Positions 1 through 64,000 are shown, counted from the first letter of the stretch. The stretch: DNA of 64,000 nucleotides from Mobula hypostoma (GCF_963921235.1 NC_086097.1:110486001-110550000), one strand, 5' to 3'. Numbers and translations: made by a program. Notes: generated by a model from the sequence alone, not told the origin.

Positions 1-610
1 CACCATGGAACATACACCTGCCACTCTATGTAAAAAAAACCTCCCTGTACTTTTCTACCAATGCCTCAAAGTTATGCCCTTTGTGTTAGCCATTTCTGCT
101 CTGGGGAAAAGTCTCTAGCTATTTGCTCAGTCTATGTCTCTTATCATCTTGTACATCCCATCAAGTTACCTCTCATGCTCCTTCTCTCCAAACAGAAAAG
201 TCTAGCATCCTGGTAAATCTTCTTTGTACCCCTTCTAAAGTTTCTACATCTTTCCTATAATGAGACAACCGGAACATTTCACAATCTTCAAAGTGTGCTA
301 AGCAGAGTTTTATAAAGTGGCAACGTTACCCCATGGCTCTTAAACTCAATCCCCTGACTAATGAACACCAACACACCATACACCTCTTCCCACCTTATCA
401 GCTTGTGCGGCAACTTTGAAAGGTGGACATGGACCACAAGATCCCTCTGCCCTTCACACTGCCAAGAATCCTGCCGTTAACCCCGAATTCTGTCTTCAAG
501 CTCAACCTTGCAAAATGAATCACTTCACATTTTTCCAGATTGAACACCATCTGCTACTTCTCAGCCTAGCTCTGCATCCTATCAATGTCCCATTGCAACC
601 TATGACCTAG
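1..610 (-). mobile_element. Decayed CR1-type LINE 3' fragment
   Basis: Reverse-complement similarity to the RT C-terminus of better preserved CR1 copies in the window (e.g. 56165-56895). Confidence 0.7.
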
Positions 611-2109
611 CACATAACTCAACTGAATTGGGTCTTTATACCAATGTTTATACCAAAGATCAATCACAAAATGGAACTTTATTAACCCTCAAAAAGTTGA
701 GCATTTTTGTAAAAATAACAATTTTTATACATGTATTAAATAAGGACTGTTAAAATATAAACAAAATATGATTACTTGCATAAGTAATAAAATTAATCCT
801 GAGTTTAATAGTTTTAATAGTGAATAGTCAATAATTGTGAGCAAAAAGGTTTGTAGAAGGAGAACTAATCAGAAACTAAAAAAGGGCCTCGTACATAGAA
901 TGGGCATGTCTTCAATTAAATAAATCAATTTAATAAATAAACCTATTTTTAAAAGTTCCCTCCCCCTTCTTCTATTCCCCACTCTGGCTTCTTAACTCTA
1001 CTCCTCACCTGTCTATCATATCCCACTGGTGCCCCTCTTTCTCCCCTTTCTCCCATGGTCCACTTTCCTTTCCTATCAGATTCCTTCTTCTCCAGCCCTT
1101 TATCGTTCCACCCATCTGGCTTCACCTATCACCTTCTTGCTGGTCCTTCTTCCTCTGCCCCCACCTTTTTATTCCTCCAGAGTTTTGTGTGTATTAATAA
1201 AAGTGTATTTTAGTTTAGATTTTCCATGTAAGAAAATAATTTCTTTTCAGTCTGGAGTATCTTGTGGTGAGTACTATAACCACTGATATATGTACGATAC
1301 CAACTTGGTGTTCTGGGTATGTTTTCTAAATTTGCAAGTGTACTGTACTATGGGGAGCATACTGAAAAGACGCTGAGACAGTCTGGTAAAATGGGCAAAA
1401 TGATGGCAGATGAAATTAATTGCTGAAAAATATGCAGTGCTCATATCTTGTTCAGACAAACTGGAGGACACAAGTCAAAAACATTCAAATCTGGCTGTAT
1501 ATTTACATAGTTTGGTGAAGTTGGAAGAGCAGATAGTTTAATAGTTTAAAAAGCACACAAGGATAGAATGTGCTGTTCTGCTCCCCGTATCATAAGAAGG
1601 AATCAGAGGCTTTAGCAAGGGTTCAGAAGTAATTCACCAGAATGTTGATTAGCTTGGAGAGTATTAGCAATTGGAAGAGACTGAACAGACTTGGACTGTG
1701 TTTCTCTAGAATGTCGAAGACAGCGGAAAGGCTGACCTGAGAGGCAGAGAAAGTGTCCTGGGTACGTTTTCTAAATTTGGAAATGTACTGTACTATGGGG
1801 AGCTTACTGAAAAGATGCTGAGACAGGCTAATAAAATGGGCAGATTGGTGGCAGATGAAATTTAGTACTGCTGCTGTTGTTGCCGCATAGATCCATCCCG
1901 CAGATTCTATATTCCATTCTATGTGGAATTCCCATAACCTCTCTCTTTGACACATACTGGTTGGTTAGTTGACTATCATAAATCATGCCAAGTGGGCAGG
2001 AGAGTTGTGGGGCAGTTAATGGGCATGTGAGGACGGGTATGTTATAGGGTAATAAGTGAGGCCAATGCTTGAGACCTGGTCATGACATCTTTCTGTAATG
2101 TAAGAAAAT

Positions 2110-3390
2110 TTGGAATATGATGTACAGAGTTATCTTGGGGTTCAAGTTTATAACTCCCTAGAAGTGGCAACACAAGTAGACACAACACAAGTGCTGAAGA
2201 GGACACACAACATGCTTGCCTTCACTGGTTGGGGCATTGACTGTAGAAGTCACAAGGTCATGTTGCAGGTGTATAAAACTTCAGTGAGTCCATATTTGCA
2301 ATACTGTATGCTGTTCTGAACCCCATATCACAGGATGGACACAGAGACTGGGGCAAGGGTTCAGAAAAAAATCACCAGGATGTTGCCTGGATTGGAGAGT
2401 ATTAGCCATAAAAGAGATTGAACAAACTTAGATTGTCTTTTTTTCTCTGGAATGTAGGAGGCTGAGAGGCGACATGATAGAATTATATAAAATTATGAGA
2501 CACACAGTCAAGAATTTCAGGGTTGAAATTTCACAGAGAGCATAGCTTTACGGTGAGGGGGGAAAGCTCAAACGAGACTTGCGAGGCAAATTTTAGACCA
2601 TAAGACATAGGAGCAGAATAAGGCCATTTGGCCCATCGAGTCTGCTTCGCCATTCAATCATGGCTGATCTTTCTTTTTTCTCCTCCTCAACCCCAGTTCC
2701 CAGCCTTCTCCCCGTAACCTATGATGCCATGTCCAATCAAGAACCTATCAATTTCTGCCATAAATGTACCCAACAACCTGGCGTCCACAACTGCATGTGG
2801 CAACAATTCCACAAATTCACCACCCTTTGGCTAAAGAAATTTCTCTGCATCTCTACTTTGAAAGGGCACCCCTCTATCCTGAGGCTGTGCCGTCTTGTCC
2901 TAGACTCTCCCACCATGCGAGATATCCTTTCCACATCTACTCTGTAGGCCTTTCAACATTCAAAAGGTTTCAATGAGATCCCCCCCCCCACCCTTCTGAA
3001 TTCCAGCGACTACAGACTCAGAGCCATCAAACGTTCCTCGTGTGATAACCCTTTCGTTCCTGAAATCATCCTTGTGAACCTCCTCTGGAACCTCTCCAAT
3101 GCCAGCACATCTTTTCTAAGACGAGGGGCCCAAAACTGTTCACCATACTCAAGGTGAGGCCTTACCAGCGCCTTATTTTACATAGAGAGTGATAGATACT
3201 TGGAAACACAATGCCAGGTAGTTAGTGGAGATATGATTACGATGCTGAAGAGACAGACACATGAATAGACAGGGAATAGAGTGATATACCACAGACCACG
3301 TGCAGGAAGATCTGCAGTCCGAATTGGCAACATGGCTGTCACAGACATTGTAGGGTGAAGGGCCTGTTCCTGTGTTCGACTATTGATCCT
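2110..3390 (+). mobile_element. Old CR1 3' fragment interrupted by a younger minus-strand CR1 (about 2596-3175)
   Basis: ORF 2110..2319 reads MLAF..GI..RS..VMLQVYK..V.P.LQYC (CR1 RT C-terminus). The inner copy encodes GESRTR.HSLRIEG.PF..EMQRNFFSQRVVNLWN on the minus strand. Confidence 0.8.
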
Positions 3391-3728
3391 AAACTTTCTA
3401 AATTAAAGCACAGAGAAGTCATGGTGAGCCTTTATAAAAGTATAGGCAAGCCAGGAGTGGTGACTGTGTCCAGTTCTGGGCACTACACTTCAAGGATGGT
3501 GCAACAATTACTTTGCATCCTGACATGGGTAGCTGTCTCTGGGGGGATAACGGCTCCTCTCTGAGACTGATTGGGTGTTGTGGCTTCCACCCTGTTCCCA
3601 AGATGTGCTGGAGGGTTAAAGTTTGTTACTGTACATTAACCCCTTAGTTAGATCATTGGAAAAATGTTAAAGATGGGGAGGGGGTGGCTGATGAGCATGT
3701 GAGAGAAAATAATCTATAGGATTGACAG

Positions 3729-3865
3729 ACCTGGTGAAGGGTATCGGCCCAAAATGTTGACTCTTTTTTTCCTTTCCCTAAATGCTGCCTGACCTGCTGA
3801 GTTCCTGCAGCATATTGTGAGTGTTACTCTAGATTTCCAGAATCTGCAGAATTTCTTGTGTTTCA
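3729..3865 (+). mobile_element. Short Penelope-like terminal fragment beginning at a degenerate hammerhead motif
   Basis: cctggtgaagggtatcggcccaaaatgttgac...tgctgcctgacctgctgagttcc...tctgcagaatttcttgtgttt, the same terminus as the other PLE copies here. Confidence 0.7.
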
Positions 3866-4634
3866 GGATTAGACTGTGCAGGTGGGTCTGTCAGTAGTCA
3901 GGCTAATGAGATGGCTCTACTGGGAGTTGATGGTCCAAATGGCCTCTGTGCTGCAACAAGTACTAACCAAATTTCATATTCCACATCTCTGCTGCAATGG
4001 GTTTGACCAGTTACTTTGTTAAACCAATCCCAGACTTGATTCCTCTGCTTCTGCGACAGTCCCCAAGAATTTAATCAAGCAGAACTCCCCCAGTATTGAA
4101 TACACTAATGGAAATTCATTCCTTTGCAATTTTGACTGTCGTGTCCACAATTTAACCATGATTGTTTTAAGAACATCCAGCATTTACGTAGGACCCTAGT
4201 AATGTAATAGTTCAGAATTTTCTTCAAGGTCGTATTCCACTTTGCGCTTTGCTATCTCTAACCTTCTCCAGCCTTCTAACTCCAGTTTCTGCATTCCTTC
4301 AGTTTTGTACACCTCTAATCTTAGTCCAAACACTGATCAATACGTCTTTCATTATGAAATAGTTTGGTAGCTTCTGGGTGAAATGCTGGGGAGCGAGTGA
4401 GGATCCTGGAGAGAGAAAGAAGGGATGGGGAAGGAGAGGGGTAATGAAAGAGGTCGACAGGGGCTGGGGTGAGAGAGGATATCAGAGAGGAGGAAAGGTA
4501 GAGCTGCTCAAATTTTCCCCACCTTTCTCATGGCCCTTCAAACATATTAGCATGCTCAGTAAGACACCAGCGAAATGTAAATGAACAGATATGATGCACA
4601 ATATCGTACTAAGTTAGAGACCTCTGAAGTAACC

Positions 4635-4892
4635 CTGAACATGAGAAGCAGTCAATGCAATGCTATTGCAGCTCAGGGCAGCGGAGTTCAGAGTTGAATT
4701 CCAGCATCCTCTGTTCAAAAGCTTATACACTCCTCCCAAGTGCATATGGGTTTCCTCTAAGTGCAGCAGTTCCCCCCACAGTGCAAAGACATACAGGGTA
4801 TGAGATTCATTGGTTGTTGTAAATTGTCCTGTGATTAGGCTGGTGTTAAATAGGTGGGTCGCTGGGCCGGAAAGGCCTGTTCCGTGCTGTAT
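4635..4892 (+). mobile_element. V-SINE/HE1-like SINE, decayed
   Basis: tgggtttcctctaagtgcagcagttccccccacagtgcaaagac core plus the shared tail gtaaattgtcctgtgattaggct. Confidence 0.7.
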
Positions 4893-4964
4893 AAAATTAT
4901 CACCTCCTGACGATAGGCTGTGGATAAAATCAAAACAGCTTGCTTTAAAACAGATAGCATCTAC

Positions 4965-5702
4965 CTTTCAGGGTCCGAACGGTCCTTCCAGCTGAGGCAA
5001 CACTTCATCTGCAGATCTGCTGGGGTTGTTTTTTCTGTGCCTGGTGCTCCTGATGCAGCCTCCTCTATGTTGGTGAGACTCATTGTAAATTGGGGGACTG
5101 CTTCGTTAAGCACCTCCACTCCATCTGCCAAGAGTGGAACATCCCAGTGGCCAAACATTTGTATGATGATTCACATTCCCATTCCAACATGTCGGTCCAT
5201 GGCCTCCTCTTGTGCCACGATGTGGCAACCCTCAGGGTGGAGGAGCAACACCTTATATTCCATCTAGGTAAAGTCCAACCTGATGGCATGAATATCGATT
5301 TCTCCTTCCAGTAAAAAAAAATTCTCTCCCCCTCGCCTCTTCCTCTATTCCCCACTCTGGCCTTTTATCTCTTCTCACCTGCCTATAACTTCCCCCTGGG
5401 TCTCCTCCTCCTTCCTTTCTCCTACTGTCCACTCTCCTCTCATATCAGATTGCTTCTTCTTCAGCCCTTGACCCTTCCCACCCACCTGTCTTCACCTATC
5501 ATTTTCCAGCCAGCCTCCTTCCCCTCCCTCCACCTGTTTATTCTGTCATCTTCCCCCTTCCTTCCCAGTCCTAAGAAGGGTCTTGGCCCAAAACATCAAC
5601 TGTTTATTCATTTCCATAGGTGATGCCTGACCTGCTGTGCTCCTGCAGCATTTTTTGTGTTGCTCTGGATTTCAAGCATCTGCAGGATCTCTCATGTTTG
5701 TG
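4965..5702 (+). mobile_element. Penelope-like retroelement 3' part (GIY-YIG endonuclease remnant plus terminal repeat)
   Basis: Frameshifted FQLRQHFIC.S.GVV...C..C.LLYVGET...LGDCFVKHL.SI...PVAKH...H...MSVHGLL...EEQHLIFHLG.VQPDGMNIDF, typical of a PLE GIY-YIG domain. Followed by a pyrimidine-rich UTR and a degenerate hammerhead terminus. Confidence 0.85.
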
Positions 5703-6659
5703 ATTTGATGCACCTCCCTTCTTTGTTTTCTCACCTAATTTTTCTGCCGCACAACTGGCAGGATTCAACGAGTGACATCTATTTTCCATCTCAAATGCAA
5801 ACCATAGGACGTATGTTTGTTCTAACAGTAAGTTTGGAAGCAGAGGAATGATACCAGTTCCTGCGGATTCTCCGCAGTTTCCCTCTGATATTTGAGGAGT
5901 TAAAACAAAATGCAGCAGAGGAATTCTCAAAAATGGAATAATAATAATAATAATGGAGAAGTTGCAACTGAAGACAGAAAGAACAGATTATTTTATAAAA
6001 TTGGCTCCAGCGGAATGCCAAACCACTGGGAATGCTGAGGGGAAATTGCAAAATCAATCTCTATAAACCTCTCTTTTCACAGAATCATACAAAGTACAGC
6101 AATAAAGGGGAGCAATCAGCTCAGTGAATTTCAATGTGTGTTGTCTCCTTCAAAGGCAATCTCATTAGCACTGCAATCTCCCACTAGAGCCATGCTGATT
6201 TTTTCTCCTTCAAATGCTTACCCAATTCTCTGTGGAAGATTTACACTAAATTCCATTAGGCAATAATTTGAATAAGAAAATATGTTCCTCTTGTCATTTT
6301 TATCACTTGGAAATTGGAGGAGGCTTGCCCTTGTTTCCATCAAATGAAGTTCCCTGCCCAAAGCAAGCATTCGAAAGGTTGCATGAGACAGAGTGTCTTG
6401 GACAAATGCAGGCATCCGAGAACAGAACAGGACTTCAGAATTGCATTTACTTAGCTGGCTTTAAACTATAACTCATTGCTGTTATCTGAGAAAGAAAATG
6501 CATCTAAAGTTTGAAGTTATCACACCTTGGAAAAATATCAGAAAAACCTGATAGATTTTTCTTTATTTCAGTATGATAGGGTACAGTACATTGCTAGGTC
6601 TTTCCCTGGTGACTGATGAACTTCAAGTGCAAAGTTTTACTGTGTTGTGATGAACATCA

Positions 6660-7180
6660 GCAGTCAATTTTCAAGTCCGCTCTGCTATTCCATCATGGCT
6701 GATTTATTATCCCTCTCAATCCCATTCTCCAGCCTTCTTCACGTAACCTTTGACATCCGTGCTAAATCAAGAACCTATGTTTTAAATATATCCAATGGCT
6801 TGGCCTCCACAGCCGTCCGTGGCGATGAGTTCCATAGATTCAACTCCCCCTGGCTATAGAAATTACTCCTCAACTCTGTTCTAAAGGAACATCCTTGTAT
6901 TCTGAGGCTGTGCCCTCTGGTTCTATATTCCCCACTGTAGGATACATCCTCTCCACGTCTTCTCTGTGTACTCTTTTCAAACTTGATGGATTTCAATGAG
7001 ATTTCCCCCCTCCCCCCCCCAATTCTTCTAAACTTTACAGTGTACAGGCCCAGAGCCATCAAATGTCCCTCATACGTTAAACCTTTCATTCCCGGGATAA
7101 TTCTCGGGAACCTCCTCTGGACCCTCTCCAATGCCAGCACATTCTTTCTGCAGTAAGAGGCCCAAGACAGCTTACAGTTG
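6660..7180 (-). mobile_element. CR1 LINE 3' fragment
   Basis: ORF 6775..7140: LERVQRRF.RIIPGMKGLTYE..L.ALGLY...RTRGHSLRIQG.SFRTELR.NFYSQ..LNLWNS. Confidence 0.85.
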
Positions 7181-7187
7181 ATTTTAA

Positions 7188-8300
7188 AAGCACAAACACG
7201 AGGAAATCTGCAGATGCTGGAAATTCAAGCAATACACATAAAAATTGCTGGTGAACGCAGCAGGCCAGGCAGCATCTATAGCAAGAGGTACCATCGACGT
7301 TTCGGGCCAAGACCCTTCATCAGGACTAACTGAAGGAAGAGAGAGTAAGAGATTTGAAAGTGGGAGGGGGAGGGGGAGATCCGAAATGATAGGAGAAGAC
7401 AGGAGGGGGAGGGATGGAGCCAAGAGCTGGACAGGTGATTGGCAAAGGGGATATCAGAGGATCATGGGACAGGAGGCCTAGGGATAAAGAAAAGGTGGAG
7501 GGAAGCCCAGAGGATGGGCAAGGAGTTATAGTGAGAGGGACAGAGGGAGGAAATAGAGAGAGAATAAATAAATAAATAGATAAATAAGGGAAGGCGTACG
7601 AGGGGGAGGTGGGGCATTAACGGAAGTTAGACAAGTCAATGTTCATGCCATCAGGTCGGAGGCTACCCAGACGGAATATAAGATGTTGTTCCTCCAACCT
7701 GAGTGTGGCTTCATCCTGACAGTAGAGGAGGCCGTGGATAGATATGTCAGAATGGGAATGGGACATGGAATTAAAATGTGTGGCCACTGGGAGATCCTGC
7801 TTTCTCTGGCGGACAGAGCGTAGGTGTCCAGCGAAACAGTCTCCCAGCCTGCGTCAGGTCTCGCCAATATATAGGAGGCCACATCGGGAACCCCAAACAC
7901 AGTATATCACCTCAGCCGACTCACAGGTGAAGTGTCGCCTCACCTGGAAGGATTGTCTGGGGCCCTGAATGGTGGTAAGGGAGGAAGTGTAAGGGCATGT
8001 GTAGCACTTGTTCCACTTACAAGGATAAGTGCCGGGAGGGAGATCAGTGGAAAAGGATGGAGGAGGGGGGACAAATGGACAAGGGAGTGGCGTAGGGAGC
8101 GATCTCTGCGGAAAGCAGAAGTGGGGGGGATGGAAAGATGTGCCTCGTGGTGAGATCCCGTTGGAGGTGGCGGAAGTTACGGAGAATTATATGTTGGACC
8201 CGGAGGCTGGTGGGGTGGTAGGTGAGGACTGGGGGAACCCTATTCCTAGTGGGGTGGCGGGAGGATGGGGTGAGAGCAGATGTGCGTGAAATGGGAAAGA
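7188..8300 (-). mobile_element. Penelope-like retroelement 3' part with GIY-YIG remnant and intact hammerhead core in the terminus
   Basis: Minus strand encodes the same GIY-YIG region as 4965-5310. The terminus reads gttagtcCTGATGAagggtcttggcccGAAACGTCgatgg (7292-7327, reverse complement). Confidence 0.88.
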
Positions 8301-9729
8301 TATTTTATTGTATTTCTCAGTTCTACTGTAAAAGCCTGCAATCTCAAGATAACATACGTACTTGGATAATAAATTTACTTAGAACTTGTGTCTTTCTAAC
8401 AGTAGAGAACTGCCATAAAGCAAATGGTAGACAAGCACTCTATGATTCTCATTAATGGACAGTGCTCAGTCAAATAACTTCTTATGCAAGAGGTAATATT
8501 GTCCAATGCTAGAGAAATACTCTGGGGCTGACAACTGTGGTTTCTGCTATTAGACTACCACATGCCAATTGGATGCAGATTATTTTTTAAGGTGTACTCT
8601 ACATCATGAGTGGGGAAAATGTACATCATCAGCCTTTCAAACTACTTTGAAATATTCCAGATAGATGGGATTCTTCCAATTTTTTAAATAGCTGTGATGA
8701 TTTTCTTGAAGAAAAGTGCGAATAGGTTCCTTGTCAGTGCTAAACCACTGCCTGTCTGCATTGAAACCTATTCTACAGCTATCCGATGACAACCAGGACC
8801 GATAGAAGGTGCAAACAAGTGCCAAAGCTGACTAATACTAACGTTTAATACTTTAAGCCGTTAGTTATATCATGCTTTCATTGTGTGTTTTTTGTAGATA
8901 AAGGACAGGAATGATAATTGTGTGGTGGCAAATTTGGTGGTTTTCTGTTCCACAAAACCCTGAAGGAAGCTGGACAGTTTGATAAGGTGGTTAAGGAGGG
9001 ACACTCCTATAGAGCAAGGTGCAGAATATCAGAACAAGGAGGTGTACAAAATTAGTTTGGCAACAGCCAGATACCCTGTCGAGTTTTGGTCAGCGCCAAG
9101 TAGAAAGGATGTGGTTGTGCTTGTGATAGTGTAGAGGATGCTGCAAGGCTGAAGATTGTCCTTATGATGAAAACCTGTTTGGGTCTGGAGGGTTTTCTCT
9201 GGTACAAAGGAAGCGGAGGGGAGATTAGATTGAAATGGATAAAATTAAGAGAAATGTAGACGTGACAAATGAGTCACAGAGTCATACAGGTTACACTCTT
9301 TCAAGCAGTCACTTTACCCTAACTAATCCATGCCAACCAAGCCTGCAGTTGGCCCATATCAAAGAGTCAAAGTAATCTTATTATCAAAGTATGTACACAG
9401 TATACAACCCTAAGGTTTGCCCTCCAGCGGGCAGCCACAAAACAAAAAACCACCATGAAACCTGTTCAAAGAAAACATCAAATACCCAAAACATGAAAAA
9501 AAGAAGAAATTGTGCAAATAGCAAAAAGCAAGCAAGTAACACACAGAGTATTAAACATCAAACCGCAGAGAACTCGAAACGGTCAAGGAATGTTCAGTTT
9601 AGTTCAGTCCAGCACTGCGTCATTTGTTGCAAGTAACACACAAAGTATTAAACATCGAACCGCAGAGATCTTGAAACGATCTAGCAGTGTTCAGTTTAGT
9701 TCAGTCTAGCACTGCGTCATTTGTTGACT

Positions 9730-10355
9730 GCTTTCCAAATGCTGATAGATCCTATCTCTCAGAATCTCCTCCAGTAACTTTCCCGTTGCTGATGTTTGGC
9801 TCACCAGCCTGTAGTTCCTTGCCTTGCCTTGGAAGACTTTCTTAAAAGAAGGTACAACATTAGCCACCCTCCATCTTTCTAGTACCATACTCACAGATAA
9901 TGAAGAAACAAAATTCTTTACCAGAGCCCGAGAGTGAGGAACAACCTGAGGTTTGGATGATTTAAGTGCCAGGCTAGATTGAACAGTCCTACCTTTTTCC
10001 ATAACTATATTAAAGCTAATATAATTATGGGCAGTAGTCTTAGAGTGCTCCCCGACTGACACATCATTTGCCCATCCTCAATTCCCAATAGGAGGCTGAG
10101 TGTGGCCCCTTCTCTTGTAGGTTTTTCCTACATATTGCTTGTGAAAACTTACCCTACATACTTAACAAATTCTGCTGTATCTAATCCCTTAGCCCCCTGG
10201 CAGTCCCAATCAATATCAGAGAAATTAAAATCACCCCGACATAATAAGTCAATTATTCCTACACCTCTCTGCAATCTCCCTCCATATTTGCTTCTCCAGC
10301 GTTGTGCTGACTACTGGGGGCCTATAGTGCAATCCCATCAAAGTGATCACCCCTT
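9730..10355 (-). mobile_element. Old CR1 ORF2 fragments (continue at about 13433-13625 after the LTR insertion)
   Basis: ORF 9706..10062 contains WRVANVVPSFKK..QGKARNYRLVSQTSATGKLLEEILRDRIYQHLE. The sequences on either side of the LTR join into contiguous CR1 endonuclease-region sequence. Confidence 0.7.
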
Positions 10356-13300
10356 TGTAACCAAGGTTAATCAAACCCTAAGTTGTAATGTTAGAAATTT
10401 CTACCTGTGGAGGAATGAAAAGGAGATAGACTGATTAAAAAAAAATAATTTGAAAAAACATGCGAGGGCGGGAAGGCTGGACACAGGCCGGACAAGGAGA
10501 CAAAAACGCAGCACCAATTAGAAGCTGAAGACATGAACTGTTAAGAGTAGAATTAGTAGTGAGTAACTTTAACCTACTAACTTGAAACCCTCAGGGTGAA
10601 AATCCTGGAGGGGAGACAATAGTGATAAAAGATTTATTGAAGCTATAGCTATAACATACAGCAGCTATTATGAGATAATATCGACAGAGACCAGCGCCCA
10701 ACATCCCTACCGTGTAGTCGGGAATTAGTTCTACAAAATCATAAGTCTGTGAATTGACTTTCTGTGGATGATAAACTATTTCATTCCAATGAACCAAGAA
10801 GCAAAATGTTCCAATGAGACAGAGAAAGGATGGTAGGGTACAGGAACCATGGTGTACAAAGGCTGTTGTAAATCTAGTCAATAAGAAAAGCTCATGAAAG
10901 GTTCAGAAAGCTAGGTAATGATAGAGAGCTAGAAGATTATAAGGCTAGCAGGAAGGAGCTCAAGGAAGAAATAAGGAGAGCCAGAAGGGGCCATGAGAAG
11001 GCCTTGGTGGACAGGATTAAGGAAAACCCCAAAGCACTCTACAAGTATGTGAAGAGCAAGAGGATAAAACATGAGAGAATAGGACTAATCAAGTGTGACA
11101 GTGGGAAAGTGTGCATGGAACCGGAGGAGATAGCAGAGGTACTTAATGAGTGCTTTGCTTCAGTATTCATTACGGAAAAGGATCTTGGCGATTGTAGGGA
11201 TGACTTACAGCGGACTGAAAAGCTTGAGCATGTAGATATTAAGAAAGAGGATGTGTTGGAGCTTTTGGAAAGCATCAAGTTGGATAAGCCACCAGGACTG
11301 GACGAGATGTACCCCAGGCTATTGTGGGAAGTGAGGGAGGAGATTGTTGAACCTCTGGTGATGATCTTTGCATCAGCAATGGAGACGGGAGAGGTTCCAG
11401 AGGATTAGAGGGTTGCAGAGGTTGCTCCCTTATTCAAGAAAGGGAGTAGAGAGCGCCCAGGAAATTATAGACCAGTGAGCCTTACTTCAGTGGTTGGTAA
11501 GTTGATGGAGAAGATCCTGATTGAATCCTTACGAGCCTCATTGAATTTTTTGAGGATGTGACTAAAGAGTAGATGTAGTGTATATGGATTTCAGCAAGGC
11601 ATTTGACAAGGTACCGCATGCAAGTCTTATTGAGAAAGTAAGGAGGCATGGGATCCAAGGGGAAATTGCTTTGTGGATCCAGAACTGGCTTGCCCACAAA
11701 AGGCAAAGAGTGATTGTAGACAGGTCATATTCTGCATGGAGGTTGGTCACCAGTGGTGTGCCTCAGGGATCTGTTCTGGGACCCCTACTCTTTGTGATTT
11801 TTATAAATGACCTGGATGAAGAAGTGGAGGGATGAATTAGTAAAATTTGCTGATGACACAAAGGTTCGAAGTGTTGTAGATAGTGTGGAGGGCTGTCAGA
11901 GGTTACAACAGGACATTGATAGGATGCAAAACTGGGCTGAGAAGTGGCAGATGGAGTTCAACCCAGGTAAGTGTGAGGTGGTTCATTTTGGTAGGTCAAA
12001 TATGATGGCAGAATATAGTAGTAACGATAAGACTCTTGGCAGTGTGGAGGATCAGAGGAATCTTGGGGTCCGAGTCCACAGGACACTCAAAGCTGCTCTG
12101 CAGGTTGACTCTGTGGTTAAGAAGGCATACGGTGCATTGGCCTTTATCAATCGTGGGATTGAGCTTAGGATCCGAGAGGTAATGTTGCAGCTATATAGGA
12201 CCCTGGTCAGACCCCACTTGGAGTACTGTGCTCAGTTCTGGTTGCCTCACTATAGGAAGGATGTGGAAACCATAGAAAGGGTGCAGAGGAGATTTACAAG
12301 GATGTTGCCTGGATTGGGGAGCATGCCTTATGTGAATAGGTTCAGTGAACTTGGCCTTTTCCTTTGGAGCAGTGAAGGATGAGAGGTGACCTGATAGAGG
12401 TATATAAGATGATGAGAGGCATTGATCGTGTGGATAGTCAGAGGCTTTTTCCCAGGGCTGAAATGGCTAGCACGAGAGGGCAGTTTTAAGGAGCTTGGTA
12501 GTAGGTAGAGAGGAGATATCAGTGGTATGTTTTTTTTACGCAGAGAGTGGTGAGTGCATGGAATGGGCTGCTGGCGAAAGTGGTGGAGGCAGATACGATC
12601 GGGTCTTTAAAGAGACTCCTGAACAGGTATATGGAACTCTGAAAAATAGAGGGCGATGGGTAACCCTAGGTATTTTCTAAGGCAGGGACATGTTCGGCAC
12701 AGCTTTGTGGACCAAAGGGCCTGTATTGTGCTGTAGGTTTTCTAGGTGAACCACCCAAGATGACGAATCAGCACGGGAACGAAATGTATAATGACGTAGA
12801 GGATTTAATACCGTTGGATGTATAAGTTTATTTTAAATTCGAAGAATCCGAATTGATTTTCTGCAGGAACTGATTATTTTTGTAAAGACTTTGATAAGTT
12901 ACTGAATGAGATTTATTTTGTTTAAGAATTGGAGAATCGTTGTTAAACTGTGTATATATAATTTGAATTTAAACTTGTAGATATACTGCCTGGAACTGAA
13001 ACTGAAGTTAACTATCACACTTGACAATAGGAATGATATTTGATTTTCTAACTAACTAGGGATGAGTAAAAAGGAAAGCTTAGTCTGTAAACTTTTAAAT
13101 TGGGCATAACACTAGATCTAATTAGTCTGAGAAATTGGAATAACAAAGGTTATTCTAATGAATATCACTGATTCTAACTAAACAGGAATTTGGCTTTTGT
13201 TGACATCTAAGATTTGGAACCTAAACAGAATGTTGAATTGTTCCTGCTCATGTAATATATTTTGTACATATTGTTTTTTCTTATTTTCAGAAGTGTGTGG

Positions 13301-13432
13301 TTTTGATTCACTGCCTCCTTCTCATACCAAGAACCTTCTATTGGCCTATTAGCACCTAGTGTTATTTGATTTTCCCAAAAGAGTGTGACGATTAGCCACA
13401 CATGATAAGACCAGTGCTACACAGGTGTTACA
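10356..13432. mobile_element. Solo LTR-like element (about 1.1 kb without the insert), TG...CA termini, 4-bp TSD, split by a CR1 insertion
   Basis: Starts TGTAAC (10356) and ends GTTACA (13432), a 6-bp terminal inverted repeat. Flanked by cctt at 10352-10355 and 13433-13436. Confidence 0.75.
10806..12745 (+). mobile_element. 5'-truncated CR1 LINE (ORF2 linker plus RT, disrupted)
   Basis: ORFs 11004..11408, 11578..11835 ([24 protein letters not shown]) and 11807..12382 (KFADDTK, RPHLEYC, ERVQRRFTRM), followed by a CR1 3' tail. Confidence 0.95.
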
Positions 13433-13644
13433 CCTTTCTTAAACCTAAATTCTACATATATAACCTCACTGGTGTTCCCACAAGAACATCATCTCTAAGT
13501 ATTTCAGTATCATACTCTCAAATCAAAAACACAACTCTCTTCCCCTGCTTGCATACACCCCTTTCAACCCTGTAGCATCTGAATCTAAACCAGTTTGATT
13601 ATCGCTGACATATGACCTTTTCCAATGCTGCCCCCTCAATGTGG

Positions 13645-13960
13645 ACTGCACAGTCGTGTAGCAGTTAGCACAATCCATTTATCAGCGATCAACGACCAGG
13701 GCTCAATTCCCACCGCTGTCTGTAAGGAGTTTGTACTTTCTCCCAGTGACCATGTGGGTTTCGTCTGGGTGCTCCGGTTTCCTCCCATGTTCCAAAGACA
13801 GGTTAAGTTAGAGATTCGCGGGCATGCTATTTTGGAGCCAGAGGCGTGGCAATATCTACGGGTTGCACAGCACATTCCCTGCTAATTAGATTTGACACAA
13901 ACAATGCATTTCACTGCATGTTTCAATGTACATATGACAAATAAAGCTAATTTTAAACTT
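13645..13960 (+). mobile_element. V-SINE/HE1-like SINE
   Basis: tRNA-like head (tagcagttagc...ggctcaattccc) and V-domain tgggtttcgtctgggtgctccggtttcctcccatgttccaaagac. Confidence 0.8.
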
Positions 13961-14201
13961 ACAGCATACCCTTTTAAAATCAAACCACCATGGATATGAA
14001 CAGCACAGAAAGAGGTCCCTTTAAGCCCACCCCATCCTTGCCAGCAGTGATGCCTATACATGCTAATCTCATTTGCCCATATGAGGGCCAAACCCTACTG
14101 TGCTCTTCCTAACTAATCCTAACTTTTAAACATTGTAATTGCCTCCACCACCTCATTCCAGATATTCACTGCCCTCTGAAAAAATGTACCTCTCAGAACT
14201 T

Positions 14202-14795
14202 CAAGCAACCCCCCAAAAATGCTGGTGGAACGCAGCAGGCCAGACAGCATCTATAGGAAGAAGTACAGTTGATGTTTCGGGCTGAGACCCTTCGTCAGGA
14301 CTAACTGAAAGAAGAGACAGTAAGAGATTTGAAAGTGGGAGCGGGAAATCCACAATGATAGGACAAGACAGGAGGGGGAACGGATGAAGCTAAGAGCTGG
14401 ACAGTTGATTGGCAAAAGGGATACAGAGTTGGAGAAGGGGTTGGATCATGGGACGGGAGGCCTAGGGAGAAAGAAAGGGGGAGGGGAGCCCAGAGGAAGA
14501 TGGAGAGCAGGCAAGTAGTGATTGTGAGATGGACAGAGAGAGAAGAAAAAAAAGGGGGGGAATAAAAATAAATAAGGGATGGGGTAAGAAGGGGAGGAGA
14601 AACACCACCTTATATTCTGTCTGGGTAGCCTCCAACCTGAGGGCATGAACATCGATTTCTCTAACTTCCGTTAATGCCCCTCCTCCCCTTCTTACCCCAT
14701 CCCTCCCACTTTCAAATCTCTTATGTCGATTGTACCTCTTCCTAGAGATGCTGCCTGGCCTGCTGATTTCACCAGCAACTTTGATGTGTGTTGCA
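14202..14795. mobile_element. Penelope-like fragment with inverted termini
   Basis: 14202-14600 is a PLE terminus on the minus strand (hammerhead core at 14266-14302). 14601-14795 is the GIY-YIG end plus an internally deleted terminus on the plus strand. Confidence 0.8.
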
Positions 14796-15984
14796 TTCTT
14801 ACTATCCTCTGCCTCCTATCAATAAGCCAATTCTGGATCCAGTTTGCCAAGACCTCAGATTCTTCCTGTCATGTTTTTGATACTCTATGTAAGGAAAAAG
14901 GATTTTCACTTGTCCACCCTATCTATACCACTCATAATCTCTATGAAGTAATCCCTCAGCCTCTTTCAATCCAAAACAAAAGAAGTTCAGCCTATCCAAT
15001 CTCTTCCCATTACCAAGATCTTTCAACTCCAGGAAACATCCTAGTCAATCTCCTCCATGCTGCCATCATGCATCACATCATTCCATACTCTAATGCCCAG
15101 AATTACACACAATACTCCAACTGCAACATCATGTCCCAGACTATGAAAGCACGACCTTCACCAACTTATCCACCTCTACTGCCACTTTCAGGAAATTATG
15201 GACTTTGACCCCTGGATCTTTCTATTCATCAACACCTCTTAGTACCTTACCATTTACTGTAATGTCCCACCTCTTCGTAAATTATGAGGGCAATCACTGG
15301 TGGCTGAACAAATTTCCAAGCTATCTTCTCTCCTTCTTGCCACAGGTTTTGCAATTGTTCTGTGATTCGCTCATGGTCTGAGATTCTTTTTAGTCAAAAT
15401 GTACCAAGGATCTTCAATAGGGCAGTTTAAATTGCATGTTCATATGGTAAGCATTGATTTAGACTTCAGTAGCAGCATAAAATTGTCATCACATGTCCTA
15501 CATGGTTTCCTTTATAACCAAAGCCAATCATTGTTGTGTACAATCACCAAGACCTACTTGTCCCCACCATGAGTAAATCATTTACCAGTCTTTCCCAACA
15601 CCTTAACAGCTATGTATTAGAGAAAAACAACGCATAGAAATTCGCTGTTATTAACAATTACTTCTTTTTGACTCCATGCACTGATTTTCTTCTCTCTCCT
15701 CTAATCCATATTAATTTGAAGTTACTTTCTTGACTGAGTTCCATCTCCCTTTTAATGTTGTTTTATGGCCAACCCAAACACTAGGAAGCCATTAAAAGTG
15801 GGCCACAGTGTCTCATTTCTCTCCCTCCAATCTGGAAAGCATTTGTACCCAGTCTATGTCAAAATTTGACTTTCTTATTAATATTCATATGAGGAATATG
15901 TGGCATATCCATGTCCTGTTGCCTTACACTGCACCTCCTCAATTCTGAATCAAAACCACCTAACACTTTCAGTAAGAGTTATAT

Positions 15985-17330
15985 ATAGTTTGATTGGGAC
16001 ACATCAGGACCAGTACATTTTGGCCCAATTCAGCGGCTGCCCGAAATAGCTGAAGTTTCATGGAAATAGTTAGAAATGTATAAGAAAGACAAACTGAATA
16101 ACAATTTACATATTTAAATGAAATACAGAAAAAAATAGATTGCTACAGTACTAAAAAACTGTGTATTAGTTTCTAATACAGTCGGCCCTCCTTATCCACG
16201 AGTTCCGCATGCGCAACTTCAACCAGCCGCGAATGGAGAAAACCCAGAAGTGCTCTTCCAGCACTTGTTGTTCGAGCATGTACAGACTTTTTTTTCTTGT
16301 CATTATTCCCTAAACAATGCAGTGTAACAACGATTTACATAGCATTTACATTGTATTAGGTATTATAAGTAACCTAAAGATGATTTAAAGTATACGGGAA
16401 GATGTGTGTAGGTTATCGTGGATCAGGATTGGAAAAAAAAGGAAGTTCTCTTACTAAGCAAGTCAGAACAGGTACATCTGATATTATTTAGCCTCAGTCA
16501 GTCAAATGTTTGTCTTAGTATATAGTATATATTTTACCTTTCTACGCATATAAAACACAAGAAACGTATGTTTCAGCGCCGGGCTCGGAAACGGAAATTC
16601 CCGAGTTTGATCCAGTGACAGTCTGCTCCCGAGCACACTGTCCATCCCTGCCGCGTTGATGCAGAGGATCAAAAACCCAAAACCCCAAAACCCAATAATA
16701 AACCACTGCGTTGCTTAGTAATAATTGTAGCTTTCATCGGGGCAGGGCCTGACCGATGGCGTTTCACCTCTTTCCGATCGCTTTATTATTTCCACTTTAT
16801 TTTAAATCGCGATCTTGATTATTTTTGTGAACAGAAACACTGCAGATTCAGAGCTCCGCCGCCGGGTTCTAATGCCCACCGCACTGAGACAGGTTAAATA
16901 AGGTCCGGGGTTCCGCTGGGTCCTGAGGTCCACCGCATCAAGACAGGTTGAATAACGGACTTGTGCATCCGCCTTTTCTCGTATCCGCGAGGGGTCCCAG
17001 AACCAATCCCTCGCGGATAAAGAGGGCCAACTGTACTGTACTTAACAACATAGGAATTCCTCTGTATCACATCATTTGAACTGTAAATGAACAAAATCAA
17101 TGCAGACATCAGGTGCAACTGCCTTCAAGTAATGCAGTCATCCTCCAAACAGCCTCACAAGTGCACATGACTTAAGCAGTTTGCCAACAGTCTCCTGTCC
17201 CAATTAAGCAACATAGTGTCCCAGATAAATGAAGGGAATCCCAGCTATTTTCTTAATATGGTTTTGTTCTTCGAGCGTTATCCCAAATAAGCAGCTGCCC
17301 CGATGGCCCAATTAATGGGAATGCACAGTA
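15985..17330. mobile_element. Non-autonomous Tc1/pogo(Tigger)-like DNA element, decayed, hosting a second MITE
   Basis: Subterminal repeats ggcccaatt/gcggctgccc near both ends and a right end attaatgggaatgcacagta. The left TIR is degraded. Confidence 0.6.
16179..17033. mobile_element. Tigger/pogo-type MITE (MER2-like), 855 bp
   Basis: TIRs cagtcggccctccttatccacgag and ctcgcggataaagagggccaactg. TA target duplication at 16177-16178 and 17034-17035. Confidence 0.9.
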
Positions 17331-18137
17331 CTTTACTCTGTCAATTGTACAAAAACTCAGTTCATCCAATATATAAGTTCACTGGATAAGCTGAATGTTG
17401 CAGCTGACATTCATTGGCTCAGATACTAATCTGTTGTTAATTGTTAAGAAAAAACATCTGAGCATTGTGAAATAAGTCTAGACGATAGATGCCAGCTCTC
17501 CAAGTGTAGGAAAGCACAAGAAGGTAATTTAAAAGTACTGATTCATTTTTCATTTATTTTGACATTCACATCAAACACTTCTCAACAGCTGGAAATTCAG
17601 CCTAGAAATTCAGCACTGTTGGCACTAAAGTGGCACTGCATAGGACACTGTGTGACTTGGTCCACCATGCAGAGGATTTTCAAGAATGGTTTCCATGCAA
17701 TGTTTTCAGGGCAAAGGTTAAGCAATGCCATCTAACCTTTCTGGTAATACACTACACATACCAGTAGGGTCATTTCAGGAGTCCCAGCCACCACAGAATC
17801 ACTGAAATCTAAGGAGCTGGTTTTAAAAAAAGCTGATTTGTCCACTAATTCTTAATTTGTACCCTTGTTGGTCACCGCAAATGCAACATGCTGGTTGTTT
17901 TTATATACTTGATGATAGCTTCTACCCCCACCATTCTATCAAGCCATGAGCAACAGTATCTCATCTCTTGCCAGCGGAAAAAACTCATCCAAACCTCTTA
18001 GTACCTTAATTATATGATCCATGTGCTGAAGGAAATAAGTTGCTCCTGTTCATCCCACTGCGGCTTCCCATAATTTCATACATCACATTTCTCCTCCACT
18101 TCTGCGGTATAGACAACTCCACCCAAGTCACTCACTC

Positions 18138-18420
18138 GGGCGGCTTGGTAGCATGGTGGTTCGCATAACATTTTACAGTACCTGTGACCCAGGTTCAATT
18201 CCCACCCCTGCCTGTAAGGAGCTTGTATGTTCTCCCCATGACCGCGTTATTTTCCTCTGGGTGCTACGGTTTCCTCCCACAGTCCAAGACATACCAGTTG
18301 GCAGGTTAATTCGTCAGTGTAAATTGAACTGTGATTAGGCTAGGATTAAATCGTGGGATTACTGGGCGGTGCAGCTTGAAGGGCCAGAAGGGCCTATTGT
18401 ATCTCAATAAATAAATAAAA
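18138..18420 (+). mobile_element. V-SINE/HE1-like SINE, near full length
   Basis: tRNA-like head with B-box-like ggttcaattccc, V-domain, and (taaa)n tail. Confidence 0.85.
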
Positions 18421-21400
18421 ACCATTGCCAAAGTCTTATTGTAGATGGCTAGGCTAGGAATATATACAAAATATCATTGCAAGCATCTTCTTTAGCATTC
18501 CTAGTGCTGTCATCCCTTACATTGGATAACCACAAATGTATACACTAGTCTAACAGTGAATTGCTAGTATGTTAAACATTGGGTTCCTTAATGTGTAGCA
18601 TCAATTTCTATTCAATTTGTTTAATCTTTGGTAAAACCAGTTACAAAACCTCAAAGAACTAATCACGTTTTAATCTCTGTACTAAATTAGAAGTGTGCAA
18701 TAATAACTTACAGACACATCTAGACATTGCATGACTATTTATAGAACATAATACAACAGAGGAACTTGCCTTTAACTCAAGATGTTGTATCAAACTAATT
18801 CAGCTAACAAATTCTGCCTGTACATCCCCCCAATCTCCACATTCTCATGTGCCTATCCGAGAACTTCACCAACTCAATTCTTTCATATTTAAATATACAT
18901 TCACCTTTCCCTTTTTGCCTCATTTAGGCTTCTATTCTCCTGGCCATTTTCAGCACTGTCATGCCACTGATTAGCATATACTACAGATAAACAAGTTAGG
19001 TCTCTATGAGACCTATGTAATGATTCTGAAAGCCACATATCAAGTGAAAGAAAATGCAAGTACTACAAGCACAGAGTCTCATCAGTTTTTTTTAGCATTA
19101 AGCAGTTCTACAGCATGTTCTGGCTCTTGGATTTTATCCCTTATATGATGAAGGCAAATATCCTAATACCTTCTTCAAAGTTCAATGTTTGAAGTAAATT
19201 TATTATCAAATTACATACAAGTCGCAACCCTGAGATTCATGTTCTTGCAGCCATTCTCAATAAGTCCATAATAGAATCAATGAACGACCGCATAAACTGA
19301 GTGTTCAGCCAGTGTGCAAAAGACAACAGACTGTGCAAATACAAAAAGAAAGAAATAATAATAACAAATAAATTAGCAATAAAGATTGAGAACATGAAAT
19401 GGAGTCCTTGGAAGTGAGTCGATTGGTTGAGGGAATATTTCAATGATGGGGCAAGTGAAGTTGTCCGCTTTGGTTCAAAAGCCTGATGGTTGAGGGGCAG
19501 TAATTGTTCTTAACCACTGTATCTAGTTACCTGGTGCTCCACAGCATACTCCTGAGCTTTCTCTGCTTCTCTCCGCTCTTCAGTAGCCTAGCCTTGATAG
19601 TTTTCTATAGTTGAATGTCTTCTTTCTTATCATCATCCAAATGGTTAATTTTTGAATTATTGACTAATCTCTCCATCATACTTCCATTTTAGCTTTCACT
19701 TGTTAAATTTGTTCACAGACCCTGGGCATTGCTGGTAACATTGATAGTTGTTGTTGTTAGAGTCATATATTCATATGGAATAGAAACTGCAAGATTGGCC
19801 GCTGTGAACATACTGCTCACCAAGAACCTTCCCAAATGAAGTCCAATTCCCAGCACTCAACATGTGGTCTCCTATCTCTTGGCTTTTCACGTGCTAAGCT
19901 AACAGCAAGGGATCATCTTAGTCACTTCTTTTGTGATAGCAAGATACTGTTGGACATTGTCAATGTGGAACACTACAAGCTTAATTCACTGGTTTATTGA
20001 TGGATGGGCGAGGAGTTGCGTGGCCTCCATTATAAGTGAGGATCAGGGCTCAAGCTGCGGTGTTGCCTGTTTACACCCGCCCAGGAGAGCCAGAGTAGTC
20101 GGAGTCAGTGTGCTCCAGCAGTGTGCCAGAGGCAATGTGGCCCAGCATCCATGCTAGTGTCAGTACTGCCCCCCAGTGTTTTCTCAGCAAGACAAGCCAT
20201 ACTCTGTTTGATTGAAGCCTGCTGCAACATTCATGGATTCAAGGACTTGGACTATTCTTTTGCGTGACTATACTTTATTGCTATCTATATACCTTATATA
20301 GTATGTATTTTGTGCTGTGTATGACTGTTGGTTCTGTGTTTCGCACTTTGGCCTCAGAGTAGTGCTGCTTTGTTTGTCTGTATTCATGGATGTTCATGCA
20401 TGGTTGAATGACAATTAAACTTGACCTTCTAAAAGTTATGAGAGTACCTGCCTCCACCATCTTCTCAGGCACTGAGTTTCATGTTTAACCAGGCTACGGG
20501 TAAAAAAAAACTCTCCAAGACGCCTCCAAATCTCCTTCCTCTTGCCTTTCACCTATAAACTCTGATCATAGATTTCTTTGATACGCGGAAAAAAAAAACA
20601 AACCCAGCCTGTCCATTCTGTCCTGATTGCTCTGATTGCTGAAATGCTTCATGCCATGAAACACCCTGGGAAATTAACCTCCTCTGCGTGCACCCTTTCC
20701 AGTGCAATCTCATCCTTATTTGTCCATCCCTAAATGCCTTTGAGTCAAAGAGATTGGTTAGTCTGGTGTCATCTATGAGACAGACTAGGTAAAGGTGACT
20801 GATTTCCATCTTTGAATTATATTGGTGATCCATTTGGGTGTTTGCAACAATCTGGTGCTTCATGGTTACCATTAAGGAAATTAACTTTAATAAATCCAAA
20901 TGTAATTAAGAACATTAATTTAAACTCCTTGAGTTGATTGGCTAAAAATCATGTCTCAGGATCTTGATCCAGAACTCTGACTGTTAGACAAATAACTTAC
21001 TATGATTCTAATTCAGAGCACTGGCTGATGTATACTTACTGACATTGCCTTATAATTACTCACGTAAAACACAAAAAGCAAAGGACTTCCCAATAAAATT
21101 GTGGACCCCCACTACAAAAGCTTTGCAGCCACCTATTGGCCATTAACCTTTCTTCCCACCACTGAGCCAATTTTACACTGAACAGAGTGTAGAGAAGATT
21201 CAATAGGATGAGGTCCGGTTGGACCAACATAAACTATTTGTTGAGGCAATAACTTGATTCTGATGTAAAGACACTTAGTGCATGCAGCACCAAACACAAA
21301 TATAAATCAGAAGTTCAGAATGTTTTACAAACTCAAGGCCTAGAAAATAACAGAAAAATTAACCACCAAACAAACTATCAAGTCCCACATCAGCACTCCG

Positions 21401-21492
21401 CAATTATTAAATATATGATAAACCTGACAGCAGAATTAGAAAATAAAACAAAAATGAGACAGATGTAATTACTGACAGTCCTGTATACTCAC

Positions 21493-21600
21493 CACAGCCT
21501 CCTGGACTAGAAAGATATCTGCTCCATTTGTAAAGAGCCTGCTAGGAATCAAAATTTGGACAGCCAGACCAGGTGCACTGCTTGGGCCCATGTTTATAAC
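21493..21600 (-). CDS. ITGA9: Integrin alpha-9 internal coding exon (108 nt, phase 0/0): VINMGPSSAPGLAVQILIPSRLFTNGADIFLVQEAV
   Basis: Acceptor ccttcattattttattgaag and donor GTG|gtgagt. Carries the integrin calf-2 NxGPS motif and matches recalled human ITGA9 VYNTGPSTLPGSSVSISFPNRLSSGGAEMFHVQEMV. Confidence 0.93.
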
Positions 21601-23759
21601 CTTCAATAAAATAATGAAGGAAAAATAAGGCATTGTTAATCCTTTATAAATAAATAAATTATGTTACACACGGCAGCAGGAGATCCAGGCTTAATGGTAA
21701 AAGTCTGGTTTGATGGTACAACACACAATATTTATGCTTCCCTTCGAAGTGTAGTGTAAAAATCTTAGATTATCTTGCCATCTCAGAGCTCCTTCAGAAG
21801 GTCATTTTTCAATGTGGAGGCTTGGTTCAAGAGAAATTTCCAATAAATCATTTTTCTTCTCTAGGGAACATTAACATATGAACTCTTATTTCTCTCACTG
21901 TGATAACAATTTCCAAGCCTTAAGAGAGATGGTACATGCTTTTTCTTTTTCTCTCTCTTGTTTATTCTCTATATGCTTTCAGGCTACAAATTCCAAATGG
22001 GGACCAAGGCACTGCAGGGATATAACAAAAGTCAACTTTCTGTCGGTTCTAATTACAGAAGAGAAAAGAGAGGCACAATGGGGAAGCCAGCTGAGCTGCT
22101 ATCTTACGGCTCCAGAAACCAGTCTCCACAGCTATATGTGAGGCAAGGGGCAGAACATAAAAGTGTTGATGGGAATTTGATGAACAAAAACTGGAATGTA
22201 TGGAGTTAGTGTTAATGGGTGCTTGATGTTTGGCATGGTCTTGTGAACCAAAGGGACTATTTTTGTGTGGTGTGACACAATCACACTAAATACAAACGTT
22301 TGTACAATCGTCATTCAATTTATTTCCTGAGTAATGCTGCTTGTCTCTCAAGCTTAAACCCCACCTTAGAATGAGTCCACATGGAGGCCATTTTAGGTTT
22401 CCTGACGGAAAATAAGCATATTATTTCGATATAACATCACTTGAAAATTCTGGCTGGAAGTTCACTAAAATCAATACAAAATGTTACTGATTCTTGAAAG
22501 GCATTTGATGGTCTCAACTGTATAAACACAAGCACAACTATTTGATGCATTCCCTTGATGTGGCCCCACAAGTTACCCATGCTATAATACATGAATCCCA
22601 TGGGGTGAGTTTCTTACCACTTCAGTAAAACACAAAATAGACACAGTAGAAAATAAGTGAAAGGGGCTGTTACCTTAGAACTTGACTAGAAGTTGATTTT
22701 GGTGAACATCCAGCCAAAACTGATGCTCAAATGTTCAAAACATGCCGCAGTGCAAAAGGTGAAACTTGACAACTTTACAATGTTACCATGAAAGAGCCAA
22801 TTATATAAACACTTGAAGAAGTGTACCAGAGTTCAAAAATAATATCACTGCAAAATAAATCTTCAGGAAAAGATTCTTCTATAATTTACAGTAAGACTGA
22901 TTCCAGGAGCAGAATGATTCAAGACAGCTGTCAAAGGAACATTACCTTTAGACTGATGTAAATGAAAGCTGTCACTAGGGCTCAGAAGTAAGAGATTTGG
23001 AAGAGAAAAAGTTCTTGGTATCTAAATATATTTGCTTAAAGGGATGATTTATACCACAAGTGCTTGTAGATTAAGACTGTACATCCCTGCCAAGAAGTTG
23101 TACTAACTCAGAACGTATATTAAGAAACAGACTCTGATCAAAATAATTCCAAGTATCCGGGACGTTTAAAGGCTTTGCAGGACTCAATCAGAAGAGAATG
23201 TAGTGAATGTAGTGTACTACAAGCTAAGTCTACCCAAGCTTCTGGCCTTTTAGGAAACAATACTATTTAACACATCATTTGCAGTAATTGAAGTATTTTC
23301 TTTAAAGCAGTACATTCTCACAGTTCTCTTAGGTCATGCTGCTGCACAGTAATTTTACACATTTTCCTGGGCTTCCCTTTACCACTTACCATTTCTTAAC
23401 CTCGGAGGTCTGAACCATAGAGTCAGAGTATTACAACAAGGAAACAGGCCACTCGACCCAACTCATCCGGCCAACCAAGTGCCTAGCGAAACGAGTCCCA
23501 TTCACCCCATTTGGCGTGATGCTGTTACAGCTCAGAGTGTTCCAGAGTTCAGAGTTCAGTTCTGGCGCCATTCTGTAAGGAGTCCGCATGTTCCCCACCT
23601 CCCCCAGCTCCCATGGAATGCCTGGGTTTTCCCCGGGTGCTCTGGTTTCCGCCCACAGTCCACAGATGTACTGGATAGGCTAATTGTAAATTTGTCTATT
23701 GTCCCGTGTTAATCAGGTTTGCTGGGAGTTGCTGGGGTGATGTGGGTCGAAGTGTCAGA

Positions 23760-24120
23760 CTTAATATCACTGGCATACGTTGTTATTAAACGTGAAATTT
23801 ATTGTCTTTGCAGCAGCGGTACATTGCAATAGATAATGATAGAGGGAAAAAATGTGAATTACAGTTAAATTATGTAAGTAGTACAAAAATAGAAATAAAA
23901 AAGTAGTGAGGTAGTGTTCATGAGTTCAATATCCATTCAGAAACCGGTTGGCAGAGGGGAAGAAACTGCCCCAGTATAGCTGAGTGTGTGCCTTCAGGCT
24001 CCTGTGCCTTCTCCCTGAAGGTAACAGTGAGAACAAGGCCCAGCCTGGGTGATGGGAGTCCTTAATGATGGGCGCCACCTTTTTGAGGCATTGCTCCTTG
24101 AAGGTGACTGGGATACTACA
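23760..24120 (-). mobile_element. Rex1/Babar-type LINE 3' end
   Basis: ORF 23926..24192: CLKKVAPIIKDSHHPG.ALFSLLPSGRR.RSLK..T.....SFFPSA.R.LN. Confidence 0.8.
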
Positions 24121-24452
24121 CTGTGCTATATCGCTAAATAAATAACGAGGTAACAGATAAGATGAATGATTACATACTTTTCCCCAGGACAAGGGAGTCT
24201 AAAACTGGAGCATATTTATTTAAGGTGAGAGGGAGGGGACCTGATGGGCATTTTTTTTTCTACACAGACGGTGGATTGTATTTGAAACAAGCTGCCAGAG
24301 GAAATGGTAGAGGGAAGTACAATTACAATGTTTAAAAGCCATTCGGATGGGTGGATGGGTAGATGGGTAGGAGGGACAAGGGATCATATTTGATCTCTTT
24401 AATATACTCATCTGAGGTAACTCAGTGAAGCAACCAACTGAGGGGAATCTGT

Positions 24453-24756
24453 AAACACAAAATAATCTGCAGATGCTGGGGTCAAAGCAACACTCACAAC
24501 ACGCTGGAGGAACTCAGCAGGTCGGGCAGCATCCGTGAAAACAATCGATTGACGTTTCAGGCTGGAACCCTTCGTCAGGACTGTAGAGGGAAGGGGCAGA
24601 GGCCCTATAAAGAAGGTGGGGGGAGGGTGGGAAGGACAAGATAGGGCCTCTGCCCCTTCCCTCTACAGTCCTGACGAAGGGTTCCAGCCCGAAACGTCGA
24701 CCGATCTTTTCCACGGATGCTGCCCAACCTGCTGAGTTCCTCCAGCGTGTTGTGAG
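24453..24756. mobile_element. Fold-back Penelope-like mini-insertion with 14-bp TSD and two hammerhead motifs
   Basis: TSD tgaggggaatctgt at 24439-24452 and 24757-24770. Inverted arms at about 24490-24608 and 24641-24758. Confidence 0.9.
24666..24703 (+). ncRNA. Minimal type-I hammerhead ribozyme motif (PLE-associated)
   Basis: cagtc-CTGACGA-a-GGGttccagCCC-GAAAC-GTC-gaccg. Stem I gtc/gac; predicted cleavage after C24698. A mirror copy lies on the minus strand at 24546-24583. Confidence 0.65.
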
Positions 24757-25799
24757 TGAGGGGAATCTGTGGCAGCTGTTTTCTAATCCATAAAACTGTA
24801 GCTAGAAACTTAAACCGAGCTCCTCAAAGGTCTGTGTGGACAAACAGCATGGGTCTTCAGCCACTTTTAATCTCCAAATACGGACCAGTGCCATCTGCAA
24901 ATATAACACCCTGTCAAATTAAGGATGGGAAGTGGGCATTTCGCTGGTTGGGGCCTACAGACAATGCTTACATATGTCATTAGAGGCTTTTAAGAGACGT
25001 TTCGATAGGCGCATGAATGTGAGGAAGATGGAGGGATACGGGCAATTTGTAGGTAGGAGGGATTAGATTTTGGGGGGTTTTGATTTACTGTTTAGTTGCT
25101 TCAGCTCAGCACTGTGGGTCGAAGGGCTTGCTCGCGTTCTCTGTTCTTCCACTTCTTACTGTCTCTATATAACACCAAGAACAGTTCCATTTCTTGATCT
25201 TCATTACTAAGATCCTTCCCCTCTATTACTTTTACCATATTTATTATGTCAGGACTTATCAACTTCCTCTTCCTTTTTGCTATCCTGGAATATTTATTTC
25301 CCAAATGTGGCCAGATAGCAACAATGTCCCTGTAACAGCTATTAACTTTAACTCATCTATTTCTATTTGTGCCTTAAGTGGACCTACATTCTGTGAATTC
25401 TAAATACACTCAAATAAAGGACCTTCAGTTACGTCTTTTTTATATACTATTTTTCTTTTCTCTGACTCTTATTCGAGTACAACATAATGTGAGGAGAACC
25501 AGAAAATCCTGGATGAACTCAGCATGTCAAGCAATATTTCTTACTTGCTGATTTTTTTTATTGCTTTGCTTTTATTGCAGATTTCTATCATCTAAAGTTT
25601 TATTACTTTCCCTATGCATATTGTCCCTTCATGACAGATTAATATATAATGACCCTGCACTGTCACTTTATCCTTTCGTATAAAGTTTAATTTTTTTTCT
25701 TACCAAAACCTGCCACTAATGGTTTAGCCCTAACATAGCTTAATTATTTGATTCCATTCACATTACGCAATGCTGCAAGGTCCAGTGACTGGAGCAACT

Positions 25800-26203
25800 G
25801 CATAACTGGACTGTGAGAATGGCCAAGACGATCACAGGGGTTTACCTACTGTCCATCGCAGTCATTTATCAGGAGTGTTTTTAGTTTTGTCAAGGATCCC
25901 ACCCATCCATCCAACATCCTCTTGACATTTTACCATCAGGCAGGAGACACCAATGCATGAAGACAAGAACAGGCAGGATGGGAAACAGCTTCTTCCCTCA
26001 AGCCATTAGGCTTCTGAACTCCCCACCACATCGCATTCAAAGCGTCAACCTGCAATATTTACTTTATGTACATTACTTTGTTTATCTATTCGCAGATTTA
26101 ATTCCTACTTTCCAAAGTTATTGTGTGTTATGTGTACTAACGTGCTTTACACCCTGGTCCGGAGAACTGTCTTGTATATAGTTAAATAACAATAAACTTA
26201 ACC
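25800..26203 (+). mobile_element. Rex1/Babar-type LINE 3' end
   Basis: KDP.HP....LPSGRR...MKTRTGRMGNSFFPQAIRLLN and a tail ending aataaactt, about 35 bp from an ITGA9 splice donor. Confidence 0.75.
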
Positions 26204-26237
26204 TGACAGGATCTAAGTTGTGGTTCAGATGATTCAC

Positions 26238-26346
26238 CTGAAATGTCAAGTTGAATGGTTGAAAGAAACAGGACATATCTTCCATCTGAATAAATTTTGA
26301 AGCATCCACTGAATCACCATAAAGGAAGGAAGCTGGAGAAATAGAC
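26238..26346 (-). CDS. ITGA9: Integrin alpha-9 internal coding exon (109 nt, phase 2/0): (G)SISPASFLYGDSVDASKFIQMEDMSCFFQPFNLTFQ
   Basis: Acceptor ctttatttctctccaaaatag and donor CAG|gtgaat. Matches recalled human ITGA9 GIMSPTSFVYGESVDAANFIQLDDLECHFQPINITLQ, including the Cys and the N-x-T sequon. Overlaps track ORF 26118..26309. Confidence 0.95.
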
Positions 26347-27451
26347 CTATTTTGGAGAGAAATAAAGATCTGTTAGCATGAGCAGAAAGTCAATGACACT
26401 GAACTCCAGTTATGTCATGCACTGAGACTAAGCTAAGCACAAGCCTTTGTTTGGTTATACTGGCAGACAGAATTATTCCAAAAGTTAAAGTACTATTCAC
26501 ACTCATCATCATCATTTTGTTCCCTGTCATATGAGGTGGGAGATCATGCTCTCATGACCATGATTGTTCTTGGCAAATTCGTCCACATCTTCTTCTGGGC
26601 AGAGTCTTTACAAGACAGGTAAATACCCTTCAATACCTTTGTCAATATTCTTCAGATATTGTCTGCCTGATGTCAGTGGTTGCATAACCAGGAGTTGTGA
26701 TGTGCACCAGTTGCTCAAACGACCATCCACCTCTTGCCCCCATGGCTTCACGTGACCCTGATAGAGTGGGGGTGGGGGTTAAGCAGGTGTTGCACATTAC
26801 CCAAAGGTGACCTGCAGCCTAGCAGAAGGAAGGAGTACCTTACACCTCCCTTGGTAGAGATGCATCTCCACCCCCCCATAATATTCAGATTATTGTTATT
26901 TTTATATACATAGATAACAGAACAAATGTAAATATAAGGATATATACTGTATTATTTTTATTTTACTTTTAGACCATAAAATAAAGTAGCAGAATTCAGC
27001 CATTCAGCCCAGAAAGTCTGTTGTGCCGTTCCATCATGGGTAATTTATTTTTCCCTCTCAACTTCATTCACCTGCCTTCTCCCTGTAATTTTTGACACCC
27101 TGACTAATCAAGAACTGATTTACCTCTGTTGTAAATATGCCCAATGACTTGCCCTCCACAGACATCTGTGGCAATGAAATCGGCAGATTCACCATGCTCT
27201 TGCTAAGGAAATGTTGAATGCCATAAATGCTAAATTGCAGTCACAAAGTGTAGTCGATGCACAGGGTTAAAAGTGGTACATTTTCTGTTGCATTATAGAA
27301 TGTGCATCTGATTCACACGCACCCTATTTCTGCTATCACTCAAAACAAAGCAAAACCTCAACACTCTTAACATGGTAACAGGCCGGTCAATAAAGTACCT
27401 GCAGACACGTTCAAACAGTTCATATGCACGGCGCTGAACAACATTGGAAGA

Positions 27452-28540
27452 ATGCAGTCAGTGTGGATTGGAAATAATATCTCTACCTCATTGACAATCA
27501 ACACTGGTGCACCTCAAGGATGTGTACTTAACTCACTGCTCTACTCTCTCTACACCCATGAATGTGTGTACAGGCACAGCTCAAAAGCCATCTATAAATT
27601 TTATGATGACACAACTATTGTTGGCAGAATTTCAGATGGTGATGAGACAGAGTACAGGAGCGAGATATACAATATCAGCTGGTTGAGTGGGGTTGCAGTA
27701 ACAACCTTGCACTCGATGTCAGTCAGACCAAAGAACTGATTGTGGTCTTCAGAAAGGGTAAGACAAGGGAACACACACCAGTCCTCATAGAAGGGTCAGA
27801 AGTGGAGAGAGTGAGCAACTTCAAGTTCCTGGGTATCAACATCCCTGAGGACCTACCCTGGGTCCAAAATATTGATGCAGCTATAAAGAAGGCACAACAG
27901 CAGCTATTTTTCATTAGGAGTTTGAAAAGATTTGATATGTCACCAAAGACACTTGCAAATTTCTACAGATGTACCGTGGACAGCATTCTAACTGGTTGTA
28001 TCACTCAAACAAGAGGAATTCTGCAGATGCTGGAAATTCGAGCAACACACATCGAAGTTGCTGGTAAACGCAGCAGGCCAGGCAGCATCTCTAGGAAGAG
28101 GTACAGTCAACGTTTCGGGCCGAAACGTCGACTGTTCCTCTTCGTAGAGATGCTGCCTGGCCTGCTGCATTCACCAGCAACTTTGATGTGTGTTGGTTGT
28201 ATCACTGTCTGGTATGGGGCAGGGGGCAGGGGGCAGGACCACTGCACAGGATCGAAAGAAGCTGCAGGGAGATGTAAACTCAGTCAGCTCCATCATGGGC
28301 ACTAGCCACTGTAGCATCCAGGAGCAATGTCTCAAAATGGTGGCATCCATCATTAAAGACCCCATCAGCCAGGACATCCCCTGTTCTCATTGCAACTATC
28401 AAGAAGGAGGTACAGGAGCCTGAAGACACACACTCAATGATTCAGGAACAGCTTCTTCCCCTCTGCCATCAGAATTCTGAATGGACATTGAACCCATGAG
28501 CACTACCTTATTATTTTTTTGCACTACTTATTTATTTATT
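27452..28540 (+). mobile_element. Rex1/Babar-clade LINE RT and 3' end, disrupted, with a PLE mini-insertion inside
   Basis: TINTGAPQGCVL.SLLYSLYTHEC, KFYDDTTIVGRIS, VERVSNFKFLG, KKAQQQLFFIRSLKRF, FYRCTVDSILTGCIT. Confidence 0.9.
28006..28193. mobile_element. Fold-back Penelope-like mini-insertion with 13-bp TSD
   Basis: TSD tggttgtatcact at 27993-28005 and 28194-28206. Inverted arms of about 75 bp meet at cgtttcggg|ccgaaacg. Confidence 0.9.
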
Positions 28541-28544
28541 TTTC

Positions 28545-30290
28545 TCACCCCCTTATGGGTGGTGTGTATGTGTTTTTCCCCCAACTTTGGGTCCTCTACC
28601 AGAGGCCTGAGAGCTTGAGGGTTCAGTGCTGTATCCTTGCTGTTCTTAGTAGTGTGCTCTTCTGGACCAAGATCTCAGATGTTGTTCCTGGCATTCTTTG
28701 GAGCCACTCTCCCAGTCTGGATGTCATAGCTCCAAGTTCTCCTATCACCATCGGGATTACTCTGGCTTTAACCTTCCACATCCTTTTTATCTGCTCTTTC
28801 AAGTCCTGGTATTTCTCCAGCTTCTCATAGTCTTTCTTCCTCATGTTGCTGCCATTCATGATTGCACATCTATTACGATTGTTTTCTTCTGTTCCTTGTC
28901 CAGTAATACTATGTTTGGTTGGTTGGCCAGAACCTGCTTATCAATCTGTAGTTGGAAGTCCCACTGGGTCTTAGCTCAGTGCGGATGTTCCTATACACAA
29001 TTCCTACAACTTGGTTGTGCCGTTCAGTATATGCTGTCCCTGTCTGGATCTTGCATCCTAATACTATGTGGATAGTTTTAGTAGATTCCTTGCATAATCT
29101 GTGACTTGGGTCTTATCTGGTGTGATAGGCCTCAGCGCCCGCTCTTGTGCAGCCATGAGCAGCTCCTCTGTGCTGTCCCTCAGCCCTGCCATTTCCAGCT
29201 GTTGATAGGACTTTAAGTCAGCCACCTCTGATATGGAGATGGCACATCCCATGCAGTAGCTTGTCCTGCCATGGCCTCTGGTCTTATGGCTCCGCTTCAC
29301 CCACTTCCACTTCCACGTCGCCTGCCTGCTGTCTGAGATATTCTCCTAGCAGGTCATCCTTAGGGGACATCTTCCTTACATACTTATGGATGTTTCTCAT
29401 TTCTTCCAGGATTGTGGCCTTGACACTTCTAAGTCCCCGTTCTCCTTTATTCCGGCAGGTGGATAGTCACTTGACATTGGACTTCGGGTAGAATCCTCTG
29501 TGTATTGTTAGTAGTTTCCAGATCTTGATGTCAGCGGCTTCCAATTCGTTCATCGGCCAGCACATCATTGCGGCTGGGGATCTGATGAATGGTAGGGTGA
29601 ATATGTAGATGGCTCTGATCTTGTTCTATCCCATTCAGCTGGCTTTTTAGGACCTGTCTCACTCTTTCAAGGTACTTGGATGTTGCAGCCTTCCTTGTGT
29701 CCTCATTGTGGTTTCCATGCACCTGCAGGATCCCCAGGTATTTGTATATGTCCTGTACATCTGGTATGTGGCCTTCAGGTAACTCAACTCCTTCAGTCCT
29801 GATGAGTTTGCCTCTTTTCACTATCACCCGGCTGCACTTTTCCAGTCCAAATGACATCCCAACATCTCTGCCATGCACCATTCTTAGGTGGATTAGTGAG
29901 TCAATATCCCTTTCCTTTCTGACATACCGCTTGATGTCATCCATGTCCAGGAGGTGGCTGAAGGTCACTCCACTCTTGATCCTGTACCCATATCAATTCT
30001 TTGAGATGATCTGATTGAGGGGGTTCGAGCCTGTGCAGAACAACAGTGGGGATAGTGCATCACCCTGGTATATTCCACATCTGATGGTCACTTGCGCTAT
30101 TGGCTTTGAGTTAACACTAGCATTGTCTTCCAAAAGCCCATTGAGATGCTTGTTGACCTAGTACAGAGGCAGGCATTCCAGGTTCCATATGTGGGACATT
30201 GAGTCGTATGCTCTCCTGTGGTTGATCCAGGCCGTACCTAGGTGATCTGTCTGGCCTTGGAGTCTCACATGACAGCTTTGTCTATCAGTG
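28545..30290 (-). mobile_element. R4/Dong(Rex6)-clade non-LTR retrotransposon, 5'-truncated and decayed
   Basis: RT motifs SHLLDMDDIK, GMSFGLEKC and YKYLGILQ. C-terminal restriction-like endonuclease region KDYEKLEKYQDLKEQIKRMWKVKARVIPMVIG.LG, characteristic of R4/Dong. Confidence 0.85.
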
Positions 30291-30309
30291 GTCAGTGCTT
30301 GAAGACGCT

Positions 30310-32537
30310 GATTCCATTACCAATCCCCTCTGAGCTGGGCGGCTATTGTTGAGAGTGGGCCAGCGGTGAGCGCGGGAGGGTCAGGCTTTGACTCAAGAGG
30401 CTTCAGTGAGAAGAAGCTGAGGCCAAAAAAACAGGTTAGAGTATTTGGTCTTGGCTGCCCATTGTACAGTGCAGGCAGGATGGCAGATATGGCAGTAGAA
30501 TGCTTCTCCTGTAGGATGTGGGAATTCATGCAACCTGATAGTCTCCTTGATGACTACATCTGCGGGAAGTACAGCTCATGAAAGACTGCATTAAGGAGCT
30601 GGAGCTGGAATTGGATGAACTTGGGATCATCTGGGAGGCAGAGCATTTGATAGATGTGACTATTGTGTAGATGGTTACACCCAGAGTTCAGAATTCGGGG
30701 AGTAGATGTGTGAACACTGAGCGGTTGCAGAATAAAGGGAGAAAGAAGTCAGTGCAGGGTCCCCTTGTGGCCATTCCCCTCAGCAACAGGTATTCCCCTT
30801 TGGATACTGCTATCCAAAGGGTAGCCTTATGGATGACCTATCTGGGTAAGGCAGCAGCAACCTGACCAATAGCACTGTGGTCAACTTTGAGCCTCGGAAG
30901 GGTAGGGTGAAGTCATGCAGAGCAATAGTCACAGAGGACTCGATAGTTAGAGGGATAGATAGGAGATTCTGCGGCAGCAAGGGAGACACCAGAAGAGTGT
31001 GTTGCCTCCTGGGTGCTAGGGTCCAGGATATCTCTGAGCGGTTGCAGAATATTCTTGAAGGGGAGGGTGAGCAGCCGGACGTCGTGGTACATATTGGTAT
31101 CAATAACATAGGCAGGAGATGGGTAGAGGGCCTACGCAATAAGTTTAGGGAGTTAGGAAGGGGGTTGAAGAGCAGTACCTCCAAGGTGGCAATCCCTGGA
31201 TTAGTCGCAGTGCCACGAGTAGGGAAGGTCAGAACAGGAAGACAGCACAGTGGGCAGGGTTTCAAGTTCTTGGATTATTGGAACCTTCTCTGGGGAAGGG
31301 GTGACCTGTACAAGTGGGACGAGTTGCACCTGAACTGGTGGGAAACCAATATCCTGGGAGGGAGGTTTGCTAATGCTTTTGGGGAGGGTTTAAACTAGAT
31401 TTGCAAGGGGGTGGGAACCAAGTTGAAGAGGCAGAGGATGGGGCAGTTGGCGCACAAGTAGTGACAGCTTGTAGGGAGTTTATGGGGAAGGATAGGCAGA
31501 TGATACAGCAAAAAAAGCATTCAGCCAGATGGTTACAGGAAAGGGCCAATAACTCTACTGGGGGTTTTTTACAGATGCCCCCAATAGTAACAGACATCGA
31601 GGAGCAGATAGGGAGGCAGATTCTGGAACAGTACAATAATAATAGGGTTGTTGTGATGGGTGATTTTAATTGACTGGCATCTCCTTAGAACAAGGGGTTT
31701 AGATGGGGTGGAGTTTATTAGGTGTGTTCAGGAAGGTTTCTTGATGCAATATGTAGATAAGCCAATTAGAGGAAAGGCTGTACTTAATCTGGTATTGGGA
31801 AATGAACCTGGTCGGATGTCAGATCTCTCGGTGGGAAAGCATTTTGGAGGTAGTGATCACAACTCTATCTCCTTAACCATAGCACTAGAAAGGGATAGGA
31901 GCAAACAATTTGGGAAAGGATTTAATTGGGGTAGGGGGAAATATGATGTCATTAGGCAGGAACTGGGAACATAAATTGGGAGCAGATGTTCTTAGGAAAA
32001 TGCACAGCAGAAGTGTGGCAAATGTTCAGGGAACATTTGCATGGAGTTCTGCATAGGTATGTTCCATTGAGGCAGAGAAAGGATGGTAGGGTTAAAGAAC
32101 TGTGGTGTACAAACAACATAAAAAAATCTAGTTAAGACGAAAAGAAAAGGTTCAAGAAGCTAGGTAATGTTAGAGCTCTAAAAAATTACAAGGGTGCCAG
32201 GAAGGAGTTCAAGAATGAAATTAGGAGAGCAAGAAGGGGCCATGAGAAGGCCTCAGCGAGCAGGATTAAGGAGAACTCCAAGGCATCCGACAAGTATGTG
32301 AAGAGCAAGAGGATGAGCCATGTGAGAATAGGACCATTCAGGAGTGAGAGAGGAAACGTGCATGGAACTGGAGGATGTAGCAAAGGTACTTAATGAATAC
32401 CTTGCTTCAGTATTCACCACGGACAAGGACCTTGGCAATTGTAGGGATGACTCACAACGGACTGAAATGCTTGAATGTACAGACATTAAGGAAGGGGATG
32501 TGCTGGAGCTGTTGAAATGTATTAAGTTCAATAAGTT
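30310..32537 (+). mobile_element. CR1 LINE 5' portion (ORF1 Cys-rich plus SGNH esterase remnant, APE endonuclease remnant), ending at a CA microsatellite
   Basis: VECFSCRMWE...YICGK; IVTEDSIVRGIDRRFC...VCCLLGARVQDISERLQNILEGEGEQPDVVVHIGINNIG; VVVMGDFN; GGSDHNSI. Confidence 0.9.
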
Positions 32538-32918
32538 GCACGCGTACACACACGCGCACACACACACACACACACACACATACACACACACACACACATA
32601 CACACACATACACACACACGCACACACACACATACATACACACACACACACACATACCCACACACACACACACACACACCCACACATACACACACACACA
32701 CACATACTCACGCACACACTCACACACACACCCACATACACACACACACGTACACACACACCCACACACAGACACACACACACACTCACTCACACACACA
32801 CACATACTCACACACACACTCACACACCCACACACACACACACGTACACACACACACGCACTCACACACTCACTCACACACACACACACACACACTCACT
32901 CACACATACACACGCGCG

Positions 32919-32957
<39 letters not shown>

Positions 32958-33495
32958 TCACACACACACACTCACACACACACACATACACACACACTCA
33001 CTCACACACACACGCACACACACACACACACACACACAGACACACACTCACTCACACACACACACACACATACTCACACACACTCACTCACACACACACA
33101 CACGCACACACACACACACAGACACACACTCACTCACACACACACACACACACATACTCACACACACTCACTCACACACACACACACACACACATACTCA
33201 CACACCCACACACACAGACACACACACACACACACACTCACTCACACACACACACATACTCACACACACACTCACTCACACACACACACACACACACACA
33301 TACACATACACACACACACCCACACACACACATACTCACACACACACTCACTCACACACACACATACACTCACACACACACATACACACACACACACACA
33401 CATACACACACACACACATACACTCACACACACACATATACAAACACACACACATACACACACACACACACACACACATACACACACACACACAT

Positions 33496-33561
<66 letters not shown>
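32538..33561. repeat. Compound (CA)n microsatellite, about 1 kb, with CATA/CTCA/CGCA interruptions
   Basis: Directly visible. It produces the spurious HT/CV-repeat ORFs. Confidence 0.99.
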
Positions 33562-33563
<2 letters not shown>

Positions 33564-33809
33564 ACTGGTTTTATTGTTATGTATTGCATTGTACTGCTGC
33601 TGCAAAACAACAACAGGTTTCACCACACATGCTGGTGATGTTAAGCTGGTGATGTTAAGCCTGATACTGATCTGCTACAGTTGGATGCAAAGACTCCTTT
33701 TAATGACCCAGAAAAGCTTTTGTGTTCTTATTACAAGTTGAAAAAGTATTTAAAAATTGCAACTGACATGGACTAAATTTCAGCTATTGTACTTTAAAAA
33801 CAGAATCAG

Positions 33810-34945
33810 GTACACTTTCACCACTTTACATCACATGAAATCTGTTGTTTTGTGGAAGCAATAGAGTGCAAATATACACTGCCAAAATGAAATAACAATG
33901 TTGTATCCACATGCTCATGTATCATTCAGAAATCTGACGGCAAAGTGCAAGAAGCCGTCGTTAAAACATTGAGTATTGATCTTCAGGCTCCTGTACCTCC
34001 TCCCTGATGGTAGGTACATGTCCCAGATGATGAAGGTCATTAATGACAGATACAACCTTCCTGAGTTGCTGTCTCTTGAAGATGTCCTGAATTGTGAGAA
34101 GGTTTTAACCGTGGTGGAACTGGCTGAGATGATGACCGTCTACAGTCTCCTGTGATCCTTTGTACTGGACCCTCCATACCTGTAATGCAACCAATCTCAA
34201 TGCTCTCCACCCTACATCTATAGAACATACACAAATCTCTTCAAACTCTGAATAAGTACAGCTGCTGGTTTGCCTTCTTCATGTTTTAGACCCAGGACAG
34301 ATCCTCTGAGATGCTGACACCCAGGAATTTAAAGCTGATCACCTTTGTCACCACTGACCTCTCAATGTGGGCTGCTACATGTTCTTCTGAATTCTGTTCT
34401 TTGAAGTCCACAGTCTAGTCCTCGGCCTTGCCTAGATGTTGTGACACTGCTCACCCAGCTGATCTACCTCAATGCAGTACACCATCAGACATCACTGCCA
34501 TCAGAGATTTTACCAACAATATATTATCAGCAATTTTTATATATGGTGTCTGAGCTGTGTCTAGACACAGACAGGAGTGTAGAGAGAGTAGAACTGTGAG
34601 CTAAGCACACATCGGTGAAGAGCCCTGTGTTAATTGTCAGCGATGAGGAGGTGTTATCACTGATCCATATTGACTGTGGTCGCCCAATGAGGAAGCCGAG
34701 GATCCAGTGCAGAGGTACAGGTTCAGAAGCTTGGCGATTTACCCTGATCTATAAAGAACAACCTGATATATGTTTTGATCATGCCTAGTTGCTCCAAAGC
34801 GCAGCGGTGAGCCAGTGAGATTATGTCTGCCGCAGACCTGCTGCAGCGCTGGATGAACTGCAGCATTTCCTGGTCCTCACTGTGGCAGGAGTTAATTTTA
34901 AATATAGACAACCTCCTCTTGAAGCACGTCATTACAGCAGATGTG
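33810..34945 (-). mobile_element. Decayed Rex1/Babar-type LINE
   Basis: Reverse-complement similarity to 27452-28540 (FYRCRVESI..GCIT; cctgtacctcctccctgatggta). Confidence 0.7.
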
Positions 34946-35504
34946 AGTGCTACCAGTCAACAGTCCAGGGACAGCAGTGATTCATTGCTGTAACTCTGAC
35001 TCCGCTTAAATGCAACTTCCCCACAGGGGATGCCAAATGACAAACTCATTCCTCTCTAACACACATAGCTACTACTGCCTCAGTGATTTAACATCACCAA
35101 GACCACACACCTTCCCCAGCTACCACATGTAAACTGGCATGAGGGGGTGCAGGAGGAGGCAGAATTAATCTTCTCCCCCTTCACCATTATGATGGTGTAA
35201 ATTATACCAATTAAGGTCCAACTAAGATCCTCTTCAGTTTTGTCTCCATAAACAAGCAACATCTTGTTTTTGCATGAGGTTTACAAGCATAGCTCTCTTC
35301 TTTGATCTTTTCCTCCATCTGCTGTGATGGTGAAGAACTCACTCCATTGCGTCAGTGTTTCGAGATTCCTTTTCAACTCACGCTTCCTCTTGGGAGCAGC
35401 AGGAGCTACCATACATGAACGATGAACTGTGGCCCAGGAAAACTAATCAGCATTGTGGTGAGTTCTTTGGAGAATACACACCATAGACAGGAAACTGAAC
35501 TGGT

Positions 35505-35845
35505 CTAGTCATATAAACAGCACGGCTACCACAGCTGGTCAAAGGCTAGGAATCCTGCAGTGTGTAATTCACCTCCTGTCTCCCCAAAGTCTATCCGCCA
35601 TCTACAAGGCATAAGTCAGGACTTTAATGGAATACCTGCCACTCGCCTGGATGAGTACAGCTCCATCAACCCTCAAGAGACTTAATACCATCCAGTACAA
35701 GGCAGCCCACTTGATTGGTACCCCTTCCACAAGCATCCAATTCCTCCACCATCGACGAACAGTTGCAGCAGTGTGTATTATTTACAATATGCACTGCAAC
35801 CACACACCAAAATTCCTAAGGCAGCACCTTCCAGGCCCACATCCC
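35505..35845 (+). mobile_element. CR1/L2-group LINE RT C-terminal fragment of a different family
   Basis: ORF 35627..35893: MEYLPLAWMS..PSTL.RLNTIQ.KAA.LI...LHHRRTVAAVCIIY.MH. Confidence 0.7.
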
Positions 35846-35924
35846 GTAAATGAAAAAGAGAACAAGTCTACTGCAATGCCATACAGGTCCTGAAAGGTCA
35901 AGACCAGAAACTTTACTTATTATT

Positions 35925-36770
35925 TACTTTTTTACACGTAACAGGTTCTACTGGCCAATGAGCTCACAGCGCCCAATCACACCCGTGTAACTAATTAATC
36001 AATGAGCTCACAGCGCCCAGTCACACCCGTGTAACTAATTAATCAATGAGCTCACAGCGCCGTTACACCCAACTAATTAATCAATGAGCTCACAGCGCCC
36101 AGTCACACCCATGTAACTAATTAATCAATGAGCTCACAGCGCCCAGTCACACCCGTGTGACTAATTAATGAGCTCACCGCCACACACCCGTGTAACAATA
36201 GGTTACACGGGTGTGTGGCGGTGAGCTCATTAATTAGTCACACGGGTGTGACTGGGCGCTGTGAGCTCATTGATCAATGAGCTCACAGCGCCCACACGCC
36301 CGTGTAACTAATTAATCAATGAGCTCACAGCGCCCAGTCACACCCGTGTAACTAATTAATCAATGAGCTCACAGCACCGTCACACCCGTGTAATTAATCA
36401 ATGAGCTCACAGCGCCGTCACACCCATGTAACTAATTAATCAATGAGCTCACAGCGCCCAGTCACACGTGTAACTAATTAATCAATGAGCTCACAGCGCC
36501 TAGTCACACCCGTGTGACTAATTAATCAATGAGCTCACAGCGCCCAGTCACACCCGTGTAACTAATTAATCAAGGAGCTCACAGCGCCCAGTTACACCCG
36601 TGTGACTAATTAATCTAAGAACGCTTTGACTGAGGGAGGAAATGGGAGCACCCGGAGGAAACCCATGTGGTCATAGGGGAGAACGTACAATTTCCTTACC
36701 GGTAGTGATGGGAATCAAACCCCAATTGTGGGCGCTGTAGTTTACACTAACCACTAAGATACCATGCCAC
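35925..36770 (-). mobile_element. V-SINE/HE1-like SINE whose 3' region has expanded into a minisatellite
   Basis: 36620-36770 is the reverse complement of the SINE V-domain and head (ggagcacccggaggaaacccatgtggtca...gagaacgtaca). The tail (ttat)n lies near 35915. Confidence 0.8.
35956..36615. repeat. 44-bp minisatellite (about 14 direct units plus about 2 inverted units)
   Basis: Unit caatgagctcacagcgcccagtcacacccgtgtaactaattaat with shorter deletion variants. Inverted block at 36202-36274. Confidence 0.97.
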
Positions 36771-37601
36771 CCCAATTGAGTACATTTACATAAAGCGATG
36801 CCCCAGCAAGGCAGCATTCATCATCGCCCATCCCGACCACCTAGCCATGCTCTCTTCCTGCTCCCACTGTTCAGGCAAGAGGGACAGATACCTCAGATCC
36901 AACACCACCAGGAAGGAAGTTGGCGATTGGGCAATGCTCCCAGTTCCATCCCCTTCCCCCTCACTAGATTCCCATCCTATTGTGATACACATTATCACAT
37001 CCCTTATTTACCTTTGTGTTCCTGCTGGTCACCCTCTAGCCACAGTCTCCATTTTCACCCTCTCCTGCCCCCACCATTCTATTTTGTTCACTTCCACCAT
37101 AAGACACAGGAGCAGAATTAGGCTATACAGCCCATCAAGTCTGCTCCATCAACCACCCATCTTTCTCTGTCTCTCAATTCCACCCTCACCTTCCATTCAC
37201 ACATTCTGCTCGACCTGCTGAGCGCCTCCCGGGGTTTGTTTCTAAATCTGACACTATACTAAGCTGTCCTTCACAGAAAAGGCACAAAGGAGAAGTCATC
37301 TGACAATATAAATGCTTTCTACATCTTGCGGTAACAAAATGGGCATTGCTTTGCCTTGCTGTGGTCCTTCCTGTTTGAATATTCTTACATTGTGTGTTCA
37401 GTACTTGCACCTGTCCACTTTTTCTTCTTTGATTCTGCACCTACTGTACATCCCAGCATGGTCAGATCACCCGTCAATCCTACTGATGTGCTGACTACAA
37501 CAATTAGATCATCTCCATGCTCCTTGTTATTTGTGGAGACCATCAGTCAGACTCCCTTGCCACTATTTCATTCCATTTTGATGAGCAGATATTGAGTATT
37601 G

Positions 37602-37888
37602 TGGCACAATAGCACAGTGGTTAGCATAACACTTTACAGTACAGGTGACGCAGGTTCAATTCCTGTTGCTGCCTGTAAGGAGTTTGTACGTTCTCCCCGT
37701 GACCGCGTGGGTTTCCTCCAGGTGCTCCAGTTTCCTCCCACAATCTAAAGATGTACTGGTTGATAGGTTAATTGGTCATTGCAAATTGTCATGTGATTAG
37801 GCTCAGATTAAATTGGGGGGGTTGCTGGGTAGCATGGCTTGAAGGGATGGGAGGCCATATTCCCTCTGTATCTCAATAAATAAATAAA
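37602..37888 (+). mobile_element. V-SINE/HE1-like SINE, near full length
   Basis: ggcacaatagcacagtggttagc...ggttcaattcc...gcgtgggtttcctccaggtgctccagtttcctcccaca...(taaa)n. Confidence 0.88.
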
Positions 37889-38192
37889 TTCCACCATGGT
37901 TCACTCATTCTCTGAGCATTAATGCTTGAGATAATGGACAAGAATCGCTTACTCAATATTAAAAGTGAAATGGTAAGTATGAAAAACAAATCTCCATGCA
38001 GTATTTATGCCTGCCCACACCACCAGTCCTTGCTCTGATGTCTCCAGACCTAATGCAGTTTTCTAAGCCTCTTCTTGACCCTGATCTCTCATCTGCTTTC
38101 CAACCTCTGATCATCTGATCTCTCACTCTCATTGTTGTTAGTGCCTTGAAATAGTGGTCCCAACCTGGGGTTCTATAGACCCCTTATATATT

Positions 38193-38228
38193 GTCCTGAT
38201 GAAGGGTCTCGGCCCGAAACGTCAACTG
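38193..38228 (+). ncRNA. Minimal type-I hammerhead ribozyme motif (PLE-associated)
   Basis: CTGATGA (38196-38202), extra A, stem II GGG..CCC, GAAAC (38216-38220), GTC triplet (38221-38223). Stem I is imperfect in this copy. Activity is untested. Confidence 0.6.
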
Positions 38229-38326
38229 TACCTCTTCCTAGAGATGCTGCCTGGCCTGCTGCGTTCACCAGCAACTTTGGTGTGTGTCGCTTGAATTTCC
38301 AGCATCTACAGAATTCCTCGTGTTTA
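38195..38326 (+). mobile_element. 132-bp Penelope-terminus mini-insertion starting at a hammerhead core, 14-bp TSD
   Basis: TSD cccttatatattgt at 38181-38194 and 38327-38340. The insert begins cCTGATGAagggtctcggcccGAAACGTC. Confidence 0.9.
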
Positions 38327-39085
38327 CCCTTATATATTGTAATGGTCCATGGAATAAAAATGTTGGGAACTGTTAGGGTATATTCTGGAATTATGGTATA
38401 TTACAAATATTAATTTCAACACCAACCAGTCTTCAGACCTGAATATGAACTGTAGATTGAATTTTAAATGTAGCCAGAACAATGGTCTTCCTGGAGCTGC
38501 AGACTGGGGTTGATTTCAAACCAGGAAACACCCATTCTCCTGAGATGTCTGCATAGAGACACAGAGGTGATTAATACTCAGTGTTGGTGTGAAGATCTGG
38601 AGGAGTTTGAAACTCAAAGGAAGCATTATGAATGACTCGTAACTACAGAAATTGTCCTGTTGTTAACTTTGTTCTCTAACATAAAAAAATGTGATGTAAC
38701 ATTGGGTCAGGAGGCCTCTTCTTCCAAGAGTGTCTCCAGTGTCATGCCTGCTTGTTGTCTGGAATGAAGACTTGGATATCCACTAGCTTCAGTGTCTCTC
38801 TGGTGTCTTCGATCAGTCACGACAGGAACCCCTGCCTTCAACAGATTCCTCTCATCGTCAGCTACTCTTTTCATCACACCCCTCAGCACTTACAGCAAGC
38901 AGGTGTTCGCTCCTTACTTACTCTTCACTGGATGCCCACTGTCCTCAATCCAGATCCAGTACTGGATTCCCAATTTACACTGCCATCCCTGCGAACATAG
39001 TTCCACCTGACTTCCTAACCTTGAAGCACTTTGTGTCAACTTATGCTCCAGTTTCAACACATAGCGGTACATTGATCATAGTTAC

Positions 39086-39175
39086 CCTGTCACAGCAGTA
39101 TCCACTTCATGTTTCAGAGGCATTGTGAGGATAAGTGTGTTGTCATGCAGAGTGTCATTATGCTCCACGTTCCCA
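39086..39175 (-). CDS. ITGA9: Integrin alpha-9 internal coding exon (90 nt, phase 2/2): (S)GNVEHNDTLHDNTLILTMPLKHEVDTAVT(G)
   Basis: Minus-strand acceptor ttttttgtgtttgttttctgcag and donor GG|gtaact. The translation matches human ITGA9 SGNTERSESLHDNTLVLMVPLMHEVDTSITG as recalled. Phase joins the next exon (GG+G = Gly). Confidence 0.93.
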
Positions 39176-40272
39176 CTGCAGAAAACAAACACAAAAAATC
39201 TTAGAAATCTGTATTATGTACGTGATCCTTCAGCAAAAGTCAAATAAGTACAATGCTGCATTGTTTTTTTTACCTCAGTGATGTTGGCAAAAGTCATTAT
39301 TCCTTTCAAAATTGCTCTACATTTGAATATTAAAAGTCACAATTGAAAAAAAACAGCTGCAGCATTCAATAACTCTAAAGGGTATTTTTAAATACTACAA
39401 TCATTGGATATTTTTGTAGACAAGTAATGATGTCCCACTGGATTAAAAGGAAACATAAAACATTGGAAGAATTCCAGAATTTGAAAGTGTTAACTGATAA
39501 TAATCTCAAAGGTCACAATGGATTGGAAACACTCTGTTGGCTCAAAGCCCCTCAATTTCAAGGTGAAAGGACCAAAAATCAAAGTGCTGCTGTCTCAAGA
39601 GACCCATAACGGAGTGTAAGAAGCACACTGAGTCTCTGCTTTATGGAAACAAAGTTAAATACATTCAAAACAAATTTCCATTAAAATTTAAACTTAGATA
39701 CTTAAATGTTACAACATTTTTAGTAATATAAAGATGCCTAGAATCTGAAATGATAAAGAATGCTATTAATTTACAGCTAATTAATCAGCTCCTGAAAAAC
39801 AATATATAGATTAATCTTTAAAGTGTGGACTCTTCATTACAGCTACAAACTGTATGCTAGTCTAATTTTTTTAATTGAACTGAGAAGTCTGAAGAAAGAG
39901 GAAATGTTATACTGTAAGTCAGAAATATGGAAATTGGTGGGTGATCAATGACCAATAACAGGAAGGGATTCAAATATCATTTTCAATACCAAAGTGGAAT
40001 GAGGGTCAGAGGTCATTCTGCCTCTTTCACCCTTTCCAAGTTGTTAATCAAGAGAAGCTTGAATTGGCAATCAGAGAGAGAGGTCTCTATTTCTGGTTAG
40101 AGACCACACCGACTGTACTTGGCTGGTGTGCTGCTCATTAACATTCATAGAGCTCATGCAATTAAACCTTTACTATAACAATGCCCTGGACAGTTGGAAC
40201 TGCTGAGAAGATGCACCATGTGGTTCTCTAACTTTCCACTTGTTTTGCAGTATGACCAACAATCACCTTTAA

Positions 40273-41299
40273 GACTACGTCCACACTATGCCAGATAATT
40301 TTGAAAACGCCGGTTTCGAGTAAAAACGACAGGCATCCACACTAAGCGTTTTTCAAAATATCTCCGTCCACATTAGACGGATATTTGGGCGATTCTCCTC
40401 CTACTGGGCACGCACAGGACATATCTACAGAAAACAAGCGAAGAGGAAATAGTATACTTGGTGCGCGTTTGTCCAGTTATAGAGTAGAAAAACTTAAAAG
40501 GACTTGCTCTTGGCTCTCGCGCAGGAGGACTATAAAACTAAAAAAAACAAATACTGGAGCGCATGGAGGCAACCGACAGGGAGTTCACGGACAGTATGAC
40601 CCAGCTGACAACGAACATTGAAAAACTGACTAATCCTGTTGCATTAATAAAGCACCTTGTTAAATGTATAAAACGTCTGCATCAGTGTTATCTTGTATTT
40701 CCATACAATGTTACATTAAGCTGTTACACATCTATTGTCAGAGAAGTACTTGCATAAATAGATGAACCATCTTCATACAAGCAAGGACAGAAAACAAGGC
40801 AAAGTGAGTATACTTATTTATTCAGTAAGCTATGGGTCAAAGTATTTGGTGAGTACATTTCTAACTCTTCTGGCTTCAGTCTCATTGCTGTCTGTTCTGA
40901 AATTGTTAGGTTGTATGGAGTTTGCGTTCAAGAAAACAACGAACATCTGTTCCGGCACGTCATGACAGCGTTTTTAAATAGCCAAAAAAGCTCACTTTAC
41001 AATTTAACTCTCACGCCATTCACACCGACTGTGCGTTATAACAGCTTGCACAGTACCAAGCAGAAGCCGAAAAAGCAATGTTGTTGTGGTGTTGTCATGA
41101 CAGAGTTTTTAAATCTCTCCGGTTACCCCATACACACTACAGAGGATATTAGGCGTTTTCAGATTTATTCACTCTGGAGTTAGTTTCTGAAAATCTCCGT
41201 TTTCAGGGGATGAAAACGCCGTTTCAGTGTGGACATAAGGTCAAAACGAAGAGAAAAAGCTTCATTTTCAAAATTATCCGGTGCAGTGTGGACGTACCC
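40273..41299. mobile_element. Non-autonomous PIF/Harbinger DNA transposon, 1027 bp
   Basis: Imperfect TIRs of about 34 bp: gactacgtccacactatgccagataattttgaaa and tttcaaaattatccggtgcagtgtggacgtaccc. 3-bp TAA TSD at 40270-40272 and 41300-41302. Confidence 0.9.
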
Positions 41300-41419
41300 T
41301 AAAATATTTAAATTGCATAACATAGGATGGGTATATGCTCTGAGTATAAAATCACACATTTTCAACTTTGGTATTGTGACATTCTTGCATCCTTCCACAT
41401 TTCTGCTCAGTAAAGCAAG

Positions 41420-41630
41420 TCTGTAAGGAGTTTGTGCATTCTCCCTGTGACCGTGTGGGTTTCCTGGAGGTCCCCACCGCCCCCACAGTCTGAAGACGTA
41501 CCGGCTGGTAGTTCATTGGTCGTTGTAAATTGTCCTGTGATTAGGCTAGGGTTAAATTGGGGATGCTGGGTGGTGCGTCTCAGAGAGCCAGAAGGGCCAA
41601 CTCTGCACTGCAGCTCAATAAATAAATAAA
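41420..41630 (+). mobile_element. 5'-truncated V-SINE
   Basis: tctgtaaggagtttgtgcattctccctgtgaccgtgtgggtttcc...(taaa)n. Confidence 0.8.
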
Positions 41631-43029
41631 AGATTAGAACTTCTCATCAAATGCTGTACCAAAGGCTGCTGACAGAACAAGGCATTTACATTTTAAATGC
41701 ACAAGCACAGAATTTATCTGTAAATTCAAATACAGTTATACTAATTTTAATTCTATTGTCTATAACATTAACTTCTACAGTATCTGTCCCAGTAAGGACC
41801 GCCTCTTAGAGTAATACAGCAGGTAAAGAGGCTCTTCAGCCCAACTCTTCCACATCCCAACCGTGGTGCCTGTCCAGAGCTTGCCTGTGGTTTGCCCAAA
41901 ATCAATTGTCTTTTAAAATGTTGTTATCACACCTAGCACAGCTCATTCCATGTGCACACCATTCTCCGTGTGAAGAAGCTGCCCTTCATTCACCACTCAC
42001 CTTTAACCTGTGCCCTCTAGTTTTTCATTCCTCTTCACACGGAAAAGACTATATCCATTAACCCTATCAATGTCCTCATGATTTTAAACACCAATTTTGT
42101 GGGTTCCTAGGAATACGGTCCTAGCCTGCCACCCTCAGGCATGCTGCATGACAGTGTGAATCCTCTATGTCTTTATGTCTGGAAGTGTCACGTATCCAAG
42201 CACCATCATTCATTGCCACTAAAGCTGCTGGCTCATATTATTGGATCTTGTAGCAGTTCCTTGTGCATATGACCTTTGCATGCATTGAACCAACTACTGA
42301 CTTCACTCCCCTCAGGTAAACTTTGCATTCATTCCTTTGATTGCCCAGTCTACGCTTTAGCTTCACCTGGAACCTCTTCAGATTCAAGACTGCCTGTACC
42401 TCAATCACTGCACCTATTTTCCATGATGACAGTCACCTCTCTGTCATATTGTCTTACCTAAGCAGACATTCTTGCACCTTCAAAACCTGTGCAGCAACAC
42501 AGAATGCCAGCACCTCCTCTTTTGTAATGTTGGTATGTTTCAACGTATCACTTCCATCTTCCCTGAACTCAATAGCTTCCCTACCTTTCTCCACTGTAAA
42601 TACAGCTGAGAAGCATTAAATTAGACCTTGCCCATTTCCCATGATTCCACACTTAGATGAACACACTGACCTAAGGAGACATGTTCTCTCCCTCATTACC
42701 TTTTATCCTTAATATATTTAAAGAATCTTTAAGATGCTCCTGTACCTGAACTGCTAGGGCCTCTCATCTCCTCTTTCGGCTCTGCTAAGTTCCCTTTATA
42801 CTAAGCTTGTATCCCTTTTATTCCCTCAAGAGACTCACTTGATTCTTGCTGCCTAACCCTGACAGTTGCCTTCTCCTCTCTTCTAACTGGACCCTGAATA
42901 TCCCTTGTCGATCACAGTTCCCAAATTTTGGCTGTCCTATTCTTCACTCTAACAGTCTCACGCTCGTTCTGTACCCCATCTCAAATTTAAAAGTCTCCCA
43001 GTCGCCACATGCCCCATCATATTTATGAA

Positions 43030-43710
43030 GAAGAGGAGTGTAATTACTAAGAAAGTACGGCAGCACCTCTATTTCCTTGGAAGTTTTTGAAAATTTGGCA
43101 TGACAGCTAAAACCTTGGCAAATTTCTACAGGTGAGTAGCAGAGTAGAGGGACTGGTTGCATCACAGCCTGGTATGGAAACACCGAATGCACTTGAATGG
43201 AAAATCCTACATAAAGTGGTGGATATGGCTCAGTCCATCAGCGCTGTTGCAGGAAAGCAGCATCCATCATCATGGACTCCCACCACCCATGCCATACTCT
43301 CTTCTCGCTGCTGCCATCAAGAAGAAAGCATAGGAACCTCAGGACTCAAACCACCATGTTCAGGAACAGTTACTAACCATCAATCATCTGGCTCCTGAAC
43401 CAGAGTGGATAACTTCACTCACCCCATCACTGAACTGTTTCCACAACCTATGGACTCACTTTCAAGGACTCTTTGTCTCATGTTCTTGATATTTATTGTT
43501 TATTTATTTATTATTATTCTTTTTTTTATTTTGTAATTGGACAGCTTGCTGTCTTTTGCACATTGTTCTTTGTCCACCATGTTGGGTGAGGTCTTTCATT
43601 GATTCGATTATGTTTCTTGGATTTACTGAGTATGCCCACAAGGAAACCAAATCTCAGGGTTGTATATGGCGACATATATGTACTTTGATAATAAACTTAC
43701 TTTGATCTTT
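43030..43710 (+). mobile_element. Rex1/Babar-type LINE 3' end
   Basis: Similarity to 27880-28500 and the family tail tgtactttgataataaacttacttt. Confidence 0.8.
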
Positions 43711-44649
43711 ACCTGCTAACAGCAATGCCTAATCAAACTTAACAAGTTTCTATTTAATATAATCGATATTAACCTTGCTTAAATTTAGGACTTTAACTGG
43801 TAGATCAGTCCTATTTTTAACCATAACTATTTTAAGACTCATTAAATTATAGTCACTGGTCCCAAAGTGCTAGCCCACTGACACTTCAGTCAACATGCCC
43901 AGCCTCAGGAGGAGGTCCAGTGCAGCTCCTCCTCTCACGAAGGGTCATATTGCTTGATGAAACTTTCCAGAACTCGCTCACGGATTCTGCCCTAACCTCT
44001 TCAGACTGTGGCAGACCCAGTCAATAACAGGGAAGATAAAATCCTATTACAACTCCTGTTATTGCTGCCACTATCTATGATTTTATTGCATAATTGTTCC
44101 TCTAATTCCTTTTATCAGGGGGCCTGTAGTACAATCTGCATGGAGTTTTCACTTACACAGTGTGACAGTGTGGGTTTCCCTCATTGCTAAGGTTTCATTC
44201 CACATCCCAAAGACACATTGGTAAGTTAATAGGCTGCAGTAAATTACCTGAATATTGGGGCTATGTGATAAAATATACTAAGGTAAGTTGATTGGCATAT
44301 GAGAGAAAACAATGTGAGAGGCTAGAGAGAATGGGTCTGATGAGCTTGCTCTTCTGGGAGACAGCAGGATTGTGATGGGCAGAATGGCATCCTAATGGCT
44401 ATTGGTTAGTAAATCAGTAAGTCAGTTACTCATTGAATAACAATAGATTGAATCTTGCAGGTAAATGCCGGCAACGTGCATAGGAGGTACCAGCATACAT
44501 CCCAGTTATTGGAAATTTGGAAGATTTGCTCTTTTTTTTCCGTGCACGTTGGGTGTTTGGTGTTTTCTTTCAACGGGTTCCATGGTGTTTCTTTGTTTCG
44601 TGGCTGCCTGCAGAAAGACAAGCCTCAGGGTTGTATTCTGTATGGATAC

Positions 44650-47600
44650 CATGATGATACCACATGCTAGCGAGGGCAAGAATAGTAGGATCAGGCAGAT
44701 GAATGCCTGGCTGAGAGACTGGTGCAGGGGGCAGGGCTTCAGATTCTTGGATAATTGGGATCTCTTCTGGGGGAAGTATGACCTGTTCGAAATGGACAGG
44801 TTACACCTGAACCCGTAGGGGACCAATATCATATAACCATATAACAATTACAGCACAGAAACAGGCCTTCTAGTTCTGGCGGGAAAGTTTAATACAGCTG
44901 CTAGGGAGGGTTTAAACTAATTTGGCAGGGGGATGGGAACCGGAATGATAGAGCAGAGGAAGGGGAAAACAGAAATAAATATAAGATAGTGAGCAGTAAA
45001 GATGTCAGGAAAGACAGGCAGGTGATGGGGCAAATTTGTAGCCATTGGCATGAGTTGCAGTGAAATCAAAGCAAAAAGTACCAAATACTGGTCTTAAGTT
45101 GCACGCAGCATAAGGAATAAGGTGGATGATCTTGTCGTACAGCTACAGATTGGCAGGTATGATATTGTAGCCATCACTGAGACGTGGCTAAAGGATACAT
45201 GTCTCTGGGAGCTGAACGTCCAAGGATACACGGTGTATCGGAAGGATAGGAAGGTAGGCAGAGGGGGAGGCGCGGCTTTATTGGTAAGAAACGATATTAA
45301 ATCATTAGAAAGAGGTGATATAGGATCAGAAGGGGCAGAATCTTTATGGGTTGAGCTTAGAAACTGCAGGGGTAAAAGGACCCTGATGGCAGTTATTTAT
45401 AGGCCTCCAAACAGCTGCAGTGATGTGGACTACAAATTACAACAGGAAATAGAAAAGGCTTGTCAGAACAGCAGTGTTATGATAATTGTGGGGGATTTTA
45501 ACATGCGAGTGGATTGGGAAAATCAAGTCGGCACTGGATCTCAAGAGAGAGAATTTGTAGAATGTCTGCGAGATGGCTTTTTAGAACAGCTTGTTGTTGA
45601 GCCCACTAGGGGATCGGCTGTACTGGATTGGGTACTGTGTAATGAACCGGAGGTGATTAGAGAGATTGAGGCGAAGGAACCCTTAGGAGGCAGTGATCAT
45701 AACATGATTGAGTTCACAGTGAAATTTGAAAAAGAGAAGCCGAAATGTGATGTGTCGGTATTTCAGTGGAGTAAAGGAAATTACAGTGGCATGAGAGAGG
45801 AACTGGCCAAAGTTGACTGGAAAGGGACACTGGCGGGAAAGATCGCAGAGCAGCAGTGGCTGGAGTTTATGTTAGAAGTGAGGAAGGTGCAAGACAGGTA
45901 TATTCCAAAAAAGAAGAAATTTTCGAATGGAAAAAGGATGCAACCGTGGTTGACAAGAGAAGTCAAAGCCAAAGTTAAAGCAAAGGAGAGGGCATACAAG
46001 GAAGCAAAAATTAGTGGGAAGACAGAGGATTGGGAGGTTTTTAAAAGCTTACAAAAGGAAACTAAGAAGGTCATTAAGAGGGAAAAGATTAACTATGAAA
46101 GGAAGCTAGCAATTAATATCAAAGAGGATACTAAAAGCTTTTTCAAGTATATAAAGAGCAAAAGACAGGTGAGAGTAGATATAGGACCGATAGAAAATGA
46201 TGCTGGAGAAATTGTAATGGGAGATAAGGAGATGGCGGAGGAACTGAATGAGTATTTTGCATCTGTCTTCACTGAGGAAGACATCAGCAGTATACTGGAC
46301 ACTCAAGGGTGGCAGCGAAGAGAAGTGTGCGCAGTCACAATTACGACAGAGAAAGTACTCAGGAAGCTGAAAAGTCTAAAGGTAGATAAATCTGCCGGAC
46401 CAGATGGAATGCACCCTCGTGTTCTGAAAGAAGTAGCTGTGGAGATTGCGGAGGCATTAGCGATGATCTTTCAAAAGTCGATAGATTCTGGCATGGTTCC
46501 GGAGGACTAGAAGATTGCAAATGTCACTCCGCTATTTAAGAAGGGGGCAAGGAAGCAAAAACGAAATTATACACCTCTTAGCTTGACGTCGATGGTTGGG
46601 AAGTTGTTGGAGTTGATTGTCAAGGATGAGGTTACAGAGTACCTGGAGGCATATGACAAGGTAGACAGAACTCAGCATGAATTCCTTAAAGGAAAATCCT
46701 GCCAGACAAACCTATTACAATTTTTTGAGGAAATTACCAGTAGGCTAGACAAGGGAGATGCAGTGGATGCTGTATATTTGGATCTTCAGAAGGCCTTTGA
46801 CAAGGTGCCACACGAGGCTACTTAACAAGATAAGAGCCCGTGGAATTACGGGAAAGTTACATACATGGATAGAGCGTTGGTTGATTGGCAGGAAACAGAG
46901 AGTGGGAATAAAGGGATCCTTTTCTGGTTGGCTGCCGGTTACCAGTGGTGTTCCACAGGGATCAGTGTTGGGGCTGTTTCTTTTTACATTGTACATCAAC
47001 GATTTGGATTATGGAATAGATGGCTTTGTAGCTAAGTTTGCTGATGATACGAAGATAGGTGGGGGGCCGGTAGGGCTGAGGAAACGGAGAGTCTGCAGAG
47101 AGACTTGGATAGATTGGAAGAATGGGCAAAGAAGTGGCAAATGAAATACAATGTTGGAAAGTGTATGGTTATGCACTTTGGTAGAAGAAATAAACGGGCA
47201 GACTATTATTTAAATGGGGAAAGAATTCAAAGTTCTGAGATGCAATAGGACTTGGGAGTCCTCGTACAGGATCCCCTTAAGTTTAACCTCCAGGTTGAGT
47301 CGGTGGTGAAGAAGGCGAATGCAATGTTGGCATTCATTTTTAGAGGAATAGAGTATAGGAGCAGGGATGTGATGTTATGGCTCTATAAGGCACCGGTGAG
47401 ACCTCACTTGGAGTACTGTGGGCAGTTTTGGTCTCCTTATTTAAGAAAGGATGTGCCGACGTTGGAGAGGGTACAGAGAAGATTCACTAGAATGATTCCA
47501 GGAATGAGAGGGTTAACATATGAGGAACGTTTGTCTGCTCTTGGACTGTATTCCTTGGAGTTTAGTAGAATGAGGGGAGACCTCATAGAAACATTTCGAA

Positions 47601-47965
47601 TGTTGAAAGGCATGGACAGAGTGGATGTGGCAAAGATGTTTCCCATGATGGGGGAGTCTAATACGAGAGGGCATGACTTAAGGATTGAAGGGCGCCCATT
47701 CAGAACAGAAATGCGAAGAAATTTTTTTAGTCGGAGGGTGGTGAATCTATGGAATTTGTTGCTACGGGCAGCAGTGGAGGCCAAGTCATTGGGTGTATTT
47801 AAGGCAGAGATTGATAGGTATCTGAGTAGCCAGGGCATCAAAGGTTACGGTGAGAAGGCAAGGGAGTGGGACCAAATGGGAGAATGGATCAGCTCACGGT
47901 AAAATGGCGGAGCAGACTCAATGGGCTGAATGCCCAACTTCTGCTCCTTTGTCTTATGGTCTTAT
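44650..47965 (+). mobile_element. Young, near full-length CR1 ORF2 (APE endonuclease plus RT) with ORF1 esterase end; disabled by stops and frameshifts
   Basis: ORF 45122..46510 (IVAITETWL, GGGAALLV, IYRPP, VGDFN, GGSDHN), then [37 protein letters not shown] and a tatggtct tail. Confidence 0.97.
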
Positions 47966-50838
47966 AAATGTACTTTGAATCTTTGAAGGTTGGTGCATGT
48001 GCATCTAAATAGAAGAGCTCTGACCTTAGCCACAGATTCCACTGGCCAATTCAGCCGGTGATCTCCAGGGCTGGATTCTGCATGGAGCACAGTGGTGGAG
48101 CATGAACTTGCTGACATTCTAAGAACTTAATGGAGAATCTCTTCAGGCATCCTGTGCCCAGCTATTGAATTTCAGGGCAGAAGTGGCAAATTCAAGGAGG
48201 AATAATTCTAAGATGATTGGAGTAAAGTATGGGGGGGTGGGGGATGTCAGAGCTAAGTTTTTAGAGAGAGTGTGTGCCCTGCCAGGGATGGTGGTAGAAG
48301 CAGACACATTAGGGGCATTTACAAAACTCATGGATGATAGAAAAATGGAAGGCTAGGTAGGAGGGAAGGGATAGGTTGATCTTATTGTAGGTTAAAAGAT
48401 TGGCACAACATTGTGGGCTGAAAGGACTGTACTGTTCTCTGTTCTATGTTTATATTGCTACATGTCAAACAGTGTTAGTTCAACAATCACAATTTTCTGT
48501 TTTGGGTGGGAAAAATAACTATTAGTTAAGTACCATTGCTTAGTTTTGGAATTGTTCCACTGGTTCAATAATTGAATCCATGAAACAGGTGGGACTCAGC
48601 CCAGAGGTTGAGTCTCGGATGGACTTCAGCCTGATCCCACAAAAAGCATGGAATCTTGCTATTAAATTCATTAGGATATAGCTCTGGAAAAGCAGTAAAT
48701 AATCTGTATGTACCAGGACTGCATTGGACCCAGAAACACTGGTAAGCTCTCAGCTTGCTGAGTGAGCTGGAACAACTTAAAGCGATTAATGATGCCAGTG
48801 AATAGCTGTTGGTTTTGGTAACATTGTTTCCATATTTGCCATGTATGGAATTTTTGTGAACATTCTGCCAAATTCTAAACACTGCTAATTTTAGCTTATT
48901 AAGAGTTTCCTCTTATTAAATCAAAACAATTCCCTCACTGACATTTTTCATTTTAACAGATTCACTGCATATTTGAACTTGTGCATGTTACTGCATCTGA
49001 TAGCTCCATAGGGACATCTTTGTGCAATCTTTGTTACTTTTCAGAGGACAACAGTTGAGTGCTTGTTACAGCTACAGCAATGGGTAAGAATCACATTGTT
49101 AGAAGAACTCAGCTGATGCAGGGTCTCAACCTAAAATGTCAACCATCCCTTTTGCTTCAGATTCCAGCATTTGCAATCTCTTATGTATCTGATATCTCAG
49201 GGATAGCTGGACACATCTGCATTAATGCTGAATTAAACAGAGGATAGGCCACCTTAACAGACCAAGGACTAGATTACAAACTGAACATATCAAAACCTCT
49301 GAGTTCCTTGCTGTTAGGAAGTGGCAAGGCCATATGTTCCCCTGCGGTTTACACAGGGAGTGTTGTATTTCAAATGCACAGTTCCATGAAATCAGGGGCT
49401 TTGATTAAATTCGGTGTGAAGGCTAGCTTTCATTATACCGAATTGGATTTCAGACACAAGTGATCGGTGACACAATTACTTGATTGGCGGCTTGTGTTAG
49501 CAGAACCCCTCAGTGATGTCAGAATTCTATCAGGAGTTAACGTGAATCAGAGACCCCACCAGATATCAGTGAATCGGGAGCTCCAATACTCCGGGTTGCT
49601 CTATTGTAATATGACAAACTGTACGAACAGAGTTAGGGGCAGGAGTTTGAAGAGAGCAAAAGTTTAGAAATGAGTTGGGAGTATAAATTATGTGACTCCT
49701 TTTTTATCCTCAGGACAGTGTACACAACCCAAATGAAGTATCGTTCCTGTTGAAACAGAGGGCATGGTATTAAAGCTTATCGGTAGCGATTTTAAGTCTC
49801 AAATCACTTCACACAAATTAAATTGCAATTGTCTTCTGTTCGTTTGGTGACAAATCAGAAGCAGTAAGATTCCACTAACTGGCCTGAGTTGAGCCTCTGG
49901 AGTCAAGAATTCTAGTGTCCTCTGTAGCTCTTACTGACTCCTACTGCCACATCTAAATTGGCCAAAATGTAGTCAACATAGTCTACCCTACGTTGCCGCG
50001 TTTAAATTTCCCAAGGAATATCATGTAGTATTTAAGCAAAATTCTTTAATTATTTTCAGCTTTTCTTGTCTCCTCCTGTTCATTCCCTTCTGTGTAGCAT
50101 TGTTTTCTAGAAAATGGGCAAAGGTAAGAAAAATCTGCAGCTGCAGGTCAGACAGCCAACAGAACAGGCAAGGCCTGACATAGCTACTATATACAACCCC
50201 CAAAAGAATGACATTGTTTAATCACAAACATATACATACAAAATCTAGTGTTAAAGCATCAGCATACTTAGTACTGATTGCATATCACTAAGGCAATTTG
50301 CTATAATGCAGATTTTAAAAAAGAAATATAAACAAAAAAACTTGTTCCCAACCCCAATCCATATGGTTTTACCTCTTTTTCAAAAACAGAAATTTACTTA
50401 GTATAGTGTAACTTTCAGGAGACTGACTGTAATTAACTAACCAATCAGGCACCCCCACCAACCACCCGAACGCGAACTCAATCAGCAGCTGGTTCTGTTT
50501 AAGAATATCACAGGAACTACAAGAATGCGGCAGACCAATGTATTATGCAATTTATTTATTAGGCACGCTTTATACAAGCCAGAAAGAGATCCAGGCCAAG
50601 ATCTTCGAGCTATGATTCATCCTATTCATTCTTCATGCTCTTTTCAACTATTTTGAGTAAACACTTGGTTCTAAAATGTTAAAAAAAACATATGTATTGT
50701 AACCAAAGCCTTTGCAATAAAAAGCACGTTTGCAACAAAGGAACTAAGCATTAATTTTTTATTTTATCCCTTTGCATTTTGTACAGACACTCTTGCGCCT
50801 AGAGTCACTTTGTGAATATACAATCAATGTATATGAGC

Positions 50839-51382
50839 CAGACATCCCACCTCTCCTGGAAGTTCCGGGAGTCTCCCACATATTAATAGTGGGTCCCTGA
50901 TGCCCGCAAATTAAATACAATGTCCCGGAAATCAATTTTTTTGAGAGAGCGAGAGCGAGAGAGAGAGAGAGCGGGAGAGACGAGAGCAAGAGAGCGAGAG
51001 CGACCGTGGGAGAGCGAGCGCGCGCGCCATGGCAGAGTGTTCCAAAAAAAGAAAATATAAAACGTACATCACCCCAGACTACCATAAAGTGTACCCCTGC
51101 CTAACAGGGGTCAACAATAATGACAGAGCTGCTCACTGCACTTGTTTGCAACAGTGACTTTTCTATTGCCCATTGTGGGCTAAGACTGTAAAAGACATGT
51201 TGAGGTGAGTTTAACAGGTGTCATTCATTCATTAGCATAGCTAACGTTATTTAAACTAGCTGGCCAGCTGCTAAGGAGCTACTCTATTGCAGACATCCCA
51301 CCTCTCCCGGAAGTTCCGGGAGTCTCCCGCAAATTGATGGTGCTACCTCCCTGAAATGAGTTTTTGCAGGGTGGGATGTCGG
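50839..51382. mobile_element. Non-autonomous DNA element (hAT-like) with an internal copy of its left end
   Basis: Left end cagacatcccacc, right end ggtgggatgtcgg. The left 40 bp recur at about 51290-51329. The TSD is only degenerate (atatgagc / ataagc). Confidence 0.65.
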
Positions 51383-52039
51383 ATAAGCTATCTTACGTAT
51401 TTATATTTGTTTTTTTTAATATTGTGTTCTTTTTTGTCTTATCGTTTTTCAGTGCTGCATCAGATCCAGAGTAACAATTATATTGTTCTCCTTTACACTG
51501 AGAATTTGAAATAACATTAAATATCCTTGAGTCTTTGTACCATGTGGCCAGAGTTGTAATGACACAGTGTAGTTGTAGGATTAAGTTATAGGAGGCAACT
51601 TCCAGTGAGACTGAGACTGTGACTAGGGAGGCAAGATAAAACTGCTAAGATTTACAAGGTCCTGAGATCTCACACAAGCTACATCTGGACAGTGTTTTAG
51701 AGTGAAATGACATGATAGATCCTCAAATGTCTGGGGCATACAGTCAAACTGTGGAGTTCGTATCATGAAGATTTATTGGGTGATTATGCTGTCATTTGCA
51801 GCACACGTTAGGATGGTATCAGCATTAGTTCCTTGGGTAGGCTAGTTGAAAGCTGATTCCCCAGAGTAGGAGCATGAATCTTAACGATCTGAGAAGGCAG
51901 CAAAGTTCACATTCAGATTTATTACCATTGACATATCTTGTGAAATGAGTAGTTTTGTGGCAGCATAACACCTCAGGATATAAAAAAACTATAACTTACA
52001 AAATATGAATAAATAGTGCAAAAGACAAAAAGTTATCAT

Positions 52040-52285
52040 TAACATGAGAAAGTCTGCAGATGCTGAATGCAACATACACTAAACACCGGAAGAACTCAGC
52101 AGGCCAGGCAGCATCTATGGAAGTGAATAAACAGTCAACGTTTCAGGCCGACCCCTTCTACAGGACTGAGAAGGAAGGGGCAAGATGCCAGAATAAACAG
52201 GTAAGGGAGGGGAAGGAGGATAGCTGGAAGGTTACAGGTGATGACAGGTGGGAGGGAAAGGTGAAGGCTGGAGAAGAGGATTCAT
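52040..52285 (-). mobile_element. Penelope-like terminus, decayed
   Basis: tctgcagatgctg...aactcagcaggccaggcagcatctatgg...gtcaacgtttcaggccg; the hammerhead core is mutated. Confidence 0.75.
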
Positions 52286-52599
52286 GGACTGAATGATTGC
52301 TCTTGTGCATCTCGAAGTGGCTGGATTTCCACCATGAATGGAGTCTTAGCATGGAACTAAAATATGGTGCCCCAGTAGCACAGAGTTTATTGCAATGCTT
52401 TACAGTGGCAGCTGTAAGATCAAGATTCGACTCCCACCACAGTCTCTAAGGAGTTTCTACATTTTCCCCACGACTGCATGCGTTTTCTCCGGGCACTCCA
52501 GTTTCCTCCACGTTCCAAAGACTCGGCTCCATCAGCTGGGCCAGTGCGGCAGTGGAGGAAGGAGAGTGGTAACAGTACAGAGCAATGCATTAAAAACTA

Positions 52600-53000
52600 T
52601 ATGTTACAATAAGAAAACATTAAAAAATTTAATTAAACACATAGTGCAAAAAGAGAGCAAAAAATGAAAAAAAAAGTGAGGTAGTGTACATGAGATAATT
52701 GTCCAATCAGAAATCTGATGTTGGAAGGGAAGAAGCTGTTCCTAAAATGTTCAGCACGTGTCTGCAGGCTTCTGTACCTCCTCCCTGATGGTAGCAATGA
52801 GAACAGGGCATGTTCTGTGTAGTAGGGGGGTTTTAAATAACGGACATGCCTTTTTGAGGCATCGCCTTTTGAAGCTGTTCTTGATGTTGGGAGGCTAGTG
52901 TCCATGATGGAGCTGGCTGAGTTTGCAACTCTCTGCAGCTTTTTCCGATCCATTGCATCGGCCCCTCCCTCACTACCAGATGGTGATGCAACCAGTTAGA
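52600..53000 (-). mobile_element. Rex1/Babar-type LINE 3' end
   Basis: ORF 52633..52953: DRKKLQRVANSASSIM...HALFSLLPSGRRYRSL.TR...FRNSFFPS.IR.L. Confidence 0.85.
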
Positions 53001-54424
53001 CTGAGATGTGTAAGATGGCAGTGCACTCTGACATAGCGGCTCCTCAGTGCACTCCGACATAGCGGCTCCTCTGGATCCAACCAGAGGTGTCATTGTTTCT
53101 CCTTTACATATTTTTCATGATCCCAAGACAGTGCTGGTTCTTGAGGGCATCAGGTTCTGCAGACCTATCCCACTAACAAGTTGCTGAACAGTGATGGAGC
53201 TGCACTTGCGGCCTGCTTCAGGCACCCAAAGAAGGCGTCAGAGACAGTGCACAGAGGACGATCCATTGGACAGGGGTGATTGTCTTGGACATTTTTGTCA
53301 TGATTGTAAGACCCTGTTTATGAAGAATACTGTGAATTCAAGTCACCGGTTCATTGGTGAGACTGATGGTGGGGGAGCCATGTGGCCCTGGTTAGGGCAC
53401 AGACCAGGCCTCATTTGTCCCTCCGGGTCACTTGTTGCAGCCATCGAGTTAGGAGATGTTGGAGCTGGCTGCGTGCCACTGGATATCACGCTGGCCCCTC
53501 CCATCAGTGCTGCCCTCCAGTATTTGTTCAGTGGGATTCAGCTGGATTGCGTTTGACTGCAATTGCACCGCACAATATGAGGAACTGCTGCAAGCTGTTG
53601 GTGCAGAAACGAGCCTCCAGGACAACATCCATGCACCATCAATCTACAGCCCATTGACACTCAGGGACTTGGGCGATTTTTTTTGGTCACTTTTTTTTCT
53701 GCTATCATAATTATATGTGCTGTATGACTGTGGTTCTGTGTTTTGCACCTTGGCCCCAGAGGAACACTGTTTCATTTGGCTGTGTTCATATTGTGACGCT
53801 CTGGGAGGTGTGATTGATAGCCTGCCCCTGCATTTCTAATAACCAGCACCGTTTATTGTTCTCATGTTAAAATGCTTTTCAGGAATTATGGTGGGAAGTT
53901 CCAGTTCATTTATTGTTGCACTTTAACTTGGGTTATACAGTTATTCACTTGTGTATTTGTACATTACCCCGACTGCAATCGGGGTGCGTGATGCTCACCT
54001 CCCCTGTCTGTGTGAGACTGGATGGGTTCACTCTCCGGTCATGGTGCCTGTCTGTTTTGTAAACTTCACTTCCGAATGTTATTTACTTAACTTCATTGTT
54101 TGCACAATTCATTTCTTTCCCCTGCACACTTGGTGTTTGATGTTCTTTTTTTAAAAATGGGATGTATTGGGTTTCTTTGTTTTGCAGCTGCCTGGAAGGA
54201 GGTGAATCTCAAAGTTGAATATAGTATAGATACTTTGATAATGAATGTACTTTGAATCCCTGAATATCGTCCAGTCCACTGACTCAAAGCAGTCCAGTAA
54301 GGTGCTCCTGTGCCTCCCTTGACCGTACCTCCTTGCCCGAGCACTGGTGCTGTGGTTTTTAGTCCGTATCACAGGAGCAGAAGAACAGCCACAGTGCAGG
54401 TGTGGGATGGCGTGGGAAATGTTT

Positions 54425-55050
54425 TTAACGGCATGTTAGCCTTCATAAGAAGGGGAGATGAGTATAGGAGCAAAGAGGTCCTTCTGCAGCTGTACAGGGC
54501 CCTGGTGAGACCACACCTGGAGTATTGTGTGCAGTTTTGGTCTCCAAATTTGAGGAAGGACATTCTTGCTATTGAGGGAGTGCAGCGTAGGTTCACAAGG
54601 TTAATTCCTGGGATGGCAGGACTATCATATGTCGAAAGATTGGAGTGACTGGGCTTGTATACTCTGGAATTTAGAAGGATGAGAGGGGATCTGATTGAAA
54701 CATATAAGATTATTAAGGGATTGGACACACTAGAGGCAGGAAACATGTTCCTGATGTTGGGGGAGTCCAGAACCAGAGGCCACAGTTTAAGAATAAGGGG
54801 TAGGCCATTTAGAAAGGAGTTGAGGAAAAACTTCTTCACCTAGAGAGTTGTGAAACAGAAGGCAGTGGAGGCCAATTCTCTGGATGTTTTCAGAAAGGGT
54901 TAGATAGAGCTCTTAAAGATAGTGGAGTCAAGGGATATGGGGAGAAGGCAGGAACGGGGTACTGATTGTGGATGATCAGCCATGATCACAGTGAATTTCG
55001 GTGCTGGCTCGAAGGGCCAAATGGCCTACTCCTGCACCTATTGTTTATTG
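54425..55050 (+). mobile_element. CR1 LINE 3' fragment
   Basis: NGMLAFIRRG.EYRSKEVLLQLYRALVRPHLEYCVQFWSP...ESRTRGHSLRIRGRPFRKELRKNFFT. Confidence 0.92.
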
Positions 55051-55499
55051 AACTACTTCACTCAGAGGGTCGTGAGAATGTGGAATGAGCTGCCCACGCA
55101 AGTGGTGCATGTGAGCTCAATTTCAACGTTGAAGAGGAATTTGGATGGGGATGGTGGAGTATGGAAGGCAGTTGATGGGAGGAGGCAGTTTTTGACATGG
55201 ACTAGATGGGATGAAGGGCCTGTTCTATGCTGTACTTTTCCATGACTCTATGATCCCTTGATCTTTCTTCTCCCTCCTCCCATTGGACAGAAGATACAGC
55301 CGCTTGAGAATATGTATGGCCAGGCTGAATGCCAGATTCGATTCTACAGTTATCAGACTCTCGAATGGGCCTCTTATAAGCTGTAGATAAACTCTTGATC
55401 TTTTCATCTATCTTGTTATGGCCCTTGCACTTTTTTGCCTACCCACACTGCACTTTCTTTTTAACTGTAACCCTCTGTTCTGAATTCTGCTTTGCCTAG

Positions 55500-55912
55500 A
55501 TGTAGCAGACACCAACAGAATCAACAAACTCATTCGGAAGGCCAGTGATGTTGTGGGGATGGAACTGGACTCTCTGACGGTGGTGTCTGAAAAGAGGATG
55601 CTGTCCAAGTTACATGCCATCTTGGACAATGTCTCCCATCCACTACATAATGGACTGGTTGGGCACAGGAGTATATTCAGCCAGAGACTCATTCCACCGA
55701 GATGCATCATAAGAAGTCATTCCTGCCTGTGGCCATCAAACTTTACAGCTCCTCCCTTGGAGGGTCAGACATCCTGAGCCAATAGGTTGGTCCTGGACTT
55801 ATTTCCTGGCATAATTTAAATACTACTTTTTAATTATTTATGGTTTTATTACTATCGTATTATTTATGGTGCGTTGTTCCCTCGGGATCAATAAAGTATG
55901 ACTATGACTATG
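55500..55912 (+). mobile_element. Rex1-type LINE 3' end with (tatgac)n tail
   Basis: ORF 55553..55777: GMELDSLTVVSEKRMLSKLHAILDNVSHPLH; tail aataaagtatgactatgactatg. Confidence 0.8.
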
Positions 55913-56164
55913 TATAGATTGATCCCTCTGGATGACATGCTAACCAAAGTTTCCCACCCAACCTCAATGGAAAAAGCCTGCTAGCATTTACCCTATCCGT
56001 ACCCCTCATAATTGTATACCTCTATCAAATCTTCTCTTGATCTTCTGTGTTCCAAGGAATAAAGTCCTAACTTATTCAATCTTTGCATATACAGTAACTC
56101 AGGTCTTCCAGACCCAGCAACACCCTCGTAAATTTTCTCTGTACTCTTTTTTTTGTATTGAGAT

Positions 56165-56895
56165 ATAGAAACATAGAAAACCTACAGCACAATACAGGCC
56201 CTTCAGTCCACAAAACTATACCGAACATGTCCTTACCTTAGAAATTACCTAGGGTTACCCATAGACCTCTATTTTTCTAAGCTCCATGTATCCATCCAGG
56301 AGTCTCCTAAAAAACCCTATCATGTCCTCCCCCATCACCATTGCTGGCAGCCTATTCCACACATTTACCACTCTCTGCGGAAAAAAATTACCCTGACATC
56401 TCCTCTGTACCTACTTCCAAGCACCTTAAAACTGTGTCCTCTCGTGTTAGCTATTTCAGCCCTGGGAAAAAGCCTCTGACTATCCCCATGATCAATGCCT
56501 CTCATCATCTTATACATCTCTATCAGGTCACCTCTCATCCTCCATCACTCCAAGGAGAAAATGCCGAGTTCACTCAACCTATTCTGATAAGGCATGCTCA
56601 TCAATCCAGACAACATCCTTGTAAATCTCCTCTGCACCCTTTCTATAGTTTCCACATCCTTCCTGTAGTGAGGTGACCAGAACACAGCACAGTACTCCAA
56701 GTGGGGTCTGACCAGGGTCCCTTATAGATGCAACATTACCTCTCGGCTCTTAAACTCAGTCCCACAGTTGATGGAGGCCAATGACCGTACACTTTCTTAA
56801 CCACAGAGTCAACCTGCGCAGCAGGTTTGAATGTCCTATGGACTCAGACCCCAAGATCCCTCTGATCCTCCACACTGCCAAGAGTCTTACCATTA
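56165..56895 (-). mobile_element. CR1 LINE 3' fragment, same subfamily as 10806-12745
   Basis: Reverse complement of about 12030-12745, with tail atagaaacatagaaaacctacagcacaatacaggcc. Confidence 0.9.
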
Positions 56896-56899
56896 ATAA

Positions 56900-57190
56900 A
56901 TTAAATATCAAAACATACAGTGAAATACTTTGTTTGCGTCAACAACCAACACAGCCTGAGGATGTGTTGGGAGCAGCCAGTAAGTGTCACTACCCTCCCA
57001 GCACTGGCATAGCATGCCCACAACTTACTAACCCTAACCTGTACATCTTTTGAATGTGGGAGGAAACTGGAGACCTCAGAGCGAATCCATGTAGTCACAG
57101 GGAGAATATACGAACTCCTTACAGACAAAGGCAGGAAGTGAACTCTAACTGCTGGCACTGTAAAGTGACACGCCAACTGCGACACTACCA
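56900..57190 (-). mobile_element. V-SINE/HE1-like SINE
   Basis: tgtgggaggaaactggagacctcagagcgaatccatgtagtcacagggagaatatacgaactccttacagac is the reverse complement of the SINE core. Confidence 0.75.
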
Positions 57191-60149
57191 AGCCATATTA
57201 ATAGTTATACAGCATGACAAAAGCCCCTTGGACCAAGTCATCTACACCAACCTGGGTTGTCTACCTGAGCAAGTTCCATTTCCCCACATTTGGCTCATAT
57301 CCCTCAAAACATTTTGCATCATCAATGAGAATAGATTTTTTTTTTACCTGTGATGCACTTTTCACCTGATAGAGTACAGAATATAATAATGGTATTATTC
57401 AATCCAATTTAATTCAAGTTCAATTGTCATTTAACCATACATGAATACCCCTGAATACAGCCAAATGAAACACTGTTACTCTAGGACTAAGGTGCAAAAC
57501 ACAGTACCACGAATCATACACAGCACAAAGTACACCTATGTGAACACATATATGATGTAAGCACATAAAGATATCAATAAGATACAGCAGAGCAAAAAAA
57601 AAGTCCAGACCTGAGCCATGAATACCGCAGAAATCTGCAGTCAACCACAATACAGCTTGTCTTCTGTTTCAAGTTTTGAGCCTCAGTATACTGATTATAT
57701 CCAATATTTTGACTGTGAAAGTGTCAAGTTCACTTGCTTTGACAATTAAGATTTAGTTGCAAGCAATCCTACTGAAAAGTCTTAAAAGCATGAAAAGCAA
57801 ATTCTATACAAATAATTATGCCCATTAGTTGAAGAAGTTATTTTCCAAATTAAAAAAAATACATCAAATAAAGACTGCTTGTTGGCAATTGGGTATCGCT
57901 CCACTAGATCAGTCTTTCACTTTATGAAAGTGGATGGGTAGGATGATCAATGGGAAGAGAATGCAAATGTGGCAAATGGAGAGAAGAGAAAATTTATTAT
58001 GAAAATACCAAGAATATATCCAAACAGACTGACAATCCTGTTCCTAGCAAGGTTTCTCTGACAGTAAGCTTGAGTACTGAATGTTAAGAGTGATCCATCT
58101 TTCTGATCCTGAAACACTGGACCAGAATGTGCGATGCCACAGGGATGGTTCCATATCTCATCGCTGGCTAGTGCAGTGCGCATAGAAGCTTGTTACTGAC
58201 TTCCACTCCTGGGCACTGCAACAAGAACTGGTAATAATGGAGGTCGGACGTGTGTCACAAACTCACTATTGAGTCTATGACCTTCCATATCTTGATCAAC
58301 ACACCTTCTATCTGGTCCCTCAGCTAATCAAACAGGATCTAACAAAGTTCCATTCATTTGAAAATGATCCCTGACCTTCATTTACAAGGTAAGTTTTGTT
58401 AAGTTTTGTATTTTTAAAATTCAGTCTTTCCGCATTTTTAGAAATTAGGAGTACTGTACTGAATTTTAAAATTTGAAGTATAACTTCTACCCTTTCAGTT
58501 ATTTCATTATCTTAAACTATTTTCCAGGGTTTCTGGTGAACAGTTAGCAGATGGCCATCAGGGGCTTCCCTTCCACTTCCTGTGGCCTCAGTGGCAGGTG
58601 CACTGTGCCTCCTGAAACAGTGCAGGCAGCAAAACGAGCAGGACCTCAGGAGCTGCACCACTACAAAGTGTAAGTGCAGCTGTTGGGGGAGACCCACAGA
58701 GATTGCCCGATCAAGTGGGACATGACCTCTTGATAGTATTTCTTCACAAGTGTTCTTGACCATTTAATTATTTCCAGCATTCTCTGCTTTTATTTGACCT
58801 CTCTGGTCAGGAAGAGTTTATGAAAATTGCTGATACGCTATGAGAACAATATTGTCTAAGTTGCCCAAGAATTAGCCCCAGACTGTCTGGTGAACAAAGG
58901 TTTCACAGTACTATTCACAGCACAGAGATCCTACTCAACATATGTCACAGCTAATTAATGCTAGAAATGTCACTACTGATCATGGAATCACTGACACAGA
59001 GTGCAAAGGGAATCACTCGGCCCAATGTGCAATTCTCTATTATAAAGTGCAAATACTTTACTCCCATTCTTTAGCAAATTCCATTCACTTGCAAATATTT
59101 TCTTTTTCAGTTCATGTCTTACAGCCAATTGAAAGTTACAAATGACTCTGAATTAACTCTTTGGGAGCCATGTTACAAATCACAGCAACAGACTGCACAA
59201 AATAAAAACTCCATAGGTGCAACACCTGCCAATAATTTTAAAGATGCATCTTCTGGTTACAGACATTTGGTCAGAGATTTCCTTTATTTGTTTTGTACAC
59301 CCATTAATTTTACCCTATCCTTCAGTGCTCCCAGGAGCTTCTCGTCTCACCACTTAACTGAAGTCCCCCATGCCTGGTAAAGCTTTTCTGCACCTTCTCT
59401 TTGCTTTGACATGCTTCATAAATTGTGAACTGTGGAAAGGGACACAATATTCCGGTTGACCAGTGATTTATCTGTGTTCATAATGATTATAAAAGTTTTA
59501 GTTTAATGTATGTTTGTTCATTATCTGCCATATCGTATGACATAGGCAATCATTGTCTTTCCATGCCCATAATTGTTTTTGGCAAATTTTTTACAAAAGT
59601 GATTTTCCATCACCTTCTTCTGTGCAATGTCTTTACAAGACCAATGACTCCAGCCATTATCAATATCTTCAGAGATTGTCTGCCTGACATCAGTTGTTGC
59701 CTAACCAGGGCTTGTGATAAGCACCAGTTGTTCATATGACCATCCACCAGCTGCTCCCATGGCTTCATGTGACCCCGGGGAACAAACCAAGTGCTACACC
59801 TTTCCCAAAGGTCATCTGCAGGCTAGCAGAGGGAAGAAGCTCCTTACATCTCCACTTCCACCCTGCCAGCCACATTATTTTTAATGTAGATATTAATAAA
59901 TAAGCATGATCTGGAAAATTTGGATTAGTAAATCTATCCCCATGGATTTCTCTCTTCCTGCCTCCACTTTTAAGCATTTTTCCATCAAAAACACATTTCA
60001 TCATATTTCTTTTAAATAAATTTCATTGGCTAATTTTATCAGTTTACGTTTGAGGTCAATCTTTATCTTCTATATTTGTTAATTTCTTATGTTTTGGCAT
60101 TTGGAAAGTCAAGTTGGGGCAAAATATACACAGGAAATTTAGAGGGCAC

Positions 60150-63100
60150 CAAGTAATGCCATGGAACTGAGAAAAGCGAATAGCATAGAAAGAGATTTAG
60201 TCAAGATAGCTGAGAGAGTCAGTAGGCTTACAAAAGCTCTCAGTGGATAGTTTGTCTGAAAGATGGAAACAGAGATCGAGAAACAAGAGAGGTGTCAGGG
60301 ATGGACCAAGTAAATTTCAGGGCAGAGTGGAAGTTGGAGGCAAAGTTGATGAAATTGACGAGCTCAGCATGGGTTCAGGAAAGAGAACCGATGCACCCAT
60401 CAATGTAGCATGGAAAGAGTTGAGAAGTGTAGGCTTGAAACATGGACTTTTCCATGTAGCTGATGAAAAAGCAGGCATAGCTGGTGCCACATCATTGGTT
60501 TGGAGAAAGTGGGAGAAGCTAAAGGAGAAATTGTTAAGAGTGAGAACCAGTTCTAACAGATAGAGGAGTGTGGTGGTGGAGATGGACAGATTAGGTCTGT
60601 TGTCCAGAAAGAAGCAGGAGCTTCAATGCCTTGCTCTTGGCAAATGGAAGTGTTATAGGGACTAGCTATTTGTAGTCAAATAGAAGTGATCAGGGCCAAG
60701 GAACTTAAAGTGATTGAAGTGATTGAGAGTGTGTGAATTGTCATAAATGTACATAGAAAGGGACTGAAACAAAGGGGATAAAATGGAGTTGAGGTATGCA
60801 GACATGAGTTCAGTGGGGCAGGAGCAGGCATAAACAATGGCCTACCTGGACAGTCAGGTTTGCGGATCTTGGGCAGGAGGCCTGATCTTGGCCTGATGTT
60901 CATCAGTGGGGTCCTATTCAAGGTGTCCTAAGAGGAGATGTCCGAGAGATACTGTCTGGCCTCAGTAAAATAGAGGTCAGTTTGCCACACTACCGTTGTG
61001 ACCATGGGTTCGATGGTGAGGTTGGGATTGGTGCGTTCAGACAGTGTTACATTTGAATAAGAGAGAGGAATGCTGAAGTCTAGACATTGATGTCTTGTTG
61101 AAGAACTCGACATCATGGCGGCTGTGGAATTCACTGAGCTGCAGGTTCACTGGGACAAAGATAAGGCCTTGCTGAGGACAGAAGGTTCTGTCTCAGAGAG
61201 GGGAAGATCAGAGCAGATCTTTCAAAAGTCAATAGATTCTGGCATGGTTCCATAGGACTGGAAGATTGCAAATGTCACTCCGCTATTTAAGAAGGGGGCA
61301 AGAAAGCAAAAACAAAATTATAGACCTGTTAGCTTGACATCGGTGGTTGGGAAGTTGTTGGAGTCGATTGTCAAGGATGAGGTTACGGAGTACCTGGAGG
61401 CATATGACAAGATAGGCAGAACTCAGCATGGTTTCCTTAAAGGAAAATCCTGCCTGACAAACCTATTGTGATTTTTTTGAGGAAATTACAAGTAGGCTAG
61501 ACATGGGAGATGCAGCGGATGTTGTATATTTGGATTTTCAGAAGGCCTTTGACAAGGTGCCACACATGAGGCTGCTAAACAAGATAAGAGCCCATGGAAT
61601 TATGGAAAAGTTACATACATGGATAGAGCATTGGCTGATTGGCAGGAAACAGAGAGTGGGAATAAAGGAATCCCATTTTGGTTGGCTGCCGGTTACCAGT
61701 GGTGTTCCACAGGGGTCCGTGTTGAGGCTGCTTCTTTTTATTTTGTACATCAACGATTTGGATTATGGAATAGATGGCTTTGTGGCTAGGTTTGCTGATG
61801 ATACAAAGATATGTGGAGGGGCCGGTACTGCTGAGGAAACAGGGAGTCTGCAGAGAGACTTGGATAGATTGGAAGAATGGGCAAAGAAGTGGCAAATGAA
61901 GTACAATGTTGGAAAGTGTATGGTTATGCACTTTGGTAGAAGAAATAAACAGGCAGACTATTATTTAAATGGGGAGAGAATTCAAAGTTCTGAGATGCAA
62001 CGGGACTTGGGAGTCCTCGTACAGGATACCCTTAAGGTTAACCTCCAGGTTGAGTCGGTGGTGAAGACGGCGAATGCCATGTTTGGCATTCATTTCTAGA
62101 GGAATAGAGTATAGGAGCAGGGATGTGATGTTAAGGCTCTATAAGGCACTGGTAAGACCTCACTTGGAGTACTGTGTGCAGTTTTGTGCTCCTTATTTAA
62201 GAAAGGATGTGCTGACATTGGAGAGGGTTCAGAGAAGATTCACGAGAATGATTCCGGGAATGAGAGGGTTAACATATGAGGAACGTTTGACCACTCTTGG
62301 ACTGCACTCCTTGGAGTTTAGAAGAATGAGGGGGGACCTCATAGAAGCATTTCAAACGTTGAAAGGCATGGACAGAGTGGATGTGGCACAGTTGTTTCCC
62401 ATGGTGGGGGAGTCTAGTATGAGAGGGCATGACTTAAGGATTGAAGGGCGCCCATTCAGAACAGAGATGCCAAGAAATTTTTTCAGCCAGAGGGTGATGA
62501 ATCTGTGGAATTTGTTGCCACAGGCGGCAGTGGAAGTCAAGTCATTGGGTGTATTTAAGGCAGAGATTGATAGGTATCTGAATAGCCAGGGCATCAAAGG
62601 TTATGATGAGAAGGAGGGGGAGTGGGACTAAATGGGAGAATGGATCGGCTCATGATAGAATGGCGGAGCAGACTCGATGGGCCGAATGGCCGACTTCTGC
62701 TCCTTTGTCTTATGGTTCTTATGGGATGGTAAAGACACGACAGGGATTGGAACTGGGGTCATTGAGGTGGGGGATAGAGAGTTGGAGGGGTCAGAGGAGA
62801 GGTGAGGGCTGGGATGTTCATGGAAGATGGGGGCTCAGAGGAATGATGAGGGGATGAGGGGAAGAGGGGATGAAGGGTAGAAGGGAGCCTGAAAAACCCA
62901 GGTTAATGGGAAATAACGCTAGAAGAAGAGAAGTAGCACCCAGTGGCAGCGAGGAGGGTCTTGGTCCGGAGATGGAGGCATCAGGGGTTAGAGCAGGGAG
63001 TGGATGGGGCCATAGTCTTGTGATGCCTGGAGCCAAAGTCGGAAACGGAGCTGGAGGCAGCGGAATCCATGGTCTCAAGGTTGACGGAGCTGAGGTCCAA

Positions 63101-63150
63101 GCTGGAGGCAGCAGGGTCACAGCCTGCAAAAGCTGAGGCTGAGGCTGGAG
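60150..63150 (-). mobile_element. Decayed Penelope-like retroelement ORF region, split by a CR1 insertion
   Basis: LLPKIRKPDCPGRP in ORF 60676..60921 is a PLE RT N-terminal motif. The purine-rich sequence before 61215 resumes after 62722. Confidence 0.7.
61215..62722 (+). mobile_element. 5'-truncated young CR1, same subfamily as 44650-47965
   Basis: ORFs 61503..62099 and 62074..62631. Colinear and highly similar to about 46464-47965. Confidence 0.96.
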
Positions 63151-64000
63151 GGCTATGGTTTTGGATAAGTTAAATAGGCTAGGCTTGTTTTCCTTGGATT
63201 GAAAGAGGCTGAGCATTGACCATATACAAGTGCGTAGGATTATGAGAGGCATAGAGAGGGTAGTCAAAATCTTTCTTCCCATGATAGAGGTATAAAAACC
63301 AAGGGGATTAAAGGTGAAGGCAGGAGTTTTAAAGGGAATCTGAGTGACAAGGGTTTTTTCCATGCACACAGATTTGTTGCTATCTGGGACACGCTGCCAG
63401 AGGAGATGGCAGAATCTGATTCATTCATATGTTTAGACACGTAAATATGAAAGGCCCTGAAGGTTACAGTCTGAATAGAGGGAAATGGTGTTAGTGTACA
63501 GTAAACTGGCAAAAAGGTTACGTGGATGTGGTGGCCTATTTCTGTGCTCTACAGCTCTCTTTAGCTTAGAATTTATTCCATTTAAACCTGTCCTTATTAG
63601 TATAATATATGATCAAAAAGATCATATTCCTAATACAACTAGAATGTGGCATTTCATCAAAGTCCATGTACACAATATCAATGTCAAATGAAATGAACAG
63701 AATAAATATACCAAGTGTTTGAGCTGTATGGTTATCAGGACCAATGTGGCATGAATACAAGCTAATTAACTCCGTCTTTCAGATTATCTTGCAATGGCAT
63801 GGATTTCTTAATCTATATTTCAGGTGTAAAAGGAAAATCTGAACTTCCCAAATATTAAGTCTGGTTTCCTTAGTGTAAAGGGCTCAGTGAGGACAGAGTT
63901 TTAGAAGTACATCCTGCAGAGCTTTCAAAGACCTTCAAGGGAAACCGCAATACTGGACTTCACTTTGGGGAACCTAGCTAATCAATTGGAGGGATCTGGG

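What the first reader, a model, noticed from the sequence alone, without database searches (positions are those of the whole stretch)
7292..38228. Family of minimal hammerhead-ribozyme motifs in Penelope-like termini, several in the ITGA9 pre-mRNA sense
Seen: the motif (a)gtc-CTGA(T/C)GA-a-GGG...CCC-GAAAC-GTC-gac recurs with an intact core at 7292-7327(-), 24546-24583(-), 24666-24703(+) and 38193-38228(+). It is nearly intact at 14266-14302(-) (ATC triplet) and decayed at about 3729, 5570, 49113 and 52135. Established: Penelope-like elements carry minimal type-I hammerheads whose stem III is too short to fold alone and which are proposed to cleave as dimers. Inference: three copies are in the sense of the ITGA9 primary transcript, so two could in principle pair in cis and cut the intron. 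Stem I has mismatches in most copies, so they may be dead.
Basis: partly seen in the sequence, partly recalled or inferred. Interest (0 to 1): 0.7.

Follow-up and report, generated by a model that had tools for sequence, protein, structure and literature searches.

The report
Penelope hammerhead relics in ray introns
The repeated motif is a real minimal hammerhead-ribozyme sequence carried on broken tail pieces of a very abundant Penelope-like jumping gene inside the introns of a ray's integrin alpha-9 gene; this is a known kind of element, and these damaged copies are likely inert toward the host transcript.

Summary
The motif is real. A hammerhead descriptor hits exactly the five named copies, against 0.1 expected by chance. 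They are 3' ends of a Penelope-like retrotransposon, with a GIY-YIG-like ORF end, target duplications and inverted partners, inside introns of ITGA9 on the minus strand. Such minimal hammerheads are published (PMC4209133). The cis-dimer idea fails locally. The sense copy 24583 is predicted to be locked in a 118-bp hairpin with its antisense twin and lies in a different intron from the other two. The only same-intron sense pair, 14302 and 7327, is 7 kb apart and damaged in stems I and III. The proposed test site, 24698, is antisense to ITGA9. No copy keeps the family's 4-bp stem I, many changes sit at CpG sites, and there is no covariation. The family is hugely abundant: 138,800 contig records were laid on 601 bp. 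This scan has reported the same family many times elsewhere in this genome. One side lead, weakly supported: a spliced intron in the element's terminal repeat that ends at the hammerhead's 5' edge.

The parts
7292..7327 (-). Minimal hammerhead motif, core intact, sense to ITGA9; two private changes in the 3' arm of stem I (positions 1.3 and 1.4); predicted cut after 7296
   Evidence: at 7292 and 7293, 92-98% of laid depth in three runs reads the other letter
7190..8304 (-). 5'-truncated Penelope-like element: ORF remnant 8304-7620 (Cys-rich linker, GIY-YIG-like end, one in-frame stop, frameshifts), pyrimidine-rich 3' region, hammerhead, tail of about 100 nt
   Evidence: tblastn with P0017-P0019, E down to 5e-104; 3' end from loose ends at 7191-7194
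14266..14302 (-). Minimal hammerhead motif, sense; AUC triplet breaks the ACGU palindrome, and G1.1 is A
14196..14794 (.). Composite insertion: sense arm 14597-14196(-) plus inverted partner 14596-14794(+), which holds the ORF end and a tail with the 5' half of the hammerhead deleted
24546..24583 (-). Minimal hammerhead motif, sense, second subfamily; stem I closing pair C.A; predicted to be sequestered in a 118-bp hairpin
24666..24703 (+). Best-preserved motif (3 Watson-Crick pairs in stem I, then a mismatch), antisense to ITGA9; predicted cut after 24698
24439..24770 (.). Head-to-head insertion 24453-24756 (arms 94% identical over 118 bp) with a 14-bp target duplication at 24439-24452 and 24757-24770
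27993..28206 (.). Head-to-head pair of half motifs joined inside stem II, with a 13-bp target duplication, inserted in a LINE fragment
38193..38228 (+). Minimal hammerhead motif, antisense; part of a 132-bp insertion that begins at stem I, with a 14-bp target duplication at 38181 and 38327; stem I closing pair C.A
3726..3866 (+). Decayed tail copy; A6 and G12 changed
4923..5702 (+). Older subfamily copy with GIY-YIG-like remnant 5024-5305 and a dead motif at 5566-5603
49108..49163 (+). Decayed motif; A9 and G12 changed
52039..52268 (-). Decayed tail copy, sense, core broken; motif at 52131-52168
39086..39175 (-). ITGA9 coding exon (about residues 741-770 of P0001)
26238..26346 (-). ITGA9 coding exon (about residues 771-806)
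21493..21600 (-). ITGA9 coding exon (about residues 807-842); no further exon found down to position 1

Best explanation
These are 5'-truncated tail fragments of a very abundant Penelope-like retrotransposon that landed in ITGA9 introns, each carrying the element's minimal type-I hammerhead motif, and they are likely neutral relics that do not cut the pre-mRNA. In the source element the motif has a 4-bp stem I (shown from family reads), a 3-4 bp stem II with one extra base before it, and a self-complementary ACGU in place of stem III. It would cleave only as a dimer of tandem pseudo-LTRs, probably with help from the element's protein (inferred from PMC4209133 and PMC11167929). The insertions were likely made by the element's RT and GIY-YIG nuclease, which left 13-14 bp target duplications and inverted partners (duplications and inversions shown). 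After insertion the copies decay, often at CpG sites (changes shown; deamination inferred).
For: Element identity: the ORF remnant upstream of 7327 is 80-92% identical to P0017 over its two main stretches. Four such relatives hit Pfam GIY-YIG at E 5e-4 to 2e-3 and carry RT-like YIDD-type motifs upstream. Target duplications were found at 3 of 9 loci tested, and inverted partners at 3 loci. Abundance: 138,800, 61,869 and 50,673 contig records were laid on 601 bp in runs of three organisms. Decay: 4 of 9 full-length motifs have core hits; G1.1 is A in 5 of 12 segments; the stem I closing pair survives in 4 of 9; covariation is no higher than shuffles (231 of 500). In the main subfamily, stems differ from the majority at 7 of 68 cells against 19 of 318 in the tail. 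Orientation: 5 sense against 7 antisense segments, p=0.77. Sense copies are predicted to be out-competed by pairing with antisense copies: hairpin MFE -257.9, duplexes -102 to -128 kcal/mol. In print, monomers are inactive and dimers weak (PMC4209133), and the anole element's hammerhead shows no cleavage without protein (PMC11167929).
Against: The core is clean in the main subfamily (0 of 44 cells differ; P=0.066 against the tail rate). It is also far better kept than the tail across all copies (7 of 110 against 197 of 720), although that figure is inflated by subfamily differences, misaligned ends and my motif-based selection of copies. The Pfam GIY-YIG scores are below the curated cut-off (16.9-20.9 bits against 22.6), and the window's own three fragments hit nothing. 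The energy model ignores tertiary contacts and also ranks the best copy's dimer (-12.7) below its MFE (-27.7); no active dimer was run as a control. No cleavage assay and no raw RNA reads were available.
Confidence: 0.9

Rival explanations
1. Two sense copies pair in cis in the ITGA9 pre-mRNA and cut the intron, which modulates splicing or output.
For: Three full motifs are sense. 7327 and 14302 share one intron. 7327 keeps all core bases and its closing pair, and is mostly free of long-range pairing in a local fold. Domesticated intronic hammerheads exist in amniotes (PMC6155905, passages).
Against: The cut sites are 6,975 nt apart. The dimer has 3 of 4 stem III pairs and one C.A closing pair, at -3.0 kcal/mol. 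7327 has lost two family stem I pairs. 24583 is in another intron and predicted to be locked in a hairpin. Antisense copies in the same intron pair far more strongly. There is no covariation.
Confidence: 0.02
2. The 7327 copy is cut occasionally in trans, by pairing with one of the very many family transcripts in the nucleus, perhaps aided by element protein, as an incidental cost and not a function.
For: Its core, ACGU palindrome and closing pair are intact. The family is very abundant and present in the contigs of a run guessed to be RNA (6,586 records).
Against: Its 3' stem I arm offers two Watson-Crick pairs plus a wobble, then a mismatch. Published activity is low even in cis. No RNA reads began or ended at the cut site in anole data.
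Confidence: 0.06
3. The motifs are non-LTR retrozyme monomers (non-autonomous tandem hammerhead repeats), not Penelope termini.
For: Such elements were reported in one chondrichthyan (bioRxiv 10.64898/2026.07.22.740005). Some copies here are short and non-coding.
Against: No tandem units around any motif. The motif is contiguous with a GIY-YIG-like ORF end at three loci. It is the minimal, not the canonical, hammerhead form.
Confidence: 0.02

Closest known systems
Minimal hammerheads (min-HHR) in pseudo-LTRs of metazoan Penelope-like elements (Cervera and De la Pena 2014, PMC4209133; parts 1-2 of 4 of the text read, 2 of 3 supplement files searched)
   Same: Type-I layout, one base between A9 and 10.1, G10.1-C11.1 pair, palindromic 15.2/16.2 with no loop 3, 4-5 bp stem I, mostly solo truncated copies, and pairs 100-700 bp apart on opposite strands. 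Reported in Xena, Poseidon and Neptune elements of fishes, coelacanth and Xenopus.
   Different: Stem II is short (3-4 bp, against 7-8 bp in the Schistosoma family). The host is a ray; no shark, Callorhinchus, Leucoraja or Squalus entry was found in the two supplement files searched. Abundance looks far above the 4,000-9,000 reported for coelacanth and Xenopus (rough inference).
Canonical EN+ Penelope-like elements, Neptune/Nematis type (Craig et al. 2021, PMC8557442; introduction and passages read)
   Same: [quoted passage not shown]
   Different: No full-length copy in the window and no RT phylogeny, so the clade is assigned from the linker motif only.
PAc Poseidon element of Anolis (PMC11167929; passages and the second half of the main text read)
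   Same: Vertebrate Penelope-like element with a hammerhead about 100 nt before the tail end.
   Different: PAc's ORF starts at stem II. Here no conserved ATG lies there, and the tail frame finds only host gene models, no RT protein.
Domesticated intronic hammerheads of amniotes, RECK, CTCL and DTNB (PMC6155905, passages)
   Same: Type-I motif in the sense strand of a vertebrate intron.
   Different: Those are conserved across species. These are members of a high-copy repeat with private stem mutations.

Membership tests
min-HHR of Penelope-like elements | Core CUGANGA ... GAAA ... NUH | tested here: met
   Intact in 5 of 9 full-length motifs, broken in 4
min-HHR of Penelope-like elements | Extra base after A9 and a G10.1-C11.1 pair opening stem II | tested here: met
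   Extra A in all 5 intact copies; G-C in 4 of 5, G-U in 24583
min-HHR of Penelope-like elements | Palindromic 15.1-16.1 with no loop 3, allowing a dimer stem III | tested here: met
   ACGU in 4 of 5 intact copies, ACAU in 14302
min-HHR of Penelope-like elements | Stem I of 4-5 bp | tested here: met
   Met at family level (92-98% of depth restores pairs 3 and 4 at 7292-7293). None of the five intact-core copies keeps 4 contiguous pairs from the core.
min-HHR of Penelope-like elements | Covariation in the helices | tested here: inconclusive
   9 window copies: score 0.186, reached by 231 of 500 shuffles. Too few copies, and no genome held.
min-HHR of Penelope-like elements | Self-cleavage as a dimer | not testable with these tools
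   Needs an in vitro assay
EN+ Penelope-like element | GIY-YIG endonuclease at the ORF C-terminus with cysteines between GIY and YIG | tested here: met
   Relatives at 80-92% identity hit PF01541 at E 5e-4 to 2e-3, below the curated cut-off; CxxC sits before LLYIGE. Both structure models were too poor to use.
EN+ Penelope-like element | RT in the same ORF, grouping with PLE/telomerase RTs | tested here: inconclusive
   A YIDD-type motif lies upstream in P0017, P0019 and P0020 with no Pfam RT hit; a matching remnant lies at 60164-60488(-). No tree was built.
EN+ Penelope-like element | 5' truncation, inverted partner, target-site duplication | tested here: met
   Three head-to-head loci; 13-14 bp duplications at 3 of 9 loci tested
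EN+ Penelope-like element | Pseudo-LTRs flanking a full ORF | not testable with these tools
   No full-length copy in the window and no genome held
Neptune/Nematis clades | CX2-5CxxC linker between RT and EN | tested here: met
   C-x4-C-x2-C at about 8019-7998(-); definition
Non-LTR retrozyme | Tandem units each bearing a hammerhead | tested here: not met
   No tandem array overlaps a motif
Domesticated intronic hammerhead | Orthologous conservation across species | not tested

The most novel reading that the evidence does not exclude
The ray element's pseudo-LTR holds a spliceosomal intron of about 295 nt, running from the last codon of the ORF to the AG at the 5' edge of hammerhead stem I. 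This is the Drosophila virilis Penelope layout, here in a vertebrate. Splicing would then reshape stem I, and the roughly hundred thousand dispersed copies would seed host introns with splice sites, three acceptors of them sense in ITGA9. For: a joint 7327-7623 in 2 contigs of the RNA-guessed run and in none of 3 other runs; that run's depth relative to DNA falls about 3-8 fold across 7339-7611, while a second DNA run stays flat; P0031 and P0020 continue into non-element sequence right after the ORF's last residue. Against: the region is 79% pyrimidine and other AGs score as well; the window copies' donors score poorly; the joint is one base off the window's GT-AG; contigs cannot show RNA level; a different expressed subfamily could give the same dip.
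Probability: 0.3. Interest if true: 0.45.

Novelty: new member of a known kind. Interest (0 to 1): 0.15.

Why it matters
As found, it matters little. It extends a published class, the Penelope minimal hammerheads, to a ray family of extreme abundance, and the copies in ITGA9 look like decaying passengers. The family could serve as a high-power natural data set for an open question, what Penelope hammerheads do, because so many dated insertions allow tests of strand bias in introns and of truncation points. The possible intron abutting the ribozyme would show that the Drosophila layout also holds in a vertebrate element.

Tried and rejected
Rfam search: no hammerhead family at E<=10; the hits were miRNA models on hairpins. 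No whole genome is held, so no genome-wide consensus, count or strand-bias test was possible. A family pattern in metagenome contigs gave 0 matches. Sequencing runs: no RNA holder listed, and all 24 runs were contigs, so RNA ends at the cut site could not be examined. Pfam on the window's own element fragments and on two short ITGA9 exons gave nothing. PDB sequence searches gave nothing useful. Two AlphaFold models had mean pLDDT 36 and 43, so no fold search was run. The idea that the tail encodes the ORF's N-terminus, as in the anole element: one frame is open in the 7327 and 38193 copies, but searches returned only three Mobula host gene models and one unrelated bacterial-type protein; not supported. 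P0036 begins matching at the CAG before stem I, but this also fits a 5' truncation there. The all-copy core-versus-tail Fisher test (p=2e-8) was set aside as confounded. The third ITGA9 acceptor was scored one base off and corrected. The splice-site weight matrices in my scripts were approximate values from memory. Lunse et al. (PMC5785218) is not held; I saw only its citation and a summary in PMC6765202. Paper searches (6-30 listings shown each) showed no description of this family in cartilaginous fish and no vertebrate pseudo-LTR intron. Figures, one supplement file of PMC4209133, the supplements of the bioRxiv preprint, Repbase and Dfam were not seen and may contain it.

Full report
Observation. 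The motif is in the sequence at all five named places. A minimal-hammerhead descriptor finds exactly these five in 64 kb, against a mean of 0.1 and a maximum of 2 in 200 dinucleotide shuffles. BLAST and nhmmer with three copies as queries give 12 motif-bearing segments at 9 loci. Five have an intact core and four have core hits (3729, 5570, 49113, 52166). Three are partial: 14725(+), 28126(-) and 28111(+). Rfam has no matching hammerhead model at E<=10.

Host gene. A stretch at 21472-21663(-) finds 16 proteins; all 8 named ones are integrin alpha-9 of cartilaginous fishes. tblastn places three exons on the minus strand, 39086-39175, 26238-26346 and 21493-21600, all with AG/GT borders and matching the Mobula birostris protein P0001. 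The host is thus a ray close to Mobula. No further exon was found down to position 1. The full sense motifs are 24583 (intron 26237-21601), 14302 and 7327 (next intron) and the dead 52166. Over all 12 segments, 5 are sense and 7 antisense (p=0.77).

What carries the motif. The 7327 copy is the 3' end of a 1.1-kb fragment. Its upstream part aligns at 80-92% identity, over two main stretches, to a Mobula hypostoma protein, P0017. Four such relatives hit Pfam GIY-YIG at E 5e-4 to 2e-3, below the curated cut-off, and carry YIDD-type motifs upstream. The window's fragment has a C-x4-C-x2-C linker, the mark of Neptune/Nematis elements (PMC8557442), plus one stop and frameshifts. The same ORF end precedes the motif at 5024-5305 and 14597-14677. 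Three loci are head-to-head inversions, and 3 of 9 loci tested have 13-14 bp target duplications. These are standard Penelope insertion features. Laying contigs on 7150-7750 placed 138,800, 61,869 and 50,673 records from runs of three organisms. Summed depth of several million, against about 17 where one contig lies, suggests on the order of 100,000 copies. The tool warns that this is no copy number, so it is a rough inference.

Anatomy and state of the ribozymes. The layout matches the published min-HHR: core, an extra base after A9, G10.1-C11.1, and a palindromic ACGU with no loop 3 (PMC4209133). Family reads show that 92-98% of depth has other letters at 7292 and 7293, giving a 4-bp Watson-Crick stem I, so the 7327 copy has two private hits. 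None of the five intact-core copies keeps four contiguous stem I pairs. The closing pair survives in 4 of 9 full-length motifs, and covariation is at shuffle level. Many changes fall on CpG positions: G1.1 to A in 5 of 12, G12 to A in 3 of 11, C15.2 to T in 3 of 12, C17 to T in 3 of 12. In the six main-subfamily segments the core shows 0 of 44 departures against 19 of 318 in the tail (P=0.066), and the stems 7 of 68. The motif is therefore shared across subfamilies, as expected from selection in the source elements, while the inserted copies show no clear sign of being maintained.

The cis-dimer proposal. In the minus-strand transcript, the antisense twin of 24583 is made first and is predicted to pair 37 of its 38 motif bases in a 118-bp hairpin (MFE -257.9 kcal/mol). 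The remaining pair, 14302 and 7327, has cut sites 6,975 nt apart. Their dimer has 3 of 4 stem III pairs and one C.A closing pair, and evaluates to -3.0 kcal/mol against -27.5 for the best cofold. The inverted partner of 14302 is predicted to hold 6 of 9 bases of its 3' arm. Antisense copies in the same intron form duplexes of -102 to -128 kcal/mol with both. Caveat: the model has no tertiary terms, it also disfavours the best copy's dimer (-12.7 against -27.7), and no active control was run. In print, min-HHR monomers did not cleave and dimers cleaved weakly. The anole element's hammerhead needed the element protein, and no RNA reads began or ended at its cut site (PMC11167929). I put cis cutting at about 2%.

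Side lead. The run guessed to be RNA shows a joint 7327-7623 in 2 contigs that is absent from the three other runs. Its depth relative to DNA is 0.006-0.013 across 7339-7611, against 0.022-0.064 below and 0.025-0.039 above, while a second DNA run stays at 0.2-0.34. All 6 of 9 copies that keep upstream element sequence have a pyrimidine tract and CAG within 6 nt of the core. Of 16 related proteins, two gene models (P0031, P0020) continue into non-element sequence right after the ORF's last residue. That the P0031 junction is a natural exon border of its host gene is recalled, not tested. This fits an intron ending at stem I, as in D. virilis Penelope. Against it: the region is 79% pyrimidine, other AGs score as high, and the window's donors score poorly. 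The joint is one base off the window's GT-AG, contigs cannot show RNA level, and the run's subfamily mix differs. I give it 30%.

Comparison and verdict. It works like, and by every sequence feature I could test at family level is, a Penelope minimal hammerhead; cleavage itself is untested. My paper searches did not show this family described in cartilaginous fish, though a 2026 preprint reports hammerhead retrozymes in one chondrichthyan, and repeat databases were not available. Earlier notes of this scan describe the same family many times in this genome (81 notes fit the look-up); they are not independent support. Verdict: a correct catch of a known kind, with no evidence of a role in ITGA9. 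Interest 0.15.

Noticed in passing
window 7327-7623(-) and tables 2 and 5: Possible intron of about 295 nt in the element's terminal repeat, from the ORF's last codon to the AG at the 5' edge of stem I: a joint and a depth dip only in the RNA-guessed run.
   Followed up: partly
window 7327 (table 7): Loose ends with unrelated flanks pile up at 7327, the outer edge of stem I (402, 315 and 324 contigs in three runs). Many copies begin there; the cut site is not among the rows shown (2,235 rows hidden). The 38193 copy is one such case.
   Followed up: partly
window 28005-28197: Fold-back junction of two half motifs lies inside stem II at a short palindrome; 13-bp target duplication; inserted in a LINE fragment.
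   Followed up: partly
window 14701-14794(+): The inverted partner lacks the 5' half of the hammerhead (about 47 nt), apparently deleted between 2-base microhomologies and not at the cut site.
   Followed up: no
window 35956-36615: Minisatellite of 44-nt units (15 copies) with an internal inversion near 36200-36270 that forms long hairpins; source of spurious miRNA hits.
   Followed up: no
window 60164-60488(-): RT-region remnant of the same Penelope-like family (tblastn E down to 9e-32), with no hammerhead tail found near it.
   Followed up: no
proteins P0020, P0021, P0023, P0031, P0034, P0035, P0036: Several annotated ray gene models include pieces of this element's ORF end or hammerhead tail, either exonised or as annotation artefacts.
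   Followed up: partly
window 45098-47902(+) and 61458-62631(+): Long LINE ORF2-like remnants; the first has an endonuclease domain.
   Followed up: no
window 32546-33561: A 1-kb (CA)-type microsatellite array inside a LINE fragment.
   Followed up: no
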